A stretch of DNA of 64,000 nucleotides, from NCBI GenBank assembly GCA_934184665.1, contig CAKPSX010000001.1, positions 1,688-65,687 of the forward strand, given 5' to 3'. The DNA comes from an uncultured Clostridia bacterium. GTDB taxonomy: Bacteria; Bacillota; Clostridia; TANB77; CAG-508. This document shows positions 1-64,000 of the stretch, in pieces. A program made the position numbers and the translations under genes. A model generated the notes under the pieces. The model was not told the DNA's origin. It searched no databases and saw nothing but the letters and a program-made list of their open reading frames with translations. How positions within the stretch are numbered: position 1 is the first letter of the stretch; each line of letters starts with the position of its first letter.

Positions 1-121
1 TAGGAAAGTGTAACTTGCCTATTATATAAACAGCTATAATTGTCAGGCATTTGAGAGAGTTTACTCATAGTTAAAAACTTAAATCGGGCACGAATATATC
101 AAAGAAATTTTAGTATTTTTT

Positions 122-2200
122 ATGATGAGAGGAGTGATAAAGATAGAAATAAAATCGAAAAATAATAATGTAAAAAAATATAATAAAAATAATTATAATA
201 AAATAGCAGCTAAAAAAAATAATAAAAAAAGTAATTACGAAAATAGCGATAAAAATAATTTTAATAAAAATTATCAAAAAAATAAAAATAAAAATGAAGA
301 TAAATTAAAAAATAATATTCAAAATAAAAAAATAGAAAAAAATAAAATTAACTCAAAAAATAAAATAATAGAAAAAATGGGAAATAAAATAATAAATTTA
401 AAAATTATAAAAAATATATCTGAAAAAAATAACAAAATAAATGAAGGAAATTTTAAAAACATTGATTATATTTCCCCAACATATATTAATTTAAATAATC
501 CAAAATATTTAGAAATGGAAGATTATTTTTATTCTGGTATTATAATAGTTAATTATGCAAGAGAGCAAGATGATTTAATATTAAAATCATTAATTGAGGC
601 AAATATTAATATGAATATTTCAATGTTTTATGAAAAAGGAGATACAATAAAAGCATTAAAAGAAATATCCTATAACATAGGGAATGTAGGAGTTGAATTA
701 AATCAATTTAATGAAAATAGACAAGATATGGATATTGCACTTTTCACATATAATGACGCAAAATATATCAGAAAAGAGATACAAATTGACGGAGAAGAAA
801 TATATTTTTTATATATTTATTTGAGCATTTTTTCGAAAGACAAAAAAGAATTAGAATATAATTTAGATAAAGTTGAAACAATTTTACAAAGTAAAGGGAT
901 GCAAACCAAAAGATCAAACTTTAGACAAGAACAATTATTTTTATCTTGTTTACCTTTAGCAGAAAATAATTCGGAATTAAAAAAAGTTGGAAAAAGAAAT
1001 ATTTTAACAAAAGGTTTAATATCAACATATCCATTTATATCATCATCAATTTTTGAAGAATCTGGAATTTATTTCGGAAATAATCTTTATAATAATTCAT
1101 TAGTTTTAATTGATAAATATAATAATCAAAAATATAAAAATGCAAATATGTGCATTTTTGGAACAAGTGGTGCAGGAAAATCTTTTTTTACAAAATTATT
1201 AATTTTAATAAATACATTATTAGGAATGGAGCAATATATAATTGATCCTGAAAGAGAATATAATAATTTAGCTGAAAACTTAGGTGGAACAATTATAAAA
1301 TTAGGACCAACATCAGATAATTGTATAAATATTTTTGATATCAGAAAAGAAAGTATTGAAGAAAATGAACATGGATATTTAGCAACAAAAATAGGGAAAT
1401 TAATAGGATTTTTTAATTTAGTTTTTGGAGAATTAAATGAAGAAGAAAAAGGAATAATTGAAGAAAAAATAATAGAGGTATATAAATTAAAAGAAATTAA
1501 TTTTAATGATAAAAGTTTATATAAAAATAAACAATTTAAAACAAGTAAAGATATGCCAATATTAGAAGATTTTTATAATATTTTAAATGATGAAAAAACA
1601 AAGAAATTTAAAATAAAATTAATACCGTTTATAAAAGGTTCGTTAAAATTTTTTAATAATTATACAAATATAAAATTAGATAATAAATTAATAGTAGCAG
1701 ATGTATATGAATTAGGTGAAGAAAATATGAAACATGGGATGTATTTATTTACAGAATTGTTTTGGGATAAAATAAAAATAAATAGAAAGAATAAAAAGAC
1801 AATTTATCTAGATGAAATATGGAGATTAATTGGTGTAACATCATCAAAAGAAGTAGCAAAATTTATTTATAAAATATTTAAAACAATTAGAAAATATGGA
1901 GGAAGCAGTGTTGCAATAACACAAGATATTTCAGATTTATTTAGTTTAGATGATGGTGCATATGGAAAAAGTATTTTGAATAATTCAAGTATAAAAACAT
2001 TTTTTTCATTAGAAGAAGAAAATATAAATGTATTATCAAAATATTCTAATTTATCAGAAAAAGAAAAAATAGAAATTAAATCGTTGAGAAGAGGTGAATG
2101 CTTAATGTTTATTGGAAACGAGCATATTTTATTAAATATTGAGGCAAGTGATTTTGAAAAAGAACTTGTAGAAAAAAAGCAGAAATTAATTGCTAATTAA
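122..2200 (+). CDS. VirB4/TrsE/TcpF-like type IV secretion (conjugative transfer) ATPase with a K/N-rich low-complexity N-terminus
   Basis: Walker A is CIFGTSGAGKSFFTKLL and the Walker B-like motif is YLDEIWRLIG. A downstream VAITQDISD motif is typical of the VirB4/AAA-like (DUF87) family. The first ~100 aa are Lys/Asn-rich low complexity, so the true start may be an internal Met (e.g. near 377). Confidence 0.6.
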   Translation: MMRGVIKIEIKSKNNNVKKYNKNNYNKIAAKKNNKKSNYENSDKNNFNKNYQKNKNKNEDKLKNNIQNKKIEKNKINSKNKIIEKMGNKIINLKIIKNISEKNNKINEGNFKNIDYISPTYINLNNPKYLEMEDYFYSGIIIVNYAREQDDLILKSLIEANINMNISMFYEKGDTIKALKEISYNIGNVGVELNQFNENRQDMDIALFTYNDAKYIRKEIQIDGEEIYFLYIYLSIFSKDKKELEYNLDKVETILQSKGMQTKRSNFRQEQLFLSCLPLAENNSELKKVGKRNILTKGLISTYPFISSSIFEESGIYFGNNLYNNSLVLIDKYNNQKYKNANMCIFGTSGAGKSFFTKLLILINTLLGMEQYIIDPEREYNNLAENLGGTIIKLGPTSDNCINIFDIRKESIEENEHGYLATKIGKLIGFFNLVFGELNEEEKGIIEEKIIEVYKLKEINFNDKSLYKNKQFKTSKDMPILEDFYNILNDEKTKKFKIKLIPFIKGSLKFFNNYTNIKLDNKLIVADVYELGEENMKHGMYLFTELFWDKIKINRKNKKTIYLDEIWRLIGVTSSKEVAKFIYKIFKTIRKYGGSSVAITQDISDLFSLDDGAYGKSILNNSSIKTFFSLEEENINVLSKYSNLSEKEKIEIKSLRRGECLMFIGNEHILLNIEASDFEKELVEKKQKLIAN

Positions 2201-2276
2201 AATAAAATCAATAATAAAAATAGTTTAGTAAATAAAGTTAAAAAATAAAAATACAGTAATAAAATGAGGTAGTAAA

Positions 2277-2978
2277 ATGCAACTAGAAAATGAAATAAAT
2301 AATAATATTGATATAAAAAATGAACAAAAAAACTTTTTGGATTCTGCACTAGGAAAAACAATAAATGTTGGAATAGATATTGGGCTAAGAGCAATTTTAC
2401 CTGATTTAATAGAAAATCAAATAATTGATATAAAAAATGCATTATTTGAAAATGGATTAAAAGAAGGAATAAAAACAGCAATAGATTCGGCAATAGATTT
2501 TGGGAAAAGTGCACTTGGAATATTTACAGGAAATTTTGAAAATATGGATCAGATAAATATAGCAATAGGAAATGGTGGAATTATTGATTCTCTATCTAAC
2601 TTAATTGATAAAATAAGTAATAAAGCTTGTACAAAAGGATTTATAGATTCAAACATTAATTCAATAGTGAAAAAAGGAAAAAATATAATATTAGATAATA
2701 TATCAAATAATATTATGAAAGAATTAGAAAAGCAAACTTATTCTGTTGATAAATTAGAAGGATATATAAAAAGTTGGAAAGAAAACTATGAAAATAAGAA
2801 TTTTGATGGAATGCAGAAAGAATATAAGAAAATAAAAAATCAATTAAATAAAGTAGTTCCTTTTGAAAATTTAATAAAAGAAGCAAGAGATGTAGAAAAT
2901 ATACATAAATTAATTTCAAATAATGGGCATAATTTTGATATATCAGATTTAGAAAAAGAAATTATAAAGAAATTATAA
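2277..2978 (+). CDS. hypothetical soluble protein (no recognisable motifs)
   Basis: A 233-aa ORF with an RBS (aaatgaggtag) upstream. It is co-oriented with the VirB4-like gene. There are no TM segments. Confidence 0.45.
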   Translation: MQLENEINNNIDIKNEQKNFLDSALGKTINVGIDIGLRAILPDLIENQIIDIKNALFENGLKEGIKTAIDSAIDFGKSALGIFTGNFENMDQINIAIGNGGIIDSLSNLIDKISNKACTKGFIDSNINSIVKKGKNIILDNISNNIMKELEKQTYSVDKLEGYIKSWKENYENKNFDGMQKEYKKIKNQLNKVVPFENLIKEARDVENIHKLISNNGHNFDISDLEKEIIKKL

Positions 2979-3115
2979 AAAAATTATAATAAAATAATTA
3001 AAAATCCAAAAATAAAAAAATAAGAAAGTATTAAAAAAGAAAAAATGATGTTAACATATATATAAAATAGTACATAAATAATACATAAAAATAGTAAAAT
3101 AAAATTCTCAAAACC

Positions 3116-3144
3116 CTTGCAAAATAAGGAATTGTATAATATAA
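3116..3144 (+). promoter_or_regulatory. sigma-A type promoter upstream of gyrA (TTGCAA-17-TATAAT)
   Basis: TTGCAA, a 17-nt spacer and TATAAT are read directly about 40 nt upstream of the gyrA RBS (AGGAG). Confidence 0.5.
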
Positions 3145-3183
3145 TACACATGTAAAAGAAAAAAGAAAGAAGGAGAAAAAACT

Positions 3184-5628
3184 ATGGAAGAAAGACAAGA
3201 TGGAAATATAATAAAAAGAGATATTGAGCAAGAGATGAGAACAGCATATATTGATTACGCAATGAGTGTTATAGTAGCAAGAGCATTACCAGATGTAAGA
3301 GATGGTTTAAAACCTGTACATAGAAGAATCTTATATGCTATGCATGAAGATGGAATAACATCAGACAAGCCATATAGGAAATGTGCAAATACTGTAGGTT
3401 CTGTATTAGGTAGATATCATCCACATGGTGATGCATCTGTATATGATGCTATGGTAAGAATGGCACAAGATTTTTCAATGAGATATATGTTAATAGATGG
3501 ACATGGTAATTTTGGCTCAATTGATGGAGACGGTGCAGCCGCAATGAGGTACACAGAAGCAAGAATGTCAAAAATTGCTGAGCAAATGATGGTTGATATA
3601 GAAAAAAATACTGTAGACTTCATGCCAAACTATGATGATAGACTACAAGAGCCAACTGTTTTACCATCAAAAATACCAACATTATTAGTAAATGGTTCTT
3701 CTGGTATAGCCGTAGGAATGGCAACAAATATACCACCACATAATTTAACAGAAGTAATAAATGGTATTATAAAGATTATTGATGATGATAATGTCACAGA
3801 TGAAGATTTAATGCAAATAATAAAAGGTCCAGACTTCCCAACAGAAGGAGTGATACTTGGTTTAGATGGAATAAAATCTGCTTATAAAACAGGAAAAGGC
3901 AAAATTATAATGAGAGCAGAAACTGAAATAGAAGAAATGAGTGGAAATAAACAAAGAATAATTGTTTCATCATTACCTTATCAAGTAAATAAAGCAAGAT
4001 TATTAGAAAATATAGCAAAATTATGTAGGGAAAAAAGAATTGAAGGCATTTCAGAATTGAGAGATGAATCAGACAGAAATGATAAAGTTAGAATAGTTAT
4101 AGAATTAAAAAGAGATGCAAACCCACAAGTAGTTTTAAATCAATTATACAAAAATACTCAAATGCAAGATACTTTTGGCGTAATAATGTTAGCATTAGTT
4201 AATGGAGAACCAAAAATACTTACATTAAGACAATGTCTAGATTATTATATAGACCACAGAAAAACAGTAATCTTACGTAGAACACAATTTGATTTAGATA
4301 AGGCATTAGCAAGAGCACATATATTAGAAGGATTAAGAATAGCAATAGATAATATTGATGAGGTAATTGCAATAATCCGTAATTCTTATGATGATGCAAA
4401 AGAAAGATTAATGGAAAGATTTGGATTAACAGACATACAAGCACAAGCAATTCTTGATATGAGATTAAAAACATTATCTGGATTACAAAGAGAGAAAATT
4501 GAAGAAGAATATAAACAATTAATGGAATTAATTGAAAGATTAAGAGCAATTTTAAATAGTGAAAGATTAGTTTTTGACATCATAAAAGAAGAACTTATAG
4601 AAATACGAAACAAATATGGTGATGAAAGAAAGACTAAAATAGTTGCGGCAGAAGGAGAAATAGACATTGAAGATTTAATTAAAGAAGAACAAACTGTAAT
4701 TGCATTAACTCATTTTGGATATATAAAAAGAATGCCAATAGATACATATAGAAGTCAAAAACGTGGAGGAAAAGGAATAACAGGAATAGCAACTAAAGAA
4801 GAAGATTTTGTAAAACAAATATTTACTGCTTCAACACATGATACAATTCTATTCTTTACAAATAAAGGAAAGCTATATAAACTTAGGGGATATGAAGTTC
4901 CAGAGGCTGGCAGAACAGCAAGAGGAACAGCAATTGTAAATTTGTTAAGTTTAGATGCTGGAGAAAAGGTATCAGCTGTAATTCCAATCCAAAACTTTGC
5001 AGAAGGTAAATACTTATTAATGGCAACTAAAAATGGTTTAATTAAGAAAACAGCACTTTCTGAATATAACTCTGCAAGAAAGACAGGACTTCAAGGAATT
5101 ACACTTAAGGAAAATGATGAGCTAATTGGAGTAAGACTAACTGATGGACAAGATAATGTGGTATTAGTAACAAAAAATGGTATGTGTATAACATTTGAAG
5201 AAAAAGAAGTTAGACCAATAGGTAGGGTTTCACAAGGTGTTATTGGAATAAAAGTAGATGATGATGATGAAGTTATAGGAATGGAATCAATAATATCTGG
5301 TGGAAAAGCAACACTTCTTGCAATCACTGAAAATGGATTTGGAAAGAGAACAGAACTTGATGAATATAGAGTACAACTTAGAGGTGGAAAAGGAGTTATA
5401 ACATATAAAATAACTTCAAAAACAGGTAGACTTGTTGGTGTTAGAATAGCCACAGATGATGAAGATGTAATGCTTATAACAGATAAAGGAACAATAATAA
5501 GATTAAAAGTTAAGGATATAAGTGTTTTAGGACGTTCAACTCAAGGAGTAACATTAATGAGAACAACAGATGGAGGAAAGGTTGTAAGTATTGAAACAAT
5601 TGAACCTGATATAGAAAAAGAAGAATAA
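3184..5628 (+). CDS. gyrA: DNA gyrase subunit A
   Basis: The N-terminus YIDYAMSVIVARALPDVRDGLKPVHRRILYAM contains the active-site region. The QRDR reads HPHGDASVYDAMVRMAQDFSMRY. A GyrA-box variant QKRGGKG is present (ParC lacks it). The C-terminus has beta-pinwheel repeats and the protein is 814 aa. No gyrB lies upstream. Confidence 0.93.
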   Translation: MEERQDGNIIKRDIEQEMRTAYIDYAMSVIVARALPDVRDGLKPVHRRILYAMHEDGITSDKPYRKCANTVGSVLGRYHPHGDASVYDAMVRMAQDFSMRYMLIDGHGNFGSIDGDGAAAMRYTEARMSKIAEQMMVDIEKNTVDFMPNYDDRLQEPTVLPSKIPTLLVNGSSGIAVGMATNIPPHNLTEVINGIIKIIDDDNVTDEDLMQIIKGPDFPTEGVILGLDGIKSAYKTGKGKIIMRAETEIEEMSGNKQRIIVSSLPYQVNKARLLENIAKLCREKRIEGISELRDESDRNDKVRIVIELKRDANPQVVLNQLYKNTQMQDTFGVIMLALVNGEPKILTLRQCLDYYIDHRKTVILRRTQFDLDKALARAHILEGLRIAIDNIDEVIAIIRNSYDDAKERLMERFGLTDIQAQAILDMRLKTLSGLQREKIEEEYKQLMELIERLRAILNSERLVFDIIKEELIEIRNKYGDERKTKIVAAEGEIDIEDLIKEEQTVIALTHFGYIKRMPIDTYRSQKRGGKGITGIATKEEDFVKQIFTASTHDTILFFTNKGKLYKLRGYEVPEAGRTARGTAIVNLLSLDAGEKVSAVIPIQNFAEGKYLLMATKNGLIKKTALSEYNSARKTGLQGITLKENDELIGVRLTDGQDNVVLVTKNGMCITFEEKEVRPIGRVSQGVIGIKVDDDDEVIGMESIISGGKATLLAITENGFGKRTELDEYRVQLRGGKGVITYKITSKTGRLVGVRIATDDEDVMLITDKGTIIRLKVKDISVLGRSTQGVTLMRTTDGGKVVSIETIEPDIEKEE

Positions 5629-5631
5629 TAA

Positions 5632-5661
5632 AAAAGCTCTTGGCTTAGCCAAGAGCTTTTA
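5632..5661. terminator. bidirectional rho-independent terminator between gyrA and the dnaI-like gene
   Basis: A perfect hairpin (agctcttggc, loop tta, gccaagagct) is flanked by A-run and T-run sequences. Confidence 0.7.
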
Positions 5662-5665
5662 TGAA

Positions 5666-6682
5666 TTAATTTCCAATTTTATTTTTAAATCTTAAATCAT
5701 CACCAAAAAAGTAATAAATATCATAAAATCCAACAATACGAGAACCTATACGTTCCTCATAATTTTTAAATATATTATTTATTCCTAAATTAGTAGAAAT
5801 AATAGTTTTTGTTATTTTATTATTTAAATTAAGTAATCTAGTATTCAGAATAGTAAAAAGTTCACTTAATTTCATACTGTTAATACATTCTGTGCCTAAA
5901 TCATCTATAATAAGTAAATCTGCTTCTAAAACATTTTTGTAAAAACTTGATTGCTCTGCAATTTTATTTTTATTCATTTTATAATCTATAACATTTTCTA
6001 ATAAAACAGGTGCGGTTTGGTAAAGAACATTTTTACCTTTTTTTATTAATTCATTTGCAATACAGTTTGAAATAAATGTTTTTCCTAAACCAGTATTTCC
6101 CGTAAATAAAAGATTTTTGTAATTTGGATCATCAAAATTATTTACGAATTCTATACTTTTTTGTTTTATAGCTAAAATATTATTTCTAGGTGATAAATTA
6201 ATTTTATATTTTTCAGTATTTATTTCATCTGAGAAAATATTAGGATTAAAAGTATCAAAATTTTCTTTATCAAGATTAGAAATGTTAGATTTATTATATG
6301 ATATATCTAACAATTTTTGTTTTAAACAATGACAAAGGACAGAGCCCTTGCCATCAACATAAATATATCCTGTATCTTTACAAGTATTACATGAATATGT
6401 TGGTTCAAGATAATTATTATCTAAGTGATTTTCTAATAATATTTGTTCTTTTTCCTTTTTTAATTCATCAACTTTTTTGTTTAAATCCTCTAAAGAAACT
6501 GAAGAACCTTTTAAAATATTTTTTGCAGTATTTATTGCAAATGTATTTAACTCAGTTTCAATTTCTTGTAAACGAGGAATTTTATTATATAAAATTTCTT
6601 TTCTTTTTTCTAAATCAAGTTCTGCTTTAAGTTTTTTTTGTTCATATTCTGATAATAAGTTTGTTAATAAGTCACTAGACAT
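5666..6682 (-). CDS. DnaC/DnaI-like helicase loader ATPase with an N-terminal zinc-ribbon
   Basis: A Cys cluster (CNTCKDTGYIYVDGKGSVLCHC) is followed by Walker A (LLFTGNTGLGKTFISNCIA) and Walker B (LLIIDDLG). This is the IstB/DnaC AAA+ fold. Confidence 0.8.
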   Translation of the reverse strand: MSSDLLTNLLSEYEQKKLKAELDLEKRKEILYNKIPRLQEIETELNTFAINTAKNILKGSSVSLEDLNKKVDELKKEKEQILLENHLDNNYLEPTYSCNTCKDTGYIYVDGKGSVLCHCLKQKLLDISYNKSNISNLDKENFDTFNPNIFSDEINTEKYKINLSPRNNILAIKQKSIEFVNNFDDPNYKNLLFTGNTGLGKTFISNCIANELIKKGKNVLYQTAPVLLENVIDYKMNKNKIAEQSSFYKNVLEADLLIIDDLGTECINSMKLSELFTILNTRLLNLNNKITKTIISTNLGINNIFKNYEERIGSRIVGFYDIYYFFGDDLRFKNKIGN

Positions 6683-6713
6683 TAGATTCTCCTTTTAAAT
6701 AATTAAGTAAAAT

Positions 6714-7745
6714 TTAAGTACCACTGTTAGAAAAACTTGCACTAGCATCATTTGAAATATCTGAGGAACCAATATTTGTGTTAGCATATAAAAATGCTAA
6801 ATTATCATATTGTCTTTGCTCAAAAGAAGCCTTTGCTACTTGTTTTTCTATTTTCTTTGTATCTTTCTTTTGTTGATTTCTTTGCTCTATAAAAGTAAGT
6901 ATTTCATCAGGTGTTTTGAAACCTCTTTCATGCCAATCAGATATAATGTTATTAAAATATTCGAAAGTAGGGTTTGACTTAAAAGTAGTTCTTTTAAGAG
7001 CTATTTCAATAATATTTAATTCATAGCCATAATCAATAACCCATCTATCAATATAAGCTTCTTCATACTGAGTAAGTGATTGTTTCCCTAATTTTTTTGT
7101 GATTGTTCTTTTTATTTTTAAAAGCTTTTCTTGTTTTTGGCTGTATTCTTCTAAATCATTCCAAGTTTCTATTTTATTTGAACCCCAAGCTTCAGCAACA
7201 GTTTGGATATAATTTTTATGAAGGGCAGAGCGTTTAAAACAATAATCAAAAAGTGCAATCATAACAGGTTCATCAAAATTATATTTTGTAAACCATAAAT
7301 CAATATCATTATACCATGAAGGACCCATAATACCTTGAAAATATGTATTATTAATATGGTCAATAACCTTTGCGCGGGCTTTATTTTTAGCAACATCTGC
7401 AACTTTTTCAGGAGATGCTGTTAAATTAGGTTTATATAATTTATTTAGAGTTTGTTCTTGTAAATTAGATAACATATAGCCAGTTGTTTTCTTTACAATC
7501 AAAGAATTATTCTCTAAATAAGAAATTGCATCATTTATATCTCTTAAAGGTAATGCTAATTTCTTTGATAAATCATTTAATTTTATATCTTTATTATACT
7601 TAGATAAAAAAATCATATACAAATATACTTTTACACAATTACCAGGCATTTGAGACAAATATTCTGCAAAAAAAATGTCTGGTATAATTGTTTCTGAAAA
7701 CAATAAAGGTAATTCTGGCTGTTCTAATTTCATTTTTAATATCAT
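6714..7745 (-). CDS. DnaD-domain replication initiation / membrane-attachment protein (Bacillus DnaB/DnaD-like)
   Basis: Two DnaD-like repeats are present (IQTVAEAWGSNKIETWNDLEEY and IEIALKRTTFKSNPTFEYFNNIISDWHERGFKTPDEI). An RBS (agagagga) precedes the internal Met, so the start may be 7733-7745 rather than 7805. Confidence 0.7.
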   Translation of the reverse strand: MILKMKLEQPELPLLFSETIIPDIFFAEYLSQMPGNCVKVYLYMIFLSKYNKDIKLNDLSKKLALPLRDINDAISYLENNSLIVKKTTGYMLSNLQEQTLNKLYKPNLTASPEKVADVAKNKARAKVIDHINNTYFQGIMGPSWYNDIDLWFTKYNFDEPVMIALFDYCFKRSALHKNYIQTVAEAWGSNKIETWNDLEEYSQKQEKLLKIKRTITKKLGKQSLTQYEEAYIDRWVIDYGYELNIIEIALKRTTFKSNPTFEYFNNIISDWHERGFKTPDEILTFIEQRNQQKKDTKKIEKQVAKASFEQRQYDNLAFLYANTNIGSSDISNDASASFSNSGT

Positions 7746-7926
7746 TCCTCTCTTAATGTATAATCTATTTTGTAAGATTATATACATTTTAGTCGAGAAA
7801 ATCAAGTTTGAAACTAAAAGATTTTATTAGAAAAAAATAGATAAAAATAGAAAAAAATAGTTAGTAGTGTAATAATCTTGTTTTTCATAAAACTATAAAG
7901 AAAGTAGAAGAGATAAATAATAAAAA

Positions 7927-8211
7927 TTAATATTTTTTAAACAAATAAAGCTTTGGTCTAAACATATATTTTAATATATATTCTAGAACATAAACAAAAG
8001 GTTCTCCATTTAAACCAATTATACTAAATAATGTTATTGGAAAAGCTAAAGAAATTAAAAGAAAAATTTTAATATTCCAATTATTAAAGATTAAATGTAA
8101 AATCGAAAACACTAAAATATACCAAACAACATTAAAAATTAAAGTTGAATATGGAATAAAACCAAAAGCTTTACTCTCAAAATTATAATTTTGTGGAAAA
8201 ATAAATTTCAT
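7927..8211 (-). CDS. small two-TM membrane protein, TcpE-like T4SS component (tentative)
   Basis: A 94-aa ORF with two hydrophobic helices, lying in an operon with the VirB6-like and coupling-protein genes. Confidence 0.4.
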   Translation of the reverse strand: MKFIFPQNYNFESKAFGFIPYSTLIFNVVWYILVFSILHLIFNNWNIKIFLLISLAFPITLFSIIGLNGEPFVYVLEYILKYMFRPKLYLFKKY

Positions 8212-8267
8212 AATACCTCCTAAAGAATAAATATAAATAATAAAAAATTAAACAACAATATTAAGTG

Positions 8268-9137
8268 CTATTTAAAAAAGTTATGCACATTTTGGGTAAA
8301 AGTTGTGGAAACTCCACCAACAAATTCTCGTACAAAAGAATTAGCTTTTATAAGAGAATAAATTGCACCAATATATATAAATTTAATTATTAAATTTCCA
8401 GAAGAATAATCCATAGAAAATAAAATCAATAAAACAATAGAAACAATAATTTGGATAAATAGTAATGAGAAAAGATTTCTTGCCCAAGACTTAAAAAACC
8501 ATGAGGTATTTTCCAAAATTAAAGATAATAATGCAAAAGGGGTAAGGAGTATAAAGATTTTAACCATTACATATCGAAAAGAATATGTAAAAACTAAATT
8601 TAATAAAGACATAGTAAGTGTTGTTTTTATTATTCCATCTAAAGAAAAAACATCAAGCGAATTAGTTTCTACAGAAACAAAATTATTTATATCTAAAATT
8701 AACTCTGAAAAACAAATATTTTTTCCAAAGAGATTTTCTCCAATACCTCTTATAGCTAAGGAAATAAGAGATGTAAAATTTAATACTTGAGCAATAATAA
8801 AATATGAGCTATTTATGCAAATACAAAAAATAATGCATTTTAAAACAAATTGAGTTGGAGTTTCTACTCTATTATAAGTAAAATGCGAAAATAAAAATTT
8901 TATTGCATAATATAATATAAAACCAAAAAGTAGAGAATTAGCAACAATTAAGAGGCCAGTTGATGCAGATGTACCAAGTAGCTTATCAAAATATGAATCA
9001 TTAATTATATCAGAACTAATAAAAGTAATATCATCAAGAACAGAATATAAATTATTATCTATTGAAGAAAAAAGATTTTGTAAAATAGTATTAATTGTTG
9101 ACATTATTGTAGATGTGATATTTGAATTGTTTTCCAT
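8268..9137 (-). CDS. polytopic membrane protein, VirB6/TrbL/TcpH-like (tentative)
   Basis: A 289-aa ORF with 5-6 predicted TM helices. It is co-oriented and tightly spaced with its neighbours. Confidence 0.45.
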   Translation of the reverse strand: MENNSNITSTIMSTINTILQNLFSSIDNNLYSVLDDITFISSDIINDSYFDKLLGTSASTGLLIVANSLLFGFILYYAIKFLFSHFTYNRVETPTQFVLKCIIFCICINSSYFIIAQVLNFTSLISLAIRGIGENLFGKNICFSELILDINNFVSVETNSLDVFSLDGIIKTTLTMSLLNLVFTYSFRYVMVKIFILLTPFALLSLILENTSWFFKSWARNLFSLLFIQIIVSIVLLILFSMDYSSGNLIIKFIYIGAIYSLIKANSFVREFVGGVSTTFTQNVHNFFK

Positions 9138-9145
9138 TTAGCCTC

Positions 9146-9463
9146 CTATGTAATTAAAGATTGAATAGTAGACAAGATAAGGTCGATGGCCAAAATAAAT
9201 GCATATGAAAACAAAGAACCTTTTATTAATTTTTTTCCTGTTCTAATTTTTTCTTCATCTCCAAAGCTGAATTTTCGCATAAGAGCACCTGTACAAACAG
9301 CAACTGCCGCAGCAGGTGTAGATATTTTTATAATCCAACTTTCAATATCTTGAAAAGCACTATTCAATTTATTGACAAGCTTAGGTGTTGCACCAAAAGA
9401 AATAGTATATAAACTAAAAATAAAAGTTATTGTCAAAATAAAAGTAAATAAAAATTTTTTCAT
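9146..9463 (-). CDS. small secreted/membrane protein, VirB2-like pilin candidate
   Basis: It has a signal peptide (MKKFLFTFILTITFIFSLYTISFGA) followed by two hydrophobic segments. It is 105 aa. Confidence 0.4.
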   Translation of the reverse strand: MKKFLFTFILTITFIFSLYTISFGATPKLVNKLNSAFQDIESWIIKISTPAAAVAVCTGALMRKFSFGDEEKIRTGKKLIKGSLFSYAFILAIDLILSTIQSLIT

Positions 9464-9478
9464 AAAACCTCCTATATA

Positions 9479-11209
9479 TTATTTTAATTTAAAATATGGA
9501 AACATTTTTAATTTACAAGGTGGAAATATGTGTGAACCATCAGACAAAAAAGCTAAAGAAGTAAACGTTTCCAAGTGTTGAGTAAAGAAATTTGTATCAT
9601 AAATAAAATCCTTTTGAGAATAAGTATTGATACTTTCGGTAATGTTGGAATCTTTTGAACTTAAAGAATTGAGAATAAAATTAAATCTTGTTTCTTTAGC
9701 ACTTTCAGAAATACTTGTTGAAGTTAAAGTTTTATCTTCTTTCCCTAGCTGTTTTTGAGACTCTTCAATTGTAAAAATATCATCAGTGCGAAACCAGATT
9801 TTATTTATTAAATTTTGAATAATTACTTTAACAGCAGTATCATCTTTTAAGGTATTTTTTAAAGATGAGTAACTTTGCGTACAAACAATATTTATACACT
9901 TAGCTTCTCTACTAAGAGAAAAAAAGTCTGAATCAGTTTTTGTTACATATTCAGCATATTCATCACAAATAAAAGCAGAAGGTTTTACTTTGTTATGAGA
10001 TAAATTATACATGATTTCAGACTGAAAGTCTAATTTTAAATATGCTGCAATTAGCTTAGAAAGATTTTTATATTCTGCGATATTCATATTTAATACAACA
10101 ATTTTACCTTTTGCCAGAGCCGTAGTAAATCCTTTAAAATTTAATTGTTCTTTTGGTGGGCAAAAAGTTTTTGAGACATTGTAATCAGAAATAAAAATAT
10201 TAGTAATTCTTGTGATTTCTGATTTTAATATAGATAATGTACGCTGGTCTAAGGAATTAAATTCTTTTTCAAAAAAGTCCAAGGCGGTGTTTAATTCATA
10301 AATTTGCTGATAAGATAATTTAGAATTATAAAATAAATTTTTTAATATTTGTAATTTTGATTTATAATAATCAGGTTCAGTTATTAATTTATGAATTTCA
10401 ATAAAAGTTACATATCCATTATTATATAACCTACACAATTTGATACATTCAGTTAAAACTTGTTCAGCTTTATCTAACCAATAAGATTCAGAATTATTTT
10501 CAGAAAAAAGAAGTAAAATTGTTTTTAATCTATTAGCTAAAACAACAGGTTTTAAATATGGTTTATGTAGCGGATTATATCTTATAGAAGAATTGAGTCC
10601 GATTTCTATAACATCTTTTTGAAGTCCATATTTTGAAGCAAACTGTTTTACTTGTTTAAAATAATTTCCTTTTACATCTAATACCAAGATACCTAACTTT
10701 TTATCAGGATTTAAACTATTAAATTTCATCAATTGTTCTGTAAAAGGGTACATTGCAGAACTTGTTTTTCCAGTTCCTATGGTTCCGGTTACAAGAAAAT
10801 TTTGATATAAACCAGACTCTGGTATGTAAATCTCTTTGTTATGTGTTAATTCACGACCTATTAATAAACCTAAACTTGTTGCGTTGGGAAGAAAACAAGA
10901 ATCATTTATTTTTTCATCACTTGGAGGTAAGTGTCGGAGGATAAGCTGATTAATTAAATTTAATAATATAATTATACTAGCAAATATATGACAGATTATA
11001 AAAGAGATTTTTATATAATGCCAAAGTACGGGATTATTATAACATATATCAAAAGGATGAAGTCCATAGGGAATTATAAGTTCAGTCGCCTGAAAGATAG
11101 GTATAAAAATATAATGTGCAAAAAGACAAAAGTCTAATAGATAAAAAACTAATAAAATAAATTTTTTAATAATGAGCCTCCTTTTTAGCTTTTTGTGATA
11201 AGTGTTTTT
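9479..11209 (-). CDS. VirD4/TcpA-like type IV coupling protein (ATPase), lacking a canonical start codon in its N-terminal TM region
   Basis: I translated the in-frame sequence upstream of the annotated Met myself. It gives two TM helices followed by a Walker A motif (FLVTGTIGTGKTSSAMYPF). The open frame runs to 11209 with no ATG, GTG or TTG. A GGAGG motif followed by ATT ATT occurs at 11168-11182 inside the end of the upstream small ORF. Confidence 0.55.
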   Translation of the reverse strand, partial: KNTYHKKLKRRLIIKKFILLVFYLLDFCLFAHYIFIPIFQATELIIPYGLHPFDICYNNPVLWHYIKISFIICHIFASIIILLNLINQLILRHLPPSDEKINDSCFLPNATSLGLLIGRELTHNKEIYIPESGLYQNFLVTGTIGTGKTSSAMYPFTEQLMKFNSLNPDKKLGILVLDVKGNYFKQVKQFASKYGLQKDVIEIGLNSSIRYNPLHKPYLKPVVLANRLKTILLLFSENNSESYWLDKAEQVLTECIKLCRLYNNGYVTFIEIHKLITEPDYYKSKLQILKNLFYNSKLSYQQIYELNTALDFFEKEFNSLDQRTLSILKSEITRITNIFISDYNVSKTFCPPKEQLNFKGFTTALAKGKIVVLNMNIAEYKNLSKLIAAYLKLDFQSEIMYNLSHNKVKPSAFICDEYAEYVTKTDSDFFSLSREAKCINIVCTQSYSSLKNTLKDDTAVKVIIQNLINKIWFRTDDIFTIEESQKQLGKEDKTLTSTSISESAKETRFNFILNSLSSKDSNITESINTYSQKDFIYDTNFFTQHLETFTSLAFLSDGSHIFPPCKLKMFPYFKLK

Positions 11210-11381
11210 TTAATTTCAATTTTGAACCTTGTAGATTATGAAATAAATAAATATCAAAAAATGTATAAATTGAATATAAAGTAACTAAAATATTAATAAT
11301 ATAAATGATAAAAAATATATTGATTAACCTAATTATGTTTATCACCACCTTGTCGATAGACATAATACAACATTTTTTCAA
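11166..11381 (-). CDS. small TM protein ORF overlapping the start region of the coupling-protein gene (possibly its frameshifted N-terminus)
   Basis: A 71-aa ORF with one TM helix. It overlaps the coupling-protein open frame by about 44 nt in a different frame, and the shared region contains an A7 run. Confidence 0.35.
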   Translation of the reverse strand: MKKCCIMSIDKVVINIIRLINIFFIIYIINILVTLYSIYTFFDIYLFHNLQGSKLKLKKHLSQKAKKEAHY

Positions 11382-11446
11382 TTTTGTCTATACTTTTTTG
11401 AAAAAATATGTTAAAATATAAATATCGAACAAAAAAGGAGGTCACT

Positions 11447-11632
11447 ATGAAGTTTAATAAAGATACTAAAATAGGAGAAATTTTAGAGGTTGCTCCAGAT
11501 AAAGTAGATATATTATTAGAAAGTGGAATGCATTGTATAGGATGTCCTGCATCTCAAATGGAAACATTAGAAGAAGCATGCGAGGTTCATGGAATAGATG
11601 TAAATGAAGTTTTAGAAAAACTTAATGCTTAA
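11447..11632 (+). CDS. DUF1858-like small redox/disulfide protein
   Basis: The sequence MKFNKDTKIGEILEVAPDKVDILLESGMHCIGCPASQMETLEEACEVHGI has a CIGCP motif. A strong RBS (aaaaaggagg) precedes the internal ATG. Confidence 0.55.
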   Translation: MKFNKDTKIGEILEVAPDKVDILLESGMHCIGCPASQMETLEEACEVHGIDVNEVLEKLNA

Positions 11633-11698
11633 AAATGAACAAAAACACTAAAAAATACAAAAATCTAAAAATTTTTTAAAAAAAGTTTAAAAAATGTA

Positions 11699-11727
11699 TT
11701 GACAATTCTCATAAAATAGTGTAATAT
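11699..11727 (+). promoter_or_regulatory. consensus sigma-A promoter for the tRNA cluster (TTGACA-17-TAATAT)
   Basis: Read directly from the sequence, about 28 nt upstream of tRNA-Lys. Confidence 0.6.
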
Positions 11728-11755
11728 TAAAAGGCGTTGTTCAATACAAGCAAAT

Positions 11756-11831
11756 GGGCTATTAGCTCAGGTGGTAGAGCACTTGACTTTTAATCAAGTT
11801 GTCCCGCGTTCGAGTCGCGGATAGCTCACCA
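11756..11831 (+). tRNA. tRNA-Lys (anticodon UUU)
   Basis: A cloverleaf with acceptor stem gggctat/atagctc and anticodon stem cttga/tcaag with loop cttttaa. It has an encoded CCA. Confidence 0.85.
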
Positions 11832-11872
11832 ATGAATTCTAAATGAAATACTTTAGAATTCATATATTTTAT

Positions 11873-11947
11873 GGCCCCGTGGTCAAGAGGTTAAGACACC
11901 GCCCTTTCACGGCGGAGTCATGGGTTCGATTCCCGTCGGGGTCACCA
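11873..11947 (+). tRNA. tRNA-Glu (anticodon UUC)
   Basis: The anticodon stem is ccgcc/ggcgg with loop ctttcac. The T-arm is ggttcgattcc and the 3' end is CCA. Confidence 0.85.
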
Positions 11948-11951
11948 CAAC

Positions 11952-12028
11952 GCCACTTTAGCTCAGCTGGCCAGAGCACCGCACTTGTAATGCGGGGGTC
12001 CCCAGTTCGAATCTGGGAAGTGGCTCCA
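11952..12028 (+). tRNA. tRNA-Thr (anticodon UGU)
   Basis: The acceptor stem is gccactt/aagtggc. The anticodon stem is ccgca/tgcgg with loop cttgtaa. The 3' end is CCA. Confidence 0.8.
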
Positions 12029-12101
12029 TATAAAGGTCAATAGTTTTGAGAAAGCTCTTAATTATTGGCTTTTTATTTTTTTAGATTAGAAGGGAATAAA
12101 A

Positions 12102-12821
12102 ATGGAAAAGATAGCACTAGTAACAGGAGCATCAAGGGGAATAGGACGAGAGATTGCTTTGAATCTAGCAAAAAAAGGTTATAAAGTAATTGCAAACTAC
12201 AATAAATCAAAGCAGCAAGCAATTGAATTAGAAAAAGAAAATGAAAATATAGAAATATATCAAGCAGACATATCCCTAAGAGAAGAAGTTCAAAAAATGA
12301 TAAAATATATAATAGACAAATATAATAAGATTGATATATTAATAAATAATGCTGGAATTTCAGAAACAAAAATGTTTACAGATGTAACAGATGATGATTG
12401 GAATAAAATGATAAAAAACAACTTGTATTCAGCATTTTGTGTAACTCAAGAAGTATCAAAAAATATGATACATTGGAAACAAGGATGTATAATAAATATA
12501 TCATCAATATGGGGAATCGTAGGTGCATCATGTGAAACAATATATTCAATAACAAAAGCAGGAATAGATGCAATGACAAAATCATTAGCTAAAGAGTTAG
12601 GCCCATCAAATATAAGAGTAAACTCAATTGCACCTGGATTTATTGATACAGATATGAATAAAATGTATAATGAACAAGAAATAAATGATATAAAAAAGGA
12701 GATACCACTTGAACGTGTTGGAAAAACCATAGATATAGCTAAATGCATTAATTGGCTTATAGATGATGAATATACAACAGGTCAAATCATTTCTATAAAT
12801 GGTGGCTGGATAATTACATAG
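12102..12821 (+). CDS. SDR-family oxidoreductase, 3-oxoacyl-ACP reductase (FabG)-like
   Basis: Motifs present are TGASRGIGREIA (NAD(P)-binding), NNAGI and YSITKAGIDAMTKSLAKE (the catalytic YxxxK). The protein is 239 aa. Confidence 0.85.
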   Translation: MEKIALVTGASRGIGREIALNLAKKGYKVIANYNKSKQQAIELEKENENIEIYQADISLREEVQKMIKYIIDKYNKIDILINNAGISETKMFTDVTDDDWNKMIKNNLYSAFCVTQEVSKNMIHWKQGCIINISSIWGIVGASCETIYSITKAGIDAMTKSLAKELGPSNIRVNSIAPGFIDTDMNKMYNEQEINDIKKEIPLERVGKTIDIAKCINWLIDDEYTTGQIISINGGWIIT

Positions 12822-12971
12822 AAACCCAATTTAAAGTGTTATAGCCAAAAACTAAAAATGATAATAAATATCAAGCAACTTATATATAAAAGAAAAAGCG
12901 GAATTATAGTGTTTAAACTATATCCGCTTTTAAAAAAATATATAATTAAAAGTACTGTTTATATTAATATA

Positions 12972-13445
12972 TTAATTTTCATTTTCAATTCTTTTTCTGT
13001 AATTTCCAGAAATAAGTTTAGGTAAATAAGTAATTATTTTATATATAGCTAAACGTATTTTTTTACTCCATATATAGCTTTTTCTCAATTTTCTGGCATT
13101 ACCTAGAGAAACAGGTTCATCTTCTAAAACGATTAAATCTGTTTGCTTTTTTTCAATAGGAAAAACATAATTTTTTCCTGAGTTATTATCCCATTTACCA
13201 TTTTCATTACAAAAACAGAAGTTAAGAGTTTCAGCAGAGTTGATTTCTATTTCTGTTTGAAAACCAAGTTCAGTTTTTTCCATATTTGCATCATGAATAT
13301 CATCCCAATTATGCCCAAAGCCATAGTGGATAAGCACATTTTTTGAAGCATCCTGAAAAAACTCTCCTGTATAAGATATTTTAACTTTACTATTTTCGGT
13401 TAATTTATCCGTATTAAAAAAAATATTCTTTGTTAATTCCATTTT
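12972..13445 (-). CDS. hypothetical protein, possible carbohydrate-binding beta-sandwich module
   Basis: An RBS (gagggag) precedes the internal Met (MELTKN...). An aromatic/Gly-rich motif (HYGFGHNWDD...NGKWDNN) is present. The upstream part of the tracked ORF is probably not translated. Confidence 0.4.
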   Translation of the reverse strand, partial: KMELTKNIFFNTDKLTENSKVKISYTGEFFQDASKNVLIHYGFGHNWDDIHDANMEKTELGFQTEIEINSAETLNFCFCNENGKWDNNSGKNYVFPIEKKQTDLIVLEDEPVSLGNARKLRKSYIWSKKIRLAIYKIITYLPKLISGNYRKRIENEN

Positions 13446-13675
13446 GAATTCTCCCTCATCTTTTGTTAGAACAATTATAATATTAATTTTTACAATATTC
13501 AAGTATTTTCTTAAAAAAAATTGTAAAAAATTTAAAAAAATGTAAAAAACCAATTTATCCTTAGAGTAATAAATGTTTGAGAAAGACATATAAATAAATA
13601 TCAAGACTTTTACTAAAAAAATTGTCAAAAAAAGAAATATATGATAAGATATATTATAGGTAAAAGGAGAAAGAT

Positions 13676-15523
13676 ATGAAAGAGAAAAATAAAGAGAACA
13701 GTGGAAGTGTAGAACTGCTTGAAAAAGTAGAAAATGCTGAGGTAGAAAAAGTAAATAGTCAACCAGAAGAAGACAAAAAAACTACCAAGAAAAATAAAAA
13801 GCTGAAGCAAAATAATTTAGAAAAAGGAAACAACAAAGAAACAGAGCAAAAACCACCAGAGATCAACCAAGATACAGAACAAAAGAAGCAAGAAGAAGAT
13901 GAACCTGTGAAAGAAAAGGTAGAAATAAAAACATTAGAAGAAGCAAAGGAAGAAGACCAAAAAGAAAACAGAGTAGAAGTAGAAAAGAAATACACAAAAA
14001 CAAATGTAATATTAATAGCAATGGGAATTATAGTTGTAATAATAGCAATACTTTCAACCATATTTGCAGTAATAAATCTTGGCAGTGATAAGATTATGAA
14101 AGGTGTTTATATAAAAGGAATAGACGTATCAGGAATGACAAGACAAGAAGCAGAAGAAACACTGAAAGAAAAATATGCATTAATAGAAGAAGACCAAATA
14201 TATTTAACATATGAGGAATTTGAAACAGCAATTACATACCAAGCATTAGAAGTTAATTACCAGATTGAAAAATCAATAAATGAAGCATATGCAATTGGTA
14301 GAAAAGGAAATGTATTTGAAGAAAATATAGAAATAGTGAAAACATGGATGACTCCAGTAAACATAAAATTAGATATAAGTATAGATGAAGACATGGTTAA
14401 GCAGATATCGCAAAATATAAATAACAGCATAAAAGATGCAGTCGTACAATCAAGTTATTACATAGAAGGTAAAAATCTTATAATAACATCAGGAAAAGAA
14501 GGCAAAATAGTAAATGCAGATAGTCTTATAGAGAAAATTTATAATTCATTAGAAGAAGAAAGTAACGAAAAAATAACAATACCAGTAATAACAGCACAAC
14601 CAGAAAAAATAGATTTAGAGAAAATACATCAAGAAATATATAAAGAGGTACAAAATGCATATTATACCACAGATCCATTTACCATTTATCCAGAATCTGA
14701 AGGAATCGATTTTGATGTAGAAAACGCAAAGACAATAATATCAGAAGCAAAAGAAGAATATACAATACCATTAAAAATAACTAAACCAACAAAAACAGTA
14801 AGAGACATAGGGACAGCTGCATTTCCAGATAGACTAGGAAGTTGTTCAACAAAATATTCATCAAATGCAGATAGAACAACAAACCTAAAATTAGCAGCAA
14901 ATAAAATTAATGGTGTAGTATTGCTGCCAGGGCAAGAGTTTTCTTATAACCAAACAGTAGGCGAGAGAACAATTCAAGCAGGATATAAAGAAGCTGCAAC
15001 ATTTTCAAATGGAGAAGTTGTTAATGGACTAGGTGGAGGGATATGCCAAATATCATCAACACTTTATGATGCAGTAGTTTATGCCAATCTTGATGTAACA
15101 GTTAGAAGAAATCACCAGTTTGTAACATCATATTTACCAGCAGGTAAAGATGCAACAGTTGTATGGGGTTCACAAGATTTTAAATTTAAGAACACAAGAA
15201 AATATCCAATAAGAATTGAAGCAATAGTAAGTGGTGGAATGGCAACAATTAACATATGGGGAATAAAAGAAGAAGTTGAATATGATATATCAATTGAAAC
15301 AAGAAAAATAGCAACAATAAATCCTACAACACAATACATTCAAGATTCAACACTACCAGCTGGAAAAGAAGTAGTAAAACAAGCGGGAAGCAATGGAAGC
15401 AAAGTAGAAGCATATAAAGTAATGAAAAAAGATGGGCAAGTGGTTTCATCAACTTTATTATCAAGAGATACATATAATGCGAAGAAAAGAATAGTAAGAG
15501 TTGGTACAGGTGAACAACAATAA
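13676..15523 (+). CDS. VanW-family protein with an N-terminal K/E-rich region, one TM helix and a C-terminal G5 domain
   Basis: The VanW core is GLGGGICQISSTLYDAVVYANLDVTVRRNHQF...YLPAGKDATVVWGSQDFKFKNTRKYPIRIEA. The G5-like C-terminus reads SNGSKVEAYKVMKKDGQVVSSTLLSRDTYNAKKRIVRVGTG. Confidence 0.8.
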   Translation: MKEKNKENSGSVELLEKVENAEVEKVNSQPEEDKKTTKKNKKLKQNNLEKGNNKETEQKPPEINQDTEQKKQEEDEPVKEKVEIKTLEEAKEEDQKENRVEVEKKYTKTNVILIAMGIIVVIIAILSTIFAVINLGSDKIMKGVYIKGIDVSGMTRQEAEETLKEKYALIEEDQIYLTYEEFETAITYQALEVNYQIEKSINEAYAIGRKGNVFEENIEIVKTWMTPVNIKLDISIDEDMVKQISQNINNSIKDAVVQSSYYIEGKNLIITSGKEGKIVNADSLIEKIYNSLEEESNEKITIPVITAQPEKIDLEKIHQEIYKEVQNAYYTTDPFTIYPESEGIDFDVENAKTIISEAKEEYTIPLKITKPTKTVRDIGTAAFPDRLGSCSTKYSSNADRTTNLKLAANKINGVVLLPGQEFSYNQTVGERTIQAGYKEAATFSNGEVVNGLGGGICQISSTLYDAVVYANLDVTVRRNHQFVTSYLPAGKDATVVWGSQDFKFKNTRKYPIRIEAIVSGGMATINIWGIKEEVEYDISIETRKIATINPTTQYIQDSTLPAGKEVVKQAGSNGSKVEAYKVMKKDGQVVSSTLLSRDTYNAKKRIVRVGTGEQQ

Positions 15524-15536
15524 AAGAAAAAATAAA

Positions 15537-15581
15537 ACCTCAATTATGAGAATAAGAATTTCATAATTGGGTTTTTTTACG
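15537..15581 (+). terminator. rho-independent terminator after the VanW gene
   Basis: A hairpin (caattatga...tcataattg) is followed by gggttttttt. Confidence 0.6.
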
Positions 15582-15958
15582 TACTATGAAAGTCAAAATA
15601 TTCTCATTATAAAAAATAACATATCAAAAGATTGATATCCTTAAAACGCGCCTTCCCCTAAAAATAAACAAGAATCGGCGGAAAAAGTAACCAAAATGTA
15701 AAAAAAATGTCAAATAAATGTAATATAAGGAACTATAAAAATACAGAAACTCAGTTCCGTAGGGTGTTAAACAGTGATGAAAGGCAAAAAATCCAATACA
15801 GAGCTAGAGGCGAGCGGGCTTTACCTTGACTTTAGTAGGTAAAAATGTAAAACTATATATAATAAATATAAGAAGGAAGATGTTAAAAATAATCGAAATT
15901 CAAAGCCGTCGATAAATTTTAACAAAAACATAGCCTTAAAGAAAGGGTTTGAGTTCAT

Positions 15959-18900
15959 ATGAAAAAAGAGATTATCAGGAGAATATTTGCAATAATAGCA
16001 ATTTTTACAATGTTAGTGACAGACTTGGCACCACTTGGAACAGGTCTGATAAGTTATGCTGCAGATTTGAATAAATCGACGAATAACACTAATATTGAAT
16101 TTTCTGCGTATTTCAAGAATGAAGAGGGAGAAAGAATAAGTGAAATAACAACAAATGTACAAGAACTGAAAATGTATGCAGAGATTACAGTGAAAAATGA
16201 AGGATATTTCAATGGAGCACTGGAATTAACAGAAGGAAATTTCAACTTCAAAAATCAAATTCAGAGTGATGGAATAGGAAAAATTGAAGGAAATAAAATA
16301 ACATTAAACCAGATAAATGCAGGAAACACTGTGGAAATTGAAATAGGAATAATACCAATAAACTCAGATACAATCCAGGAATCTCAACTAAAGATGGAAT
16401 CAAAAATAAAACTAGCAGGCACATATATGGAGACATCGTACAAGGGAAAAGATATAGAAGCGGAAAAAACAGTTAATTTAAAACTAAGTGCACGAGAAAA
16501 CACCGATATAGAACAAAATAGCGAAGTTGTAACAAACAAAATATATAATGTAAATGGGGCAAACAAAAGAATAGTGCAAATAGCTGTAAAATCAAGAATA
16601 ACAGATAATAACTACCCAGTAAAAACATCAACAATAAAAGCAATAATACCGGAAAAAAACAAACAAAACTTAGAACAAGTCAAAATAGTCCAATTTAACT
16701 CAAAAGCGACAAATGGAAATGAAACAGTAAACACACAAGAATGGGATAAAACAGCAACAGAAGTACAAATGAAAACAGAAAATACAGGAGAATCAATATC
16801 ATGGAAAAAAGGAGTATATGACGAATATATTATAACTTATATTTTCAAAGAGGAAACAAATATAGCAGGAACAGACTTACAAATAACTGAAGAAACGGAG
16901 ATATACAACAAAGAAGATAAAATAACAAAAGATATTATAAATAATATAGGCACAGAAGAAATAGGAAAAACCATTGTAACAGAGATAAAAGATAATCAAG
17001 GAGAAATATACAAAGGTCAACTATATGCCAATTCTAGAACAGATGACAAAAGAACAATAAATTACAACACAACAACGAAAATTACAATAAGAGAAAAAAA
17101 TATAATAGACTCAGTGAAAGTAAAAGAAGAAAAAGATGCATATACAACTGCAGAAACAGGTGATTTAGAACTTAATGAAACATATAAATATACAAGAATA
17201 AACAAAGAAAAAATGATAGAACTACTAGGGGAAAGCGGAACAATACAAATCAAATATGGAGATTATAATGTAAATACAATATCAGCAGAAGATGAAGCTG
17301 ATGAAAATGGAGAATTAATTGCAAAATATGATGAACAAGTTGGAGAAATAGAAATAGTAACATCAAGACCAGTAAAAGAAGGAACATTAGAAATTAAGCA
17401 TGAAAAAGAAATACTACCAAGTAATTATACAGAAGAGCAAATAAAGCCAATAACAGGGATAAAAACAAAAAATACTATAACAGGGTTGATTAGAAATCAA
17501 GAAGTAATAACAAACACAACAGAACAAACAAAAGAATTAAAAGAAACACAATCAAAAACAGAACTTACAGTAAATAAAGTGAACTTATCAACAATGTCAG
17601 AAAACAAAGATGTAGCGCTAGGGGTTAAATTTATAACAAATGGAACACAATATGATTTATTTAAAAACCCAATAGTAGTTATTCAACTACCAGAACAAGT
17701 AAAAGATGTGACACTGAAAGGAGTTGACAAAGTATGTGGAGATGAATTCACAATAACAAGAAAAGAATATGATAAAACACATAAGAGTATTGAAATAGAA
17801 TTAGACGGAGAGCAAACAGCATATGCAGAAAATGATGCAACACAATTATATTTACAAGTTAATTTAGATATAACACTAGAACAAACAGCAGCAAGTAAAA
17901 CAGAAAAAATAATAATGTCATATAAAAATGAGAACGCGATTCAATATGCGGAAAATGGAGTTACAGAAAAAGCAATAAATATAGCAGCGCCAAGTGGAAT
18001 AATAACAATAAATAACTTAAATACATATAACATAAATTCAGTAGCAGGAATAAGTCAAAACAAACAAACAGCTAATATAGATAAAAACACAGAGGGTGGA
18101 AAAAATGTAGAATATAAAATATCAGTAGTAAACAACACAGGAAGCAACATAAATAATGTAAAAATATTAGGATATTTCCCAACAAAAGGAGAAATACAAA
18201 CACAAAACGAAACAATAACAAATACATTAGAAACAAGTGTTGCGCAAGCAATACAAGCTGGAAACGCCAGAGTATATTATAGTGAAAATAGCAAAGCAAC
18301 AGCAGATTTAGAAAATACATCAAATGGTTGGACACAAGACACAAGTGCAATAGCAAATGCAAAAGTTTACTTAATAGACTTAGGAACAATGAATGTTGGA
18401 ACAAGTTTTACAACAGGATATATAAGCAAAATATCAACAAACATAGATTATAATTTATCATCATATGCAGGATATAAAGTTTTATATAATGATGAACAAA
18501 ATACACAAATACAAACAGTAGAGTCAACATTGGTGGGAATGGAAACAGAAAATAGAATAACAGAAACAGACTTAAAAATAGAAACAAATATAGAAGCAAC
18601 AGTTGGAAATGACGTATTAAAAAATGGAGATACAGTAAAAGCAGGGGAGATAATTAAATATAAAGTAACTGCAAAAAATACAGGGGATAAAGATTTAAAA
18701 AATGTAACAATAAAAGGTTTAGTTCCAGAAGGAACAGTCGTAACAGAGTTTATTACGCCTCAAGGGGCAGATACGGATTTTGAAGAACCAGAATGGCCAA
18801 TATATTGGAAGGAGAAAAAGGAGCTAAAAGAAGTTTCTAAAACAGTAGATTTAGAACAAGGACAAGAATATAGCATAGAATATGAAGTAAGAGTAAACAT

Positions 18901-20800
18901 GGATATTACAAATGGAACAGAAATATCAAATAGAGCAGTGGTAACCTGCGGAGGACTTACTTTAAATGGTAATGAAATAAAAAATATACTTCAAGAATCA
19001 AAAATAAGAATAAGTTTAGTAGAAATGAATACAGAAAAAAAACCAGTACAACCAAATACTTTAAGAGATTACTTTTTAATTGTTGAAAACACATCAAATG
19101 AACCTATAAAAAACTTAAAATTAAAAATGCAAAACTCAGGAGAAGAACTAGTAAAGATTTTAGACAATAATCTTAATTACATATTACAAGAAGATGGATA
19201 TGCAAATATAGAAGAGATTCCAGCAAATGATATGGTTGTTTTAGAAATCATGGCAACAGTATCACAAAGTGACTTACAACAAGTAGAATCAGTAGCATTA
19301 ATTACAGATTCAAATGAAAATACATATAGATCAAATAAATTAATTAGTAAATTAGAACAGGCAAAAGTAGAATTAAGTTTAACAAGTCCAACAGCAGGAC
19401 AATATGTAAACATAGGAGATTATATAATTTATAATATAACAGTAGAAAACCCAACAAACTGTGTAGAAGATGTGGAAATATCAAATCAATTATCAGAATA
19501 CTTAGTAGTTGAGGAAGTATATATAAATGGGGAATTAACAATTCAATCTATAAATCCTGAAGATACAGAAACATATCTTCAAGACATACTAAATGAAACA
19601 ACATATACTCTAATAATAGAAGAAAATCAGAAAAGCGAAATATCTATAAAAGCTAGAGTAAATGAAATTACTGAAGATTTTGATAAAATAACAATAACAA
19701 ATACTGCGCAAGCTACAGTAAAAGGAGAAGTAAAAGCAACATCAGAAGAAATAACACACACAATAGTTAGACAAGCCAGTGAATCAGAAGAAAAAATAAT
19801 AAGTGGTGTTGCATGGTTAGATGAAAATCAAGATGGACAAAAAGATACAAATGAAAAGTTATTACAAGATATAACAGTAAGATTGTTAGACACAGAAACA
19901 AATCAACTTGCTATAGACAAAGAAGGAAATATACTTGAGACAACAACAGGAGAAGATGGAACATACAAATTTAGCAAAGTACAGGAAGGAATATACATAG
20001 TAGTATTTGATTATGACACAACAAAATATGAACCAACAATTTATATGAAAGATGGAGTTAGTACAGGACTAAATTCAAAAGCACTTGCAAAAGTATTTGA
20101 TGGAGAAGTTAAAGGAAATGCAGGAACAGATATAATATATTTAACAGAAAATTTATATGATATAAATTTAGGCTTAAAACAAAACTTAAAATTCGACTTA
20201 GAATTAGGAAAATATATAAATACAATAGTTGTACAAAATGCAAAAGGAACAAAAACATATGAATGTAAAGATAATGAAACACTAAAGAAAATAGAAATAA
20301 ATTCAAAACAAATTGAAGGTTCAGTAGTAGTATTAGAATACAAAATAAAAGTAAAAAATACTGGGGAAATTGCAGGATATGTTACAAACATAAGAGATTA
20401 TTTACCAAATGGATTAACATTTAGCTCAGAATTAAACCCAAACTGGTACTTATCAGGAAAGGATTTATACACAAAAAGTTTAGCAAATACAAGAATAGAA
20501 CCAGGAGAAGAAAAAGAAATAAACTTGATATTAACAAAAACAATGACATCAGACAATGTGGGACTAATAAACAATAGAGCAGAAATTGCAGAAAACTATA
20601 ATGAACTAGGAAAACAAGATATAGATTCAACAGCAAATAACCAGTCAAGTGAAGAAGATGATATGGGAGCAGCAGATGTAATCATAGGAATAAGCACAGG
20701 TATGAAAACAGCAATATCTACAATTTTAATAACATTAAATATATGCTTAATAGGTTTTGCAATATATTTAATATCTAGAAAAAGCAGTGAAATAAACTAA
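15959..20800 (+). CDS. giant secreted surface protein A (1613 aa) with DUF11/TIGR01451 repeats, an SdrD-B/CnaB-type domain and a C-terminal acidic patch + GISTGM + TM + basic tail
   Basis: The signal peptide is MKKEIIRRIFAIIAIFTMLVTDLAPLGTGLISYAAD. Repeats are of the type KAGEIIKYKVTAKNTGDKDLKNVTIKGLVPEGT. The SdrD-B-like segment is ISGVAWLDENQDGQKDTNE...GEDGTYKF. The C-terminus is EEDDMGAADVIIGISTGMKTAISTILITLNICLIGFAIYLISRKSSEIN. Confidence 0.85.
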   Translation: MKKEIIRRIFAIIAIFTMLVTDLAPLGTGLISYAADLNKSTNNTNIEFSAYFKNEEGERISEITTNVQELKMYAEITVKNEGYFNGALELTEGNFNFKNQIQSDGIGKIEGNKITLNQINAGNTVEIEIGIIPINSDTIQESQLKMESKIKLAGTYMETSYKGKDIEAEKTVNLKLSARENTDIEQNSEVVTNKIYNVNGANKRIVQIAVKSRITDNNYPVKTSTIKAIIPEKNKQNLEQVKIVQFNSKATNGNETVNTQEWDKTATEVQMKTENTGESISWKKGVYDEYIITYIFKEETNIAGTDLQITEETEIYNKEDKITKDIINNIGTEEIGKTIVTEIKDNQGEIYKGQLYANSRTDDKRTINYNTTTKITIREKNIIDSVKVKEEKDAYTTAETGDLELNETYKYTRINKEKMIELLGESGTIQIKYGDYNVNTISAEDEADENGELIAKYDEQVGEIEIVTSRPVKEGTLEIKHEKEILPSNYTEEQIKPITGIKTKNTITGLIRNQEVITNTTEQTKELKETQSKTELTVNKVNLSTMSENKDVALGVKFITNGTQYDLFKNPIVVIQLPEQVKDVTLKGVDKVCGDEFTITRKEYDKTHKSIEIELDGEQTAYAENDATQLYLQVNLDITLEQTAASKTEKIIMSYKNENAIQYAENGVTEKAINIAAPSGIITINNLNTYNINSVAGISQNKQTANIDKNTEGGKNVEYKISVVNNTGSNINNVKILGYFPTKGEIQTQNETITNTLETSVAQAIQAGNARVYYSENSKATADLENTSNGWTQDTSAIANAKVYLIDLGTMNVGTSFTTGYISKISTNIDYNLSSYAGYKVLYNDEQNTQIQTVESTLVGMETENRITETDLKIETNIEATVGNDVLKNGDTVKAGEIIKYKVTAKNTGDKDLKNVTIKGLVPEGTVVTEFITPQGADTDFEEPEWPIYWKEKKELKEVSKTVDLEQGQEYSIEYEVRVNMDITNGTEISNRAVVTCGGLTLNGNEIKNILQESKIRISLVEMNTEKKPVQPNTLRDYFLIVENTSNEPIKNLKLKMQNSGEELVKILDNNLNYILQEDGYANIEEIPANDMVVLEIMATVSQSDLQQVESVALITDSNENTYRSNKLISKLEQAKVELSLTSPTAGQYVNIGDYIIYNITVENPTNCVEDVEISNQLSEYLVVEEVYINGELTIQSINPEDTETYLQDILNETTYTLIIEENQKSEISIKARVNEITEDFDKITITNTAQATVKGEVKATSEEITHTIVRQASESEEKIISGVAWLDENQDGQKDTNEKLLQDITVRLLDTETNQLAIDKEGNILETTTGEDGTYKFSKVQEGIYIVVFDYDTTKYEPTIYMKDGVSTGLNSKALAKVFDGEVKGNAGTDIIYLTENLYDINLGLKQNLKFDLELGKYINTIVVQNAKGTKTYECKDNETLKKIEINSKQIEGSVVVLEYKIKVKNTGEIAGYVTNIRDYLPNGLTFSSELNPNWYLSGKDLYTKSLANTRIEPGEEKEINLILTKTMTSDNVGLINNRAEIAENYNELGKQDIDSTANNQSSEEDDMGAADVIIGISTGMKTAISTILITLNICLIGFAIYLISRKSSEIN

Positions 20801-20812
20801 AGGGGGATGGAA

Positions 20813-23800
20813 ATGAATAAAATAAAAAAAGTGATTTTTATATTATTAATTAGTTTCGCTATTTTAATATTGAAAAACAATGTTTCTTTTGCTGCCGTAG
20901 ATATTACAAGCTTACATGAAAATGCTGTAAAACAAAAAGTAACAATCGGACAAAGATCAGGTCAATACAGACTAGAAGGAACAAACAATGTATATTGTAC
21001 ACAACACGAAAAATCCATGTATAACAATGCATATGCAAAAGTTAATACATATATAAAAATTAGTGGAAATAAAGTTCAAATCAGACAAGAAAATTCTGCC
21101 ACTTTAAAAGATGCAACATATAAAACAGGCTCAAATGCAGAAGAAATAAAAAATTGGAATCCTGCTTGGGGACCAGCTCCTAATCTATATGAATATAGTG
21201 GATATACAGAATATTATGCATTAGCTAATATATTAAAAAATATGCAAGGATATGGACGCTATAATGCATATACAACAACGCAAAGAAAATTATATGGATT
21301 TTTAAACCAAAGGCAAATCTTTATAGCAAATGAATTAGGACCATTTTTCAGCTCAAGGAATTATAATAAGACTAAAGATTTCTCAAAAGAATGGGCAGAT
21401 GCACAAACAGCGGAAAAAACAGGAAAAGGGTTCCAGGGAACATTAGAAATATACCTTTTAGTTCCAATAACATCAAGTGGACAAAATAAAATTGGTGTAC
21501 AAAACCTTATGGTAGTAACATATTCACCAAAAGTAGAAGTAGTAGATACAGCACTAACAATAAAAAAAGTAGATGCATATACAAACGATGTATTAGCAGG
21601 CGCTAAATTTATAATAGGTCAACAAGGAACAGGAAGTAATGGACAAGATGTATACCTAAAAAATTCAGTTAACCAAGGAAATACATATGATTATGAATGG
21701 ACAACAAATAAAAGCGAAGCAAAAATATATACGACAGATAAATACGGAAAAATTAATTTATATGATTTACCAGAAAAAATTAATGGAACAGATACATACA
21801 TAGTTTATACAATAGAAGAAACAGAACCGCCAGATGGTTATAAGAGCAATAGCAATAATAGACAAACAATGACAGCAACATTTTCGGGTGGATTAGAAGT
21901 CACAGTAACAGTTACTAATATACCTGACAGTTTTGATAATCAGTTAATTATTTACAAAAGAGATGCAATGACAAAAGAATCGCTTGAAGGAGTAGGGTTT
22001 GTTATAAAGAGACAATTGTTAAATCAATCTGTATCATCTAATGGAGAACACTGCTGGGATAATTCAGAATGGAGATATTTAAGAACAAATGGAAATGGCT
22101 CATATGAATGGGTTTCATCTAAGAGTAGTGCAGACACGTTTTATACAGATGCAAGTGGTAGAATAGTAATAAAAAATCTTGAAGTTTCAGAAACAACATA
22201 TGTATGGGAGCATTTTAGAGGATTATGTAGGTATCATAGTGGATATCGACAATACATATATCATCGTTCAGGTCACTATATGCCAAGAGAAACCCCAATA
22301 AATTATCAAGTAGAAGAAGTATCTATGCCATCAAAGCTATATGGAGACTATTGGGGAAATATAGGAAACCAAAAAAGCTTTGTTTTAACACCAAACTCAT
22401 CAAATGATTATATAACACAAGTTACAGTGGATAATATGCCAATATCTAAGCCTACAGGAAATGTGAAGATATCAGGAAAGGTTTGGGTGGAAGGAGCATC
22501 AACAAGTAAAGGAAACGGAAATTTCAATGATGAATATAATTCAGGAAAAGATGAATTATTAGCAGGAATAAGAGTATATTGGAAAGATGCATCAGGAAAT
22601 ATTATATCTACTGCGGTAACAAATGGTAATGGAAGATATGAGATGGGATATACAATAAATTATGATTTCTGTACATGGTCAATGGATCAACAAGTATATA
22701 ATAGATTAAATAACTCATATATAGAATTTGAATATGATGGTAAGAAATATACGACAGTAAAAAATAATATGAGAAACTCGGAAAATACATCACGTGCAAT
22801 AGAAAATTATGATTCAAAAGCTAAATCAAGATATGATTTAGACTCATCATTTTGCAAAGTAAATAATAATGGAATTTATGATAGTGATAGTGGAGGAAAT
22901 AGAGTAACAGACTTTACGGTAACAGCAGATACAAGCAAAATAAAAAATATATTATCAGGAAGATATTATGACATAGAAACAGTAAGAAAAAATGGATGTA
23001 TTTATCACACATATAGAACAGTACATCATAAAGATGGATCAACAAGTACAGAAACAGTACACCATTATGATTACAGAATAACAGAATGGAACATAAAAAA
23101 CATGAACCTAGGATTGTTTGAAAAAGAACAACCTGATTTAGGACTAGTATCAGATATAGCAAAAGTAGATGTAATAATGAAAGGACAAAAATATACATAT
23201 ACAAATGGAAATAGAGGAATAACATCAGATGATTATGGTGTAAATACTAAAGTATCTTTTGGAAATAATGAAACATATAATAGACCAGTAAATCCATCAG
23301 ACATAGCATATGTAAATGATAATAATACTCAAGACCTAGAAGTATATATAACATATAATATAAGAGTACAAAATCAATCATCAACATTATATACACAAGT
23401 AAAAGAAATTGTTAATTATTATGATAGTAGACTTGAAATAGTTCAATCAGACAATCCTAAAAAACAATGGCATGATACGAGTCAATATAGTACATATGGA
23501 AACCAAATTAAATCGAATGGATTTAATAAAGCATACAGTACTGAACTCGCGACAGATGAGGATGGATATGATTTACTTTTGGAACCACAGACTTTATCTG
23601 ATACAATAGAAATAAAATTTAGAGTAAAAGATGAAGTAGTAAAAAGCTTAATAAATCAAGAGCCTATATTATTTAGCAATGTATCTGAGATTTATGCATA
23701 TGCATCATATTATGGAAGTGATACATGGTGTGCAGAACACACAACAGCACAAGATAGATGGAGAACAGGACAAAGGTATTCGGGATTAGATATTGACTCA

Positions 23801-25753
23801 TCACCAGGAACAGCGGAAATATCAATGCAAAGTGATAAATTAGATACAAAAACATATGAAGATGATACAGATCTTGCACCAACATTTAAATTACAAGCAG
23901 ATGAAAATTATAAAATAATATCTGGAACAGTTTTTGAAGATTCTCAAACAGAAGAAAGTAAAAAGACAAATGAAAGACTAGGAAATGGAATAAAAGATAA
24001 TGGGGAAAATGCAGTAGAAAATGTTAGAGTCGAATTATTACGTGTAAATGATGAAGGAACAGAAACTGCAAAATTATATACAATAAATAATAAACAACCA
24101 GCAAGTACAGAAGCTGTAACATATACCAATGAAAATGGAGACTATTATTTTGAAGGTGTTGTAGTAGATAATTACATATTAAAATACACTTATGGAGGAA
24201 GCGACAATGAAAATGAAAAATCGTTAATTGTATATCCAAAAGAAGAAAATGGTACAACGAAAACAGAAAAAGCCGCTATTGACGCAAGAAACTATAAATC
24301 TACTATAATAACACAAGACCCTGTAAAAACGATAATGCAAAATAATACAAATGATGATGTTAAACAAAGTGATTTATTATGGCATTTAATAACAGATGAA
24401 AATGTATCAACAGCTGTAGACGATATTGATGACTTACATTGGAAATATAGAACAAAACAAGATGAAGAAAAAAATGTTAATGTAAATTATGATGAAGATA
24501 CTGAAATGGTAAATGAGAATACAAACAGACAATTAGATAAAGAAGCAAGGTTACAAATTAAATCTTTAATAAATAGTAATTTTGAAACACCTACAAGAGT
24601 ATCAGCATACAGTTTACCATTTAAAGTACAGGTAGAATATACAAAAGAGCAGATACAGGAAGTAACAGAAGAAGGTGGTAAACTGAAGAAAACAACTAAT
24701 GCAGCAGGACAAGAAGAAATAGTCAATGAAAGTTTTGACTATGATTGGGACAGATTTAATTTTGGAATTATAGAAAGACCAAGGGAAAACATAGTAGTTG
24801 ATAAAACTATAGACAGACTTAGAATAACATTAGCAAATGGACAAGTATTAACAGAAGGAAACCCATATGCAGGAAATATGGATTATACAAGGGCATTAGG
24901 AAATAAAGAAATAACAACAAGAGACAAATTCCTTAAAGCAATTCAAAAAGAAAAACAAGTATTTATGGAAATGGATACAGAATTAATACAAGGAGCAAAA
25001 CTAGAAATAATATATAAAATAACAGTTACAAACAATAGTGAAGAAGATGTTGAATATGACAAATATGATGAATTAACACAAGGAGGAGATGAAAAATATT
25101 ACTGGTATGGAGAAGTAGAAAGAGAAGGAAAGAAAATAGCAAAAGACAAACTTATAAAACAATCTACAGAATACTTAGTAGATTATGTTGATTCGAGTTT
25201 AGTTTGTGAAACAGGAAAAGATTCACAAAATGCAGTGTGGCAAAAGGTTAAAAAAGACCAACTTAGAAATCACATATCTCAGAAAGTATCAAATTCACTA
25301 AATGCAAATAACAAACAGGATTATACCATACTTGTAACAAATGCATTTAAAAACGTAGCACCAAATGAATCACACTCAGAAACATTATATGCAAGTAAAT
25401 TATTAGCAGCACAAGCAAAAGACCATGTTTATGAAAACCATACAGAAATAATACAATTAAATGGAAAAACAGCAAGGACGATATATCAAACAAATAAAGG
25501 AGAACAAATAGCCAAAGAATATAAACCAGGAGATTATGTGCCAAGTTTAAATGGAAGAGTTAAGAAACTTTCAGATGATACTACACAATCAATATTGGAA
25601 AGACTACATGAACAAGACGATGATTCAACAACACTATTTATAACTCCACCAACAGGACTACCAGAAAACATTAAAATGTATATGATAGTAGGAGCTATAG
25701 GATTAATTGCAATAGGAATAGAGATATGTATAATAAAACGAAAAATTACATAA
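20813..25753 (+). CDS. giant secreted surface protein B (about 1646 aa) with a conserved Cys-containing N-terminal domain, SpaA/CnaB isopeptide-type domains and a C-terminal ITPPTGL + TM + KRK sorting-like signal
   Basis: The signal peptide is MNKIKKVIFILLISFAILILKNNVSFAAVD. The N-terminal domain contains VYCTQHE...TTTQRKLY. A CnaB hallmark YTIEETEPPDGY is present. An SdrD-B-like segment reads ISGKVWVEGAS...NGNGRYEM. The C-terminus is EQDDDSTTLFITPPTGLPENIKMYMIVGAIGLIAIGIEICIIKRKIT. The gene starts 7-13 nt after the A stop. Confidence 0.85.
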   Translation: MNKIKKVIFILLISFAILILKNNVSFAAVDITSLHENAVKQKVTIGQRSGQYRLEGTNNVYCTQHEKSMYNNAYAKVNTYIKISGNKVQIRQENSATLKDATYKTGSNAEEIKNWNPAWGPAPNLYEYSGYTEYYALANILKNMQGYGRYNAYTTTQRKLYGFLNQRQIFIANELGPFFSSRNYNKTKDFSKEWADAQTAEKTGKGFQGTLEIYLLVPITSSGQNKIGVQNLMVVTYSPKVEVVDTALTIKKVDAYTNDVLAGAKFIIGQQGTGSNGQDVYLKNSVNQGNTYDYEWTTNKSEAKIYTTDKYGKINLYDLPEKINGTDTYIVYTIEETEPPDGYKSNSNNRQTMTATFSGGLEVTVTVTNIPDSFDNQLIIYKRDAMTKESLEGVGFVIKRQLLNQSVSSNGEHCWDNSEWRYLRTNGNGSYEWVSSKSSADTFYTDASGRIVIKNLEVSETTYVWEHFRGLCRYHSGYRQYIYHRSGHYMPRETPINYQVEEVSMPSKLYGDYWGNIGNQKSFVLTPNSSNDYITQVTVDNMPISKPTGNVKISGKVWVEGASTSKGNGNFNDEYNSGKDELLAGIRVYWKDASGNIISTAVTNGNGRYEMGYTINYDFCTWSMDQQVYNRLNNSYIEFEYDGKKYTTVKNNMRNSENTSRAIENYDSKAKSRYDLDSSFCKVNNNGIYDSDSGGNRVTDFTVTADTSKIKNILSGRYYDIETVRKNGCIYHTYRTVHHKDGSTSTETVHHYDYRITEWNIKNMNLGLFEKEQPDLGLVSDIAKVDVIMKGQKYTYTNGNRGITSDDYGVNTKVSFGNNETYNRPVNPSDIAYVNDNNTQDLEVYITYNIRVQNQSSTLYTQVKEIVNYYDSRLEIVQSDNPKKQWHDTSQYSTYGNQIKSNGFNKAYSTELATDEDGYDLLLEPQTLSDTIEIKFRVKDEVVKSLINQEPILFSNVSEIYAYASYYGSDTWCAEHTTAQDRWRTGQRYSGLDIDSSPGTAEISMQSDKLDTKTYEDDTDLAPTFKLQADENYKIISGTVFEDSQTEESKKTNERLGNGIKDNGENAVENVRVELLRVNDEGTETAKLYTINNKQPASTEAVTYTNENGDYYFEGVVVDNYILKYTYGGSDNENEKSLIVYPKEENGTTKTEKAAIDARNYKSTIITQDPVKTIMQNNTNDDVKQSDLLWHLITDENVSTAVDDIDDLHWKYRTKQDEEKNVNVNYDEDTEMVNENTNRQLDKEARLQIKSLINSNFETPTRVSAYSLPFKVQVEYTKEQIQEVTEEGGKLKKTTNAAGQEEIVNESFDYDWDRFNFGIIERPRENIVVDKTIDRLRITLANGQVLTEGNPYAGNMDYTRALGNKEITTRDKFLKAIQKEKQVFMEMDTELIQGAKLEIIYKITVTNNSEEDVEYDKYDELTQGGDEKYYWYGEVEREGKKIAKDKLIKQSTEYLVDYVDSSLVCETGKDSQNAVWQKVKKDQLRNHISQKVSNSLNANNKQDYTILVTNAFKNVAPNESHSETLYASKLLAAQAKDHVYENHTEIIQLNGKTARTIYQTNKGEQIAKEYKPGDYVPSLNGRVKKLSDDTTQSILERLHEQDDDSTTLFITPPTGLPENIKMYMIVGAIGLIAIGIEICIIKRKIT

Positions 25754-25916
25754 ATTACCAAAAACATTATGGAAACCTTATGCAAATAACTGGAAAACCA
25801 GAAAAACAAGTCAAAAAAACAAAAAAATTGTCAAAAAAAATTGTAAAAATCTGAAAATTGTGATATCATATAAAGAGGATTAAAAGTAGAATATTATGAT
25901 AAATGGAGGAAAGATG

Positions 25917-28900
25917 ATGAAAAGAAAAATTTTAGAAAAATTGTTGGTATCAATAATGATAATCACACTATCAGCAACCGACTTTTTAACGTTGGGCGCA
26001 AACTTAGTAAGTTATGCTACAGATTTGAGCAAAACAACAAACAATAATAACATTGAATTTTCTACATACTTCAAGGATGCAGAAGGTAACAAAGTTGACA
26101 CAGTACAGGAAGACATAAACAAAGAAGACCTTAAACTATATGCAGAAATTGCAGTAAAAAGAGAAGGATACTTTAATGGAACAATAGAATTACAAGAAGG
26201 TAACTTCAACTTCAAAAATACTGCAAGTGAAGGAATAAGCCATATAGATGGTAACAAAATAACATTAAACCAAATAAATGCTGGAAGCACTGTAGAAATA
26301 GAATTAGGCATAGCACCAGTTAAATCAGAGCAAATGATGCTAAGCCAATTAAATATGACATCAAAGATAAAATTAGCAGGAACATATATGGAAACTTCAT
26401 ATAAAGGAAAAGACATAAGTGCAGAAAAAAATGTTACTTTAAACCTAATAGCAGATGAGGCAAACTCATCTGCTGAGGTAAGCAACGAAATTGTAACAAA
26501 CAAAATCTTTAATGTTAATGGTGAAAATAAGAGAATAGTTCAAATGTTAGTAAAATCAAAAATAACAAATAATAACTATCCAGTAAAACAAACAACACTA
26601 ACAGCAGAAGTACCAGAAACGAATAAAGATAAACTACAAAAAATTGAAGTAGTAGCATTAAGAACAGAAGCAACAAATGGACAAGAAAACAATACAACTG
26701 TTACAAGTTCAACAACAGAAAATGGCGCAGAAATTCAAAACACACAAATAACAGTTGAAAATGCTGGTGAAACAATCAGCTGGAAAAGAAATACCTCAGA
26801 TGAATTTATCGTAACATATATATATGATGAAAATGCAAATGTAAATGGAACAGAATTTAAAACAAATACAGAAATAGAATTATATAACACAGAAAATAAA
26901 TTCAGTAAAGAAACATCAGCAATTGTAGGGACAGAAGAACTAAGCAATGTTGTGGTATCAGAAATTGAACTAGATAACACAGAAACATACAAAGGTCAAT
27001 TATATGCAAATACTAAAACAGAAGACAAAAAAGAAATACCTTTTAATACAACAACAAAAATCTTAGTAAGATCAGCAGGAATTGCAGAAGCAATAGATGT
27101 TAAAGAAGAAAAAGATACATTTACAGGAATTGAACTTGATGCAAATACAAGATATGTACAAACAGCAATAAATAGAGAAAGAATGTTAGCAATGCTAGGG
27201 CAAGATGGATATTTAGATATAACAGCAGGAGGAACAAGCTATAGACTAACAAAAGACAGTGAAGTAAATGAAAATGGAAACATAATAATTAATTACAATG
27301 AAACAGTAAGAGAAATAGAAATTTCAACAAGTAAACCAGTAAATGCAGGAGTATTAAACATTCAACATGAAAAAGCAATAATGGCAAGTGATTATGTTAC
27401 AGAACAAATAAAACCTGTAACAGGATTGATAGCAAAAAATATATCAACAATGAAGGCAACAATAGATACAACAGTTGAAAAAGGCGTTCAAGAAGCGGCA
27501 GAAAAAATTGCAGGAGCAACAACGGATGCAAAAAACGCAGCTGAAGACGTGATAAAAGATGGTGTTAAAGAAGCTGGAGAAAAAATTTCAGAAGTAATAA
27601 CTAAAAACGAAGATTCAGCAGAAAAACCATTAAAAGAAACATACTCAAAAGTTGAATTAACAGTAAATAAAGCAAACTTATCAACAATGTCAGTAAACAA
27701 TGATGTAGCATTAGGAGTTAAATTTATAACAAATGGAACACAATATGATTTATTTAAAAATCCAAAAGTAGTTATTCAATTACCAGAACAAGTAAAAGAT
27801 GTAACATTAAAAGGAATAGATAAATTATATGGAGATGAATTTACAATAACAAAGAAATCATATGACAAAGTAAATAAAATGATTGAGATTGAATTAAATG
27901 GAGAGCAAACAGCATATGCAGAAAATGATGCAACACAATTATATTTACAAGTTAATTTAGATATAACACTAGAACAAACAGCAGCAAGCAAAACTGAAGA
28001 AATAACAATGTCATATAAAAATGACAATGCTACAAATTATTATGAAGATGGAATTGTTACAAAAGCCGTAGGAATAAGTGCACCAAGTGGAATAATAACA
28101 ATAAACAATTTAAACACATACAACATAAATTCAGTAGCAGGAATAAATGAAAGCAAACAATTGGTAGACTTAGATAAAGAAACAGCTGGTGGAACAAATG
28201 CAGAATATCAAATATCAGTAGTAAATAACACAGGAAGTAAAATAAATAATACAAAAATATTAGGATATTTCCCAACAAAAGGAGAAATACAAACACAAAA
28301 TGAAACAATAACAAACACATTAGAAACAAGTGTTGCGGAAGCAATAAAAGCAGGAAATGCAAAAGTATATTATAGCGAAAATAGCAAAGCAACAGCAGAT
28401 TTAGAAAACACATCAAATGGTTGGACACAAGATACAAGTGCAATAGCAAATGCAAAAGTTTACTTAATAGACTTAGGAACAATGAATATTGGTGCAAGCT
28501 ACACAACAGGATATACAAGCAAAATATCAACAAATATAGACTATGATTTATCATCATATGCAGGATATAAAGTTATATATAATGATGGAGAAACTACACA
28601 AACAGTAGAATCAACATTAGTTGGTATGACAACAGAAGGCGGAATAAAAGCAGAAGATATTAAGATGGAAACGTCAGTATCCGCAACAGTTGGAAATGAT
28701 ACACTAAAAGATGGTGATACAGTAAAAGCAGGTGAAGTTATAAGATATAAAGTTACTGCTAAAAATGTTGGAGAAAGAAAACTTAAAGATGTTACAATTA
28801 AAGGACAAGTTCCAGAAGGAACAGTTCTAGTAGAACCAGAAGAAGAATTCAAATCAACAGGACTATCATATTATGTGGAAAAAACAGATGCAAAAGAAGT

Positions 28901-30893
28901 TTCAAAAACAATAGAAAGTATTGAACCAGGACAAGAATACAGTATAGAATATGAAGTTAGAGTTAATATGAATGCAACAAATGGAACAGAAATAACAAAC
29001 AAAGAAATTACAACATGTGGAGAATTTAAACAAGAAGGCAATGAAATGAAATTAAAAATTGCCGAATCAAAGATAAGGGTAACATTAAAGAAATTAGTAG
29101 ATGCAGATATAGATAGTGTATATACTGGTGAATACATGGAATACACAGCATTTGTAGAAAACTTATCAAATGAAGCAGTAAAAGATGTAACACTAAAGAT
29201 AAATACAACAGGTGCAGAACTTGTATATTTAGATGACAGCGAAGGAAATGACATGGAAAAAACAAACGAAATAAAAATTAGTGAAATTGCACCAAATGAA
29301 AAAATAGGTTATTCATTCTCAGTAGAAATTAAAGAAGATGCAATAAAAGAGTTTGACACAAGTGTTATAGTAAAAGATGCTGATGGAAATGAATATAGAG
29401 CAAATAAAGTTGATTTAAAAATTAATCAACATAATGCAAAAGTAAGTTTAACAACACCAAATAATGGTGATTATGTAGAATCTGGAGATGAAATAAGATA
29501 TGAGATAGAAATTACTAACTCAGAAAATTCAATCCAAGTAGTAAAAGTACATGACAATATACCAGAAGAATTAGAAATACAAGAAATAATCGAAAATGGT
29601 GAAACTGTAATGCAAATAACTGATGACACAGTAGAAGATACATTTGTAGGAAATATATCTAATCAAATAACTTATCCAACAATATTACAACCAAATGGAA
29701 CTACAAAGATTACAATAATAACAAAAGTAAGAGAAAGTCAAGAACAATCTGAAACAAAAACAATAAAAAATGTAGTAGAGGTAAAAACAGAAAAAACATT
29801 ATCTGGAGAATTACAAGAAATAACATTAGGTAAATCAGAAGAAGTAACACATATTATTAAAGGAACAATAAGTGAAGAAATGAAACACATCATAAGTGGT
29901 GTTGCATGGTTAGATGCAAATGGAAATGGACAAAAAGATACAGACGAAACAGTATTACCAGATATTACAGTAAGATTATTAGATACAAAAACAGATAAAC
30001 TTGCAACAGATAGAGATGGAAATGCATTAGAAACAAAAACAGGAGAAGATGGAACATATACATTTAGTAAAGTTGAAGAAGGTCAATATATAGTAGTATT
30101 TGACTATGATACAACAAAATATGAACCAACAGCTTATATGCAAAGTGGAGTTAGTGATGGACTAAATTCAAAAGCAATAGCAAAAGTATTTGACGGAGAA
30201 GTTAAAGGTAATGCAGGAACAGATACTATAGAATTAACAGAAAGTGTATTTAATATAAACTTAGGTTTAAAACAAAACTTAAAATTCGACCTAGAACTAG
30301 GGAAATATATAAATTCAATAGTAGTACAAAATTCAAAAGGAACAAAAACATATGAATGCAAAGATAGTGAAACATTTAAGAAAATAGAAATAAGTTCAAA
30401 ACAACTTAATGATTCAATAGTAGTATTAAATTACACAATAAGAGTAAAAAATACTGGAGAAGTTGCAGGATATGTTTCAAATATCAGAGATTACTTACCA
30501 AGTGGACTAACATTTAGTTCAGAATTAAACCCAGACTGGTATTTAGCAGGACAAGACTTATATACAAAGAGTTTAGCAAATGCAAGAATAGAACCTGGAG
30601 AAGTAAAAGAAATAAAATTAGTACTAACAAAAACAATGACAACAGACAATGTTGGATTAGTAAACAACAGAGCGGAAATAGTAGAAAGTTATAATGAACT
30701 TGGAAAAGTTGATATAGATTCAACAGAAAACAATCAAGCAAATGGAGAAGATGACTTAGGTTCAGCAGATGTAATTATTGGTATAAGTACAGGTATGACA
30801 AATATCTTAAATATAACATTAATAATAATTAACACTGGATTAATAGCATTTGCAATATATTTATTATTCAGAAAGAAAAATGAAACGAAGTAG
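25917..30893 (+). CDS. giant secreted surface protein A' (about 1658 aa), paralog of A
   Basis: It has the same architecture as A. The N-terminus is YATDLSKTTNNNNIEFSTYFKDAEGN, compared with YAADLNKSTNNTNIEFSAYFKNEEGE in A. Central DUF11 segments are near-identical to A. The C-terminus is GEDDLGSADVIIGISTGMTNILNITLIIINTGLIAFAIYLLFRKKNETK. Confidence 0.85.
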   Translation: MKRKILEKLLVSIMIITLSATDFLTLGANLVSYATDLSKTTNNNNIEFSTYFKDAEGNKVDTVQEDINKEDLKLYAEIAVKREGYFNGTIELQEGNFNFKNTASEGISHIDGNKITLNQINAGSTVEIELGIAPVKSEQMMLSQLNMTSKIKLAGTYMETSYKGKDISAEKNVTLNLIADEANSSAEVSNEIVTNKIFNVNGENKRIVQMLVKSKITNNNYPVKQTTLTAEVPETNKDKLQKIEVVALRTEATNGQENNTTVTSSTTENGAEIQNTQITVENAGETISWKRNTSDEFIVTYIYDENANVNGTEFKTNTEIELYNTENKFSKETSAIVGTEELSNVVVSEIELDNTETYKGQLYANTKTEDKKEIPFNTTTKILVRSAGIAEAIDVKEEKDTFTGIELDANTRYVQTAINRERMLAMLGQDGYLDITAGGTSYRLTKDSEVNENGNIIINYNETVREIEISTSKPVNAGVLNIQHEKAIMASDYVTEQIKPVTGLIAKNISTMKATIDTTVEKGVQEAAEKIAGATTDAKNAAEDVIKDGVKEAGEKISEVITKNEDSAEKPLKETYSKVELTVNKANLSTMSVNNDVALGVKFITNGTQYDLFKNPKVVIQLPEQVKDVTLKGIDKLYGDEFTITKKSYDKVNKMIEIELNGEQTAYAENDATQLYLQVNLDITLEQTAASKTEEITMSYKNDNATNYYEDGIVTKAVGISAPSGIITINNLNTYNINSVAGINESKQLVDLDKETAGGTNAEYQISVVNNTGSKINNTKILGYFPTKGEIQTQNETITNTLETSVAEAIKAGNAKVYYSENSKATADLENTSNGWTQDTSAIANAKVYLIDLGTMNIGASYTTGYTSKISTNIDYDLSSYAGYKVIYNDGETTQTVESTLVGMTTEGGIKAEDIKMETSVSATVGNDTLKDGDTVKAGEVIRYKVTAKNVGERKLKDVTIKGQVPEGTVLVEPEEEFKSTGLSYYVEKTDAKEVSKTIESIEPGQEYSIEYEVRVNMNATNGTEITNKEITTCGEFKQEGNEMKLKIAESKIRVTLKKLVDADIDSVYTGEYMEYTAFVENLSNEAVKDVTLKINTTGAELVYLDDSEGNDMEKTNEIKISEIAPNEKIGYSFSVEIKEDAIKEFDTSVIVKDADGNEYRANKVDLKINQHNAKVSLTTPNNGDYVESGDEIRYEIEITNSENSIQVVKVHDNIPEELEIQEIIENGETVMQITDDTVEDTFVGNISNQITYPTILQPNGTTKITIITKVRESQEQSETKTIKNVVEVKTEKTLSGELQEITLGKSEEVTHIIKGTISEEMKHIISGVAWLDANGNGQKDTDETVLPDITVRLLDTKTDKLATDRDGNALETKTGEDGTYTFSKVEEGQYIVVFDYDTTKYEPTAYMQSGVSDGLNSKAIAKVFDGEVKGNAGTDTIELTESVFNINLGLKQNLKFDLELGKYINSIVVQNSKGTKTYECKDSETFKKIEISSKQLNDSIVVLNYTIRVKNTGEVAGYVSNIRDYLPSGLTFSSELNPDWYLAGQDLYTKSLANARIEPGEVKEIKLVLTKTMTTDNVGLVNNRAEIVESYNELGKVDIDSTENNQANGEDDLGSADVIIGISTGMTNILNITLIIINTGLIAFAIYLLFRKKNETK

Positions 30894-33800
30894 TAAAGGG
30901 GTGAAAGATGTGAGTAAATTGAAAAAAATATTTTTCATACTAATGATGACCTTACTGATTGTGCTATTGAAAAATAGCACATGTCAGGCAACAGCACAGG
31001 AAGTCCTAGGGCTAAAAGAAAATGCCGTTGGTAAGACAGTATATACAGGTGGTTCTGAATTATATAATAGATGGGGAAATTTTGAAAATGTATATTGTGC
31101 AAGACAAGACAAAACATTAAATGATGGTCAAAACTATAATTGTCAAGTAGTTTATTACATAGAGCTTAAAGGAAATGAAGCAAACTTCTGTAATAGAACT
31201 AATCCTACATTAAGACCAGCAACTGGTTCAGGAACAGATTACAGATGGGGACAATTAGCAAATATATTAGCATTAGGAAAAAATAAAGGATATAGAACTT
31301 CAGCAGGATGTACAGATACCCAATATGGATTATGGTATTTCCTTGGAACACAAAACGAATGGATAAAAGAAAAGTTTGGAGCAAGCTGGATGATTCAATC
31401 AAGTTATTTTACACATGCTAGATGGCAAACAACAGTTAAATTAGGAAAATCATATAGTGATAAATGTGCTAACTTAGCTAAAAATAATTCAGGATATAAA
31501 GGAACAGTAAGAATATACTGGCTAGAAGCTAAAAACCAAAGTGTTAACCAAAGTCTTATGATAGTTGAACTTGAAGATAGCAAAGAATCAGAAATGATAC
31601 TAATAGACAAACAAGATAGTAATGATAAATCATATTTAGGTGGAGTATCATTCAAAGTAAAAAATGATGCAAGCGGAATGTACATCAAAAAAGCAGATGT
31701 AGTTGATGAAAAAAATTCTGATAGATATGTATATGAGGTAAAAGACCCATCAACATCAAATACAGAATATTGGACATCAGACATATCTCAAGCAATGACG
31801 TTTACAACAGGTACGGAAAAGAATTATAAGGGAATACAAATAAAAGGTATTCCATCTGGAACATATACAGCAATTGAAACATCAAATCCACATAGTGGAT
31901 ATGAAGGTAGTATAAACAAAACATTTAGTATATCATCAACATCTTATGAAGATTACACAAACTCAAATATACTATATAATACAAAACAAGAACAAGGAAG
32001 CGGAAATGTTAAAATTTCTGGAACGGTATGGGAAGATATTGCTAGCAACAAAGAAAATGATGGTAAAGGTAATAGTAAAAAAGATAGCGGAGAAAAAGGT
32101 ATCGAAGGAGTAAAAGTATATTGGAAAAGCGCAGATGGTAGTATAATTGCAAGTACGACAACTGGAAGTGATGGAAGCTACACAATGAGAACCAATATCG
32201 ACTTAGGATTCTGTAGATGGTATATTGATCAAGCAGCATATAACAGAATAAACAATTCATATGTAGAATTCGCTTATAATGGATTAACATATACAACAGT
32301 TGCATACGCATCAAATGGCGACGCAGATACATCAAAAGTAATTGAAAATTCATCATCAAGAACAAGTTTAGACAATTCATTTAGTCAAATAAGCAATAAA
32401 GGTGTTTCAACAAATGGCTCAAGACTAGAATATACATATAGCTCTAACCCAGAAGTAGGTTCAACAAGAATTGCAACATTAAGTTCTCCAACAAGTATGA
32501 GTGATTTTACAGTAACAGCAGACACTAAAAATGTATTAAGTAAATATAAATTTTTACAAACATATCCTGCATTAGATACACAAGAGAGATCAGGATGTAT
32601 AAGACACCATTATGTATCATGTTCAAAACATGGAAGTCACCATGTATGTGACGAATATGGAAGCAAAACAGTATCTTGGGAAATATCTAATGTAAACTGT
32701 GGATTATATAAAAGAGAACAACCAGACCTTGCAATAGGTACAGATATTGAAAAAGTTGACGTTATAATGAAAGGACAACAATATACTTATAAATATGGTC
32801 AAAGAGGATTACCAGATGGAAGCTATAAATATGACAAAGTAAGTTTTAGTGATAGAAATACTGAGAAATATAATAGACCAGTAAATCCATCAGATATAGC
32901 ATATATCAATAAAGATGGAAATAATCCAGATGACTTACAAGTATATGTAACATATAATGTAAGAGTACAAAATCAATCTAGAAATTTAATGGCAGAAGTA
33001 CAGGAAATTGTAAACTATTATGATGCAAATTATTCTTTATTCGATGGTAATTGGCGAGATGTAAGTAAAAATGGAGATAGATATAATTCAAATGGATTTA
33101 AGGCAGCATATAATCAACAATTACAAGGCGTAAAACTTGCACCAGGTGAAGAATCAGAAACAATTAGTTTAACATTAAAAGTTAATAATGATGTTGTAAA
33201 AGAATTAATACAAAAAGACAGATTATTTAAAAATGTTTCAGAAATATATATGTATTCATCATATTACGGAAGTAATGCATTATGTGCAGAATATCAAACA
33301 GCAAGTGAAAAAGGCAGAACAGGAAAGCAATATGCTGGAATAGATAAAGATTCAGCACCAGGAAATGCAGAAATTAAAATATCAAATAACACATTAGATA
33401 TATCTACATTTGAAGATGATACAGGTATAGCTCCAACATTTATGCTAATAAAAGCAGATAATTACAAACAGATATCAGGTACAGTATATGAAGATTCAAC
33501 TACTGTAAATGATAATAAAAGACTTGGAGATGGACAAAATAATGGAGAGAAAGGTGTAGCAAATGTCAGAGTGGACTTATTAAAAGTTAATGATGATGGT
33601 AGTACACAATTAGCAGATTTATATTATATTGAAAATGGTGAGGCTAAAACAAAACAAGCTACGACATATACAGATGCAAATGGACATTATGAATTCGGAA
33701 ATAATGCCAAAGAGGGAGAAGACTCAGGAGTTGTAGTAGACAACTATATTGTAAAATACACATACGGAAATAATACAGAATCAACGGTAAAATACGGTGA

Positions 33801-35283
33801 TACAGAAGAAAAAGAATTATCAAAAGGAGAAACAAAAGTAAATACAGAATTAAAAGAAGGCGAAAGCTCAACAATAAATGCAAGAGACTATAAATCTACA
33901 ATAATAACAGATAATGCAATAAGTTCAGTAATGAGAAAAAATAATGATAATAATCAAGAGCAAATTACACAAAAAGATTTACAATGGCATTTAACAAAAT
34001 CAGGAAATACATCAATAGCAGTAGATGATATAGATGATTTACAATGGTATTTCCGTAATGATAATAATGAACTTGTAAAAATAGATGTAAACTCATTAAA
34101 GGAAGGCTCTTATGATGTAAATGCAAGATTGCAGATATCATCATTAATGAATGGAAACTTTAATAAAGGTGTAAATGTATCATCATACAGTTTACCATTT
34201 AAAGTTCAACTAGAATATACAGCTGATCAAGAAAGTAATGTAGGAGAAGATGGAGGAAACTTTGATTACAACTGGGATAAATTCAACTTTGGTATTGCAG
34301 AAAGAGCAAGAGAAGACATATATGTTGATAAAACAATAAAAAATCTAAAAATAACATTAGCAAATGGTCAAGTATTAACAGAAGGTAACCCATATACAGA
34401 TAGTATGGATTATGTAAGAGCACTTGGTTCAAAAGATGTAATTAATAGTAGAGAAGATTTCAACAAAGCATTTACAAAACAAAGAGAAATCTTTATGGAA
34501 ATGGATACAGAATTAATCCAAGGTGCAACACTAGAATTATTATATGAAATAACAGTAACAAATAATAGTGAAGTAGACTATGAATATGACAGAAGTGTAA
34601 TTGGTGGAGAAGGAGCAAATTATGAAAAATATTACTACTATGGTGAAGCTAAAACAAACCCAATAAAACAATCTGTAGAATATTTAGTAGACTATGTTGA
34701 CCCAGACTTAGTATGTGAAGCTGGTACAGGTACAGCAAATGCAAACTGGCAAAAAATAGAGGCTAAGACATTATATGATGCAGGTAATATTTCGAAAGAA
34801 GTTTATGAAGGAAAGAAAAACGATGAAGGCAAAGTACTAGATCAAATGAAAGGTGTAGTAGATGGAAAATATACAATACTTGTAACAAATGCATTCAAAA
34901 ACTTAGCAGCAGGAGAATCACATTCAGAAACATTATATGCAAGTAAATTGCTAGCAACACAATCAGCAGAACATGTATATGAAAACCATACAGAAATAAT
35001 CCAATTAAATGGTAGAATGGCAAGAACAATAGATGGAACAAACAACGGAAAACAAATTGCTAAAACATATATACCAGGAAATTATATGCCAAGCACAAAA
35101 GCGAGAGCAGCAGAAGAAACATCATTAACAAGATTACATGAACAAGATGATGATGCAATAACAGTAAGAATAACACCACCAACAGGTCTAGAAAACAATG
35201 CAATTATATATATATCAGTAGGAGTAATAGTATTAGTACTACTAGCAGGTGGAATATACTTCATAAAAAGAAAAACAGTATAA
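30880..35283 (+). CDS. giant secreted surface protein B' (about 1467 aa), paralog of B
   Basis: The start overlaps the A' stop by 14 nt. The signal peptide is MKRSSKGVKDVSKLKKIFFILMMTLLIVLLKNSTCQA. The N-terminal domain contains VYCARQD...CTDTQYGLWYF. A CnaB motif YTAIETSNPHSGY is present. The C-terminus is EQDDDAITVRITPPTGLENNAIIYISVGVIVLVLLAGGIYFIKRKTV. Confidence 0.85.
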   Translation: MKRSSKGVKDVSKLKKIFFILMMTLLIVLLKNSTCQATAQEVLGLKENAVGKTVYTGGSELYNRWGNFENVYCARQDKTLNDGQNYNCQVVYYIELKGNEANFCNRTNPTLRPATGSGTDYRWGQLANILALGKNKGYRTSAGCTDTQYGLWYFLGTQNEWIKEKFGASWMIQSSYFTHARWQTTVKLGKSYSDKCANLAKNNSGYKGTVRIYWLEAKNQSVNQSLMIVELEDSKESEMILIDKQDSNDKSYLGGVSFKVKNDASGMYIKKADVVDEKNSDRYVYEVKDPSTSNTEYWTSDISQAMTFTTGTEKNYKGIQIKGIPSGTYTAIETSNPHSGYEGSINKTFSISSTSYEDYTNSNILYNTKQEQGSGNVKISGTVWEDIASNKENDGKGNSKKDSGEKGIEGVKVYWKSADGSIIASTTTGSDGSYTMRTNIDLGFCRWYIDQAAYNRINNSYVEFAYNGLTYTTVAYASNGDADTSKVIENSSSRTSLDNSFSQISNKGVSTNGSRLEYTYSSNPEVGSTRIATLSSPTSMSDFTVTADTKNVLSKYKFLQTYPALDTQERSGCIRHHYVSCSKHGSHHVCDEYGSKTVSWEISNVNCGLYKREQPDLAIGTDIEKVDVIMKGQQYTYKYGQRGLPDGSYKYDKVSFSDRNTEKYNRPVNPSDIAYINKDGNNPDDLQVYVTYNVRVQNQSRNLMAEVQEIVNYYDANYSLFDGNWRDVSKNGDRYNSNGFKAAYNQQLQGVKLAPGEESETISLTLKVNNDVVKELIQKDRLFKNVSEIYMYSSYYGSNALCAEYQTASEKGRTGKQYAGIDKDSAPGNAEIKISNNTLDISTFEDDTGIAPTFMLIKADNYKQISGTVYEDSTTVNDNKRLGDGQNNGEKGVANVRVDLLKVNDDGSTQLADLYYIENGEAKTKQATTYTDANGHYEFGNNAKEGEDSGVVVDNYIVKYTYGNNTESTVKYGDTEEKELSKGETKVNTELKEGESSTINARDYKSTIITDNAISSVMRKNNDNNQEQITQKDLQWHLTKSGNTSIAVDDIDDLQWYFRNDNNELVKIDVNSLKEGSYDVNARLQISSLMNGNFNKGVNVSSYSLPFKVQLEYTADQESNVGEDGGNFDYNWDKFNFGIAERAREDIYVDKTIKNLKITLANGQVLTEGNPYTDSMDYVRALGSKDVINSREDFNKAFTKQREIFMEMDTELIQGATLELLYEITVTNNSEVDYEYDRSVIGGEGANYEKYYYYGEAKTNPIKQSVEYLVDYVDPDLVCEAGTGTANANWQKIEAKTLYDAGNISKEVYEGKKNDEGKVLDQMKGVVDGKYTILVTNAFKNLAAGESHSETLYASKLLATQSAEHVYENHTEIIQLNGRMARTIDGTNNGKQIAKTYIPGNYMPSTKARAAEETSLTRLHEQDDDAITVRITPPTGLENNAIIYISVGVIVLVLLAGGIYFIKRKTV

Positions 35284-35338
35284 GCAAAACTAAAACAATA
35301 TAATTAAAATAAATCATCAGAAAATACAAAAGCAATAA

Positions 35339-35370
35339 AAGACCACGGATTCCTCCGTGGCCTTTTTGCT
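35339..35370. terminator. bidirectional hairpin terminator between B' and the minus-strand tRNA-Lys
   Basis: A hairpin (gaccacgga ttcc tccgtggcc) is followed by TTTTTG. The reverse strand also reads as a T-rich run. Confidence 0.55.
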
Positions 35371-35434
35371 AAATGTTGATTAATACAAAAAATAACTTAC
35401 AAACTATAAAGTTTGCAAGTTGCTATAATAAATA

Positions 35435-35510
35435 TGGTGCACCATAGAGGAGTCGAACCTCCGACCATTTGATTAAGAGTCAACTGCTCTACCAACTGAG
35501 CTAATGGTGC
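35435..35510 (-). tRNA. tRNA-Lys (anticodon CUU)
   Basis: The reverse complement reads gcaccattagctcagttggtagagcagttgactcttaatcaa...ggttcgactcctctatggtgcacca. The anticodon loop is ctcttaa and a CCA is encoded. Confidence 0.8.
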
Positions 35511-35532
35511 ATATCTGAATTTCACTTTTATA

Positions 35533-35561
35533 ATTATAGTATTTTTTTCCAAAATTGTCAA
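35533..35561 (-). promoter_or_regulatory. consensus promoter for the minus-strand tRNA-Lys (TTGACA-17-TATAAT)
   Basis: The reverse complement of 35533-35561 reads TTGACAattttggaaaaaaatacTATAAT. Confidence 0.55.
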
Positions 35562-35670
35562 GAGAACTAGAACAAATAAGAAAAATTAAATTAACAAAAT
35601 ATTTTTTTATACTTTGTCAACAGTCCGTAAAAAAGTGTGCATTTGCACACTTTTTTGTTATAAGAGTATT

Positions 35671-36912
35671 TTATTTTAATTCCCAATCATCACCCATAGT
35701 CTTCTTAATTTTAGTAAGTTCAGTTTTTAATGTAGAATAAGTAGATGCTCCGATTGATTTATCACTTCCAGAATCATAATTAGAAATAGTTTCTTCAATA
35801 TCTAAAATGCGATATTTATGAGTTTTTTTAGAAGTATCTTTATACATATATATTGGAATATATGAAACAGATTCTATATTAGTTTTGCCAGTTGTTCCAC
35901 TTTTAGTGAATTTCATATCAAGAATAACCGAATTTCTTGTATTTGCCTGGGTTTGGCCTGACATAAAATTACCTAATGAGTAAATTACAAAACAGTTTTT
36001 GGTTGTTCCATCTTCAAGAGTTACAGTTTTCTTTTTCATAGGTTGCAAAACATGAGGATGGCTACCTAAAATAACATCAACACCATTATTAAATAAGAAA
36101 TCAGCAAGCTCTTCTTGCTCGGTATTTTGCTTAGTTTGATATTCTATTCCCCAATGCATGCTTGCACATATTAAATCAGGTGATTGCTCTTTTGCAAGCG
36201 ATATTTGTTTGGAAATAAAATCTTTATCTATTAAATTAACACTATATGGCTTATCTTTTGGAATTGCTATACCATTTGTTCCGTAAGTAAATGATAAAAA
36301 TGCAATTTTAACACCTTTAACATCTTTGACCAAGATTGTGTTTTGAGCTTCTTCTGAACTGTATGTACCCATATGAGAAATACCTGCATCATCTAAGTAT
36401 TTTAATGTGCTTGTAAGCCCTTTGTAACCTGTGTCCATACAATGATTATTTGCAGTAGAAACCACATCAATACCAAGATTTTTTAAATCAGTGGCTAATT
36501 GTTCTGGTGTATTGAATGTGGGATAATTACTATATCTTCTTTCTTTACCAGCAAATGTTGTTTCAAGATTTCCTATAGCGATATCAGCAGAACTGATATA
36601 AGACTTTATATCTTCAAAAACATAAGAAAAATCATAGGTGTCTTTTGAAGAAATATATGCATCATTATATTGTGAATTATGGCACATTATATCACCAATA
36701 ACACTCATCGAAAAATTTATATCTTTTGATACTTCTTTTTTAGGTTCTTCAATATTATCAGCTTCTTGGGAAACATTGTCAGATACGGTTGGAACAGTAT
36801 TGCCGTTTTTATTAAAATTGTTTAAAATCACAAATATGGCAATACATATAAGAATTAATAATGTAACTGAAAGACAGAATTTCGGTTTATTTACAATCTT
36901 CATTTTTTTCAT
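35671..36912 (-). CDS. CapA-family poly-gamma-glutamate synthesis / metallophosphoesterase-like membrane-anchored protein
   Basis: An N-terminal TM helix is present. CapA-like motifs include MSVIGDIMCHNSQY, GNLETTF, NNHCMDTG, SMHWGIEY and YSLGNFMSGQ. The probable start is MKKMKIV at 36912. Confidence 0.7.
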   Translation of the reverse strand: MKKMKIVNKPKFCLSVTLLILICIAIFVILNNFNKNGNTVPTVSDNVSQEADNIEEPKKEVSKDINFSMSVIGDIMCHNSQYNDAYISSKDTYDFSYVFEDIKSYISSADIAIGNLETTFAGKERRYSNYPTFNTPEQLATDLKNLGIDVVSTANNHCMDTGYKGLTSTLKYLDDAGISHMGTYSSEEAQNTILVKDVKGVKIAFLSFTYGTNGIAIPKDKPYSVNLIDKDFISKQISLAKEQSPDLICASMHWGIEYQTKQNTEQEELADFLFNNGVDVILGSHPHVLQPMKKKTVTLEDGTTKNCFVIYSLGNFMSGQTQANTRNSVILDMKFTKSGTTGKTNIESVSYIPIYMYKDTSKKTHKYRILDIEETISNYDSGSDKSIGASTYSTLKTELTKIKKTMGDDWELK

Positions 36913-37101
36913 ATTAATATAAATCCTTTCTAAAATAAACAAATATTAAATATAAGATACCATACTTCAACAGAAAAATCAATAAAAGTTCAAAGAATTT
37001 AGGCACTTGTAAAAACAGGAAAAATGTGGTATAGTATATAAGGAATAAACAGGAGATTTTATTTGTTCATTTCGATTAAGAAGATGTATAAGGAGGAAAT
37101 C

Positions 37102-38682
37102 ATGTTAACAACAAATGGAGTAACAGTCAGATTTGGAAAAAGAGTGTTATTTGAAGATGTAAATATAAAGTTTGGTAAAGGAAATTGCTATGGAATAATA
37201 GGAGCAAATGGTGCAGGAAAATCAACATTTTTAAAAGTTTTATCAGGAGAAATAGAACCAAGCAAAGGTGATGTATCATTAGAAAAAGGCGAAAGATTAT
37301 CTGTATTGAAACAAGACCACTTTGCATTTGAGGAGTATTCAGTAATAGATACAGTAATGATGGGAAATAAAGAGTTATATGATATCATGAAAGAAAAAGA
37401 AGCAATCTACATGAAACCAGATTTTTCAGAAGAAGATGGAATGAAAGCAGCAAAACTTGAAGAAAGGTTTGCTGAATTAGATGGCTGGAATGCTGAATCA
37501 GATGCATCAATTTTATTAAATGATTTAGGAATAATCCCAGAAAATCATTATAAATTAATGAGTGAAATTGAACCAAGAGAAAAGGTAAAAGTATTGTTAG
37601 CACAAGCCTTATTTGGAAATCCAGATGTACTACTATTAGATGAGCCTACAAATGACTTGGATTTAAAAAGTATAAATTGGCTACAAGAATTTTTAATAAA
37701 TTTCGAAAATACTGTAATTGTAGTATCACATGATAGATATTTCTTAAATAAAGTATGTACACATATAGCAGATGTTGATTTTGGAAAAATAAAAGTATAT
37801 CCAGGTAATTATGATTTCTGGTATGAATCAAGCCAATTAGCATTAAAGCAAATGAAAGAACAAAATAAGAAAAAAGAAGAAAAAATCAAAGAATTGCAAG
37901 ATTTTATTGCAAGATTTAGTGCAAATGCTTCAAAATCAAAACAAGCAACATCAAGAAAGAAAACTCTTGAAAAAATAGAACTTGATGAAATAAAACCATC
38001 AAATAGAAAATATCCTTATGTAGATTTTAAACCAGATAGAGAACCTGGAAAAGAGATATTACAAGTTAAAAACATTTCAAAAACAATAAATGGTGAAAAA
38101 ATATTAGATAATATTAGCTTTACAGTAAAAGCAGGTGATAAAATTGCATTTTTAGCAGATAATGAAAATGCTAAAACAGTACTATTCCAAATAATTGCTG
38201 GAGAAATGGAACCAGATGAAGGAGAACTTATTTGGGGTACAACAATAACAAAATCATATTTCCCTAAGGATAACAATTATTTATTTGATGTTGATGAAAA
38301 CATTACAGAATGGCTTAGAAAATACTCAAAAGACCCAGATGAAACTTTTGTTAGGGGTTTCTTAGGTAGAATGTTGTTCTCAGGTGATGAGGCTCTTAAA
38401 CAAGCAAAAGTACTTTCAGGTGGTGAAAAGGTAAGATGCGTACTTGCTAAAATGATGCTTTCAGGTGCAAACTTCCTAATTTTTGATGAGCCTACTAATC
38501 ACTTAGATATGGAAAGTATAACATCTGTAAATGATGGAATGAGTAAATTTAAAGGGAATATATTATTTACTTCACATGACCATCAATTAACACAGACTGT
38601 TGCAAATAGAATTATAGATATAAAAAATGATAAAATAATAGACAGAGAAATAACATATAATGAATATTTAGGAATAGAATAA
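37102..38682 (+). CDS. ABC-F family ATPase (tandem ABC domains, no TM domain), EttA/YkpA-like
   Basis: There are two Walker A motifs (GIIGANGAGKST and FLADNENAKT-like) and two signature/Walker B pairs (LLLDEPTNDLD and LIFDEPTNHLD). A charged inter-domain linker is present. An RBS (AAGGAGG) precedes MLTTNG. Confidence 0.8.
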   Translation: MLTTNGVTVRFGKRVLFEDVNIKFGKGNCYGIIGANGAGKSTFLKVLSGEIEPSKGDVSLEKGERLSVLKQDHFAFEEYSVIDTVMMGNKELYDIMKEKEAIYMKPDFSEEDGMKAAKLEERFAELDGWNAESDASILLNDLGIIPENHYKLMSEIEPREKVKVLLAQALFGNPDVLLLDEPTNDLDLKSINWLQEFLINFENTVIVVSHDRYFLNKVCTHIADVDFGKIKVYPGNYDFWYESSQLALKQMKEQNKKKEEKIKELQDFIARFSANASKSKQATSRKKTLEKIELDEIKPSNRKYPYVDFKPDREPGKEILQVKNISKTINGEKILDNISFTVKAGDKIAFLADNENAKTVLFQIIAGEMEPDEGELIWGTTITKSYFPKDNNYLFDVDENITEWLRKYSKDPDETFVRGFLGRMLFSGDEALKQAKVLSGGEKVRCVLAKMMLSGANFLIFDEPTNHLDMESITSVNDGMSKFKGNILFTSHDHQLTQTVANRIIDIKNDKIIDREITYNEYLGIE

Positions 38683-38805
38683 ATCTTAGGGCAGGCGTGT
38701 GTCTGTCCTTTTTTCAATTAAATGTGAAAATTGTGTGAATACTATTTACAAAAAAAAGCTGAAATGTTAATATATGTTAAGAAGTAAAAATGAGGAGGAA
38801 AAATC

Positions 38806-39864
38806 GTGATTCAGATTGAAAACATTACAAAGAAATACGGAGATTTTATAGCAGTAAATAATATAAGCTTTGAAATCGAAGAAGGAGAAATTGTAGGGTT
38901 CCTTGGACCAAATGGTGCTGGTAAAAGTACAACAATGAATATGATAACAGGTTTTATTGAGCCATCTTCAGGAAGAATATTAGTAGATGGGTATGACATA
39001 TCTAAAAAGCCTAAAAAAGCAAAAAGACAGATTGGGTATATGCCAGAGGGAGTGCCATTATACAGTGATTTAACTGTAAAAGAGTTTGTTACATATATGG
39101 CCGAATTAAAAGGCGTAAATAAAAAAGAAAGAAAAGAAAAAGTTCAAAAAGTTTTAGGAGAAATTGGATTAACAAATGTCCAAAATAAGCTAACAAAAAA
39201 CTTGTCAAAGGGATATAAACAAAGAGTAAGCATGGCAGGAGCTTTAATTGGAGATCCAAAAGTTATAATACTTGATGAACCTACAGTAGGACTTGACCCA
39301 AAACAAGTAACAGAAATAAGAGCATTAATAAAAGAGCTAGGGAAAGACCGTACTATAATATTAAGTTCACATATACTATCAGAAGTAAGTCAGATATGTA
39401 ATAGAGTAATAATAATTAATAGAGGAGAAATTGTCGCAATAGACACTCCAGATAATCTTGAGAAAAAAGTTGAAAGAGATAACTCAGTTTATGTTACAGT
39501 TGAAGATAAAGATAATAAAATGGAAAATATCAAAGAAAAATTAACAGATGTAAAAGAAATCAATTTGGTTGAAGAAAATGAAGATAATACCAAAAAATAT
39601 ATGATTACTGCAAACAAAGATGTAGATTTAAGAAAGCAAATATTTGAAGTATTTGCTAAAGAAGGAATAACAATATTTGAAATGAAAAAAGTTGATGCTA
39701 CACTTGAAGATGCATTTATGCAATTAATAAATACATTACCTGAAGGAAATCAAGAAAATAAAGAAGAGCAAAATAAATCAAAAGATAAAGATGAGGGTAA
39801 AAAAGAAAAGAAAAATAAGAATAAAAAACAAAAAGAACCTAAAAAAGAAGGAGGGAAAGAATAA
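38806..39864 (+). CDS. ABC transporter ATP-binding protein (ABC-2/GldA-like) with a Lys/Glu-rich C-terminal tail
   Basis: The gene has a GTG start with RBS (gaggagg). Walker A is GFLGPNGAGKST, the signature is LSKGYKQRV and Walker B is IILDEPTVGLD. The tail is a KEKKNKNKKQKEPKKEGGKE-type sequence. Confidence 0.8.
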   Translation: MIQIENITKKYGDFIAVNNISFEIEEGEIVGFLGPNGAGKSTTMNMITGFIEPSSGRILVDGYDISKKPKKAKRQIGYMPEGVPLYSDLTVKEFVTYMAELKGVNKKERKEKVQKVLGEIGLTNVQNKLTKNLSKGYKQRVSMAGALIGDPKVIILDEPTVGLDPKQVTEIRALIKELGKDRTIILSSHILSEVSQICNRVIIINRGEIVAIDTPDNLEKKVERDNSVYVTVEDKDNKMENIKEKLTDVKEINLVEENEDNTKKYMITANKDVDLRKQIFEVFAKEGITIFEMKKVDATLEDAFMQLINTLPEGNQENKEEQNKSKDKDEGKKEKKNKNKKQKEPKKEGGKE

Positions 39865-40547
39865 TGTGGGCAGTATTTAAAAAAGAGTTTAAAAGTTACT
39901 TTTTATCTCCAATAGGTTATGTAGTAATAGGTATATTTTTACTTGTATTTAGTGTATTCTTTTATATAACATCATTACGTAGTGGAAGTGTTGATTTGGG
40001 TTCACTATATTATTTTACAGCACTTTATGGATTGATAATAATAGCTCCAATATTAACAATGAGAATGTTTGCGGAAGAAAGGAAAACAGGAACAGAACAG
40101 CTAATTTTAACATCACCTGTAAGTATGACAGGAGTTGTATTTGGCAAATTTTTAGCTGCAATGGCAGTAATATTAATAACATTAGTAGTATCTTTTATGT
40201 ATTTCTTTATAGTAAGTCTTTTTGGAGAACCTAATATAATACCTTTATTAGTATATATGGCAGGATTTATACTAGTTGCGGCAGCAGCATTATCAATAGG
40301 AATGCTTGCATCAAGTATTACAGAAAATCAAATAATTGCGGGAATATTAACAATAGCTTTTTTAGTATTGTCATTATTTATACAAACAGATAACGATATA
40401 TTAACAAATATAACATTAATGAGCTTTTATCAAAAATTCCCTCAAGGTGTAATAACATTAAAAGAAATAGTAGGATTAGTATCATTTACAGGGGTATTTA
40501 TATCATTAACAATAATGGTTATGCAAAGAAGAAAATTAGTAAAATAG
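39864..40547 (+). CDS. ABC-2 type permease (GldF-like), 6 TM
   Basis: A 227-aa polytopic membrane protein, translationally coupled to the ATPase by an ATGA overlap. Confidence 0.7.
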   Translation: MWAVFKKEFKSYFLSPIGYVVIGIFLLVFSVFFYITSLRSGSVDLGSLYYFTALYGLIIIAPILTMRMFAEERKTGTEQLILTSPVSMTGVVFGKFLAAMAVILITLVVSFMYFFIVSLFGEPNIIPLLVYMAGFILVAAAALSIGMLASSITENQIIAGILTIAFLVLSLFIQTDNDILTNITLMSFYQKFPQGVITLKEIVGLVSFTGVFISLTIMVMQRRKLVK

Positions 40548-40563
40548 ACAAGGAGAGCAGAAA

Positions 40564-42000
40564 GTGAAAAAGTTTTTAGAAATCATAAAAAATAAATGGT
40601 TAATTAGAGGTACAACAACAGTTCTTTTAGTGGCTATAATTATTGCCATATATCTTTTATTGAACTGGGGTGTTAGTAAACTTAACTTAGAAGATATAGA
40701 CTGTACGGAAAAGAAATTATATTCTTTATCAGATGAAACAAGGCAAAAATTAAAAGATATTGATAAAGATGTAACAATTCAATTAATAAATATGACTGAT
40801 AATACTTATGTAACAGAATATGTAAAAAAATATGAAAAAGCATGTGATAAAATAAAAGTTGAAGAAATACCAGATTTAACAGCAAGAGTTGATTTAATGA
40901 CAAAATACGGTATGAAAGATTCAGATAGTTTAATTGTTGTAAAAACAGATGAAAAAGAGACAAAACTAACAGAAGATGATTTATATACATTTGATTACAC
41001 AAACTATCAAGAAATTGATACAACAGAAGAATCAATTACAAATGCAATCGTAGAAGTTATAATTAATGAAAAACCAAAAGTATATGTACTATCAGGAAAA
41101 AGTTATTATACAACAGATCAAATGCTTGAAACTGTTTTAACACAGTTAAAAGGTGACTCTAATGAAGTTGATTATACAGATATTTTAGTTAATGGAAAAA
41201 TCCCAGATGATTGTAAATGCTTAGTTATAACAACATTATCAAAAGATTTAACAGAAATAGAAAGAGATCAAATAATAGAGTACATCAAAAAAGGTGGAAA
41301 GTTGATGTTATTAACATCTCAAAATATTATTGATGAAGAAACACCAAACTTTAATGAGGTTTTAGCTCAATATGGTGTACAATTAAAATATGGCGTTGTA
41401 TTTGAACAAGATACTTCTAATATGTTACAAGGTAACCCAGATTATATTATTTCAAATGCAACAGCAAGTTTTATGAGTAATATAGATATGAATATGAAAG
41501 TATGCTTACCAGATGCAGGTAGCATAGAGTTTGAGGAATCAGAAAAACTAGAAGAACTTGGTGTAGAATATGAAGTTCTTGCAACAACAAGTGAAAAATC
41601 ATTTTTAAGAACAAACTTAAACTTAACTTCAGCTAAGAAAACAGAACAAGATGGTAATGACCAATCATATATATTAGGGGCTTTAGCAACTAAGAAAATT
41701 TCAGATGATGTAAAATCAGAAATGATAATATTCTCAAGCGAGATATTTGCATCAGATGCGCAAACAGCTGCGGGTTTAAGAGTTGTAGACTTATACAATA
41801 ATAAAGATGTAATAATAAATTCAATTTCACATTTAACTGAAAGAACAGATACAATTACAATAAGAAAAACAGGAGAAGAAGAACCATATACAGTAACAGT
41901 TCAACAACACACAATAATAAGTACTATTATATTTATAATACCATTAATAATTATTATTGCTGGTGTAATTGTATGGGTAATTAGAAAAAGAAAAAAATAA
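40564..42000 (+). CDS. GldG-like ABC-transporter-associated protein (N- and C-terminal TM anchors)
   Basis: A 478-aa protein with an N-terminal TM helix, a large extracytoplasmic domain and a C-terminal TM helix followed by RKRKK. It is the third gene of the ABC operon. Confidence 0.55.
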   Translation: MKKFLEIIKNKWLIRGTTTVLLVAIIIAIYLLLNWGVSKLNLEDIDCTEKKLYSLSDETRQKLKDIDKDVTIQLINMTDNTYVTEYVKKYEKACDKIKVEEIPDLTARVDLMTKYGMKDSDSLIVVKTDEKETKLTEDDLYTFDYTNYQEIDTTEESITNAIVEVIINEKPKVYVLSGKSYYTTDQMLETVLTQLKGDSNEVDYTDILVNGKIPDDCKCLVITTLSKDLTEIERDQIIEYIKKGGKLMLLTSQNIIDEETPNFNEVLAQYGVQLKYGVVFEQDTSNMLQGNPDYIISNATASFMSNIDMNMKVCLPDAGSIEFEESEKLEELGVEYEVLATTSEKSFLRTNLNLTSAKKTEQDGNDQSYILGALATKKISDDVKSEMIIFSSEIFASDAQTAAGLRVVDLYNNKDVIINSISHLTERTDTITIRKTGEEEPYTVTVQQHTIISTIIFIIPLIIIIAGVIVWVIRKRKK

Positions 42001-42091
42001 AATATTACATTATTAATAAAAAACTTGAAGTATAACTTATATTAGTTATATTTCAAGTTTTTTTGTATAAAATAATATACAAGGTGATGTA

Positions 42092-43111
42092 ATGAAAGAA
42101 ATATTGTTAATTGTATTTGTTATAATTGCAGATTTAATAGGAGCAGGTTTTGCTTCTGGTCAAGAGATGTATTCGTTTTTCTTTGCATATGGTACAAAAG
42201 GTTTATTAGGACTTATGGTGATGAGTGTATTAGTCGCAGTTTTAATATATAAAATCTTGAAGTTAATATGTGTAAGAGAAGTAGATACATATGACGAATT
42301 TTTGGGCATATTTATTAAAAATAAAAAAGCAACAAAAATAATTAATATTATATTAAATGTTTTATTAGTAATAACTTTTTATATAATGATAGCAGGTTTT
42401 GGCGCATATTTTGAACAAGAAGTAGGTATAGCCAAACTTATAGGTAGTACATTTCTAGCAGTTATGTGTCTTATAGTTTTTTTCACTAGTGTTAAAGGTG
42501 TGCTAAAAGTGAGCGAATATCTGGTGCCATTTCTAATAATATGTATAATTGCTATAGGGGTTAAGGCAATGCTTATTTTAGATATAGGAAGTGTTAATAT
42601 TCCTACATTGAAAAAAGGTTGGATATTGAGTTCAGTGGTTTATTGTAGTTATAATATTATTCTTTTAGTTCCGATTTTGATATCACTAAGAAAGCAAATA
42701 AAAGAACAGAGTAAAATAAAGTATATAGCTTTAATATCTGGAATTGTTATATTTGTTTTATCTTTATCAATTTATGTTATTTTAGCAAAAGCAAATGTGG
42801 ATTGGTCTCAAATAGAGATGCCAATGGTTTATGCTGTGAGGACACAGTTTCCTGGATTTAGCAATATCTATACATTTATAATATTAGCTTCAATATTTAC
42901 TACGGCAATAACAGTTGGAACAGGTATTTTACAAAATGTACGCAAAAATAAAAAAAGTTATACACAGGCAGTGATAATTCTGTGCATAACTAGTATTCTA
43001 TTTTCTAATATTGGTTTTTCAAACTTGATAAATTCTGCATATCCACTTTTCGGATATCTTGGAATAGTACAAATAATACTAATATTGTCAAAAAATATTT
43101 GCAAAAAATAA
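42092..43111 (+). CDS. YkvI-family polytopic membrane protein (transporter-like)
   Basis: A 339-aa protein with about 10 TM helices. The N-terminus is IADLIGAGFASGQEMYSFF. Confidence 0.5.
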   Translation: MKEILLIVFVIIADLIGAGFASGQEMYSFFFAYGTKGLLGLMVMSVLVAVLIYKILKLICVREVDTYDEFLGIFIKNKKATKIINIILNVLLVITFYIMIAGFGAYFEQEVGIAKLIGSTFLAVMCLIVFFTSVKGVLKVSEYLVPFLIICIIAIGVKAMLILDIGSVNIPTLKKGWILSSVVYCSYNIILLVPILISLRKQIKEQSKIKYIALISGIVIFVLSLSIYVILAKANVDWSQIEMPMVYAVRTQFPGFSNIYTFIILASIFTTAITVGTGILQNVRKNKKSYTQAVIILCITSILFSNIGFSNLINSAYPLFGYLGIVQIILILSKNICKK

Positions 43112-43158
43112 TGCTTATGATATAATAAGGGCAAATATCAAAAGATGAGGAGAAACTA

Positions 43159-44343
43159 ATGAAAGATTTTTGGGTTGCAGGACTTCAAAATCAAAGAAGA
43201 GATAGACTAAAAAAACTTGCAATATTTATCGGAATACTAATTGTTATAATAGCTGTAATTGCAGTAATATTGGTGTATATGAATAATCTGGATTTTAGAA
43301 AATGGTGTGATGGCAATATTTTAAAAAAAGAGATTTCACAGAAAGATACAAAATCAATTGACATTGATGGAGATGAAAATACACAAATATATGCATATGA
43401 TAAATATATTTGCTTATTTAGGAAAAAGAAATTACAGTTTTATAATAAATTAGGAACAAAAGTTGAAGAAATAGATTTAGATATTAATAAAGCCGTATTT
43501 TCATCTGCTGGTAGATATCTAGCAGTTAGTGAAGAAGGCGGTCAAAAATTCTATCTAATATGTGGGAAAGATAAAATCTTTGAAAATGAAGTTAATGGAA
43601 ATATCAATCAAATAAAAGTTAGCAGAAGCGGATATGTTGCAGTAGTAATGACCAATTCAAGTTATAAATCAATTGTTGATGTATATAACAAAGATGGGAA
43701 ACAGATTTTTAAGAAGAATCTTGTTACATCAAGAGTCGCAGATGTCAGTATATCACAAGATAGCAAATATTTGGCAATAGCAGAGGTAGACATATCTGGA
43801 ATATTGATAAAATCAAGTGTACAGGTTATTTCGATTGATTTAGCACAAGAAAAACCTAATGAATCAATATTATACAAATATGATGCACAGATTGATAAAC
43901 TAATATTAAATATTGAATATCAAGAGAGAGACAAATTAGTTTGCATGTATGATGATTCAATTGAGATACTTGAGGATAACAAAAGTACAGCAATATTAAC
44001 TGTTGAAAATAATAAACCTGCATTTATGTCTATTAATTTTAATAATAAAGTTGCAGTATTAAGAGAGGTATCAACAGGAGACTATACTTCTAATACATAT
44101 ATTGATTTTATTAGCTCAATAACATCAAAAAAAAGTGAATATATTGTAGAAGATGTCACAAAATCCATAGTCGCCACTGAAAACAAACTCGCAATAAATT
44201 GTGGAACAGATTTATATGTAATAAATTCAGATGGTATATTATTAAAAAAATATGTTTCTGATAAAGAAGTAAGTGATGTAGTGTTAACAGACAGTTTAGT
44301 TGGAATAGTTTACAGAGATAAAATACAAATAATAAATTTATAA
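43159..44343 (+). CDS. membrane-anchored hypothetical protein with a repetitive beta-rich ectodomain
   Basis: An N-terminal TM helix (LAIFIGILIVIIAVIAVILVY) is followed by about 330 aa with repeated YxxV/KxxxLAI-like segments, suggestive of a beta-propeller. Confidence 0.4.
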   Translation: MKDFWVAGLQNQRRDRLKKLAIFIGILIVIIAVIAVILVYMNNLDFRKWCDGNILKKEISQKDTKSIDIDGDENTQIYAYDKYICLFRKKKLQFYNKLGTKVEEIDLDINKAVFSSAGRYLAVSEEGGQKFYLICGKDKIFENEVNGNINQIKVSRSGYVAVVMTNSSYKSIVDVYNKDGKQIFKKNLVTSRVADVSISQDSKYLAIAEVDISGILIKSSVQVISIDLAQEKPNESILYKYDAQIDKLILNIEYQERDKLVCMYDDSIEILEDNKSTAILTVENNKPAFMSINFNNKVAVLREVSTGDYTSNTYIDFISSITSKKSEYIVEDVTKSIVATENKLAINCGTDLYVINSDGILLKKYVSDKEVSDVVLTDSLVGIVYRDKIQIINL

Positions 44344-44358
44344 AGGAGTGATAGTTTT

Positions 44359-45000
44359 ATGGGGATTGTTTTAGACATAATTATAGCAGTAGTTATTTTA
44401 GCTAATATATACATATGTTATCAAAAAGGAATAGTAAAACTTGCTGTTGGTTTAATAGCCGTTTTAGTATCTATAGTTTTAGCTATAATACTTTATAAGC
44501 CTGTTTCTGCACTAATAATAAATAATACTCAAATAGATGATAATATAGAAAAGGCTATAATTGAGAATTTTACAGTAAATCAAGAAAAATCAGTAGAAAC
44601 TGAAGATAATGGAATTATGAAATATATGGAAAGCTATGTTGATGATGCGGTAAATAAAACTAAAAATCAAATAGTTATAGAAGCAGCTGGCGTAATATCT
44701 ACTAAACTAATAAATGTTGGCGTTATGATAGGAATATTTATTTTAGCAAGAGTGATATTAGTTGTAATAACACTTATGGCTGATATTATAACAGAATTAC
44801 CAATATTAAAACAGTTTGATGCTATTGGTGGAATTTTATATGGTGTTATAAAATCATTATTAATCATATATGCTGTTTTAGCAATATTATTCTTTATTGT
44901 ATATACAACAGGAAATACAGCAATATCTGAGGCAATTGCTAATTCATATATTACAAAATTATTTTATGACCATAATTTATTATTAAAAATAATTTTCTAG
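44359..45000 (+). CDS. CvpA-family membrane protein
   Basis: The N-terminus MGIVLDIIIAVVILANIYICYQKGIVKLAVGLIAV and four TM helices are typical of CvpA (colicin V production family). Confidence 0.65.
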   Translation: MGIVLDIIIAVVILANIYICYQKGIVKLAVGLIAVLVSIVLAIILYKPVSALIINNTQIDDNIEKAIIENFTVNQEKSVETEDNGIMKYMESYVDDAVNKTKNQIVIEAAGVISTKLINVGVMIGIFILARVILVVITLMADIITELPILKQFDAIGGILYGVIKSLLIIYAVLAILFFIVYTTGNTAISEAIANSYITKLFYDHNLLLKIIF

Positions 45001-45216
45001 TATAATTAGTATGACAAATAGGAAAGTGAGATGAGAGTTACTTTCCTATTTGTTATATATAAAAAAATTAGATAAATAGAAAATGACAAACTACCTTTCA
45101 AAGCAAAGAATTGTGAATTTTTTGTGAAAAAATAGAAAAAAATATAATAATTGTTGAAATTTATAAGCAAATTTGTTATAGTAAAATAGTTAGAATAAAA
45201 AATGGGGGAATAGAAA

Positions 45217-46632
45217 TTGTCAAGAAAAAAAGAAATCCAAAGAGAAAATGAAAATATAGATAATAATAATAAAGTTAAGAAAAAATCGAAGGTTCTAAAA
45301 AAAGTATTAATAACATTATTAATAATATTAGTTTTAGTTGCTGGATTTATAGCATATAAAATTCAAAAAAATGGTGGAGGACTACAAGGTGTTCTATTAA
45401 CATTAACAGGTAATGATGAAGAGTCATTAAAAGATTTAGATGCAATTCAAGTACTTGTAATGGGTGTAAGTACAGATAATGGAGGGAAACTTTCAGATAC
45501 AATAATTTTAGGGACTTATGACCCAAAAACACAACAGGCTTCATTATTATCAATTCCTAGAGATACTTTTATTGGTAAGAGTGAAAGCTCAGCAAGTGCT
45601 TTTGATAAAATAAATTCATTATATCAAAAAAGTCCACAAAAAACGCTTGATGCAGTAAATCAAATAACAGGGTTAAATGTTAAGTACTATGTAGTTGTTG
45701 ATAATCAAGCATTAATAAAACTTGTAGATGTAATTGGTGGAGTTGATTTCTATGTTCCAACAGATATGGTATATACAGATACATCACAAGATTTGTATAT
45801 TAATTTAAAAGAAGGATTACAAAAGATTGATGGTAATAAAGCTGAGCAATTATTAAGATATAGACATGGTGATAAAGACAAAAATGGAAGATATATCGGA
45901 GGATATTCAGCAGAATATGGTAATGACGATATTGGTAGAATGAGAACTCAAAGAGAGTTTATAATGGAAACAGTAAAACAAACAATAAAAGCAAAGAATA
46001 TATTTAAATTGAAAGACATAGTAGATATAGCATATAAATATGTTGAAACAAATATACCAATAGATGTTATGAAAGATTATGTACCATATGCTGTAAATGT
46101 AGATGCAGAAAACATGAGGAGTGAATACCTACCAGGTACATCAGCTCAATTAGGACCTCAACAACTATGGTTTTATCAAGTAAATAAAAAAGAAGTACAA
46201 GCACTTGTTAAAGATATGTACTCTTCAAATGAGGAAAATACAAATAGCAATGGAGAAAATGCAAGTACAACAAATAGTTCAACTAGTTCATCAGGAAACG
46301 AAACAACAAGTGGTACAGAGTCAGAAAATATTGAACCAGTAAAATTAGGAAAAGCTGAGACTTCAAAAGTTACTGTTGAAATATTAAATGGTTCAGGCTC
46401 AGATAAAACACTTTCAAAAGTGAAAAAAGCTTTATCAGCAAGAGGTTATAAAGTTACAAAAACAAATAAGACAACTTCAACTGCTAAAACAACAATAATT
46501 AATAAAACAGATATAAATTCAAAATATGAAAAAGACATAAAATCAATTTTAGGAGTTGGAAATGTATCTGCTAGTTCGGTAAGTTCAAGCAAAGTTGATA
46601 TGACAATAATAATAGGAAAAGATTATAAATAA
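45217..46632 (+). CDS. LytR-CpsA-Psr (LCP) family cell-wall polymer transferase with a LytR C-terminal domain
   Basis: An N-terminal TM helix is present. The LCP core reads VMGVSTDNGGKLSDTIILGTYDPKTQQASLLSIPRDTF...LLRYRHGD. A C-terminal LytR_C-like segment reads VTVEILNGSGSDKTLSKVKKAL. Confidence 0.8.
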   Translation: MSRKKEIQRENENIDNNNKVKKKSKVLKKVLITLLIILVLVAGFIAYKIQKNGGGLQGVLLTLTGNDEESLKDLDAIQVLVMGVSTDNGGKLSDTIILGTYDPKTQQASLLSIPRDTFIGKSESSASAFDKINSLYQKSPQKTLDAVNQITGLNVKYYVVVDNQALIKLVDVIGGVDFYVPTDMVYTDTSQDLYINLKEGLQKIDGNKAEQLLRYRHGDKDKNGRYIGGYSAEYGNDDIGRMRTQREFIMETVKQTIKAKNIFKLKDIVDIAYKYVETNIPIDVMKDYVPYAVNVDAENMRSEYLPGTSAQLGPQQLWFYQVNKKEVQALVKDMYSSNEENTNSNGENASTTNSSTSSSGNETTSGTESENIEPVKLGKAETSKVTVEILNGSGSDKTLSKVKKALSARGYKVTKTNKTTSTAKTTIINKTDINSKYEKDIKSILGVGNVSASSVSSSKVDMTIIIGKDYK

Positions 46633-46771
46633 AAATTGGGGGCTATGATTATAAAAAATTATTTAATATGAAATTAAACATTCATATTAAATAATGATTT
46701 GTAATCGTAAGCCCTTTTATATTAAAGTTATACGAACTTTTTAGATTATATTCAAATAATAAATATTAATA

Positions 46772-48013
46772 TCAAAACCACTTTTTACTTTTTCTCTTTT
46801 TGTTCTTTCCAGAAAGAAGCTTAGATAATATAAATAAAAACAATATAGATAAAAATATTTGCGCAACTAAAGTTATTACATCACTTCTTATAACAGAGTT
46901 TTTTGCAATTAAATCTGTTGAATATGTTTCTCCATTAATGTTATATGTCAGTTTTCCTAGAACAGTACCTTCTGTAATAGGTGCGGATAAATTTTCGTTC
47001 AGTTCTATAGAATAGTCTGATGCATTTATATTAGTGCTAGAAGGTAGTAACTCTGTAAGTGTATCTTTAGTTACTATTTGCAGATTTTCAGTGTCTTTAG
47101 TAGCATTTTTAACAATAACTTCTTTTACAATAGTATCTTTTGCAATTAATTCTTTGATTTTATAATTCGAAAACCCATAATTAAATAAATTTATAGTATC
47201 AATATATCTAACACTTTGTCCCTCATCTGTTTGTTGTGCTCCTAATACAACTGAAATCAATTCAAGACCATCTTTTGAGCTTGCAGAAATTAAACAATTT
47301 TTTGCTTGGGTAGTATATCCTGTTTTTATTCCAATTGCATATTTATAATAATATTTGCTAGAGCTTAATATTAAATTATTTGTATTAGAAAATTTTAATG
47401 TCTTTCCTTCTGATGGAGAAAAAGTATAAGATGGTGTAGAAACGATTTTTCTAAATGTTTCATTTTTCATGCAATACTGTGCAATTAAAGCCATATCATA
47501 AGCTGTAGAATAATGATTCTCATCATGTATTCCACTTGGATTAGTAAAATGTGTGTTTTTACAACCAATTTCTTTGGCTTTTTCATTCATTAAATTTGCA
47601 AAAGAGTCTATATCGCCAGAAATATATTCTGCTAAGATAAATCCTGCTTCATTTGCAGAATGTATAAGAAATACATTTAATAAATCTTCAACTGAAACAA
47701 CATCATTTGCTTGTATTTCAGCATTTGAATATCCTGATGGTACTGACATTACAGCATTATAACTAGCAGTTACCTTATCAGATAAATTACATTTTTCTAG
47801 TGCTATAATTGCAGTTAAAATTTTTGTGGTACTTGCGGGATACATTTTTTTATTTTCATTTTTTCCATATAAAACTTTGCCTGTATTTGAATCTATTAAA
47901 ACTCCAGTTTCAGATAATAATGTTGGAGCTGTGCTTGCATAAGAGGTCGTACACATACAGGCAATTAAGAATATTATTAACATTAAAATTTTTATTAAAT
48001 TTTTGGTTTTCAT
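46772..48013 (-). CDS. D-alanyl-D-alanine carboxypeptidase (PBP5/DacB-like serine peptidase) with a C-terminal membrane anchor
   Basis: A signal peptide is present. The SxxK motif is YPASTTKILT, the SxN motif is HSANEA and the KTG motif is IKTGYTTQA. A C-terminal hydrophobic tail is present. Confidence 0.85.
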   Translation of the reverse strand: MKTKNLIKILMLIIFLIACMCTTSYASTAPTLLSETGVLIDSNTGKVLYGKNENKKMYPASTTKILTAIIALEKCNLSDKVTASYNAVMSVPSGYSNAEIQANDVVSVEDLLNVFLIHSANEAGFILAEYISGDIDSFANLMNEKAKEIGCKNTHFTNPSGIHDENHYSTAYDMALIAQYCMKNETFRKIVSTPSYTFSPSEGKTLKFSNTNNLILSSSKYYYKYAIGIKTGYTTQAKNCLISASSKDGLELISVVLGAQQTDEGQSVRYIDTINLFNYGFSNYKIKELIAKDTIVKEVIVKNATKDTENLQIVTKDTLTELLPSSTNINASDYSIELNENLSAPITEGTVLGKLTYNINGETYSTDLIAKNSVIRSDVITLVAQIFLSILFLFILSKLLSGKNKKRKSKKWF

Positions 48014-48111
48014 TTGATTTCGTTATCTCCTTTATTGATAATGTAAATATAATATCGTATTTAAGAATTATTTTCAAGATAAAAATATAAATTTTGAAAG
48101 GATGTGTTTGT

Positions 48112-48906
48112 ATGAGTTTAAAAAGAAAAAATATAATAATTATTATTGCAATTATTGTATCAATTACAATAGTAGGATTAGCAATAGAAAAAATAATAAA
48201 TGAGAAAGATTATAATAGTAATATAATACAAGAAGAATTAGACGAAGAGGAGATTGATACTAATGAATCTCAAAATAATGATAAAGAAAATTATAATGGT
48301 GAACATGATGGAGATTTTGACTATGATATTGAAGAAACAGAAAATGTCATAAAAAGTGGTGACAATAATTCTAGTGATAATAATTCTACAAATAAAATTT
48401 ATATTTATATAACAGGAGAAGTCAACAACCAAGGTGTTGTAATTTTAAACAAAGGAAGTAGGGTGAAAGATGCAATAGATATTGCAGGAGGCATAACAGA
48501 AAAGGCAAATATAACTAAGTTGAATTTAGCTTATGTACTTGAAGATGGGATGAAAATTAATATACCAAATGATAATGATTTAAGGGAAAATCCAGATTTT
48601 AAATATATTATAAATGGCTCAGATGATGGAAATGATGAAGTTAGAAAAGAGAATGTTGATTCATCTAATGAATCTAAAACAGTGACATCATCATCCTCGT
48701 CAAGCAAGAAAAGTGGAATAGTAAATATAAATACTGCATCTCAGACAGAACTTGAAACTTTGCCAGGTATAGGACCTTCTATAGCACTAAAAATAATTAA
48801 TTATAGGAAAGAGAATGGAAAGTTTTCATCTATTGAAGATATAAAAAATGTGAGTGGTATAGGAGAGAATAAATTTAATGAATTAAAAAAATATATTGGA
48901 GTTTAA
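48112..48906 (+). CDS. comEA: competence protein ComEA (DNA-binding, tandem helix-hairpin-helix)
   Basis: An N-terminal TM helix, an acidic linker and a SLBB-like domain are present. The C-terminal HhH pair reads NINTASQTELETLPGIGPSIALKIINYRKENGKFSSIEDIKNVSGIGENKFNELKKYI. Confidence 0.85.
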   Translation: MSLKRKNIIIIIAIIVSITIVGLAIEKIINEKDYNSNIIQEELDEEEIDTNESQNNDKENYNGEHDGDFDYDIEETENVIKSGDNNSSDNNSTNKIYIYITGEVNNQGVVILNKGSRVKDAIDIAGGITEKANITKLNLAYVLEDGMKINIPNDNDLRENPDFKYIINGSDDGNDEVRKENVDSSNESKTVTSSSSSSKKSGIVNINTASQTELETLPGIGPSIALKIINYRKENGKFSSIEDIKNVSGIGENKFNELKKYIGV

Positions 48907-48952
48907 TTAATATAATTTATTTAAGCTTATGTAAACATATTTTGGAAAATAC

Positions 48953-48987
48953 TTGTAAAAAGGAACAAAGTATGATAAAATAGTTAA
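48953..48987 (+). promoter_or_regulatory. promoter (TTGTAA-17-TAAAAT) upstream of the GC-rich FGE-like gene
   Basis: Read directly from the sequence. It lies in host-like AT-rich sequence just before the GC jump. Confidence 0.4.
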
Positions 48988-49042
48988 CATAATGGCAATG
49001 AGCCATGTTGGAACCGATACTGACAATAGGAGGTAAAACACA

Positions 49043-50119
49043 ATGAAAGATCGGTATAGCAAGATTGTGCTGGAGGCTTGCAAGGGTGTAAGCTTCGCAT
49101 TCTCTGAAGGACAGGCAGGCCAGCTCATCATCAAAGCTTTAAAGGCTGATGAAAAGAGCAATGACACCAAGGAGAACATCAGCAAGAAAGTTGATGTTGT
49201 GGTTTCTGACAAAAACAGTGAAGATGTAAGCCCCACAAATGGTGCTAACAATATTGTTAGCAAAAAGGAGGAAGACTATGATATCTCCTCTGGTGCAGAT
49301 GTGACGGTCATCGAGAACTACATGAATCCTCCGATCCCGGAAGGATACAAGTATGTATCTGGAAAATGGGACAATGGATTTGTCATTGAGAAGAAACTCG
49401 ATAAGAGTGAATTCGTCTGGATTCCTGTTGGAGCGCTGAACCCTGATGGAACAATCGATGGTCAGAACTTCTGCGAGAAGTTCGGAAGAAGAAGAATTAC
49501 CCAGATTAGCCATGCTAATCAGAAGTTCACGATTGATGTGAACATGTACAAGGAACCTCTGGAGGGAGAATTCCTGAAGCAGTATGAGAGCGTAAAAAAG
49601 TATGGGGGATTCTATATCTCTCGATACAATATCTCGTCTGACTGGAAGGAATTCCCTCGGTCTGTCAAGGGCAGAATGCCTTTGACAAATATTACAGCCG
49701 AGGATGCAAAAGAAGTGGCAACTCGACTGGAAACTAACGGCTCGACTGTTAAGAGCCATCTTGTGTATGGGGCAGAGTATGACTCTGTTCTGGCTTGGCT
49801 GATTAAGTTCAAGATCAAAAGCAAGGAAGATGTTATGGAAGATTCCACCTATTGGGGAAACTTCTGGAGCAACTTTGATTCTCCGCAGTCTATCACTCAG
49901 ACTGGCAGCTTTGATGACTGGGCTGCAGGCGGTATTTATGACCTTGCGGGCAATGTGTCTGAATGGACGCAGGAGAAGAATGGTGATGGCAAATATATTG
50001 CCAGAGGTGGTAATGTCTACAGTAGCGAGAGGAAGGGAACAGTTTCTTCTCGCCATGAGCTGGGCAATAAGCGGAAAAACCGTGAAACTGGTTTCCGTAT
50101 TGCACTTTGGATTAAGTGA
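49043..50119 (+). CDS. formylglycine-generating-enzyme (FGE/SUMF1, DUF323)-family protein encoded in a compositionally foreign GC-rich island
   Basis: An RBS (AGGAGG) is present. The C-terminal FGE-family motifs are DLAGNVSEWTQE, YIARGGNVYSS and NRETGFRIAL. Codon usage is GC-rich (ctg, ggc, cag). The many overlapping antisense ORFs here are the usual artefact of high GC. Confidence 0.7.
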   Translation: MKDRYSKIVLEACKGVSFAFSEGQAGQLIIKALKADEKSNDTKENISKKVDVVVSDKNSEDVSPTNGANNIVSKKEEDYDISSGADVTVIENYMNPPIPEGYKYVSGKWDNGFVIEKKLDKSEFVWIPVGALNPDGTIDGQNFCEKFGRRRITQISHANQKFTIDVNMYKEPLEGEFLKQYESVKKYGGFYISRYNISSDWKEFPRSVKGRMPLTNITAEDAKEVATRLETNGSTVKSHLVYGAEYDSVLAWLIKFKIKSKEDVMEDSTYWGNFWSNFDSPQSITQTGSFDDWAAGGIYDLAGNVSEWTQEKNGDGKYIARGGNVYSSERKGTVSSRHELGNKRKNRETGFRIALWIK

Positions 50120-50151
50120 TATTAATCTAAAACAATAATCTTGCTAAATTT

Positions 50152-50185
50152 AGAAGGAGGCTTTGAAAATTCAAAGCCTCCTTCT
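50152..50185. other. perfect 15-bp-stem palindrome immediately downstream of the GC-rich gene
   Basis: The hairpin reads agaaggaggctttga, loop aaat, tcaaagcctccttct. There is no U-tract on either side. Confidence 0.6.
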
Positions 50186-50214
50186 AAAATATGTAAATTT
50201 TTCAGCAAATTATA

Positions 50215-50243
50215 TTGACAAATGCAAGTTGATATATTATAAT
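50215..50243 (+). promoter_or_regulatory. perfect consensus sigma-A promoter (TTGACA-17-TATAAT) driving tRNA-fMet
   Basis: Read directly from the sequence. The tRNA starts 16 nt downstream of the -10 element. Confidence 0.7.
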
Positions 50244-50259
50244 AATAATTGTCAGACAT

Positions 50260-50335
50260 CGCGGGGTGGAGCAGTTGGCAGCTCGTTGGGCTCATAACCC
50301 AAAGGTCGGAGGTTCGAGTCCTCCCCCCGCAACCA
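50260..50335 (+). tRNA. initiator tRNA-fMet (anticodon CAU)
   Basis: The 5' end is CGCGGGG with a C1:A72 mismatch. The anticodon stem carries three G-C pairs (ttGGGctcataaCCCaa). The T-arm is GGTTCGAGTCC and the 3' end is CCA. Confidence 0.9.
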
Positions 50336-50344
50336 AGAATATAT

Positions 50345-50380
50345 AAGGAATTGCAACTTAGCATTTCCTTATTTTTTTTT
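50345..50380 (+). terminator. rho-independent terminator after tRNA-fMet
   Basis: A hairpin (aaggaa ttgcaacttagcat ttcctt) is followed by T9. Confidence 0.7.
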
Positions 50381-50410
50381 CAGGTTAATATTTATAAATT
50401 TTTACTTTAA

Positions 50411-52822
50411 ACATTTATAAATAACAATATTACTGAAAAGGAAAAAGAGCTGAATTCAAAGCAAAAAGAATATAAAAATAGTTTAAATGAATATAACAGC
50501 AAGCAAAAAGAATTAGAGAAAGCAGAAGCTCAAATAAATTCTTCACAGGAAGAAATAGGTAGCAAAAAAGCAGAACTTGAAAATGGTAAAACTCAATATG
50601 AAAACGGAATTCAATCATTAAATGCTGGAATTGCAGAATGTGAAAAATTACTTCAAAATCCTAATTTACCAGAAAGTCAAAAACAAGTAATAGAGCAAAA
50701 ATTAGCAGGGTATAAGATTCAGCTAGAACAAACAAAAACAGCTTATGATGATTTTATAAATAACACATATAATTCAAGCATAAATGCACTAAATGAAGCA
50801 CAAAAAACATTAGATACAAAAAAAGCTGAATATAACAGTGGAAAGCAACAATTGGAAGATGCCAATACTCAACTACAATCAGCAAAAAAACAACTGGATA
50901 GCGGTAAAACGTCATTAAATTCTGCAAAAAGTAAATTGAAATCAGCGAAACAGGAATATAATACAAATAAGGCTAAATTAGATGAGGCGAAAACAGAGCT
51001 ACAAAATAAAGAGCAAGAATATAATGATAAATTGCAGGAATTCCAAGAAAAAGAGCCAGAAGCGGTTTCAGAAATAAATGATAATGAAGAAAAATTAGAA
51101 GATAGTAGAAAAGAATTGGATAAGTTATTATTTCCAACATATTCAATTGATAACAGAAGAGAATTGCAAGGAGGAGAAGGATATAGAATATATGAAACAG
51201 TATCAGAAATTGTAGATTCTCTAGCAAAAGTATTCCCAGTATTCTTATATTTTGTTGCTGCTTTGGTTACTTTAACAACAATGGCAAGATTCGTAGGAGA
51301 TGAAAGAATCAATAATGGAACTTTAAAATCACTTGGATATAGTGATCAAGATGTTATAAAGAAATTTACTATATATGGACTTGTGGCAGGAACAACAGGA
51401 ACAATAATAGGTGTTTTATTAGGACACACAATTATTCCAATGATAGTATATAATGCTTATCGTCATGGATTTACACTTCCAAAAATAGAATTACACTTTT
51501 ACTCAGGCATCACTATAGCAGCAATTATTTTATCTTTAATAAGTAGTGTTATTCCAGCAAGAATAATTGCGACTAAAGAATTAAGAGAAACAACAGCAAG
51601 CCTATTGCAACCTAAAGCACCAAAAGCAGGAACTAAGATAATGTTAGAAAGAATAAAACCAATGTGGAATAAAATGAAATTCACACATAAAGTTACTGCA
51701 AGAAATATTTTTAGATACAAAAAAAGAATGTTTATGACAATATTTGGAGTAGCTGGTGCAGCATCAATATTATTTGCGGGATTTAGTGTTCAATATTCTA
51801 TTTCTGGAATAAATGAAAGACAATTTGAACATATAATAAAATATGATGCAATAGTGGCTTTAAATGATAATCTAACAAATGATGAGGAAAACGAACTAGA
51901 AACTTTATTAAATGATGAAGCGGTTGACAGCTATACATCTGTATTTTATGAAGAAGTTTCAAAAACAGCAGGAAGAAATAATGATAAACAATCAATAAAA
52001 CTAATTGTACCAGAAAACACAGAAGAATTTAATAAATATATTTCTATTTTAAATAGAAAAACTGGTGAAAATATGCAACTAGAAGATGATGGAGTTGTAA
52101 TTTCAGAAAGATTATCTACACTTTTAAATGTAAAACAAGGAGATACAATTACTTACACAGATAGCACTGACAAAAAAAGAGAAGTCAAAATATCTGGAAT
52201 ATGTGAAATGTATGCAGGGCACTTTATTTGCATGAATGAAAATGAATATAAAAACATCTATGGAGAAGACCTAAAAACAAATGCAAAACTACTAATGTTC
52301 AAGGATTCAAGCTTAGAAAACACACAAAATCAATCTGCAAAATTTATGGAATTATCAGCAGTAAAAGGTGTTGTTCAAAACACAACATTATATAATCAGA
52401 TAAACACGATTGTAGAATCCTTAAATAAAATAATGATTGTATTAATCATTATTGCAGTATTACTTGCAATTGTTATATTATATAATTTAACTAATATAAA
52501 TGTTGCAGAAAGAATTAGGGAATTATGTACAATTAAAGTTTTGGGATTCTATGATAAAGAAACAACAATGTACATTTACCGAGAAACAATAATTTTATCA
52601 GCAATAGGAATTGTAGTTGGATGGATTATTGGAATAATTCTCCATAACTATATATTAACAGTTGTACCACCAGATGAAGTAATGTTTAATCCTGTTATTT
52701 GGATTGGGGCATATGTTATACCATTTGTTTGCATCTCAGTAGTAACATTTATTTTAAAATACTATGTAAATAGTAAATTGAAAAATGTTGATATGTTAGA
52801 AGCATTGAAATCAGTTGATTAG
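50411..52822 (+). pseudogene. 5'-truncated FtsX/MacB-type ABC permease (coiled-coil ectodomain + FtsX TM bundles), lacking its N-terminal TM1 and start
   Basis: The open frame begins right after the stop at 50408-50410, 30 nt past the tRNA terminator. It encodes about 145 aa of coiled coil with no ATG, GTG or TTG until the TTG at 50852. Downstream are FtsX hallmarks (FVAALVTLTTMARFVGDERINNGTLKSLGYS and a second FtsX repeat with TIKVLGFYDKE). Confidence 0.6.
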
Positions 52823-53151
52823 ACTAGAAGAGTAGAAAATTATATAGGTGAAGAGTATGAATATAGACGAGTATTATTCTACTTTAAAAGATGAAAAAAT
52901 ACGGAATAGTCATGATAAAAACTAGTTGGAAAAAAGCAAACAAGGATGATGAAAAAGATAATTATATAAAAAAATCATGTGTTATATAGAGTAACTCCAT
53001 ATTTTGAAGGCGATAATAAATTAGCAAATGGAGTAAATATAGAAGATAATGGAAAACTACATTTTAATGTGTATGTATATAATGTGCAAAATGGAATTGT
53101 TATTGATTATGCTACTGGAGAAAGCAAATTAGCAGAATAGGAGGCAAAATT

Positions 53152-53577
53152 GTGGATTTAAATATATTCAATAATAGGGAGATTAATAATAATAAAAATA
53201 ATGATTTTATAAGTACATTTATAGAAGAATTACAAAATGCACTTAAAAATATTATAAATGAAAGCATAGGTATGAACCAAAAAGAAAATGTATCAAATGA
53301 ATCTCATTTAAATAATGAAAACGATGTGCTAGAGGGATATAATTTATATGAAACAAAAAAAGTTTTCTTAGATAATAAAAGTTGGAAAGGAAATGATTTA
53401 GCTTGGGTAATAGATGATAAATCTGTTTGTTTATCAGAACATGGAGATGGCAGTCCATACTTTATATCTGAAATAGATTTACCAAAGAATGCAAAAGCCA
53501 GAGAAGTATATGAAAAAATAAATGGTAAGTATATTTACAATCCTAATATAACGGCTAAACTAAAAGAAATAACTTAA
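53152..53577 (+). CDS. hypothetical protein (141 aa, ORFan)
   Basis: An RBS (AGGAGG) is followed by a TTG start. There are no TM segments. It is preceded by decayed ORF fragments. Confidence 0.4.
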   Translation: MDLNIFNNREINNNKNNDFISTFIEELQNALKNIINESIGMNQKENVSNESHLNNENDVLEGYNLYETKKVFLDNKSWKGNDLAWVIDDKSVCLSEHGDGSPYFISEIDLPKNAKAREVYEKINGKYIYNPNITAKLKEIT

Positions 53578-53968
53578 TAATAAGGTGAAAAAATAACAAA
53601 ATTATATTTAGCTTACTCTTAAATTAATTTATTATTTATATTAATAAAATAATTGCATAGAAAAGTTTTGTAAATTAATGGTTTGCGGAGATTACTCATA
53701 AAGCGAAGGTATTTAGATTAAGTATTACCAACAAAACCAGAAGTGTCAAGGAATTGAACGTTCCTTGATTTTTTTGCTTTACTAAAAAAACGGCGAAAAA
53801 ACGGCGGAAGTTTTGAAAATGAAAACTTATTAGAAAAGAAAAGTACAATTATTATTGTTTTAAAGTGCAAAATTTGCACTTTAAGTTCGAGGTGTTAGGC
53901 AGTTTATTTTGAAAGAAAAAAGTGGTATAATGTGGAAAAAAGAAACTTGATAATATATGGAGGAATGT

Positions 53969-55075
53969 ATGATGTATAATTCAAAACTATCAAAAGATCC
54001 TTTTAAATCTACTATTAATGATTTAAAAATGTTCGAACAAACACAATATTGTTTTGAGTATATAAAACAAGAAAGTAATAGTAAATCGGATGAAGAAATA
54101 ATGGTACATGCGGAAATTGCATCAGCTTGTTTTAGACAAGCTAGTGAGTATTATAAAGCAGCAATAAGCGTTAGCTTGTGTACAAGTCCTTTATTATTTT
54201 CTTATGCACTTAATAATATATTAAAGGGAACTTGTTATTTAAAAACATTTGATAATGAAATTATCTCTGGATTTTCTAGTCATGGATTCAGTGTAAAAAA
54301 TGAAGATATTTATGAAAATATTTTAAAATCTAAGATACAAGTTAAATGGCATGGAGCAGCTGTTTCATTATTAAAATTATTTGGAAATTCGATAGAATCA
54401 CAAGAAATTGAATTTAATAAAATTTTAAGGCATATACCAGGAATAAGAGATACATATTTTAAAACTACAGGAGAAGTATCATTATTAGCCATCAAAGATA
54501 AAAATGACACATCTAAATATATAATTAAAGGTAATGCATTAAATGATGAAATAAGTAATATAGCTCAGGAATTTGGAATTGTAGGAACTATTATACCAAG
54601 AGAAGAGTCTTGTTATTGTTATCTTAATATGAAATGTAAAAATAGTATAGATGAAGGAATATATTCAAAAGATAATATTTTCTATAGAAATTATTTAAAT
54701 ATACCAGATAGATTTAAAGAGGGAATAAAAGATATAAATATTATATTCTATTGCTATTTATTAATTATGTCTTATGGGATGCTAGTTAGATATAATGCTC
54801 ATAAATGGGAAAAATTTATCGATAAAAAAATTTCAAAAGAAGCAACATTAATTGAATTGTCAGTGACTAATGCTGTAGTAAATTTTTATTATCAAATACA
54901 TTATATATTGTTCAATTATTATTATAAGGAGGATTCATATAATGATTTGGATGTAAAGAAAGTAATAAGGGAATCAACTAAGGATATTATGAACAATATT
55001 ACAAGGGAAATAAGGCATCATAATTTACAATATAATAGTCATGAATTATTACCATGGGATGAAAATTATAAATGA
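53969..55075 (+). CDS. hypothetical cytoplasmic protein (about 368 aa), candidate defence/Abi-like component
   Basis: An RBS (GGAGG) precedes MMYNSK. There are no TM helices. The protein is Cys/aromatic-rich and I recognise no catalytic motif. It is the first gene of a co-oriented three-gene cluster. Confidence 0.45.
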   Translation: MMYNSKLSKDPFKSTINDLKMFEQTQYCFEYIKQESNSKSDEEIMVHAEIASACFRQASEYYKAAISVSLCTSPLLFSYALNNILKGTCYLKTFDNEIISGFSSHGFSVKNEDIYENILKSKIQVKWHGAAVSLLKLFGNSIESQEIEFNKILRHIPGIRDTYFKTTGEVSLLAIKDKNDTSKYIIKGNALNDEISNIAQEFGIVGTIIPREESCYCYLNMKCKNSIDEGIYSKDNIFYRNYLNIPDRFKEGIKDINIIFYCYLLIMSYGMLVRYNAHKWEKFIDKKISKEATLIELSVTNAVVNFYYQIHYILFNYYYKEDSYNDLDVKKVIRESTKDIMNNITREIRHHNLQYNSHELLPWDENYK

Positions 55076-55099
55076 TTAGCAAAAATGGAGGAATAAAGA

Positions 55100-55786
55100 A
55101 TGCAAAATATAATTAATACAATTGCAACTATTATAGTTTCAATAGGTGGAACAGGGATTATAATTTTAGGAATATCAAAATACATTGGAGGAATACTTGC
55201 AAAAAGTATAGAAGAAAAATATAAAAATAAACTTGATAAAGATTTAGAAGAATATAAAGGAAAAATAAATGAACGATTAAATAAATTAGATAAGATTGAA
55301 GAAAAAGCATTATATATATCTAAATTTAATTATGATAATGAATATAAAATTTATATGGAAATATGGCCAAAATTAAATGATTGTATTTCAAAAACGATGA
55401 GATTGTATCCTATAGGTATTGAAAATGTTCCAATTGATGAGGAAGAACTTAAAAAATATAAAGAAAACAAATATGAGGAGTTTCGTAATAGCTTTAATGA
55501 GTTTGTTCTTTGTGTTGATAAATATGCTCCGTTTTATCAAGAGGAATATTATAATTATTTTAATTTAATAAAAGACGAATGTTTTTCTATAGGTGATATG
55601 TTTTTTATGTATGAATTTGAAGTAAAATATAATGAAAGTTTTAGAGGATGCAGGGATTTGAAAATGACAACAAAAGAGTGGAAGGAAGTTAAAGGAAAAG
55701 AAGATAAAATAATAAAAATAAAAAAGGAACTTTTAGAAAAAATAAGAGAATATTTAAACGGATTAAAATTGGAGGAAAATAAGTAG
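55100..55786 (+). CDS. hypothetical protein with a single N-terminal TM helix (228 aa)
   Basis: The TM helix is MQNIINTIATIIVSIGGTGIIILGISKYIGGILA, followed by a charged coiled-coil-like domain. Confidence 0.45.
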   Translation: MQNIINTIATIIVSIGGTGIIILGISKYIGGILAKSIEEKYKNKLDKDLEEYKGKINERLNKLDKIEEKALYISKFNYDNEYKIYMEIWPKLNDCISKTMRLYPIGIENVPIDEEELKKYKENKYEEFRNSFNEFVLCVDKYAPFYQEEYYNYFNLIKDECFSIGDMFFMYEFEVKYNESFRGCRDLKMTTKEWKEVKGKEDKIIKIKKELLEKIREYLNGLKLEENK

Positions 55787-56304
55787 TGAATAAATATGAG
55801 ATATTAAAAGATATAATAATACCAATTTTAGCTTCTATAATTGGAGGGATATTCACTTATATTGGAGTATATATAACAATAAAACATGAGAAAAATAAAG
55901 AAAAAGAAGAACAAATATTGTTTAATAAGCCATTATTTTGTAGATTAGATTATAGGCAAGAATATGATGCTAAAAAGGCAGTTGATTTTGTTTTAGGAGT
56001 TGGAAATTTCGATGAAAAAGCGGGTCAAATATTTGGAGTTATAAAAAATACAGATAATGCTATATTAATTATTGATGGAGTTACAGTTAATGGAAAAAAA
56101 TATAAATCGATATATGGAGATGTAGTTGATAAGAATCAGATATTTAATTTGTATGTGAATGTTTCAGAAAAACTAAAAGAAGATGATGAGGTTATCTTTA
56201 TAGTAAAAGATATTATGGAGAACGCTTACAAATATAAAGTAAATATAGAATATAAAGATGAAGAAAATTGTGAAATGATAGAATTTAAAGAAATAAAAAA
56301 ATAG
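55786..56304 (+). CDS. hypothetical protein with a single N-terminal TM helix (172 aa), translationally coupled to the upstream gene
   Basis: The GTG start overlaps the upstream stop (TAGTG). The TM helix is IIIPILASIIGGIFTYIGVYITI. Confidence 0.45.
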   Translation: MNKYEILKDIIIPILASIIGGIFTYIGVYITIKHEKNKEKEEQILFNKPLFCRLDYRQEYDAKKAVDFVLGVGNFDEKAGQIFGVIKNTDNAILIIDGVTVNGKKYKSIYGDVVDKNQIFNLYVNVSEKLKEDDEVIFIVKDIMENAYKYKVNIEYKDEENCEMIEFKEIKK

Positions 56305-56333
56305 GCGGGATTAATTATAAAATCTCGTCTATT

Positions 56334-57476
56334 TTAATTAGTTTTAACAGTAAGAAATTCTTCCATAACATTAGCAACATCCTTAAACTCATCTTCAAAG
56401 AAATGAGAATAAATTCTATCAGTAGTTTGCACACTTGAATGACCAACTTTTCTACTAATAATCTGAGTTTGAATACCCTTAGAAATCATAAGAGTAACAT
56501 TAGTATGTCGCAATCCATGAAAAGTAATTCTTTTTAAATTATGTTTCTTAATAACTTGATCCAAAATCTTAGTGGGTGTATCGGGATGCATATCAGCACC
56601 ATACTCAGTAGTAAAAATTCTTTTACTACCTTGCCATTTAGAACCAAGTAAAAGTTTTTGTTTTAATTGTTGGTTTTGATATTTTCTTAATATCTGTACA
56701 GTAGTATCGGAAATATAATTTACTCTTTCACTATGTTCAGTTTTAGTACCTTTTTCAAAAATCTTGCCATAAGCATATTGAGTAGTTTTATTAATCTCAA
56801 CTCTACGAGTCTCAAAATCAATATCTTTCCAAGTAAGTCCAGTTAATTCACCTCGTCTACATCCTAAATCTAATGCTAACATTATAATTGCTTGATATTT
56901 TATAGGCTCTTGAGCTAGTGCAGTAATAAGTTTTTCTACTTCATCAGGAGTATAAAATTGTATATTGGTTTTAGCTCTTTTAGGTTTATCAATCTTACTA
57001 TTAGGATTATTCTTAATATATTCACATTTAACAGCATATACTAACATATTATTTATAATACAATAATAACTTTGAATTGTAGTAGGACTAAGAGGCTTAC
57101 CTCTGGCAGATGTATAACCGTGTCTTAAAAAGTGATAAAAATTTTCAAGTATTTTTACATTTAATTCTTTTACTTTTACATATCCAATTTTCTTCATAAC
57201 TAAACGAAGTCTATATTCATAATTAATGTATGTTTTAGGTGAAAGAATATCTTTTTGATACTTTAAATATTCCATGCTTAAATCTTTTACAGTAAGATTA
57301 TTTTTTTGAAAAGTTGATCCATCTCTAAGCATGGTTTTAAGTTCATATTCTCTAAGTTTAGCTTCACTTTTTTTACCAATAAAAGTTTCGTAATGCCTTA
57401 TTTTTGTTCCACCATTATATCCAAGAACAATTTCTATTTGATATTTTTTATTTCTTTCAATTTCTCGTACACTCAA
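56334..57476 (-). mobile_element. int: tyrosine site-specific integrase (phage integrase family)
   Basis: Catalytic residues are R (ALDLGCRRGELTGL), HxxR (FHGLRHTNVT) and Y (VQTTDRIYSHF). An N-terminal arm/SAM-like domain is present. Confidence 0.85.
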
Positions 57477-58363
57477 TTTTTTACCTCCTTGTTCATAGAA
57501 GTAATAAGCTTTTTATAATCCTCAGGAAGCGTTTCAATATTTTCTTGATTGTAAGTTTCAATTAAATTGTTTTTTATCAATTCTGTGATTTCGAATAAAC
57601 AAAATTTTAAATTTCTTTTTGTTTCATCATAATAACAACTACTAAGTGAACTTATAGTATTTAATAAAACATTTAACTTATTTTTATTCAAAGATTTTTT
57701 TGTACAAGTTTCACAATACTTTTTTAATTGATTTAACTCATTACTTAAATCTAAACAGGTATCGTCATTTAAAGTAGAATGTATTGATTTAGATAAATTA
57801 TTTTTTAAAGTATCAATTTCAGTATTCCATATAGAGTAAAGGGCTTTTAAGTCTTTTTTGTTTTCTAAACAGTAGTATAGATAATCTTCAAGTTTTTCAA
57901 TGTTATAAAAATATTGTATAGATTTTAATACATTATTAAGACAATTATATTCATGTAATAAAGCTGTAAAATCTTTTAAATCAATGTTTTCTAACCATTT
58001 ACTAAATACTATTGGAGCAATCTTATCTTCAACTAAAGATAATCTTAATTCATCAGGAATACGATTGTTGGTATATTGTATATCAAGGATATTTTCAATT
58101 GCATCATCAGATAGTTTTAATTTTTTACCTATATCAACAGATTCATTTGTCTTGTTTTCACAATCTTCATCTAATAAGTATTCATATGTGACATTATAAA
58201 ATTCTTTCAACATTTTTAATTGTATAGTGTTTGGAATTCTTTCTATAGTTGTATTTTCATAGTTTCTTATAGATTGAATACCTATTCCAAGTTCAGAGCA
58301 TACTTGCTCTTGAGTCATTCCTTTTTCTTCTCTTAATAATTTTAATTTTTCAGAAAGTTTCAT
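57473..58363 (-). CDS. XRE-family HTH transcriptional regulator with a C-terminal uncharacterised domain
   Basis: The N-terminus is MKLSEKLKLLREEKGMTQEQVCSELGIGIQSIRNYENT. The gene has a 4-nt overlap with the integrase start. Confidence 0.75.
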   Translation of the reverse strand: MKLSEKLKLLREEKGMTQEQVCSELGIGIQSIRNYENTTIERIPNTIQLKMLKEFYNVTYEYLLDEDCENKTNESVDIGKKLKLSDDAIENILDIQYTNNRIPDELRLSLVEDKIAPIVFSKWLENIDLKDFTALLHEYNCLNNVLKSIQYFYNIEKLEDYLYYCLENKKDLKALYSIWNTEIDTLKNNLSKSIHSTLNDDTCLDLSNELNQLKKYCETCTKKSLNKNKLNVLLNTISSLSSCYYDETKRNLKFCLFEITELIKNNLIETYNQENIETLPEDYKKLITSMNKEVKN

Positions 58364-58549
58364 AATTTTCTCCTTCCATGTTTGAAAAATATATCAAAAT
58401 AAATTTCAAACATCTTTGTATGTATTTATTGAATTAAATACATAATTGTTGTTTAATATCTTTATCAACACGATAATGTTTATTATAATCACATTATACA
58501 TAGTTGTGTTGCAAATGTCAAGATAATAATAAAGATTGGAGGGAAAAAT

Positions 58550-58723
58550 ATGGAAAATGAAGAAGAAAAGCTAAATCAAATAGTTAATGAATTAAGAAGA
58601 GAAAAGGCTAGAATTTGGAGAAATAACAATAAAGAAAAAGTAAAAGAAATTAACAAAAGATATTGGCTAAATAAAGCTAAAAAAGAATTAGCAAGAAGAG
58701 AAAACAAAGAAGAGGTGAAATAA
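58550..58723 (+). CDS. small basic protein (57 aa), not in the ORF track
   Basis: An RBS (attggaggg) precedes MENEEEKLNQIVNELRREKARIWRNNNKEKVKEINKRYWLNKAKKELARRENKEEVK. The stop lies 2 nt before the xis start. Confidence 0.4.
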   Translation: MENEEEKLNQIVNELRREKARIWRNNNKEKVKEINKRYWLNKAKKELARRENKEEVK

Positions 58724-58725
58724 TC

Positions 58726-58920
58726 ATGAATGAAGTATTTAATATTAAAGAATTAGCAAATTATTTACATTGTAGCGAATCAACAGTAAGAAAGTTGGTT
58801 CGCAATAAAGCAATTCCAAGTTTTAGAATTGCAAACAGAATATTTTTTAGAAAGAATTTTATAGATGTATGGATTGATAATCAATGCAGTAGTAATTGTG
58901 AGGTGACTTGCGATGAATAA
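58726..58920 (+). CDS. xis: excisionase-family HTH DNA-binding protein (Xis-like)
   Basis: The sequence IKELANYLHCSESTVRKLVRNKAIPSFRIANRIFFRKNFIDVWIDNQ matches the excisionase/MerR-like HTH pattern. Confidence 0.6.
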   Translation: MNEVFNIKELANYLHCSESTVRKLVRNKAIPSFRIANRIFFRKNFIDVWIDNQCSSNCEVTCDE

Positions 58921-59076
58921 AAATAAAAAAAGAGAAAAAAGAATGTATTACATAAGCGAAACAGAATACATATATTTTCCTCTAATAGTCCGTTCAAAGA
59001 CCTATTTGTATTCTACTATAAATACAAATAAAAATCAATTAGTAAAATGTATTTTATGCAGTAAGTAGGTGATTTT

Positions 59077-59529
59077 ATGGCAAAAACTAAAAGACCAAAA
59101 CCACCTGTAAATTATAGCTTTGAAAGCACAAATAATAGATATGATTTTACTAAGATATGTAGAGATATGCAAAGATCAGAAGCATGGAAACAATTAAAAC
59201 CAAGGCAAATAGGACTATACTTTTTGCTTAAATCAAAATTTACTGTTAATTCTAAAACTCTTGAAAATAATGCAGAAAATATTTCATTTACTACAAGTGA
59301 AGCTAAAAGATACTATGGTGATTTAAGAACTTTTAGGGCAGATATGGATATCCTTATTAATTTAGGATTTATAAAACAAGTCATGAGTGGAGTGCCTAGA
59401 ATGGAAGCATCTATTTATGGCTTTTCTGATAGATGGAAAGATTATGGAACAGATAAATTTTATATCCCTGATAAAGATAAAAGATATAAAAAGAAATCTA
59501 AAGAAAAGCAATTAAATTTATTGAATTGA
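59077..59529 (+). CDS. hypothetical mobile-element protein (150 aa), possibly a replication or DNA-binding protein
   Basis: A basic N-terminus and a KPRQIGLYFLL segment are present. Its context is the integrase/xis module. Confidence 0.35.
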   Translation: MAKTKRPKPPVNYSFESTNNRYDFTKICRDMQRSEAWKQLKPRQIGLYFLLKSKFTVNSKTLENNAENISFTTSEAKRYYGDLRTFRADMDILINLGFIKQVMSGVPRMEASIYGFSDRWKDYGTDKFYIPDKDKRYKKKSKEKQLNLLN

Positions 59530-59870
59530 TGGTAATAATATAAATGATGTGTTGTTTCACACATATTAAAGGACAAAAATAAAAAAGAAGCTAAAAGTTA
59601 AAGAAAGTCCTAAAAACAGATAATTATAATAGAATTTGTGGTTGTGTGATTTAACACATATATATATATGAATTTAAGTTTTAATATATGTGATTTTACA
59701 TATATGATATGTGTAAATTAACATACGATAAAAAACATCCCCCGAGGGGTAACGATTTATAATTTGGATTTTTTCAAGACCCACAGCTCACCTACATTCA
59801 CACAAAATAAAATTTTTACGTGAGTTTTTTGGAAAAATTAAAATAATCTTAGAAAAAGGAGGAAAAGAAG

Positions 59871-60290
59871 ATGATTAAAACAAATCAAAAAAATAAAATA
59901 GAAAAAAGTTTAAATGAAAGAATAGAAGAAAATAAAATGTATTTTATAAAATTAGATAGAATGAATAACAAAAAATTTGAAGAAAGAAAAATCAGAAGAG
60001 AAAAGATTCAAAAAATGTGGAAACAACCTAAAGGCAATAAATATATAGAACTATATGAAGGATTATGTAGATATGCAATTAAGCATGGAAACAGTATTAA
60101 TTATAAAACAGAGAAATTCTTAAATGATTTTTACAAAGATAATAAAGAAACATTACAAGATATGAGAATCTGTGAAATAATAGAAGGATTAAAAATGTTA
60201 AATCTTATAGAATTAATTAATATTGATGATGATAGTATAAAAATAACTGATTATAAAGCCGTACTTCAAATAAAAGAAATGATAAGATGA
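59871..60290 (+). CDS. hypothetical protein (139 aa)
   Basis: An RBS (aaaggagg) is present. The protein is basic and I recognise no motif. A hairpin terminator follows at about 60296-60330. Confidence 0.4.
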   Translation: MIKTNQKNKIEKSLNERIEENKMYFIKLDRMNNKKFEERKIRREKIQKMWKQPKGNKYIELYEGLCRYAIKHGNSINYKTEKFLNDFYKDNKETLQDMRICEIIEGLKMLNLIELINIDDDSIKITDYKAVLQIKEMIR

Positions 60291-60465
60291 AAACAACAAA
60301 TTGCTAGTAGATAAACTACTGGCTTCTTTATTTATTTTATAAATATATTATATTTTATGATATATTATTATTTTTTTTGGATAAAATATATATATTTTAT
60401 TGTAAAATAATATATTATATGATATAAAATAATTATAAATATAATAATTATTATAGAGGTGAAAA

Positions 60466-60690
60466 ATGGAAAAGAAAGAAAAATCACAATCTATTAAAGA
60501 TGAAGTAAAAGGTTATATAACATTGAGTGGTTGGCAAATGGGAGAAGTCGCTGATAGATTGAGCGAAAGAAAAAGTAAAGTTGCATTACAAAATTTATCA
60601 AATAAACTTACTAAAGGAACAATAAAGTATTCGGAAGTTAAAAAGATAGCAGAAATAACAGGCTATGAGATTGAATGGAAGAAAAAATAG
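60466..60690 (+). CDS. small possible DNA-binding/controller protein upstream of mod (74 aa)
   Basis: An RBS (agaggtg) is present. A helix-rich segment reads GWQMGEVADRLSERKSKVALQNLSNKL. The gene ends 10 nt before the mod start. Confidence 0.35.
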   Translation: MEKKEKSQSIKDEVKGYITLSGWQMGEVADRLSERKSKVALQNLSNKLTKGTIKYSEVKKIAEITGYEIEWKKK

Positions 60691-60699
60691 GAGGAAGTT

Positions 60700-62664
60700 A
60701 TGATTAAAGATATTATTGAAAACAATGACAATGTAGATGTGAATAAAAGTAAAATAGAAAAATTAAAACAAGTAATACCAAACTGTTTTGATAAACATGG
60801 AAATTTAGATATTGAATTATTAAAAAAAGAGTTTAGTGATAGTTTAGATTTCACAAAAGAAAGTTTTGAACTTAATTTTTTAGGAAAATCATATGCTAAA
60901 ATGGTTGCTGGATTAGATACAGAAACAGTTATAGAACCTGATATAAAAAACAATTTAAAAGAAGAAAACAAAAACAGTAAAAATATTTATATAAGTGGTG
61001 ACAATTTAGATGCATTAAAACACTTATTAAAAGCATATGAAAGAAAGATAAAATGCATTTATATAGATCCTCCATATAATACAGGTAGTGATGGATTTGT
61101 TTATAATGATACATTTTGTTTTTCAAAAAAGAATTTAATGGAAAAATTAGATGTTAGTGAAGAAGAAGCTGAACGAATCATAAATTTGACATCTTCAAAC
61201 TCTTCTTCTCATAGTGCATGGTTGACATTTATCCTTCCAAGGATAATTTTAGGAAAAAATCTTTTAAAGGAAAACGGGGCTATATTTATTTCTATTGGTG
61301 AAGATGAGTTTTCTAATTTAAAATTACTTTGTGATAATGTATTTGGAGAAGAAAACTATTTAACAACTATTTCAAGACTTATGAAATCTGGTGGCAATAA
61401 AGGAGAATTTTTTTCGCCTAATATAGACTACGTTTTAGTATATGCAAAAAATAAATATGAATTAGAGCCTTTTAGAGAAGAACTAAGTGAAGATTTGGTT
61501 AATAACATATATAACAAAATAGACGATGATGGTAACAATTATAGAGAAATGGGATTATATCAAGCAGGCTTGGAAATAAGACCAAACCAAAGATATTATA
61601 TTCAATGCCCAGATGGATCTTATGTTATACCAAAAGGAAATACTTTTCCTGAAAGAATAGGACAATGCGAAAAAGTAATACCAGAAAGTGGAGATGGTGT
61701 ATGGAGATGGATACCAGAAAGATTTCTTGTTGAATTAGAGCAAGGTAATATAATTTTTAAAGAAACATCAACATCAGCTTTGGTTGACGAAAAAGGTAAT
61801 AAATCTAAATGGAACATTTATACAAAAATAATGTTAAATGATAGACAAGAAACTGGTAAAGTTCCCGTTAATTTTATTGGAGATTGTGAAAATAGAAAAA
61901 GTTCTGCAGAATTAAAAGAGTTAGATATTCCATTTGATTTTGCAAAACCAACAGATATGCTTACGAAATTAATTAATTTTATGAAATTTGAAGAAAATGA
62001 TATTATCTTAGATTATTTTTCTGGGTCTGCCAGCACAGCACATGCAATATTAAGGTTAAATAGTGATGAAAAATATGAAGGAAATACAAGACGATTTATT
62101 ATGGTTCAATTAAACGAAAAATGCAAAGAGAATAGTGAAGCATTTAAGAAGGGATACAATACTATAGATGAAATAGGGCAAGAAAGAATAAGAAGGGCAG
62201 CTAAACAAATAAAGGAAAATACAAATGCAGATATAGATTATGGATTCAAACACTATATATTGAAAGAAACACCAGATGATTTATTAAATAAATTAGAATT
62301 ATTTAAACCAGAGATTGTAAATGATAATTACAATATATATAAGGAATATGGAATAGATACTATTTTAGAAACATGGAAATTGAAAGATGGATATGAATTT
62401 ACAGCAAATATAGATATGATTGATTGTGGTGGCTATGAAGCATATAAATGCAAAGAATGTTTATACTTAATAAATCCTAATATAACTGTAAAAAATATAC
62501 AAGCACTATTAGATAAATATAATCAAGATGATACATTTGTATGTGATAAATTAGTGATATTTGGATATTCTTTTAGATTCGATGAAATAGAAATGATCAA
62601 AAACAATATAAAACAGGTAAAGAATTTTAAGAATATAGACGTTAAAGTATATACAAGATATTAG
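60700..62664 (+). CDS. mod: Type III restriction-modification system methyltransferase (Mod; beta-class N6-adenine MTase)
   Basis: Motif IV (IYIDPPYNTGSD) lies N-terminal to motif I (ILDYFSGSASTAHA), with a variable TRD between them. The protein is 654 aa and lies directly upstream of a helicase-like res gene. Confidence 0.85.
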   Translation: MIKDIIENNDNVDVNKSKIEKLKQVIPNCFDKHGNLDIELLKKEFSDSLDFTKESFELNFLGKSYAKMVAGLDTETVIEPDIKNNLKEENKNSKNIYISGDNLDALKHLLKAYERKIKCIYIDPPYNTGSDGFVYNDTFCFSKKNLMEKLDVSEEEAERIINLTSSNSSSHSAWLTFILPRIILGKNLLKENGAIFISIGEDEFSNLKLLCDNVFGEENYLTTISRLMKSGGNKGEFFSPNIDYVLVYAKNKYELEPFREELSEDLVNNIYNKIDDDGNNYREMGLYQAGLEIRPNQRYYIQCPDGSYVIPKGNTFPERIGQCEKVIPESGDGVWRWIPERFLVELEQGNIIFKETSTSALVDEKGNKSKWNIYTKIMLNDRQETGKVPVNFIGDCENRKSSAELKELDIPFDFAKPTDMLTKLINFMKFEENDIILDYFSGSASTAHAILRLNSDEKYEGNTRRFIMVQLNEKCKENSEAFKKGYNTIDEIGQERIRRAAKQIKENTNADIDYGFKHYILKETPDDLLNKLELFKPEIVNDNYNIYKEYGIDTILETWKLKDGYEFTANIDMIDCGGYEAYKCKECLYLINPNITVKNIQALLDKYNQDDTFVCDKLVIFGYSFRFDEIEMIKNNIKQVKNFKNIDVKVYTRY

Positions 62665-62674
62665 GAGGTAAAAT

Positions 62675-64000
62675 ATGAAACTTGAAAGAGGATTGAAACA
62701 TCAAAATGATGCGGTTAATTCTATTATAAGAGTATTTGAAGATGTAGAAATAGAAAAAACAGATAGCCTTACTGCCAATCCTTATATTGATTTAAACTCT
62801 GCCAATATTGTTAGTAATATTAAGAAAATACAGGAAAATAATAATGTTCCGAAAGAAATGAAGAAATATATTGGAATAACAGACAATTATTTGAATATCG
62901 ATATAAAAATGGAAACTGGAACAGGTAAAACATTTACTCAAATTAAAACAATTTATGAATTGAATGAGAAATATGGATTTAATAAATTTATTATTGTTGT
63001 ACCAACATTACCAATTAAAGCAGGAACACAACAATTTATCATTTCGAACGATACAAAGAAATTTTTTGAAGATGAATATAATCAAGTAGAAATAGAATTA
63101 AGATTGGTTGAAAGTTTGCAAAAGAAAAAAGGTAGAGATTATTTTCCAAGTGTAATCAGAGAATTTGTAACTGCTTCAAATTTAAATAGCAAAAAAATTC
63201 AAGTAATGTTAATTAATTCACAGTTAATTACAAATGGAAAAATGCTTACGAAAGAATACGATACAACAATATTGGATGATTTAACAAATCCGAGTGAAGC
63301 AATTAAAGCCACAAAACCGATATTAATTATTGATGAACCACATAAATTTGGAAAAGAAAATGTAACTTTTAAAAAAATAAAAGAAATATTAACACCTCAA
63401 TGTATAATAAGATTTGGAGCGACTTTCCCAAATAAAAACAGAAATGAAAAAGATTATCAAAATTTAATATATAATTTATCAAGCATAGATGCTTTTAATA
63501 ATAATTTAGTCAAAGGTGTAATTGCAGAGTATGTTCCAACATATTCTAATAATAATATTAGGATTAAATTACTTGATGTAAAGAACAAAGAAAAGTGCAT
63601 AATTCAAAGAATAGAAGAAAATGCCAAAAAGTCATTTGAGTTAAATAAAAATGATACTTTATCTATTGTTCATGAAGATTTTGATGGTGTAGAGATAATA
63701 GGCATTACTAAGAACTCTATATTATTATCTAATGGTATTGAAGTAGCTAAGGGAACAGAGCTTTCTCCAGAAAGTTATTCTATGTCATATCAGGATATGA
63801 TGATAGAAACTGCATTAGAAAGACACTTTGAAATTGAAAAAGAAAATTTTCAAAAAGGTATAAAAACGTTAGCTTTGTTTTTTATTGATGATATTTCAGC
63901 ATATAGAAAAATTGACAACAAGCCAACATATATATTAGATTCATTTGAAAGAATTTTAAAAGATAAAATGAGAATGAAAGTATTAGAGATTGAAGATGGA
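62675..64000 (+). CDS. res: Type III restriction enzyme Res subunit (SF2 helicase-nuclease), 3' end beyond the window
   Basis: An RBS (AGGAGG) is present. Walker A is METGTGKTFT and the DEAH box is ILIIDEPHKF. It is co-oriented with mod, 10 nt downstream. Confidence 0.8.
   Translation, partial: MKLERGLKHQNDAVNSIIRVFEDVEIEKTDSLTANPYIDLNSANIVSNIKKIQENNNVPKEMKKYIGITDNYLNIDIKMETGTGKTFTQIKTIYELNEKYGFNKFIIVVPTLPIKAGTQQFIISNDTKKFFEDEYNQVEIELRLVESLQKKKGRDYFPSVIREFVTASNLNSKKIQVMLINSQLITNGKMLTKEYDTTILDDLTNPSEAIKATKPILIIDEPHKFGKENVTFKKIKEILTPQCIIRFGATFPNKNRNEKDYQNLIYNLSSIDAFNNNLVKGVIAEYVPTYSNNNIRIKLLDVKNKEKCIIQRIEENAKKSFELNKNDTLSIVHEDFDGVEIIGITKNSILLSNGIEVAKGTELSPESYSMSYQDMMIETALERHFEIEKENFQKGIKTLALFFIDDISAYRKIDNKPTYILDSFERILKDKMRMKVLEIEDG

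Follow-up and report, generated by a model that had tools for sequence, protein, structure and literature searches.

How four giant secreted proteins, encoded one after the other over about 19 kb, are held at the cell surface, and whether their C-termini define a sorting system of their own, are the questions raised by this locus of an uncultured Clostridia bacterium. The window, a stretch of 64 kb, harbors four long co-directional ORFs in the order A-B-A′-B′, all of them, like every feature located within them below, on the + strand: gene A (15959..20800, 1613 aa), gene B (20813..25753, 1646 aa), gene A′ (25917..30893, 1658 aa, with an alternative start at ATG 25914), and gene B′ (30910..35283, about 1457 aa). 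The coordinates first reported for them were confirmed. They correspond to two diverged tandem copies of one gene pair, in which A and A′ share 58% identity over their full length; for B and B′, identity is 47% across the C-terminal 1,200 residues and about 27% in the N-terminal domain. Together with the signal peptides of the A and B proteins, recognised by direct reading, these values bear out the initial annotation, which had described a tandemly duplicated module of giant Sec-secreted proteins, and the arrangement is an old duplication of a gene pair.

The gene junctions are tight within each pair. In the first pair, an AGGGGG ribosome-binding site read at 20801..20806 occupies part of the 12 nt that separate the stop codon of A from ATG 20813, where B starts, and this start agrees with the 1646-aa length of the orthologues P0001 and P0286, the latter being 100% identical to B and derived from human (Hadza) gut metagenome contigs. 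Between B and A′ there is a spacer of 160 nt, in which a terminator-like hairpin was looked for and none was seen, and which ends in a GGAGG ribosome-binding site (25904..25908); A′ was likewise called as 1658 aa in an identical metagenome contig. For B′, GTG 30910 is the more likely start, since it is preceded by AAAGGGG (30894..30900) and yields an (M)SKLKK... beginning as in homologues, and the A′-B′ gap would then be 16 nt; ATG 30880 is possible and would give the 14-nt A′/B′ overlap proposed initially. Terminator-like hairpins on the + strand mark the beginning (15539..15571) and the end (35343..35360, after B′) of the transcription unit region. The first of them follows the gene directly upstream of A (13676-15523), whose product combines PG_binding_4, VanW, and G5 domains in Pfam. 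Elsewhere in the window, ORF 122-2200, initially taken for gyrB, was found to encode an AAA_10/TraG-type ATPase, and the gyrB identity was rejected.

Protein A comprises a signal peptide (ending in LISYA, aa 30-34), an Ig-like beta-sandwich rod of ~850 residues, DUF11/CLIPPER repeats, an SdrD_B domain, and at its C-terminus a CLIPPER-like domain followed by the sorting signal. The DUF11/TIGR01451 and SdrD_B content anticipated for the A type was recovered by Pfam and NCBIfam profiles in both A and A′ (DUF11/CLIPPER, E 2e-8; TIGR01451 repeats in 2-3 stretches; SdrD_B, E about 1e-10), with DUF7927 additionally found in A′. In A, the best-scoring DUF11/CLIPPER repeat spans 18629..18946 (PF01345 E 2.2e-8, TIGR01451) and the SdrD_B domain spans 19808..20041 (PF17210 E 8.5e-10). 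The AF2 model of residues 35-890 is all-beta, with a pLDDT of 90, and its best PDB match by Foldseek corresponds to the Ig-like domains of PrgB (8beg, E 2e-18), at a TM-score of 0.16-0.20. The A protein is essentially all rod, made of Ig-like, CLIPPER/DUF11, and SdrD_B domains. Across species, the length of the family is steady at about 1,580-1,700 aa and many residues are invariant, among them the lysines K352, K483, and K1418.

In B, the signal peptide precedes an N-terminal domain that contains an invariant Cys; then come a SpaA-type domain with YTIEETEPPDGY, a long beta-rich stalk, and the terminal CLIPPER-like domain, with the sorting signal last. The Cys, at residue 62 of B within VYCTQ (20990..21004), is the sole invariant residue of the N-terminal domain across the 50 sequences of alignment A2. 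A second motif, TTTQRKLY (21272..21295), resembles the thioester-Gln motif TQxA(I/V)W, which makes its Gln a candidate thioester Gln; the clade of the window keeps this residue, and one subclade (PVANAIW) has lost it. The equivalent motifs of B′ are VYCAR (31090-31104) and TDTQYGLW (31312-31335). Pfam TED matches in B orthologues begin exactly at the YC of the VYCTQ site and are sub-threshold, the best scoring 20.9 bits against a cutoff of 22; a sequence comparison of the B N-terminal domain with the PDB gave no match, and its AF2 model is of poor quality. The domain is probably thioester-like and adhesive, the thioester assignment being weak. The SpaA/CnaB content expected of both B proteins was detected in B, at 21554..21886 (prealbumin-like, CnaB-type; PF17802 E 1.5e-8; PDB SpaA 5fgr E 3e-4), but B′ gave only an SdrD_B match below threshold (28.2 bits against 29.7), and its assignment is suggested by the motif YTAIETSNPHSGY (31864-31902) and by paralogy with B.

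Both families end in the same kind of module. In A, the terminal CLIPPER-like domain (20276..20683) contains the acidic loop EEDDMGAAD and the invariant residues K1450, D1480, and N1539, whose 30/59 spacing can be set beside the 33/58 spacing in the CLIPPER crystal structure (PMC12617251); they are a candidate isopeptide triad, and the bond is probable. The C-terminal domain plus signal of A is homologous to that of B (hhalign probability 99.1%, E 9e-19), and in both proteins no linker separates this domain from the motif, the TM helix, and the K/R tail. Direct reading of the four tails confirmed that none carries LPXTG. A and A′ end in EDD(M/L)G(A/S)ADVIIGISTGM, after which come a TM helix and a K/R tail, with the IGISTGM motif at 20684..20704 in A (hydrophobic helix and RK-containing tail at 20705..20797) and at 30777..30797 in A′ (then helix and RKK). 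B and B′ end in EQDDD...ITPPTGL, a TM helix, and KRK, with the ITPPTGL motif at 25640..25660 in B (helix and KRK up to 25750) and at 35170..35190 in B′.

Comparison with relatives separates what the two signals share from what they do not. Among distinct tails from about 75 species, the TG dipeptide is retained by 92 of 94 in the A family and by 68 of 73 in the B family, in agreement with the proposal of a conserved xxTG motif. It is invariant in A alignments A1 (27 sequences, with identities as low as 34%) and A5, in which the adjoining positions vary; in a few B orthologues, F or Y replaces T (LPPFG, VPSYG). The A-family consensus is [IL][IL]-[SGA]-[IVL]-[KRSQ]-T-G, with no proline, and that of the B family is [IV][IV]-[TIV]-P-[PSNA]-T-G, in which the Pro of the LPXTG position is kept in 62 of 68 tails and one relative (P0005) ends in canonical LPPTG. 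The NCBI LPXTG_anchor profile TIGR01167 scored above its cutoff of 15.9 for A′ (20.2 bits) and B′ (21.6 bits), and at E<=0.01 it matched 22 of 48 B tails and 8 of 61 A tails (13%; 87% of A tails missed). These features support the reading of both tails as sortase-type tripartite signals (motif, TM helix, basic tail). They do not sustain the initial idea of one shared unusual signal serving a specialised sorting system: the A and B motifs differ, and their common part is the homologous C-terminal domain with its signal. The B-family [TIV]-P-x-T-G falls in the range already known for clostridial and class B sortases; only the proline-less [SGA]-[IVL]-x-T-G of the A family is out of the ordinary.

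The A-B partnership proposed at the outset is well supported by synteny. In 79 loci from genomes of uncultured gut Clostridia, B follows A for 78 complete A genes, with a median gap of 18 nt, and extra tandem copies occur in 34 of the 79. The pair occupies conserved chromosomal contexts: in a larger clade it lies after mreBCD-pbp2-minC, without a VanW gene, whereas in the clade of the window the VanW gene immediately precedes A (26 nt away in one locus, L004). The pair is ancient and obligate, and its operon belongs to the chromosomal core in a large clade of uncultured, low-GC Clostridia of the gut. As the initial annotation had noted, the window has no sortase: none was found among its ORFs scanned with Pfam or by a TLxTC-type motif scan of all ORFs of the 64 kb. 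The genes called in the 10 kb next to either end of the window include none, and in 81 related loci no sortase-like ORF lay within 10 kb, which gives no indication of a dedicated enzyme. Neither a dedicated sorting system nor a pilus cluster is therefore supported.

The tails could also be plain, uncleaved membrane anchors in which x-x-T-G is a structural turn ending the last beta-strand, inherited with the common C-terminal module and not an enzyme site; in a variant of this explanation, only A would stay uncleaved and B would be processed by sortase. The lack of a sortase in any sequence examined (window, flanks, 81 loci), the motif abutting the last strand without a linker, and an A motif that has no Pro and is mostly missed by TIGR01167 are all compatible with it, and common ancestry of the tail modules could account for TG without a shared function. 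In Clostridioides difficile, moreover, the closest published clostridial motif without a proline, NVQTG of CbpA, is left uncleaved by SrtB in vitro (PMC4155245, PMC4371152), and some SPxTG proteins (SPSTG, SPQTG) are reported as unprocessed in vivo. However, TG stays invariant down to about 30% identity while the flanks and helix drift, the layout is that of a sorting signal, with the motif 20-35 residues from the end, then a hydrophobic helix and a basic tail, and the Pro retained in most B tails, like the LPPTG of the B relative, speaks for an enzyme site. Proven class B sortase substrates also have the motif directly after an isopeptide-locked domain: in Streptococcus pyogenes, Cpa (VPPTG) and Spy0128 (EVPTG), both accepted by Spy0129, the recognition peptide emerges directly from such an Ig-like C-terminal domain (PMC3019223). 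We consider simple membrane anchoring unlikely.

It is doubtful, and less probable still, that a sortase joins the Thr of the B TPPTG to a lysine of A, with the A signal attached to the wall, to build a two-component pilus-like fibre with B as tip adhesin and A as shaft or base, on the model of S. pyogenes, where the class B sortase Spy0129 assembles the thioester-domain tip adhesin Cpa and the backbone Spy0128. The obligate pairing and tight junction in 78 cases, the different motifs retained by the two families, as in tip and base pilins, the identity of the B xPPTG with the Cpa VPPTG, the Cys-containing head of B where Cpa has thioester domains, the V/I position that the A x-[IV]-x-TG has in common with EVPTG/QVPTG, and an all-Ig-like rod with three invariant lysines would suit such a fibre. 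Nevertheless, the characterised pilus clusters considered here carry their own sortase (PMC3019223), and no sortase or SipA-like gene occurs in or near the locus (0/81 loci). A search for the usual pilus hallmarks revealed neither an adjacent pilus sortase nor a conserved pilin lysine motif; A has a single YPxK-like motif whose Lys is present in just 20 of 27 sequences, proteins of 1,600 residues far exceed known pilins in size, and A and B each have a complete anchor signal. The tip-plus-stalk partnership suggested initially may fit the picture of a rod-like A and a B with a possible thioester-type head, but each protein has its own full signal and those hallmarks are missing. Finally, the upstream VanW-domain protein might itself anchor A and B as a transpeptidase. 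We know of no VanW enzyme with a protein substrate or a T-G motif. Its gene immediately precedes A in the clade of the window, VanW domains have recently been recognised as a family of peptidoglycan L,D-transpeptidases, VanW proteins of C. difficile being peptidoglycan transpeptidases (PMC11348318), and YkuD-type L,D-transpeptidases join proteins to peptidoglycan in Gram-negative bacteria (PMC12274547). However, the linkage is limited to one clade, the larger clade having A-B without the VanW gene, and in the window the two genes are parted by a terminator-like hairpin and 436 nt, which leaves VanW-dependent anchoring very improbable.

The explanation that we favor, and hold to be probable, is that A and B are a co-expressed pair of sortase-anchored fibrillar adhesins. 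Co-expressed through their tight gene junction, both are Sec-exported fibrillar proteins of 1,450-1,660 residues composed of Ig-like and isopeptide-type beta-sandwich domains; the Cys-containing domain of B, probably thioester-like and adhesive, is carried on a SpaA/SdrD_B-type stalk, and a Lys-Asn isopeptide bond probably locks the terminal CLIPPER-like domain of each protein. The enzyme that cuts between T and G and joins each protein to peptidoglycan would be a sortase with its gene elsewhere in the genome, class B-like and housekeeping by analogy with C. difficile. Since the tails are most likely variants of the ordinary sortase anchoring signal, these paired giant rod-like surface proteins of uncultured human-gut Clostridia would represent a new family of adhesins rather than a sorting system of a new kind.

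Among known systems, C. difficile SrtB, a housekeeping sortase encoded elsewhere in the genome, as proposed here for A-B, cleaves (S/P)PxTG (PMC4155245). Its substrates (such as CD2831, CD3392, and CD2537) are clostridial surface proteins with x-P-x-T-G, a TM helix, and a basic tail, and the B-family T-P-x-T-G differs from S-P-x-T-G solely in Thr for Ser; the A family, however, has I/V/L in place of Pro, and A and B are far larger, occur as an obligate pair, and run into the motif without a linker. The S. pyogenes FCT pilus has a motif consensus, (E/Q/V)(V/P)PTG, that overlaps both the A and B motifs and immediately follows an isopeptide-locked Ig-like domain at the C-terminus (predicted in A/B), and a Cys-containing adhesive head (putative in B) on one partner with a rod as the other. 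In contrast, the A-B locus has no sortase, SipA, or basal pilin gene and no conserved pilin lysine motif, its proteins are 3-5 times longer, and A has K/R/S/Q instead of P at the third position of the motif. In the TED or 'TIE' adhesins, such as Cpa, FbaB, SfbI, and Cpe0147 of Clostridium perfringens, the N-terminal domain comes right after the signal peptide and is followed by an Ig-like stalk and a sortase-type anchor. B resembles them in its Y-C-x-[EQ] and, in the clade of the window, [TSA]-Q-x-[AK]-[LIV]-[WY]; it differs in its sub-threshold TED scores and in a Gln not conserved family-wide, and its TED fold is putative. PrgB, the LPXTG-anchored aggregation substance of Enterococcus faecalis pCF10, is the top structural match of the A rod, but what the two have in common is a generic chain of Ig-like domains, with no sequence relationship, and A-B belongs to the chromosomal core and not to a conjugation operon. 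The CLIPPER (DUF11)-stalk fibrillar adhesins (Costa et al. 2025, PMC12617251) are also long surface proteins, with CnaA-like CLIPPER domains in tandem and predicted Lys-Asn isopeptide bonds, to which the invariant K/D/N triad of the A terminal domain corresponds in spacing. Whereas fibrillar adhesins are described as fast-evolving (PMC9210967), the A family conserves its length and many invariant residues, and A is always paired with B.

Four long open reading frames were confirmed on the + strand between window positions 15959 and 35283, in a window of ~28% G+C, forming two consecutive pairs of giant surface-protein genes, A-B and A′-B′. Direct reading of the sequence placed the A stop at 20800, followed by the ribosome-binding site AGGGGG and the ATG start of B at 20813, which leaves a gap of 12 nt and agrees with the 1646-aa orthologues. 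The B stop (25753) is followed by a 160-nt spacer with GGAGG at its end and by the A′ start, an ATG at 25914 or 25917. At the last junction, the A′ stop (30893) is followed by AAAGGGG and, after a gap of 16 nt, by a GTG at 30910, which is the preferred B′ start because it fits both this ribosome-binding site and the MSKLKK... N-termini of the homologues. Thus, the short gap that the initial annotation had described ahead of B was retained, whereas the 14-nt overlap that it had proposed for A′ and B′ fits less well, although the ATG at 30880 that would generate it is a possible alternative start. Terminator-like hairpins were found ahead of the four-gene unit (15539-15571) and after it (35343-35360), and none was detected inside it. 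A and A′ are 58% identical from end to end, and B and B′ are 47% identical over their C-terminal 1,200 residues and ~27% over the N-terminal domain. The duplicated gene pair already recognised in the initial annotation is therefore real and, judging from these identities, the duplication is not recent. A tRNA-Lys(CTT) gene (35435-35510, − strand) separates the B′ terminator from the PGA_cap gene.

The orthologues of these proteins are referred to here as the A and B families. More than 500 database proteins matched the A family, nearly all of them of 1,580-1,700 aa, and the C-terminal 1,200 residues of B matched 1,244 cluster representatives, 384 of which at E ≤ 1e-30; a genome scan retrieved at least 338 relatives. 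The named sources were all metagenome-assembled genomes of uncultured Clostridia from human (Hadza, Nepal), rabbit, chicken and mouse gut, the related loci ranged from 26 to 34% G+C, and the window B was identical to a protein found on Hadza gut metagenome contigs. It was observed that the two genes travel together: B came after 78 complete A genes in the 79 non-redundant loci, at a median distance of 18 nt, and A genes devoid of B were mostly found at contig ends or adjoining frameshifted B genes. The partnership proposed for A and B was thus borne out as a conserved gene pairing. Two or more A genes were present in 34 of the 79 loci.

Relatives whose A is 36-50% identical to that of the window carry a single pair in the same place, in the order VanW-A-B-PGA_cap-ABC, and the four-gene state is common to the window and one relative of 92-98% identity, indicating a lineage-specific duplication. 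In a larger and more distant clade, mreBCD-pbp2-minC precedes the pair and spoIIE follows it. The only matches of the 16 kb of flanking sequence were gyrA and tRNA, so that the region is chromosomal and corresponds to neither plasmid nor ICE cargo, and no match was returned by a plasmid megablast with the 19 kb. A-B is a vertically inherited core operon rather than mobile cargo.

Several other features were noticed in and around these loci. Between minC and A, the distant clade always presented two small, conserved − strand ORFs of ~129 and ~152 aa, neither of which matched a Pfam family and which may be regulators of the A-B operon; they were found in related locus L003 (9356-9697) and at the equivalent position in ~45 loci, such as L049 (8652-9041) and L040 (9279-9737). 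In the origin region of the window, T4SS-like genes are scattered at 122-2200, 9146-9463 and 9479-10753, and also at 8268-9137. There, gyrA (3184-5628) is separated from gyrB, itself located just outside the window, by the insertion of an AAA_10/P-loop_TraG ATPase gene and two small ORFs, and a T4SS_pilin-like protein of 105 aa and a TraG/VirD4-like coupling protein adjoin DnaB_2/DnaC-like genes. Outside the window, T4SS-like genes were located in L004 (2674-5829) and L085 (9417-12857). A relative with an A protein of only 48% identity has the TraG/VirD4-like set as well, which is therefore conserved rather than recently inserted. These neighbours raised the possibility of a conjugation adhesin similar to PrgB, which was discarded because the larger clade has A-B beside mreBCD-pbp2-minC, with no T4SS-like genes. 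The segment at 56334-64000 (L086, 5635-21965) looks like an integrated element, with a tyrosine integrase, HTH regulators and a type III restriction-modification methylase (60700-62664), whose Res subunit is found just past the window end, followed by Fic, CHAT and HNH genes. Concerning the databases, the 90%-identity cluster represented by the B orthologue P0001 also included three 1613-aa A orthologues (P0285, P0290 and P0297) that are 94-99% identical to the window A, even though most of the A sequence bears no relationship to B. A fused gene call and a clustering artefact are both possibilities, and this clustering explains why the first search with A lacked its close relatives.

Most of A seems to correspond to a rod. 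The DUF11 family PF01345, also known as CLIPPER, matched A and A′ with 34.9 and 34.6 bits (cutoff 24.6), TIGR01451 with 31.6 and 55.1 bits (cutoff 24), and SdrD_B matched both above its curated cutoff, besides a DUF7927 match in A′. [quoted passage not shown] In B, a SpaA match was obtained (E 1.5e-8), and B′ presented only an SdrD_B match just below threshold; hence, the domain content assigned initially stood for A, A′ and B, and B′ showed no domain above cutoff. The 850 residues of A left blank by Pfam were modelled from a 55-sequence alignment, resulting in an all-beta structure of ~8 sandwich domains (pLDDT 90), whose closest solved structures were the Ig-like domains of PrgB, integrin alpha legs and complement MG domains. 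The model shows a generic series of Ig-like domains and lacks a distinct head, so that A is essentially a rod. Sequence searches of the PDB gave no match with A and SpaA only with B.

The B family, on the other hand, has a domain of ~200 residues after the signal peptide, whose sole invariant residue is the Cys of h-Y-C-x-[EQ], conserved in 50 of 50 sequences. The clade of the window also retains a [TSA]-Q-x-[AK]-[LIV]-[WY] motif and a closing Q-N-L-[MI], the Gln motif being found in both B and B′, an arrangement also seen in thioester domains (TEDs), whose Cys and Gln lie in Y-C-x-E/Q/N and T-Q-x-A-I/V-W motifs. The Pfam TED model (PF08341/TQXA) did not match B or B′ of the window, and its best score was reached by the orthologue of L013, with 20.9 bits for a cutoff of 22, over profile positions 2-97 of 102. 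Weak TED matches occurred in 5 of 50 and in 1 of 10 further members of the B family, and the two with coordinates both start at profile position 2, which in L013 coincides with the invariant Y-C. A PDB search with the N-terminal profile and a further homologue search with the N-terminal alignment returned nothing. In one subclade (N-terminal domains of L026, L029, L030, L032, L053 and L075), the candidate thioester Gln was lost, with PVANAIW in place of [TSA]Q-x-A-[LIV]-W, and the invariant Cys was kept. Taken together, these features favour, with some reservation, a thioester-like adhesive head at the N-terminus of B.

A sorting signal was considered to be a pentapeptide ending in T-G, or a variant of it, followed by a hydrophobic helix and a positive tail within the last ~50 residues, and this tripartite organisation was found in A, B, A′ and B′. 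All four C-termini follow the same order: acidic loop, short hydrophobic strand, x-x-x-T-G, hydrophobic helix and K/R tail. Tails gathered from 120 database homologues and from the genomes of ~75 species revealed the consensus [IL][IL]-[SGA]-[IVL]-[KRSQ]-T-G-[GEQ] for the A family, with TG in 92 of 94 distinct tails, and [IV][IV]-[TIV]-P-[PSNA]-T-G for the B family, with TG in 68 of 73. The persistence of the motif in orthologues, on which the initial annotation had made its proposal depend, was in this way verified. The second motif position distinguishes the families, being I, V or L in 85 of 92 A tails (P in 3 of 92) and P in 62 of 68 B tails; TG was invariant in the A-family alignments, and one B relative carries LPPTG. 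The B-family tails without TG read LPPFG, LPPYG or VPSYG. This replacement of T by F or Y occurred in B-type tails of a few species (ILPPFGD, VVPSYGT and ILPPYGR; L068 12910-17685, L069 21-2498 and 7794-12404, L080 14975-20233, L081 15077-19900), in which the partner A retains x-V/I-K-T-G, and may represent a decayed signal or an altered specificity. The TIGR01167 LPXTG_anchor model (cutoff 15.9 bits) recognised A′ (20.2 bits) and B′ (21.6 bits), scored A below the cutoff (12.9 bits) and did not match B; family-wide, at E ≤ 0.01, it matched 22 of 48 B tails (46%) and 8 of 61 A tails (13%).

When the family profiles of the last 230 residues were compared with each other (probability 99.1%, E 9e-19, 136 columns), the terminal domain and the signal of A and B proved to be homologous. 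The shared domain bears the DUF11 signature (Y-x-I-x-V-x-N-x-G ... D-Y-L-P ... N-x-A-E-I). In A, its residues K1450, D1480 and N1539 are invariant, with a spacing of 30/59, close to the 33/58 of the crystallised CLIPPER triad (PDB 9IFR), from which we infer an isopeptide lock directly ahead of the A motif. Therefore, of the unusual common signal proposed for the four proteins, the sortase-type character and the conservation in orthologues held, and the single shared motif gave way to a separate motif in each family, borne by a terminal domain common to both. Other proteins of the window and its flanks were inspected for the same tail, as expected for a general pathway, and only a look-alike was found, an ABC_transp_aux (GldG-like) protein (40564-42000) ending in IRKTG, 12 polar residues, a TM helix and RKRKK; its likeness to a sorting signal is superficial, and it probably has a plain C-terminal anchor.

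As initially noted, the window contains no sortase gene, since neither Pfam scans of window ORFs nor a TLxTC-type scan of all window ORFs detected one. None was present among the called genes 10 kb past each window end, no TLxTC-type ORF was found in the 10-kb flanks of 81 related loci, and, where precomputed Pfam labels were given for called genes, PF04203 was not among them. This absence, which concerns the 64 kb of the window, 20 kb beyond its ends and the flanks of the related loci, counts against a dedicated sortase linked to the locus and against a classical pilus cluster, and no indication of the specialised sorting system suggested earlier was thus obtained. A was also considered as a YPKN-type pilin and rejected, as its sole YP-x-K motif (aa 219-222) has K in 20 of 27 sequences; the A family has other invariant lysines.

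These results altogether make it fairly probable that A and B are fibrillar adhesins, co-expressed as a pair and anchored to the wall by a sortase whose gene lies elsewhere, and which would cleave the tails between T and G and link the proteins by an amide bond to peptidoglycan. The tails might instead be plain uncleaved membrane anchors, especially in A, an unlikely reading that nevertheless deserves some weight because the A motif is proline-less and its nearest published analogue, NVQTG, was, like LPETG and NPQTN, uncut by the C. difficile sortase in vitro (PMC4155245, PMC4371152). Moreover, two C. difficile SPxTG proteins are unprocessed in vivo (PMC5569036).

Rather improbable is a single, covalently assembled two-protein fibre specific to this clade of gut Clostridia, in which the Thr of the B TPxTG motif would be linked to a lysine of A by a sortase encoded outside the locus, and the proline-less A signal [SG][IV]xTG would direct wall attachment. 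The enzyme may be a class B sortase with dual specificity similar to that of Spy0129, or two sortases of separate specificities may act; a sortase dedicated to pilus assembly, of class C or, as in S. pyogenes, of class B, was sought in the window and in the flanks of the 81 loci, and none was found. If true, this fibre would represent a giant heterodimeric 'mini-pilus' with subunits of ~1,600 residues and a new sortase recognition class. Highly improbable is anchoring mediated by the PG_binding_4, VanW and G5 protein encoded directly upstream of A (13676-15523). VanW domains are peptidoglycan L,D-transpeptidases in C. difficile (PMC11348318), and the distance from the VanW gene to A is as short as 26 nt in relatives (L004); in the window it is 436 nt and includes a terminator-like hairpin.

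The pair is a prime candidate for surface building and for attachment to substrates, host mucus or other cells in widespread uncultured Clostridia of the human and animal gut, being among the largest genes of these genomes and kept in all the related genomes that were examined. The databases searched give these proteins no name, and LPXTG_anchor misses most A tails, an annotation gap that a dedicated model of the [SGA][IVL]xTG tail and its preceding domain would fill. Were the A motif truly cleaved, known sortase specificity would extend to motifs whose proline is replaced by a beta-branched or aliphatic residue, which would be of interest for sortase engineering.

In comparison with known sorting signals, the B motif is, by its sequence, ordinary and the A motif is a proline-less variant. 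Proline occupies the second position of LPXTG, NPQTN and (S/P)PXTG, yet proline-less sortase motifs have precedents in the LAXTG of class E and the NAKTN of Listeria SrtB, and NCBIfam includes a model named for an LAVTG motif. The single sortase of C. difficile, of class B, cuts SPKTG, PPKTG, SPSTG and SPQTG between T and G (PMC4155245, PMC4371152), and the class B pilus sortase Spy0129 of S. pyogenes takes EVPTG in the backbone pilin and VPPTG in Cpa (PMC3019223), a range in which the T-P-P-T-G of B is unexceptional. In both Spy0129 substrates, the motif issues straight from an isopeptide-locked Ig-like domain (PMC3019223), with no linker ahead of it, as in the A and B tails. A-B makes up a new family, widespread and still unnamed, that carries a variant signal and stays within known biology, and these findings need no new kind of sorting machinery.

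Follow-up and report, generated by a model that had tools for sequence, protein, structure and literature searches.

Mosaic of A'-like tracts in a large adhesin-like gene of an uncultured gut Clostridia bacterium, best explained by old gene conversion

Gene A, the first of four large surface-protein genes in the stretch of DNA analysed here (64,000 nucleotides, referred to as the window), is a mosaic. Two adjacent tracts in its centre and a further block towards its C-terminus resemble its paralogue A', which lies about 10 kb downstream, whereas other parts of the two genes are far more diverged. The mosaic comes with lower synonymous divergence, a switch in tree topology and a clear direction, and it is shared among strains. 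The best overall explanation is an old, fixed gene conversion from A' to A between adhesin paralogues, which we consider quite probable. The support for gene conversion is good in the central block and moderate in the C-terminal block. What remains at the locus is the trace of past ectopic recombination between direct repeats, not a working mechanism of variation.

A duplicated pair of surface-protein genes

The four genes lie on the same strand in the order A-B-A'-B' (ORF list; Table 1), in a locus with a G+C content of about 29%. Each of the four proteins begins with a signal-like segment and has, at its C-terminus, a hydrophobic helix that leads into a basic tail. A and A' are both full-length, with a signal peptide at one end and an anchor at the other. 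The helix is preceded by GISTG in A and by PPTG in B, and no LPXTG motif was seen by eye. The open frame of A' begins at 25896, upstream of the ATG at 25917. The latter start is supported by the database protein P0002, which is 96.6% identical to A' and whose called start is MKRKIL. The true start of B' is likely the ATG near 30880.

Table 1. Genes and segments of the A-B-A'-B' locus, in window positions.
Feature	Coordinates	Strand	Counterpart in A'	Description and basis
Gene A	15959..20800	+		1613 aa; ORF; putative acceptor of converted tracts
Gene B	20807..25753	+		1648 aa; ORF; partner surface protein, SpaA-type prealbumin-fold domain
Gene A'	25917..30893	+		1658 aa from ATG 25917; paralogue of A; putative tract donor
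Gene B'	30850..35283	+		paralogue of B; ORF and B/B' alignment
Putative conversion tract 1	17570..17925 in A	+	27663-28018	HMM 65/75 paralogue-like, quartets, pS
Dip between tracts	17926..18079	+		79% to A'; orthologous signal kept; HMM state 0
Putative conversion tract 2	18080..18563 in A	+	28173-28650	quartets, pS, ~93% identity
C-terminal A'-type block	19745..20281 in A	+	about 29838-30374	SdrD_B region; HMM 92/123
A/E/K-rich linker insert	27450..27602 in A'	+		missing from A; directly upstream of tract 1

Pfam DUF11 and SdrD_B were found above the curated cut-offs in both A and A', which also match TIGR01451, and B matched Pfam SpaA and the SpaA structure 5fgr in the PDB. Recent work has described DUF11 as CLIPPER, an isopeptide-bond domain of CnaA-like type that builds the stalks of fibrillar adhesins (PMC12617251). 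As DUF11 is this stalk domain, A and A' appear to be adhesin-like surface proteins, and from its domain matches A may be described as a fibrillar-adhesin-like surface protein of an uncharacterised family. The N-terminal part of A (residues 1-500) had no match in Pfam or among PDB sequences, and a PDB sequence search with A returned nothing.

In uncultured gut Clostridia, A and B occur as conserved pairs that are often duplicated. Among species-representative genomes, 72 loci were found, which without exception came from uncultured gut Clostridia or Clostridium MAGs, with human, rabbit, mouse and chicken as the hosts of their sources; of the 77 loci compared in total, 28 contained two A-type genes. 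The loci were found with a family-alignment query, and a scan of the genome contigs with A alone as the query gave no relative. In the protein search with A, the best matches were alleles of A', and A itself was absent although L001 and L005 encode near-identical copies; orthologues of A were recovered via their neighbouring genes. Four contigs (L001, L002, L003 and L005) come from strains of the window species, with DNA about 94-98% identical to the window, and keep the A-B-A'-B' order; P0002 is encoded on L001-L003 and P0001 on L005. The same order is found in L004, which belongs to a different species. L004, a distant outgroup at roughly 25% nucleotide divergence, is the one clear case of a second species in which both orthologues are present.

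Identity and tree topology along gene A

In a codon-aware alignment of A (15959-20800) with A' (25896/25917-30893), overall nucleotide identity was 73%, with a profile that was far from uniform and ranged from 62 to 93.5%. An earlier note, made from the sequence alone, had pointed to 17560-17900 and 18160-18420 as segments of 90-100% identity. Both segments are real, but this figure was too high, as identity there is 89-93% and exact runs are at most 89 nt. The first segment is 88.9% identical to A' 27653-27993 and the second 93.5% identical to A' 28253-28513, with a dip to 78.5% at 17900-18160, and the longest exact runs between A and A' (89, 54, 48 and 44 nt) all fall within these two segments. 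The peptide quoted in the note as an example is present in both proteins. The statement that the N- and C-terminal thirds are far more diverged holds for the N-terminal part (15959-17500, 67%), whereas towards the C-terminus a third similar block is found (A 19780-20560 against A' 29873-30653, 85%). The middle of A (18560-19770) is 62% identical to A', and the last 240 nt are 74% identical. A repeat finder independently gave a register of +10093 for A/A'. The B/B' pair was used as a control; no window in its profile exceeded 82%, and no block comparable to that in A/A' was found when B was scanned against B'.

The interval 17575-18509 was supported by a maximum chi-square test (p <= 0.005, permutations). 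A two-state HMM on triplet sites, used to segment A, placed A'-like tracts at 17570-17925, 18080-18958 (strongest up to 18563) and 19745-20281. The 5' end of tract 1 abuts a variable A/E/K-rich linker of A'. The insert that the earlier note had seen here, near residue 520, was recovered in the pairwise alignment with a length of about 42 aa. Its extent differs by strain: in an alignment of eight sequences, A' of L005 has almost none of it, A' of the window has one unit, that of L001 two and that of L004 more. Tandem Repeats Finder gave no nucleotide tandem repeat in the insert of A', and the repeat is visible at the protein level only.

An AlphaFold2 model of A residues 515-914, built from a 63-sequence alignment, was all-beta with a pLDDT of 91. 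It predicts two sandwich domains, one at approximately model residues 17-142 and one at 154-349, after which the first CLIPPER repeat begins. Tract 1 corresponds to model residues 24-142, the first domain of this central module, and tract 2 to model residues 194-355, which is most of the second domain and stops just before the first DUF11/CLIPPER repeat. In the model, the dip covers the domain junction and the first strands of the second domain. The two central tracts roughly match two predicted beta-sandwich domains that precede isopeptide-type stalk repeats. Foldseek matches were generic tandem Ig-like modules (integrin alpha legs, MSCRAMM N2-N3, antigen I/II C-domains and PrgB) with low TM-scores of 0.22-0.29, and neither Foldseek nor the PDB sequence search gave a close structural relative of the putatively converted module.

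The phylogenetic signal also changes along the gene. Informative sites in the quartet of window A, window A', L004 A and L004 A' were counted as concerted (A with its own A') or as orthology. Orthology prevailed in the N-terminal part (40 concerted to 156 orthology), in the dip (17926-18079, 4 to 9), in the middle (25 to 82) and in the tail (9 to 22). The concerted grouping prevailed strongly in tract 1 (17570-17925, 20 to 3) and tract 2 (18080-18563, 23 to 2), and slightly in the C-terminal block (19745-20281, 19 to 14). Each of these three segments differed from the N-terminal part (Fisher p of 4e-10, 2e-12 and 2e-5, respectively); quartets of purely synonymous codons had too few sites for a test alone. 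Bootstrapped neighbour-joining protein trees were made on short segments. In the N-terminal tree, the A clade and the A' clade are separate (bootstrap 100 each), which indicates that the duplication is older than the split between the species of the window and of L004. In the central-block tree, all A and A' sequences of the window species cluster together (bootstrap 100) and are nested among the A' orthologues, and in the C-terminal-block tree A is found inside the A' clade (bootstrap 99). The tree of the middle region places A alone on a long branch. Read from the N-terminus, the segments of A are A-type, A'-type, A-type, A'-type, divergent, A'-type and A-type. A single unequal crossover was considered as a source of this pattern and rejected, as it would give one junction and a change in copy number, which the multiple switches along A do not fit.

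A false chimera of this kind could also be made during assembly or binning, if reads of both paralogues were mixed. The related contigs were assembled from metagenomes, where short-read assemblers can be misled by paralogues that lie 10 kb apart. However, L001, L002, L003 and L005, which stem from different samples and were made with different assemblers, all have the same mosaic, both reading frames are intact, and the blocks are 89-93% identical where a collapsed assembly would give 100%. We find such an artefact scarcely credible.

Constraint, direction and age of the A'-like tracts

Similar blocks would also arise by purifying selection alone, if they were the most constrained domains of proteins that diverged more slowly there after one old duplication. 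The C-terminal block agrees with this, as it lies where the family as a whole is most conserved (0.51-0.67 mean pairwise identity), and pN is low in all blocks (0.06-0.13). The central block, in contrast, is no more conserved than its flanks across about 110 family members: in the alignment of these homologues its mean pairwise identity is 0.37-0.56, against 0.85-0.95 between A and A'.

Synonymous changes point in the same direction. Codon identity was scored at sites where both proteins have the same degenerate amino acid, as the same codon or not. At these conserved residues, codon identity between A and A' is 0.86 in the central block and 0.81 in the C-terminal block, compared with 0.67 in the N-terminal part (Fisher p = 7e-7 and 7e-4, respectively). 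The tail likewise gives 0.67, the middle 0.70 and the B/B' pair 0.69. Codon usage alone is expected to give 0.62-0.66. The values of 0.67-0.70 sit at this expectation, which means that the N-terminal part, the middle, the tail and B/B' are saturated. Between A and A', pS is high in the N-terminal part (0.46) and in the dip (0.45), and lower in tract 1 (0.27), tract 2 (0.20) and the C-terminal block (0.31). At the same codons, orthologues of the window and L004 are more diverged (0.33-0.40) than these paralogues within one genome. Purifying selection explains neither this nor the topology switch, and as the sole cause of the mosaic it is decidedly unlikely. The earlier note had given two patterns that would speak against recombination: a uniform identity profile, and conserved blocks that simply match the most constrained domain at equal synonymous divergence. 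The profile is uneven, and the family-wide identity of the central block (0.37-0.56) and its raised codon identity (p = 7e-7) are the opposite of the second pattern. Its proposal of gene conversion or segmental recombination between A and A' is borne out by the uneven identity, the codon identity of 0.86 against 0.67-0.70 and the switch in topology. The similarity of the C-terminal block appears to owe part to constraint, as this region is the most conserved in the family and its quartets are only 19 to 14. This block is either an older conversion or a weaker signal.

Direction was read from diagnostic residues, at which L004 A has the same residue as P0005, L004 A' has the same residue as P0008, and the two pairs differ from each other. 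The residues of window A are mostly A-type in the N-terminal part (71 A-type to 28 A'-type) and in the tail (14 to 7), and mostly A'-type in tract 1 (4 to 15), tract 2 (6 to 12) and the C-terminal block (7 to 32). Window A' is A'-type in every segment. As A switches type within the tracts and A' never does, A' is the donor and A the acceptor: the transfer is non-reciprocal, with A' unchanged and A overwritten. Among the roughly 110 homologues examined, the resident A' is closest to the tracts of A. The donor was probably this resident A', although a related strain's A' allele imported by transformation would be indistinguishable from it. Alternatively, the tracts may have come from outside, with A transformed by segments of another strain or species rather than of the resident A'. 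Allelic replacement from diverged sources is clear at this locus, as in the middle of A, where the window and L001 differ by 11-23% between flanks that are about 99-100% identical. Nevertheless, the central block of A is sister to A' of the same species (bootstrap 100) and nearer to it than to any of the approximately 110 family members, which makes an outside origin very improbable.

The pS of 0.20-0.31 in the tracts lies between the divergence of strains (0.05-0.15) and that of the window/L004 orthologues, and the copies differ by 7-11% within the tracts. The window, L001 and L005, which are independent assemblies, have the same mosaic with the same boundaries and near-identical A/A' profiles. 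This intermediate pS, together with a mosaic common to the three strains, suggests that the event is old and fixed.

The preferred reading, gene conversion from A' to A, would have taken the following course. A and A' are old tandem paralogues in a duplicated A-B unit that predates the split from the species of L004. After this split, and before the sampled strains diverged, homologous recombination would have overwritten parts of A with the corresponding stretches of A', which lies about 10.1 kb downstream. The tracts at 17570-17925 and 18080-18563 would have replaced A's own versions of two adjacent beta-sandwich domains, and the block at 19745-20281 was probably transferred earlier, in the same direction from A' to A. 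The chimeric A would then have become fixed, neutrally or under selection, and gained about 7-11% nucleotide differences from A'. As the route we infer patchwise, non-reciprocal homologous recombination between direct repeats 10.1 kb apart, either in several conversion events or through one heteroduplex that was repaired in patches; conversion at A/A' would presumably be RecA-dependent.

Fixed tracts and comparison with known systems

The earlier note had regarded the pattern as typical of concerted evolution, or of cassette-like exchange for antigenic or adhesive variation. Under such ongoing exchange, A and A' would be swapped repeatedly in populations and give rise to adhesive or antigenic variants. 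Several observations fit this. Judged by the known length of minimal processing segments, the exact runs of 89, 54 and 48 nt still suffice for homologous recombination. The alleles of different strains are strongly mosaic in B and in the middle of A, and isolated high-identity patches occur between the A copies of other species, as in L031, where the two copies are 89-90% identical at the C-terminus. In A' of L005, four clustered sites that align to 17940-18022 carry the A state, whereas A' of L004 and of the other strains carries the A' state; this patch of about 80 nt is a weak hint of a small, recent transfer from A to A'. However, the tracts and their boundaries are common to the window, L001 and L005, and the copies differ by 7-11% inside the tracts. 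A and A' are both complete, with no silent partial cassettes, a scan of ten flanking ORFs gave no recombinase domain, and B/B' is without a comparable block. We therefore set aside cassette-like exchange, and concerted evolution in an ongoing form, and consider repeated exchange in present populations quite unlikely. In most species with two A-type genes the copies are only 20-50% identical, and no central block comparable to that of A/A' was found between the two A copies of other species. A test for recent conversion, in which within-species derived alleles polarised with L004 matched the paralogue in 70-80% of cases, was rejected, as the outgroup is distant and such polarised sites are confounded by homoplasy in this AT-rich genome (about 29% G+C).

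A broader reading combines selection with exchange that persists at a low level. The homogenisation would be domain-precise and selected, with the two-domain central module of A replaced by that of A' because both adhesins need to bind one common partner, for instance B/B' or a component of the wall. Conversion would still be active at low frequency in natural populations, shuffling domain-sized adhesin modules together with allelic imports across gut Clostridia. We regard this combination as rather unlikely. The A-to-A' patch of L005, the patches in other species and the fit of the tract ends to predicted domain boundaries are compatible with selected, domain-precise homogenisation.

Old and fixed gene conversion in this locus has several implications. 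The paired giant surface-protein genes of widespread, uncultured gut Clostridia may evolve by domain-sized exchange between paralogues together with allelic replacement between strains. For annotation and phylogeny, a tree of the whole gene would misplace A beside A'. Blocks that are 89-93% identical at a distance of 10 kb can mislead short-read assembly and strain typing at this locus. For protein function, conversion would mark domains that are interchangeable.

Gene conversion between paralogous adhesin genes is known from Helicobacter pylori, in babA/babB/babC and in sabA/sabB. As in these genes (reviewed in PMC3960876), the A/A' mosaic would reflect non-reciprocal homologous recombination of adhesin paralogues that leaves chimeras with shared and divergent segments. 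In H. pylori, however, the exchange is frequent, varies between strains, is seen during infection and alters the binding phenotype, whereas the A/A' mosaic is old and fixed across strains. Unlike the H. pylori genes, A and A' are tandem direct repeats in a Gram-positive-type Clostridia bacterium. In Salmonella, the duplicated genes tufA and tufB undergo concerted evolution by RecA-dependent conversion. Long-lasting conversion has been described for the duplicated mtrA of methanogens (PMC4632066). A and A' are similar to both in that the paralogues are closer than the orthologues over part of their length and in that synonymous divergence is lower in the converted part. In tufA/tufB and mtrA, whole genes or large parts are homogenised over the long term, whereas in A/A' there are two or three domain-sized patches that have since drifted apart.

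Ectopic recombination between paralogous cell-surface adhesin genes is also known from the FLO genes of yeast (PMC3512402), where tandem or dispersed paralogues likewise recombine to chimeric alleles of domain-sized blocks. The FLO genes are eukaryotic and their new phenotypes were proven experimentally, while A/A' is known here from its sequence. In their architecture, A and A' resemble fibrillar adhesins with CLIPPER (DUF11) isopeptide stalk domains (PMC12617251; PMC9210967), as both combine a signal peptide and a C-terminal anchor with Ig-like beta-sandwich domains in tandem and with stalk-type domains (DUF11/CLIPPER and SdrD_B). They differ from these adhesins in the LPXTG motif, which was not seen by eye, and in their occurrence as conserved A-B pairs. 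Programmed cassette systems (pilE/pilS, vlsE, bab type) are marked by tracts that vary between strains or within populations, and by silent or partial donor cassettes that are nearly identical to the tracts of the expression site. In A/A', by comparison, the tracts are the same in the window, L001 and L005, both genes are full-length, exact runs reach 89 nt at most and the two copies differ by 7-11%. The A/A' locus adds one more case, in an adhesin-like family that is uncharacterised, to a process already known, and reveals no new mechanism.

Strain variation in A and in the linker of A'

The most variable portion of the adhesin-like gene A is its middle (window 18650-19800, residues about 900-1290). 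In this region, the window is only 77-89% identical to A of L001 (L001 61-4902), a locus from another strain of the same species; outside it, the two genes are about 99-100% identical. L005, a further strain of the species, has the same version of 18650-19800 as the window. The L001 version of the middle is no closer to the paralogue A' than the window version is. The pattern looks as though a diverged allele of external origin had replaced the resident one in this region.

In A', strains vary in the copy number of the A/E/K-rich linker unit listed in the table below. A' of L005 (1618 aa) almost lacks the unit, that of the window (1658 aa) has a single copy and that of L001 (1684 aa) has two. 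The linker is longer still in A' of L004, a locus from a second species. A search of a large protein database did not return a near-identical copy of A; the same search returned P0001 and P0002, which are A' alleles. The contigs of L001, L002 and L005 do encode A, as a protein of 1613 aa with about 96-100% DNA identity to A of the window.

Linker of A' and genes upstream of the A-B-A'-B' array
Feature	Window position	Strand	Remark
A/E/K-rich linker of A'	27450-27602		unit of ~26 aa, roughly VKEAGEKISGATTDAK-SAEDVI
IstB/DnaA-like ATPase, DnaB_2 and TraG/VirD4-type coupling-protein genes	5666-7805 and 9479-10753	minus	upstream of A-B-A'-B'

Strain and paralogue variation in B and B'

Between-strain allelic mosaics are also present in the partner genes B and B'. 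The bulk of B is about 99-100% identical between the window and L001, and identity drops to 70-81% in its N-terminal part (window 21005-21500). Two stretches of B' fall to 79-83% between strains (window about 33900-34400, aligned to B 24038-24500).

Where B 23177-23465 is compared with B' at about 32770-33060, a single span of 100 codons has 19 sites that group the paralogues of the same genome and 6 that follow orthology. Identity over this stretch is only 71%. The grouping may reflect a very old conversion, or noise.

C-termini and neighbouring genes

Inspection by eye of the C-termini of A and B (window 20700-20800 and 25650-25753) revealed no LPXTG motif. Immediately ahead of a C-terminal hydrophobic helix and basic tail, A and A' carry GISTG and B and B' carry PPTG, motifs that might be variant sorting signals. 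The genes upstream of the array look like mobile-element remnants; in L004, a TraG-like gene (L004 19523-20797) instead lies directly downstream of B'.

The A-B family in other gut Clostridia

Pairs of A-type (~1600 aa) and B-type (1300-1800 aa) surface-protein genes (L006-L077) are widespread in metagenome-assembled genomes of uncultured gut Clostridia from humans, rabbits, mice and chickens. The family appears uncharacterised, because no member protein at the loci examined bears a source name. A second A-type gene follows B in 28 of the 77 loci examined. Isolated patches of high identity occur between the two A copies at two such loci, both from other species: 89-90% at nucleotide level in L031 (about 9938-15397 versus 20271-25352), at the equivalent of A residues 1451-1550, and 83-84% in L021 (675-5732 versus 9950-14998), at the equivalent of residues 551-650. 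These patches may be the result of independent conversions.

Follow-up and report, generated by a model that had tools for sequence, protein, structure and literature searches.

How does a single gene come to be GC-rich between a comEA-like gene and the initiator tRNA gene of a low-GC clostridial genome, and what does it encode? In the window, the whole 64,000-nucleotide stretch of DNA analysed here, the 1-kb bin at 49001-50000 has a GC content of 0.445 and the other 63 bins lie between 0.195 and 0.322; windows of 200 nt give 0.415-0.495 across 49000-50099 and 0.18-0.33 on either side. The sharp island described in an earlier note on this DNA is therefore real (44.5% GC, against no more than a rounded 32% in any other bin), as is its single 358-aa gene, which has an AGGAGG ribosome-binding site at 49028-49033, 9 nt ahead of the ATG. 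The gene has a GC content of 0.448, compared with 0.275 for the whole window, and its GC1/2/3 values are 0.47/0.38/0.50; GC3 of the neighbouring LytR, PBP5, comEA and FtsX genes is 0.108-0.154. The GC excess is mostly synonymous. Base frequencies at four-fold sites are A.22, T.40, G.22 and C.17; AAR/GAR/CAR codons are 60% G-ending and NNY codons 52% C-ending. The gene is compositionally foreign, as the note had claimed of its codon usage, with codons like those of a mid-GC Firmicute, and both its composition and its codon usage deviate in the manner of a horizontally acquired genomic island. The A-specific depletion at third positions (A3 0.18, T3 0.32) made gene-wide adenine mutagenesis a candidate explanation. 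Codon-class analysis led us to reject it, because the T-to-C shift in two-fold codons is equally strong, which indicates ordinary mid-GC usage.

The island is a unit at 48950-50188 composed of a promoter and leader, one CDS and a 3' hairpin (Table 1). We propose, with a probability of roughly 75%, that it is a compact cassette encoding an FGE-subtype C-type-lectin binding protein of the DGR variable protein family, which has parted from the DGR machinery or was never joined to it. The homology to DGR variable proteins is the main point, and the earlier note missed it. The label of a "foreign FGE-like gene" gives way to a stand-alone, non-diversifying relative of these proteins, so that the gene is of a known type but in an unusual condition, with no retroelement and a frozen tip.

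Table 1 Features of the island and its surroundings (window coordinates)
Feature	Coordinates	Strand	Basis
ComEA-like gene (SLBB + HHH_3)	48094-48906		Pfam
Family-conserved promoter and 5' leader	48950-49042	+	Promoter scan; upstream homology to family members
CDS, 358 aa, stand-alone homolog of DGR variable (target) proteins	49043-50119	+	ORF, homologs, model; GC 0.448, GC3 0.50
N-terminal module, ~35 aa, beta-hairpin, family-conserved	49043-49147	+	Family alignment; model strands aa 16-22 and 28-34, pLDDT 66-86
Low-complexity K/E/S/D-rich linker, predicted disordered	49148-49312	+	pLDDT <50 at aa 50-59 and 65-88; length varies across family alignment
FGE-type C-type-lectin domain, aa 91-358	49313-50116	+	Pfam PF03781; Foldseek
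Equivalent of DGR variable region, aa 321-352, RGGNVYSSERKGTVSSRHELGNKRKNRETGFR	50003-50098	+	Alignment to VR of the L010 active cassette
Family-conserved 3' hairpin	50149-50188	+	Arms, folding, family covariation
Promoter TTGACA-17-TATAAT, perfect, ahead of tRNA-fMet; host context	50215-50243	+	Promoter scan; junction homologous in L076
Initiator tRNA-fMet (tRNA-Met CAT); host context, outside island	50260-50335	+	tRNA call
FtsX-type permease remnant, 5'-truncated; host context, rearrangement breakpoint	50411-52822	+	Pfam FtsX

The protein has the fold of DGR variable proteins

An AlphaFold2 model of the window protein reached a pLDDT of 85 when a diverse alignment of 50%-cluster representatives was used as input; a shallow family alignment gave a pLDDT of 39 and was discarded. 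When the model was compared with the PDB by Foldseek, the best match was TvpA of Treponema denticola (variable protein 1, 2y3c; E 5e-6, probability 1.00), with further matches to TaqVP (5vf4), Mtd (1yu*), PvdO, PorK, EgtB and OvoA. At the sequence level, the Pfam FGE-sulfatase model PF03781 was matched with an E-value of 6.8e-6 and 26.4 bits (cut-off 23.3), at aa 207-354 only and over profile positions 86-254. A profile search of PDB sequences recovered SUMF2 and TvpA on the GNVxEWT..RGG..GFR motif, SUMF2 (1y4j) being the best PDB sequence match at E 0.012. Furthermore, proteins for which TR/VR pairs are proven can be aligned to it from end to end, placing it within the DGR variable protein fold.

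TvpA serves as the type example for DGR targets that have an FGE-subtype C-type-lectin fold, category 'b' of Wu et al. 2018 (PMC5758913). Besides the structural match, TvpA and the window protein have in common the GNVxEWT...RGG...GFR C-terminal scaffold and a non-catalytic character despite the FGE motif, and the variable region of family members likewise lies in the last ~35 residues. The two proteins are, however, only 13% identical in sequence. The window protein lacks both a signal peptide, unlike the lipoprotein TvpA, and a transmembrane segment, and instead carries the 35-aa N-terminal module and the disordered linker. A DGR diversifies TvpA; the window copy is not hypervariable and is without TR, RT or Avd.

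The whole window protein is under purifying selection: compared with the sister lineage, dN/dS is 0.196 for the whole gene, 0.135 for aa 96-320 and 0.49 for aa 1-95. We infer that the protein would now bind a ligand with fixed specificity, that the binding surface may be the former variable face of the lectin fold, and that the N-terminal beta-hairpin and flexible linker could tether the protein to a partner.

Relation to an active DGR cassette

Searches recovered 1583 homologs of the window protein, a large family widely distributed among uncultured low-GC gut Clostridia. Among the relatives are Clostridium sp. CAG:343, CAG:389 and MAGs from the Hadza gut. Main-clade members are nearly identical to one another outside the C-terminal RGG...GFR stretch. 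In an active cassette of this family (L010) the order is target (8001-8891), bAvd, RVT_1 and TR (10394-10510); bAvd was identified by PF22296 and by NF033474 at 78 bits, and 15 of the 16 mismatches between the TR and the VR (8765-8881) fall at TR adenines. Such canonical cassettes comprise L010 and about 10-13 GTDB species representatives, and the canonical cassette sits on a Mob_Pre/serine-recombinase mobilizable element. In these canonical members adenine mutagenesis, carried out by the adjacent Avd, RT and TR, rewrites the last 32 residues of the target.

The window protein is 45% identical to its L010 counterpart overall and ~56% identical in the lectin core, and the promoter, leader and 3' hairpin of the two loci are homologous. 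The loci differ in that L010 possesses Avd, RT and a TR with adenine-specific mismatches and the window has none of them, and in the GC3 of the target, 0.32 in L010 and 0.50 in the window gene. Lack of a retroelement is common in the family: a TR that is at least 95% A-compatible was found in 10 of 81 family loci, and ~85% of the 81 have no local RT or TR. Surveys that start from the RT would consequently miss most of the family. The window lineage forms a long basal branch beside other K/E-containing members without RT. Among 5.8 billion proteins none falls between 88% and ~50% identity to the window protein, and the protein was not found in JGI sources. A link between the FtsX remnant of the window and an FtsX gene beside the L010 element was considered and rejected, the two being only 31% identical.

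Conserved ends of the cassette

The promoter scan placed a TTGTAA-17-TAAAAT promoter with a TG extension at 48953-48981. The leader that follows holds a 5-bp hairpin (AUGGC/GCCAU), GAAACCG and the AGGAGG motif. Many family members in other genomes have upstream regions that match the segment at 48950-49042 at 73-80% identity, and the leader hairpin is kept in all 21 sequences compared, with three compensatory and two G-U variants.

At the other end, the palindrome that had been noted at 50152-50185 proved slightly longer, with 19-nt arms at 50149-50167 and 50170-50188 that are 100% complementary, and to be a conserved element of the family rather than a local oddity. Folded as RNA it has an energy of -32.2 kcal/mol (z -8.1). 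Of the 81 family loci, 66 contain its core, CTTTGAAA(A/T)TTCA(A/G)AG, in most cases 28-61 nt past the stop codon (range 12-92 nt). Compensatory double changes occur at 14 of 16 stem pairs among 26 sequences, and the apex is nearly invariant. Only the tRNA was matched by Rfam.

The hairpin is probably a transcription terminator, since in most family members, the active cassette included, it is followed by a T-run and so resembles an ordinary intrinsic terminator. It is possibly also the family's DGR target-site hairpin. In BPP-1, a hairpin downstream of the VR is needed for DGR targeting, and the target site obeys the rule that the stem depends on structure and the loop on sequence (Guo et al. 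2011, PMC3240598). The family element resembles the BPP-1 hairpin in being an inverted repeat just 3' of the VR and the stop codon, with a covarying stem and a conserved apex. It differs in stem length (16-19 bp in the window and the family, not especially GC-rich, versus 7-10 bp in BPP-1), in its loop (AAAU or AAUU versus the 4-nt GRNA) and in its distance from the VR end (~50 nt from the VR-equivalent end in the window versus 4-34 nt). The conserved leader and the covarying 3' hairpin define a portable cassette, and this DGR lineage may use the hairpin, a candidate element, for target recognition.

Position in the chromosome

At least two lineages and a second species have the gene fixed at a single place in the chromosome, flanked by comEA and the tRNA-fMet promoter. 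The exact window protein is present on 22 contigs from independent assemblies. A sister lineage has an ortholog at the same site and is collinear over 5.2 kb; its flanks are 95.6-96.6% and its gene 89.8% identical in nucleotide sequence. Divergence between the two jumps from 48955 and is evenly raised to ~50035, and the sliding divergence plot of window against sister lineage contains no discrete recombination tract inside the gene. In a different species (L076; LytR 78% identical in amino acids) a family member occurs in the order comEA, gene, hairpin, tRNA-fMet, and its hairpin bears compensatory changes. In more distant genomes (L097-L100) the upstream synteny is kept and the gene and the tRNA are both missing; no lineages intermediate between these and the carriers of the gene were present in the databases.

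The tRNA carries the C1xA72 mismatch and the three anticodon-stem G-C pairs that are hallmarks of an initiator. Synteny with relatives breaks where the island lies, and the reading frame of the FtsX remnant is open from 50411 with no ATG, GTG or TTG before 50852. The placement of the island beside an initiator tRNA and a rearrangement breakpoint, as reported in the note, accordingly holds.

GC content and the age of the locus

GC-richness is a trait of the gene family. Across 80 family loci the median GC content of the target gene is 0.38, compared with 0.27 for the flanks. Within L010, the avd and RT genes have a GC3 of 0.16-0.19, lower than that of their target. Two family members (L020 and L096) reside in genomes of 54-55% GC (host GC 0.52-0.55), where they are at native composition. 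The mid-GC codon usage points to a gene pool that is shared with GC-richer Clostridia.

Synonymous divergence bears on how long the composition has persisted. Between the window and L076, dS of the flanks is 0.9-1.1, and synonymous sites of the island are saturated and uncorrelated; GC3 is nonetheless kept at 0.44-0.50 in both copies. Between the window and the sister lineage, dS of the gene is 0.32 against 0.10-0.13 in the flanks, about threefold higher. When rare alleles in the main clade were polarised to look for GC decay, the target and its RT did not differ in their S/W pattern. The GC3 of the gene is too high for the age of the locus, and together with the hairpin density of the coding sequence this poses the puzzle of a gene that resists the mutational bias of its genome.

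We tentatively suggest, as a possible rather than a likely account, that GC-richness is a maintained property of the cassette and not the fading trace of a transfer. Two routes could lead there. By the first, the comEA/tRNA-fMet site would serve as a docking site where the resident allele is exchanged time and again for one from a pan-Clostridial pool of higher GC, with recombination taking place between the family-conserved leader and the 3' hairpin. By the second, synonymous sites would be selected toward an unusually hairpin-dense coding sequence. Within the cassette reading that we prefer, replacement of the resident allele through homologous recombination, an idea that comes from arithmetic, would reconcile an old locus with a fresh composition, and the conservation of the cassette ends throughout the family makes it the most economical account; gene-specific selection could explain the kept GC3 equally well. 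By either route, if true, a gene would have held a GC3 near 0.5 over the long term in a genome of GC3 near 0.13.

It is doubtful that the high GC content as such is actively maintained by selection for base-paired nucleic acid, either structured mRNA or hairpin-prone ssDNA, a selection that would favour G/C at synonymous sites. In its favour, windows of 150 nt have an average MFE of -43.1 kcal/mol, compared with -33.6 kcal/mol in synonymous-codon shuffles (z -8 to -9); the z-score is -5.2 when codon GC counts are kept and -5.5 when shuffling is confined to 30-codon blocks, and GC patchiness is below the null. Similar scores were obtained for the sister lineage (-5.5 to -6.3) and for L076 (-4 to -5.8), with a family median of -2.2, and controls were weaker, with a median of -0.8 and a minimum of -5.3 for 25 host ORFs and of -1.7 and -3.6 for 15 ORFs of GC-rich hosts. 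GC3 is, moreover, ~0.45-0.5 in both the window and L076 even though the identity of their G/C sites is fully randomised. The predicted pairs, however, are not conserved against the sister lineage: 35% of changed pairs are canonical, compared with 43% under the null, and 2 double changes were observed against 1.3 expected. The hairpin excess occurs on both strands (sense z -7.8, antisense -6.8) and is therefore not clearly a property of RNA, and random re-placement of the observed substitutions fits the decay of a more structured ancestor too.

The earlier note had favoured a recent acquisition from a mid-GC donor. We regard a one-off transfer of this kind beside a tRNA gene, with nothing more to it, as unlikely. 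It would account for the mid-GC codon usage, for a GC3 of 0.50 that should be short-lived under host mutation bias, and for the raised dS of the gene, which is expected if AT-biased mutation acts on sites rich in GC; other orphan family copies (L024, L061 and L066) also adjoin tRNA genes. Yet a lineage whose flanks have diverged by 4% carries the gene at this very site, as does a second species whose flank dS is ~1, so that a single recent event is too simple. Nor does the surrounding DNA bear marks of integration: the tRNA 3' end is not duplicated anywhere in the window, a check for direct repeats flanking the island returned only short AT-rich chance matches, and the nearest integrase lies 6 kb downstream, beyond the tRNA, the island being upstream of the tRNA promoter. 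As to the donor, the mid-GC codon usage stands, but the protein search yielded no source closer than ~50% identity.

State of the variable region

On the preferred cassette reading, the window copy either was cut off from its DGR machinery or descends from a branch in which such machinery was always lacking. We searched for a TR with an A-tolerant scan of the 64-kb window and of three further assemblies (L004-L006). The best non-self segment was compatible at 103 of 126 positions, with only 47 identical; the positive control, L010, gave 116 of 117 compatible and 101 identical. Queries of L010 RT and Avd by tblastn recovered neither in the window (best E 0.17), and RVT_1 and bAvd are absent among the called genes within 10 kb of the gene in six assemblies. 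The retroelement search thus spanned the 64-kb window and 10 kb on each side in the other assemblies.

That the gene is instead an active remote target, still diversified by a DGR elsewhere in the chromosome, is improbable. Such targets can lie more than 100 kb from the RT in documented non-phage DGRs, and those of Treponema and of Legionella-type chromosomal DGRs, like the window gene, stand alone in the chromosome, away from any RT (PMC5758913). The many family loci lacking a local RT or TR fit this possibility, since main-clade orphans nevertheless show a DGR-like VR composition, as does the 3' hairpin, which is intact in the window copy and whose BPP-1 equivalent is needed for targeting (PMC3240598). 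Known remote targets, however, are related by A-to-N changes to a TR that their own genome carries, and no such TR was found for the window copy in the searched span. Variability and residue composition also speak against ongoing diversification. Among 30 protein variants from two lineages, 18.8% of columns vary in the VR-equivalent and 17.8% elsewhere, and between the lineages 3 of its 32 residues differ, similar to the remaining protein. At the 15 hypervariable columns of the family the window protein has five K/E/Q/M/W residues, compared with 11 of 522 in the main clade; K and E at these columns are beyond the reach of mutagenesis of AAY codons, which yields NNY products. Hypervariability confined to the VR with AAY-consistent residues was therefore not found in these variants. 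Finally, the 3' end of the VR-equivalent differs from the IMH-like end of L010 at 5 of 18 positions. The VR-equivalent is frozen in the window lineage and evolves like the remaining protein, and the window copy may have lost its DGR or may descend from an ancestor that was never diversified.

Remaining explanations

Formylglycine-generating enzymes possess a catalytic cysteine pair in a C-terminal active site. The window protein has only two cysteines, Cys13 and Cys144, with none in aa 300-358, and because the catalytic cysteines are absent it is not an FGE. Pfam and Foldseek upheld the FGE-like fold proposed in the note; the enzyme did not survive. SUMF1 and its paralog pFGE (SUMF2) contain the same Pfam domain as the window protein, but only the C-terminal half of the window protein matches the model, and the genes up to 10 kb away in six assemblies (L004-L009) include no sulfatase. 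A true FGE, or the phage or anti-defence protein that the note had also entertained, is thus very improbable, even though the Pfam score exceeds the cut-off and the fold also resembles PvdO, EgtB and OvoA: the best fold matches are DGR variable proteins, and the window protein has no match in PHROG or PADLOC, no relatives in IMG/VR and no tblastn match in 50,697 phage records and 72,556 plasmids, a blastn search of the island against phages and plasmids being equally negative.

An assembly chimera or contaminant insertion, to which the abrupt change of composition and several short-read contigs ending ~170-190 nt past the gene might point, is scarcely credible, since those contigs end inside the tRNA gene and not at the island edge, the diverged sister lineage has the same structure, and both junctions (48850-49150 and 50020-50280) recur in seven independent assemblies from different samples and assemblers, identically in six (three of the seven remain identical on to 50900) and with two mismatches in 261 nt at the right junction in L001, the seventh.

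A 326-aa antisense ORF in the region of 49139-50056 was rejected as a gene, as it is closed in L010, L076, L083 and L093. Only the absence of TTA, CTA and TCA codons keeps it open, as in the window, in L002 and in the GC-rich L020.

A stand-alone DGR variable-protein gene in a GC-rich island

The GC-rich island is a cassette encoding a lectin-fold binding protein from the diversity-generating retroelement (DGR) variable-protein family. Its gene is stranded without a retroelement, occupies a single fixed chromosomal site and evolves under purifying selection. It is thus a known kind of gene, to which two modest but real puzzles are attached, the persistence of its GC content and the self-complementarity of its coding sequence. 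The abrupt rise in composition described in the earlier note was confirmed: across the whole window in 1-kb bins, GC was 0.445 at 49001-50000 and 0.195-0.322 in the remaining 63 bins, and 200-nt windows placed the start of the rise at ~49000 and its stop at ~50100. The single 358-aa gene with its AGGAGG motif was likewise recovered, with a GC of 0.448 against 0.275 window-wide. This excess is mostly synonymous, and the codon usage is indeed foreign to the genome (GC3 of 0.499, compared with 0.108-0.154 in LytR, PBP5, comEA and FtsX), resembling that of an ordinary mid-GC Firmicute. The gene does lie between comEA and an initiator tRNA-fMet, as the tRNA carries the C1xA72 mismatch and the three anticodon-stem G-C pairs that mark initiators; it has its own perfect promoter, TTGACA-17-TATAAT. 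A nearly gene-long minus-strand frame (49139-50056, 305-326 aa) was rejected as a gene and regarded as a by-product of codon usage, because it is open only in copies without TTA, CTA and TCA codons (the window, L002 of the sister lineage and the homologous locus L020) and is closed in other family members.

Features of the island, its neighbours and the encoded protein
Feature	Position	Strand	Description
Upstream neighbour			ComEA-like gene
Promoter in comEA-gene spacer			TTGTAA-17-TAAAAT with TG extension
AGGAGG	9 nt 5' of island-gene ATG
Island gene	49043-50119	+	single long sense ORF, 358 aa
N-terminal module	aa 1-35		small beta-hairpin, family-conserved (AlphaFold model)
Linker	aa ~36-90		K/E/S-rich, disordered (AlphaFold model)
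Lectin domain	aa 91-358		AlphaFold model
Palindrome arms	50149-50167 and 50170-50188		19 nt, perfect
Downstream tRNA	50260-50335		anticodon CAT

An assembly chimera or contaminant insertion, the alternative raised for so sharp a boundary, is dismissed by the reproduction of both junctions in seven independent assemblies. The left junction (48850-49150) matched the window base for base in 7/7 contigs compared, and the right junction (50020-50280) was identical in six, the seventh (L001, window species) differing at 2/261 positions; identity to the window extended to 50900 in three contigs. Independent gut-metagenome assemblies together contain 22 contigs that encode the identical protein. Short contigs terminate within the tRNA gene and not at the island boundary: the ends of four short-read contigs of the window species (L001, L007, L008 and L009) fall at 50285-50310, suggesting either several copies of the tRNA or a downstream sequence that varies between strains.

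Protein family and fold

Protein searches returned 1583 relatives of the window protein, with identity falling in steps from 99% within its own cluster to 88% in the sister lineage and at most 49% thereafter. At this last level lies a very large set of ~300-aa proteins from uncultured Clostridia, which are nearly identical to one another except in the final ~35 residues, where N, Y, D, S, G and C abound. Such a pattern is a DGR signature, and the genomic context bears this out. Downstream of the homolog at the family locus L010 come bAvd (PF22296; NCBIfam DivGenRetAVD, 78 bits), an RVT_1 reverse transcriptase (RT) and a 117-nt template repeat (TR), and 15/16 mismatches between the TR and the variable region (VR) fall at TR adenines. 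The carrier of this cassette is a small mobilizable element with Mob_Pre and a serine recombinase, lodged in a GH94 gene; the element (L010 4016-14200, ~10 kb) also carries an AAA_14 ATPase, HTH_36 and DUF6076, and the interrupted gene encodes a glycoside phosphorylase. At another family locus, L083, RT and Avd are near-identical to those of L010 (97% aa), but the target is quite different.

A confident AlphaFold model of the window protein built from a diverse alignment (pLDDT 85, pTM 0.79) had as its best PDB match TvpA, a Treponema DGR variable protein. Further matches were TaqVP and Mtd, the other two solved DGR variable proteins, and the FGE-fold proteins PorK, PvdO and EgtB. The earlier description as FGE/SUMF1-like therefore holds in part: Pfam FGE-sulfatase matches the C-terminal half, barely over the cut-off. 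A formylglycine-generating enzyme was ruled out, however, since such enzymes need a C-terminal cysteine pair, which is absent here because Cys13 and Cys144 are the sole cysteines, and no sulfatase gene was found among the called genes near the island. The suggested phage or anti-defence context found no backing, with zero matches in PHROGs and PADLOC, none by tblastn of phage and plasmid collections, and no relative in IMG/VR.

Giant proteins (P0269, 6477 aa; P0270, 5309 aa; P0356; P0398) contain 7-19 stretches matching the lectin module (aa ~90-358), and in P0285 (1917 aa) the module occurs together with fn3; very large, presumably surface-exposed arrays thus also make use of the domain. Among P0003, P0004, P0005, P0033 and P0044, internal duplications have produced a two-domain 578-aa protein and repeated NPPIPEGY or FSEKFGRR segments, and one of these five is a target-Avd read-through fusion of 464 aa with a PF22296 tail.

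The gene is constrained and does not diversify

With L010 Avd and RT as tblastn queries, no match was obtained within the 64-kb window. A scan tolerating any base opposite a TR adenine, which recovers the L010 TR as a positive control, found no TR for 49985-50110, whether in the window or in flanking sequence from three other assemblies. Among 30 protein variants drawn from the window and sister clusters, varying columns made up 18.8% of the VR-equivalent (aa 321-352) and 17.8% of the remainder. Fifteen columns are hypervariable in the main clade; there the window residues include K, K, K, K and E, a type found in 11/522 main-clade cells and one not obtainable as NNY products of AAY codons. 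Between window and sister lineage the gene-wide dN/dS was 0.196; the lectin core had a value of 0.135 and the VR-equivalent one of 0.285. Taken together, these observations show that the gene is functional and constrained and that diversification is not ongoing; the protein would bind with fixed specificity through its former variable face.

K/E-containing C-termini without a nearby RT also occur in other deep family branches (L076, L088, L077, L093, L080 and L095), and the window lineage may have lost a DGR or may stem from an ancestor that never underwent diversification. Family members as a rule stand alone: an RT lies within 10 kb in only 13/80 species-representative loci, and a TR was detectable in 10/81 family loci.

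A conserved leader and hairpin bound the cassette

From ~48950, the comEA-gene spacer shows 73-80% identity to sequence found upstream of other family members, whose genomes are unrelated. The leader at 48985-49020 (alignment A6; UUAACAUAAUGGCAAUAGCCAUGUUGAAACCG) is common to such members, and no Rfam family matches it. Its 5-bp hairpin is kept in 21/21 sequences, with compensatory G-C to A-U changes in three of them. The palindrome past the gene proved real and slightly longer than the 15-bp stem first noted, and folds as RNA at -32 kcal/mol (z -8). Its core, CTTTGAAA(A/T)TTCA(A/G)AG within a 16-19-bp stem, occurs at 66/81 family loci, including every active cassette, mostly 28-61 nt past the stop codon (range 12-92 nt). 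Across 26 diverse sequences, double compensatory changes were seen at 14/16 stem pairs and the apex was nearly invariant; the palindrome is a family element and no local peculiarity. A T-run follows the hairpin in most members, making an intrinsic terminator plausible. The family hairpin differs from the phage DGR target-site hairpin consensus in loop (AAAU or AAUU), stem length and distance; it could nevertheless serve both as terminator and, possibly, as the family's own DGR target-site hairpin. The conserved spacer and hairpin together delimit a unit of 48950-50188, most of which (48955 to ~50035) shows elevated divergence between window and sister lineage.

Age of the locus and persistence of its composition

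The island was first read as a recent horizontal acquisition, and a one-off insertion of this sort is too simple, given that the sister lineage and a different species hold a family gene at the same site. Two sister-lineage loci (L002, L003) are collinear with the window over 5.2 kb, at 95.6-96.6% identity in the flanks and 89.8% in the island gene. The corresponding dS, 0.32 in the island and 0.10-0.13 outside, is ~3-fold higher, roughly as expected from AT-biased mutation acting on GC-rich third positions. L076, from the second species (78% aa identity to the window LytR, 71% to PBP5), has the same order of comEA, family gene, homologous hairpin with compensatory changes, tRNA promoter and tRNA-fMet. 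Its family gene (312 aa, GC3 0.435) is 49% identical to the window gene over aligned codons and 42% by tblastn. Given this shared arrangement, a family member has been resident at the locus since before the two species split. Distant relatives (comEA ~54% identical) keep the upstream synteny and have neither gene nor tRNA after comEA.

The donor lineage that protein searches were expected to reveal cannot be named, because no protein between 88% and ~50% identity was present among the relatives found. The highest core identity, 58%, belongs to a member from Candidatus Cacconaster stercorequi, whose genome is 55% GC, and barely exceeds the others. In low-GC hosts the family gene is GC-enriched almost everywhere (median 0.38 vs 0.27), and at L010 its GC3 is 0.32 vs 0.16-0.19 for the accompanying Avd and RT; in the two GC-rich hosts it equals host GC. 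Stand-alone copies at L024, L061 and L066 have tRNA genes (Gly, Gln/His, Val) ~150-260 nt past the family gene, so the cassette may repeatedly land in the vicinity of tRNA genes.

For a locus of this age, the GC content is too high. Between window and L076, flank dS is 0.9-1.1, island synonymous sites are saturated (pS 0.77), and third-position G/C states at conserved residues are uncorrelated, yet both copies have a GC3 of 0.44-0.50. By our own arithmetic, which assumes a host equilibrium GC3 of ~0.13, a gene decaying neutrally for this long would retain ~0.2 at the most, even had it begun at 90%. Either an allele from a GC-richer pool has therefore displaced the resident one, or selection acts on composition. 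We infer that allele replacement maintains the composition and that the gene originated in a GC-richer gene pool; the family-conserved leader and hairpin would act as recombination arms, with DNA uptake hinted at by ComEA.

Self-complementarity of the coding sequence

The mean minimum free energy (MFE) of 150-nt windows in the island coding sequence was -43.1 kcal/mol, whereas synonymous shuffles gave -33.6 (z -8 to -9); an excess persisted with the GC count of each codon held (z -5.2). The segment 49560-49800 reached -90 kcal/mol (z -5.9 vs dinucleotide shuffles). The excess was z ~-6 in the sister lineage, -4 to -6 in L076 and -2.2 as the family median; control ORFs were weaker, with medians of -0.8 in the host (n=25) and -1.7 in GC-rich genomes (n=15). 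Predicted local hairpins of 9-20 bp are numerous (for example 49311-49363, 49663-49687 and 50025-50053), and the folding excess in 49043-50116 was noted also for L002, L076 and L083. The specific predicted pairs are not conserved between window and sister lineage, and the excess is present on both strands, both of which count against a structural function.

Surroundings of the cassette

The tRNA-fMet T-stem (50305-50330, alignment A3) is GGAGG/CCUCC in the window and GCAAG/CUUGC in L002 and L076; several base pairs have been swapped in compensatory fashion, and the tRNA is identical elsewhere. Right after the tRNA, an FtsX-type permease frame is open from 50411 to 52822 with no start codon before 50852. 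It is a 5'-truncated gene remnant and marks the rearrangement breakpoint placed next to the island in the earlier note. The region 53152-60300 is strain-variable (L004 vs L005 14900-21077, both window species) and contains, besides a YaaC-like gene and an HTH_3 regulator, a tyrosine integrase (56334-57476, minus strand); in another same-species assembly this place is taken by a different integrase element (DUF6076, Phage_rep_org_N, IstB, ParB). A type III restriction-modification methylase (N6_N4_Mtase and EcoP15I C-terminal domain) occupies 60700-62664. In L076 a 33%-identical methylase (11310-13307) directly follows tRNA-fMet, so the window may have gained an insertion of ~10 kb that separates the tRNA from the restriction-modification system. 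Farther upstream, 15959-35100 holds a ~10-kb paralogous duplication (72-86% nt identity, ~10-kb start-to-start spacing) spanning genes for giant surface proteins (1613, 1648 and 1665 aa) that have SdrD_B, DUF11 and SpaA-type domains.

What the first reader, a model, noticed from the sequence alone, without database searches (positions are those of the whole stretch)
53152..56304. Cluster of four co-oriented ORFan genes (two with single N-terminal TM helices) wedged between the breakpoint and an integrase/Type III R-M: candidate novel defence or abortive-infection module
Four genes are involved.
- Genes of 141 and about 368 aa encode soluble proteins with no recognisable catalytic motifs.
- Genes of 228 and 172 aa each encode one N-terminal TM helix and a charged C-terminal domain. 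They are translationally coupled by a TAGTG overlap.

The architecture, a soluble sensor-like protein plus small TM effector-like proteins, resembles many recently described anti-phage systems. The location, adjacent to an integrase/XRE/Xis module and a Type III R-M, is the classic defence-island neighbourhood. I recognise none of these proteins, which makes this the most likely place for an undescribed system in the right half of the window.
Basis: inference. Interest (0 to 1): 0.65.

Follow-up and report, generated by a model that had tools for sequence, protein, structure and literature searches.

The report
Uncharacterised cargo genes beside an integrase
Three of the four genes form an operon in the cargo slot between a tRNA-Met attachment site and the integrase of a defence-gene-laden mobile element; they are plausible but untested new phage-exclusion genes, not orphans and probably not one system, and the fourth gene is a nuclease partner outside the element.

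Summary
The four ORFs exist as described, but they are not ORFans and not one cluster.

**orf1 (53152-53577)**
- It lies outside the mobile element.
- It follows a 53-codon remnant of an Endonuclea_NS_2 nuclease.
- It is 60% identical to the gene that follows an intact copy of that nuclease 17 kb to the right, so it is probably a nuclease partner or immunity gene.

**orf2-4 (53969-56304)**
- They form one operon bracketed by terminator-like hairpins.
- The operon sits between a degenerate tRNA-Met 3' half (attL, 53695-53739) and the integrase of a ~16.7 kb integrative element.
- That element also carries Type III R-M, HNH+CHAT and HTH-Fic.
- orf2 is a Pfam YaaC-like protein. orf3 belongs to a large unnamed family (phrog_26391; 2513 clusters). 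orf4 belongs to a small family.
- All three are under purifying selection (dN/dS 0.11-0.17).
- None matches PADLOC or any solved structure.

**Are they one system?**
- Every combination occurs elsewhere: YaaC alone, orf3 alone, orf4 alone, orf3+orf4, and YaaC+orf4.
- Most of these sit next to restriction or other defence genes, or as prophage morons.

**Best reading:** stacked, separable accessory genes for phage exclusion or abortive infection, not a proven sensor-effector system. Function is inferred from context only.

The parts
50260..50335 (+). Intact tRNA-Met (CAT), the chromosomal anchor of the island
   Evidence: ARAGORN. Its 3' half is the sequence repeated in degenerate form at 53695 and at L025 19631.
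52979..53140 (+). C-terminal remnant (53 codons) of an Endonuclea_NS_2-type nuclease gene, outside the element
   Evidence: 79% identical to residues 95-152 of the 152-aa Endonuclea_NS_2 protein at L025 20302-20760. The DNA repeat window 52966-53572 versus L025 20570-21150 is ~80% identical.
53152..53577 (+). orf1, 141 aa: partner (probable immunity or inhibitor) gene of the nuclease cassette; not part of the orf2-4 operon
   Evidence: 60% identical to the 127-aa gene directly downstream of the intact nuclease. That paralogue has a weak DUF3006 hit. orf1 has no Pfam, PADLOC or NCBIfam hit. It lies left of the attL junction.
53695..53739 (+). Degenerate 3' half of tRNA-Met: attL-type junction, left end of the integrative element
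   Evidence: Homology with L001-L005 and L029 starts at 53692-53695 although the left flanks differ. L003 has an intact tRNA-Met at this position. A second tRNA-half copy lies at L025 19631-19676, equivalent to window position ~70330, beyond the window.
53745..53769 (+). Terminator-like hairpin after the tRNA half; separates orf1 from orf2-4
   Evidence: 2 terminator-like sites found against 0.2 expected. Conserved in L001-L005.
53969..55075 (+). orf2, YaaC-like protein (368 aa from the second in-frame ATG after a GGAGG)
   Evidence: Pfam PF14175, E 1.4e-22. Homologues are 367-370 aa. AlphaFold model pLDDT 91.8. No PDB or BFVD fold match. No PADLOC hit. dN/dS 0.13.
55100..55786 (+). orf3, 228 aa: N-terminal TM anchor, long helix, then a helical bundle; member of a large unnamed family
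   Evidence: phrog_26391, E 1e-14. 2513 representative clusters, nearly all of the 150 listed ~160-260 aa. Model. No PDB match. dN/dS 0.11.
55786..56304 (+). orf4, 172 aa: N-terminal TM anchor plus a ~120-aa C-terminal domain; start overlaps the orf3 stop
   Evidence: 34 homologous clusters at 56-98% identity. No family or PDB hit. dN/dS 0.17. Found without orf3 or YaaC in L058-L061.
56298..56335 (+). Terminator-like hairpin between the convergent orf4 and integrase genes
56334..57476 (-). Tyrosine integrase of the element
   Evidence: Phage_integrase / Phage_int_SAM_5 on the identical gene in L025. 68-69% identical orthologue follows the same triad in L001-L005.
57473..58363 (-). XRE-type HTH regulator (296 aa)
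   Evidence: HTH_3 / HTH_19.
58726..58920 (+). Xis/AlpA-like HTH_17 protein
   Evidence: PF12728 on the identical gene in L025.
60700..62664 (+). Type III R-M Mod methyltransferase (element cargo)
   Evidence: PADLOC MTase_III, E 8.5e-151.
62675..64000 (+). 5' part of the Type III Res gene; runs off the window
   Evidence: L025 11976-14903 matches PADLOC REase_III, E 1.6e-256.

Best explanation
orf2-orf4 are a three-gene operon in the att-proximal cargo slot of a ~16.7 kb tRNA-Met integrative element. The slot lies between the tRNA-half attL and the convergent integrase gene. The element is otherwise loaded with defence genes.

The three products belong to three separate uncharacterised families:
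- a YaaC-like cytosolic protein;
- a ~220-aa membrane-anchored helical protein from a very large family;
- a ~170-aa membrane-anchored protein from a small family.

Each family recurs on its own, and in every pairwise combination, beside restriction or other defence genes or as a prophage moron. I therefore read the operon as a stack of separable accessory host-protection genes, not one obligate system.

Most likely mechanism (inferred, not shown):
- orf3 and orf4 are anchored in the membrane by an N-terminal helix, with the C-terminal domain probably cytoplasmic (lysines follow the TM helix; my reading of the sequence).
- They act at the membrane against incoming phage. They either block DNA entry like small prophage Sie proteins, or kill or depolarise the infected cell.
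- The YaaC-like protein acts in the cytoplasm. It often sits directly beside restriction nucleases.

orf1 is unrelated to this operon. It is the partner gene of a decayed Endonuclea_NS_2 nuclease cassette in an older island segment.
For: Shown:
- Element anatomy. The homology block with L001-L005 and L029 starts at 53692-53695, at a tRNA-Met 3' half. A second tRNA half lies 16.6 kb to the right. L003 has an intact tRNA-Met at the junction.
- Element cargo: Type III R-M, CHAT and Fic/PDC-S04.
- Operon bounds: terminator-like hairpins on both sides.
- Purifying selection on all three genes.
- Separable components:
  - orf3+orf4 with a different 311-aa upstream gene, behind the same tRNA half (L030/L032);
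  - orf3 alone next to an integrase remnant (L034);
  - orf3-like overlapping a DUF3800 protein that matches PDC-S51 at 1e-111;
  - orf3-like next to Septu PtuAB;
  - orf3-like between what I read as capsid, head-tail and tail genes on IMG/VR viral contigs;
  - orf3-like after gpA/DinI at the end of the P2-like phage Cartapus;
  - orf4-like alone after GmrSD, and after OLD+UvrD+DpnII genes;
  - YaaC plus orf4-like without orf3, after a C5-MTase and an HNH_2 protein;
  - YaaC overlapping the stop of a Type II REase;
  - YaaC after McrBC;
  - YaaC before Type I R-M;
  - YaaC before an HNH/PDC-S50 protein;
  - YaaC alone abutting a different integrase family.

Established knowledge:
- Small prophage Sie proteins with a hydrophobic N-terminus are encoded in lysogeny modules (PMC7693887).
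Against: - No phenotype was tested. 'Defence' rests on guilt by association.
- None of the three proteins hits PADLOC or any annotated PHROG.
- No fold match gives a biochemical handle.
- The att-YaaC-orf3-orf4-int block is conserved as a unit at ~77% DNA identity while the rest of the element varies. This could mean the genes serve the element itself.
- orf3 and orf4 are translationally coupled and all three genes share one operon, which is also compatible with a single system.
- In L006 a YaaC homologue is again followed by two N-terminally anchored membrane proteins (one with two predicted TM segments) that are not homologous to orf3/orf4. That hints at a functional YaaC-membrane-protein link.
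Confidence: 0.5

Rival explanations
1. One reading: one obligate three-component abortive-infection system. The YaaC-like protein senses infection, and the two membrane-anchored proteins are the effectors that permeabilise the membrane.
For: - One operon with short gaps (24 bp and an overlap) between two terminator-like hairpins.
- The triad is kept intact between the 75%-identical and the 100%-identical variants.
- A 47%-identical YaaC in L006 is followed by two different N-terminally anchored membrane proteins, one with two predicted TM segments.
- The orf3 TM helix is rich in conserved small residues (SxGGxG...G). I infer that this fits helix packing or oligomerisation.
Against: - All sub-combinations and solo occurrences exist.
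- The orf3 family has ~2500 clusters, against 78 found for this YaaC subfamily.
- orf3-like genes are solo morons in phages.
- The L006 membrane partners are not detectably homologous to orf3 or orf4.
Confidence: 0.2
2. The genes serve the mobile element itself and do not defend the host. They could be an addiction (toxin-antitoxin-like) module, or an entry-exclusion function that keeps out competing elements of the same family.
For: - The att-orf2-orf3-orf4-int block is the conserved backbone (77% DNA identity), while the regulator and cargo to the right of int vary.
- Elements pile up in tandem at this tRNA-Met, so competition is real.
- Small membrane proteins are typical exclusion factors of conjugative elements (my own knowledge).
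Against: - The slot content varies behind the same tRNA half: YaaC-orf3-orf4, 311aa-orf3-orf4, or orf3 alone.
- orf3-like genes sit in siphophage structural modules and in a P2-like phage.
- YaaC homologues sit beside unrelated integrases, serine recombinases and restriction nucleases.
- No relaxase or transfer genes are present in this element.
Confidence: 0.15
3. orf3 and orf4 are lysis-type (holin/antiholin) or ordinary housekeeping membrane proteins, and YaaC is a housekeeping protein, as in Bacillus subtilis.
For: - orf4 has a faint match to Phage_holin_5_2 (E 0.05, 14 bits against a cut-off of 29).
- The name-giving yaaC of B. subtilis is a chromosomal gene (my own knowledge).
Against: - The holin hit covers only the TM helix and is far below threshold.
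- No endolysin is nearby.
- Every context found is a mobile element or a defence island.
- The genes lie inside an integrative element absent from related genomes at the same site (L003 versus the others).
Confidence: 0.05

Closest known systems
Pfam YaaC-like family (PF14175)
   Same: orf2 and all 19 aligned homologues match over the whole model, far above the gathering score.
   Different: The family has no known function. I found no literature on it. This subfamily carries an extra C-terminal helix and lives on mobile elements.
Prophage superinfection-exclusion proteins of the Sie2009 type (Lactococcus P335 phages)
   Same: Small proteins with a hydrophobic N-terminus, membrane-associated, encoded in lysogeny modules of temperate elements. 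Two-gene versions are known (PMC7693887). orf4 (172 aa) and orf3 (228 aa) have this architecture and sit beside the integrase gene.
   Different: No sequence similarity: no Sie-annotated PHROG was hit. The carrier here is not a prophage. The genes lie on the att side of int, not between int and the repressor. No injection-block phenotype is known.
RexAB of phage lambda (cytosolic sensor plus membrane effector; from my own knowledge)
   Same: A soluble protein encoded together with a small membrane protein on a temperate element, expressed in the carrier cell.
   Different: No homology. RexB has four TM helices. The components here are separable and occur alone.
PADLOC candidate systems PDC-S51 (DUF3800) and PDC-S50 (HNH)
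   Same: orf3-like genes overlap the stop of PDC-S51 genes, and YaaC homologues directly precede PDC-S50-like genes.
   Different: orf2-4 themselves match no PADLOC model. Those candidates are catalogued as single-gene systems (my reading of the 'S' label), so the neighbours are not defined parts of them.
HEPN superfamily
   Same: The YaaC model has two alpha-hairpins with a large insert between helices 2 and 3. An invariant Arg lies at the end of helix 3. HEPN is described as having inserts between helices 2 and 3 and its Rx4-6H motif at the end of helix 3 (PMC3710099).
   Different: The spacing is R-x3-H, not Rx4-6H. The His is replaced by Asn or Asp in 5 of 19 homologues. No HEPN family was hit by HMMER. 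No HEPN structure appears among the 50 Foldseek matches listed.
Nuclease toxin / immunity gene pairs (for orf1 only)
   Same: orf1 and its 60%-identical paralogue each follow an Endonuclea_NS_2 nuclease ORF within about 12 bp.
   Different: Inhibitor activity is untested. orf1's own nuclease is reduced to 53 codons. The paralogue has only a sub-threshold DUF3006 hit.

Membership tests
Pfam YaaC (PF14175) | Match to the family HMM above the gathering score over most of the model | tested here: met
   80.9 bits against a cut-off of 27; model positions 3-304 of 307. 19 of 19 homologues match.
Known or candidate anti-phage systems (PADLOC-DB 2.0.0) | HMM match of any component | tested here: not met
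   No hit at E<=1 for orf1-4. No hit either for the Cartapus, L041 and L052 orf3-like proteins or the L006 YaaC.
PHROG 26391 (phage protein family, function unknown) | HMM match | tested here: met
   orf3: E 1.1e-14, residues 8-179 against profile positions 4-169 of 203.
HEPN superfamily | Rx4-6H motif at the end of helix 3 | tested here: not met
   R274-Y-N-A-H278 is Rx3H. The His is not invariant. Motif definition from PMC3710099.
HEPN superfamily | Four-helix up-down core with an insert between helices 2 and 3, similar to solved HEPN structures | tested here: inconclusive
Sie2009-type superinfection exclusion | [quoted passage not shown] | tested here: met
   TM helices at residues 3-29 (orf3) and 5-32 (orf4). 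orf4 ends 30 bp from the integrase gene. The criterion is architectural only (PMC7693887).
Sie2009-type superinfection exclusion | Sequence homology to a characterised Sie protein, or a block of phage DNA injection | tested here: not met
   No Sie-annotated PHROG was hit. The phenotype cannot be tested with these tools.
Holins | Match to a holin family; adjacent endolysin | tested here: not met
   Phage_holin_5_2: E 0.05, 14.3 bits against a cut-off of 29.2, TM helix only. No endolysin in the element.
tRNA-integrating tyrosine-recombinase element | Integrase gene plus flanking direct repeats of a tRNA 3' part, with variable flanks in other genomes | tested here: met
   tRNA-Met halves at window 53695 and at L025 19631. 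An intact tRNA at the junction in L003, and different left flanks in L001-L005 and L029.
Nuclease-immunity pair (orf1) | Small gene directly downstream of a toxin-type nuclease gene, co-duplicated with it | tested here: met
   The nuclease remnant plus orf1 is ~80% identical in DNA to the Endonuclea_NS_2 gene plus 127-aa gene.
Nuclease-immunity pair (orf1) | Inhibition of the cognate nuclease | not testable with these tools
   Needs co-expression or binding assays.

The most novel reading that the evidence does not exclude
YaaC-like proteins are a widespread, unrecognised class of restriction-associated immune proteins. They would act as a second-line guard or sensor that sits beside Type I, II, III and IV restriction nucleases on mobile elements. 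In this element the guard would be wired to two membrane-anchored effectors (orf3, orf4). orf3 would itself represent a very large new family (~2500 clusters) of single-gene phage-exclusion proteins, carried by integrative elements, Firmicute siphophages and P2-like coliphages.
Probability: 0.12. Interest if true: 0.7.

Novelty: new variant of a known kind. Interest (0 to 1): 0.42.

Why it matters
- If the genes protect against phage, they would add up to three new protein families to the anti-phage repertoire.
- One of them, the orf3 family, is very large. It spans gut Firmicute elements, siphophage morons and the cos-proximal end of a P2-like coliphage.
- The att-to-integrase interval of tRNA-Met elements would then be a practical place to mine for new cargo. 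Its content changes behind an identical tRNA half.
- The repeated placement of YaaC-like genes directly beside restriction nucleases, once with overlapping stop and start codons, would give a first functional lead for a Pfam family with no known role.
- Such uncharacterised candidates in defence islands are numerous, and nothing here goes beyond association.

Tried and rejected
- **Sequence searches.** Profile searches of PDB sequences for all three families found nothing. PADLOC, NCBIfam and Pfam gave nothing beyond YaaC.
- **Collections.** YaaC is absent from the phage and plasmid collections and from IMG/VR. orf1 is absent from plasmids.
- **L006 partners.** hhalign of the two membrane partners of the L006 YaaC against the orf3 and orf4 profiles showed no homology.
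- **Literature.** Searches for YaaC, PF14175 and yaaC in B. subtilis returned nothing on function. Cluster look-ups gave no source names.
- **Rejected: canonical HEPN RNase** for YaaC, on motif spacing and the non-invariant His.
- **Rejected: holin**, because the hit is sub-threshold and covers only the TM helix.
- **Rejected: one four-gene module including orf1**.
- **DGR check.** For the GC-rich FGE-sulfatase ORF I looked for a diversity-generating retroelement template repeat in the window. None was found.
Full report
**1. The observation**

The four co-oriented ORFs are real:

| gene | coordinates | length | start |
|---|---|---|---|
| orf1 | 53152-53577 | 141 aa | GTG, 8 nt after AGGAGG |
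| orf2 | 53957-55075 | 372 aa as an ORF | see below |
| orf3 | 55100-55786 | 228 aa | ATG |
| orf4 | 55786-56304 | 172 aa | GTG |

- Homologues of orf2 are 367-370 aa, and a GGAGG precedes the ATG at 53969.
- The orf3 stop and the orf4 start overlap (TAGTG). Homologues of orf4 begin at the same aligned column.
- A hydropathy scan finds one N-terminal TM segment in orf3 (residues 3-29) and one in orf4 (residues 5-32).
- Against the ~75%-identical orthologues in L001, dN/dS is 0.13, 0.11 and 0.17, similar to the integrase at 0.18. These are genuine genes under purifying selection.

**2. They are not ORFans**

- orf2 matches Pfam YaaC (PF14175) at 80.9 bits against a cut-off of 27.
- Homology searches found 78, 61 and 34 clusters for orf2, orf3 and orf4.
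- Where the source is known, the hits come mostly from gut or animal metagenomes and from MAGs labelled Bacilli, Clostridia or Erysipelotrichaceae.
- A profile of the orf3 family finds 2513 representative clusters at E<=0.001. Nearly all of the 150 listed are about 160-260 aa and match along most of their length.
- orf3 also matches phrog_26391, a phage family of unknown function (E 1e-14).
- None of the four proteins matches PADLOC or NCBIfam.

**3. They are not one cluster: the anatomy of the locus**

L025, a Hadza gut metagenome contig, is identical to window 50700-64000 and continues 8.7 kb further to the right.

The left junction:
- Comparison with related loci shows that conserved DNA starts at window 53692-53695, whatever lies to the left.
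- That point is the start of a tRNA-Met 3' half. In L003 a complete tRNA-Met gene sits there, directly after comEA. In L001, L002, L004 and L005 only the 3' half is present. In the window the half is degenerate (53695-53739).
- The window's intact tRNA-Met is at 50260-50335.

The right junction:
- A second tRNA-half copy lies at L025 19631-19676, equivalent to about 70330 in window coordinates.

The locus is therefore a ~16.7 kb tRNA-Met integrative element with this gene order:
- attL
- orf2, orf3, orf4
- integrase (-), XRE regulator (-)
- Xis-like HTH_17 protein and small ORFs
- Type III Mod and Res
- a DUF6076 protein (-)
- HNH_4 + CHAT
- HTH-Fic
- attR

PADLOC recognises the Type III pair. 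It also matches the Fic protein to candidate PDC-S04 (1e-105) and the CHAT protein weakly to PDC-S66.

Other points:
- Terminator-like hairpins at 53745-53769 and 56298-56335 bracket orf2-4 as one operon (2 found against 0.2 expected).
- L029 carries the same element at 98% identity from 53694 to 59836, with a different left flank and a different right-hand cargo. The junction is thus a real recombination site, and the element has been mobile recently.

**4. orf1 belongs to something else**

- orf1 lies left of attL, in the 3.4 kb between the intact tRNA-Met and the tRNA half. It sits there with an FtsX-domain ORF and a 53-codon ORF.
- That short ORF is 79% identical to the C-terminus of a 152-aa Endonuclea_NS_2 nuclease encoded just beyond attR.
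- orf1 is 60% identical to the 127-aa gene that directly follows that nuclease.
- The two DNA stretches are about 80% identical over ~600 bp.
- orf1 is therefore the surviving partner of a decayed nuclease cassette, most likely an immunity or inhibitor gene. That last step is an inference. Its paralogue has only a sub-threshold DUF3006 hit.

**5. What orf2-4 are**

orf2 (YaaC-like):
- The AlphaFold model is confident (pLDDT 91.8). It has a helical core interrupted by an alpha/beta insert.
- Invariant residues include R56, N82, N83, K86, H105, R274, N276, W280, D285, K287 and H311.
- The topology resembles the published description of HEPN: two alpha-hairpins, an insert between helices 2 and 3, and an invariant Arg at the end of helix 3 (PMC3710099).
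- However, the motif is Rx3H, the His is Asn or Asp in 5 of 19 homologues, and no HEPN family or structure was retrieved. I do not file it as HEPN.

orf3:
- The model (pLDDT 72) shows a TM helix, a helix of about 80 residues, and a three-helix bundle. The conserved motifs are LYISKxQYDNEYKIYxEIW, KYAPFY and IREYL.
- It has no PDB match.

orf4:
- No structural or family handle was found.

**6. Co-occurrence: the decisive evidence**

The full triad next to this integrase family occurs in several variants (window/L025/L026/L029; L001-L005; L031; partly L038). Every other combination also occurs:

| combination | where | neighbours |
|---|---|---|
| orf3 + orf4, with an unrelated 311-aa upstream gene | L030, L032 | behind the same tRNA half; followed by a Type II MTase |
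| orf3 alone | L034 | behind the tRNA half, next to an integrase remnant |
| orf3-like, overlapping the upstream gene's stop | L008-L012, L035 | DUF3800 protein that matches PADLOC PDC-S51 (1e-111) |
| orf3-like | L040 | next to Septu PtuA/PtuB |
| orf3-like | L036; IMG/VR contigs L052-L056 | between what I read as capsid, head-tail and tail genes of siphophage-like contigs |
| orf3-like (gp47) | E. coli P2-like phage Cartapus | after gpA and DinI at the genome end; in P2-like phages I know this as a defence hotspot (my own knowledge) |
| orf4-like alone | L058-L060; L061 | after GmrSD; after OLD-TOPRIM + UvrD + a DpnII-type REase |
| YaaC + orf4-like, no orf3 | L066 | after a C5 MTase and an HNH_2 protein |
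| YaaC, overlapping the upstream gene's stop | L062-L065 | Sau3AI/MutH-like Type II REase (PADLOC 3e-102) |
| YaaC | L068 | after McrBC |
| YaaC | L013 | before Type I R-M |
| YaaC | L018-L021 | before an HNH protein matching PDC-S50 |
| YaaC alone | L069-L071 | 7 bp from a different integrase family |
| YaaC + two non-homologous membrane proteins | L006 | serine recombinases upstream; no known defence gene seen |

Two conclusions follow:
- All three families are residents of mobile-element cargo and defence islands.
- The three genes are separable. The att-to-int interval behaves as a cargo slot whose content is exchanged.

**7. Mechanism**

*Shown:* membrane anchoring of orf3 and orf4 predicted from hydropathy; operon structure; position in the element; the association pattern.

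*Inferred:*
- The C-terminal domains of orf3 and orf4 are probably cytoplasmic, because lysines follow the TM helix and few charges precede it (my reading of the sequence).
- The small-residue-rich TM helix of orf3 (SxGGxG...G) suggests self-association.
- The closest functional analogues are small prophage superinfection-exclusion proteins with a hydrophobic N-terminus encoded in lysogeny modules, which include two-gene versions (PMC7693887). Membrane-acting abortive-infection effectors are a second analogue.

*My ranking:*
- I favour 'stacked separable phage-exclusion or Abi genes' (0.5).
- Next comes a single three-part sensor-effector system (0.2).
- Then an element-maintenance or element-exclusion role (0.15). 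The conserved att-orf2-3-4-int block at 77% DNA identity keeps this alive.
- Last is lysis or housekeeping (0.05).

**8. Novelty and verdict**

- No component belongs to a described defence system, and I found no literature on YaaC function.
- If active, these would be new protein families doing a known kind of job, hence 'new variant of a known kind'.
- The evidence is associative only, and uncharacterised candidates of this kind are common, so interest is moderate.
- The most valuable leads are the size and phage/MGE spread of the orf3 family, and the repeated placement of YaaC beside restriction nucleases.

Noticed in passing
window 49043-50119: An ORF with an FGE-sulfatase domain (26.4 bits against a cut-off of 23.3) has GC 0.40-0.50 in a ~0.25 GC genome. 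The GC rise is sharply bounded by the ORF, which lies between comEA and tRNA-Met. It looks foreign. No DGR-style template repeat was found in the window.
   Followed up: partly
window 50852-52822: An FtsX-domain permease ORF (656 aa, TTG start) lies in the segment between the intact tRNA-Met and the tRNA half. It may be a remnant of an older island segment.
   Followed up: no
L001, L002, L004, L005 at 7728; L030 and L032 at 4801; L034 at 5720: tRNA-Met 3' halves without the 5' half are preceded by different defence cargo (Type I R-M, Fic, nSTAND, Type ISP, Mrr and others). This indicates tandem accretion of elements at one tRNA-Met, with a variable cargo slot right behind the tRNA half.
   Followed up: partly
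L062-L065 (e.g. L062 4119-6622): A YaaC homologue (65% identical) starts inside the stop region of a Sau3AI/MutH-like Type II restriction endonuclease gene. A divergent C5 methyltransferase lies beside the pair, and a convergent Mob_Pre relaxase gene follows.
   Followed up: partly
L008-L012 and L035 (e.g. L035 2791-4700): An orf3-like gene (44% identical) starts at the stop of a DUF3800 protein that matches the PADLOC candidate PDC-S51 (E 1e-111). That candidate may in fact have a membrane partner.
   Followed up: partly
L052-L056 (IMG/VR contigs), L036: orf3-like genes (36-41% identical) are inserted as single genes between what I read from the translations as capsid, head-tail-connector and tail genes of siphophage-like contigs. 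That is a typical moron position.
   Followed up: partly
L025 16513-17848 (beyond the window, equivalent to about 67200-68550); L001 2964-4074: A small HNH_4 protein (87 aa) is followed by a CHAT-domain protein (352 aa; weak PDC-S66 and SAVED_CHAT hits). In L001 an HNH_4 protein is followed instead by a DUF8370 protein at the corresponding place. This is a possible two-gene defence candidate.
   Followed up: no
L029 (QZLN01000002.1) 4595-10736: The same element, 98% identical from window 53694 to 59836, lies in a different genomic flank (an ASCH-domain gene abuts the tRNA half) and has a different right-hand cargo. This is evidence of recent mobility and cargo exchange.
   Followed up: partly
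window 15959-35283: Four consecutive giant ORFs (1613, 1648, 1665 and 1477 aa) lie on the + strand. I did not examine them.
   Followed up: no
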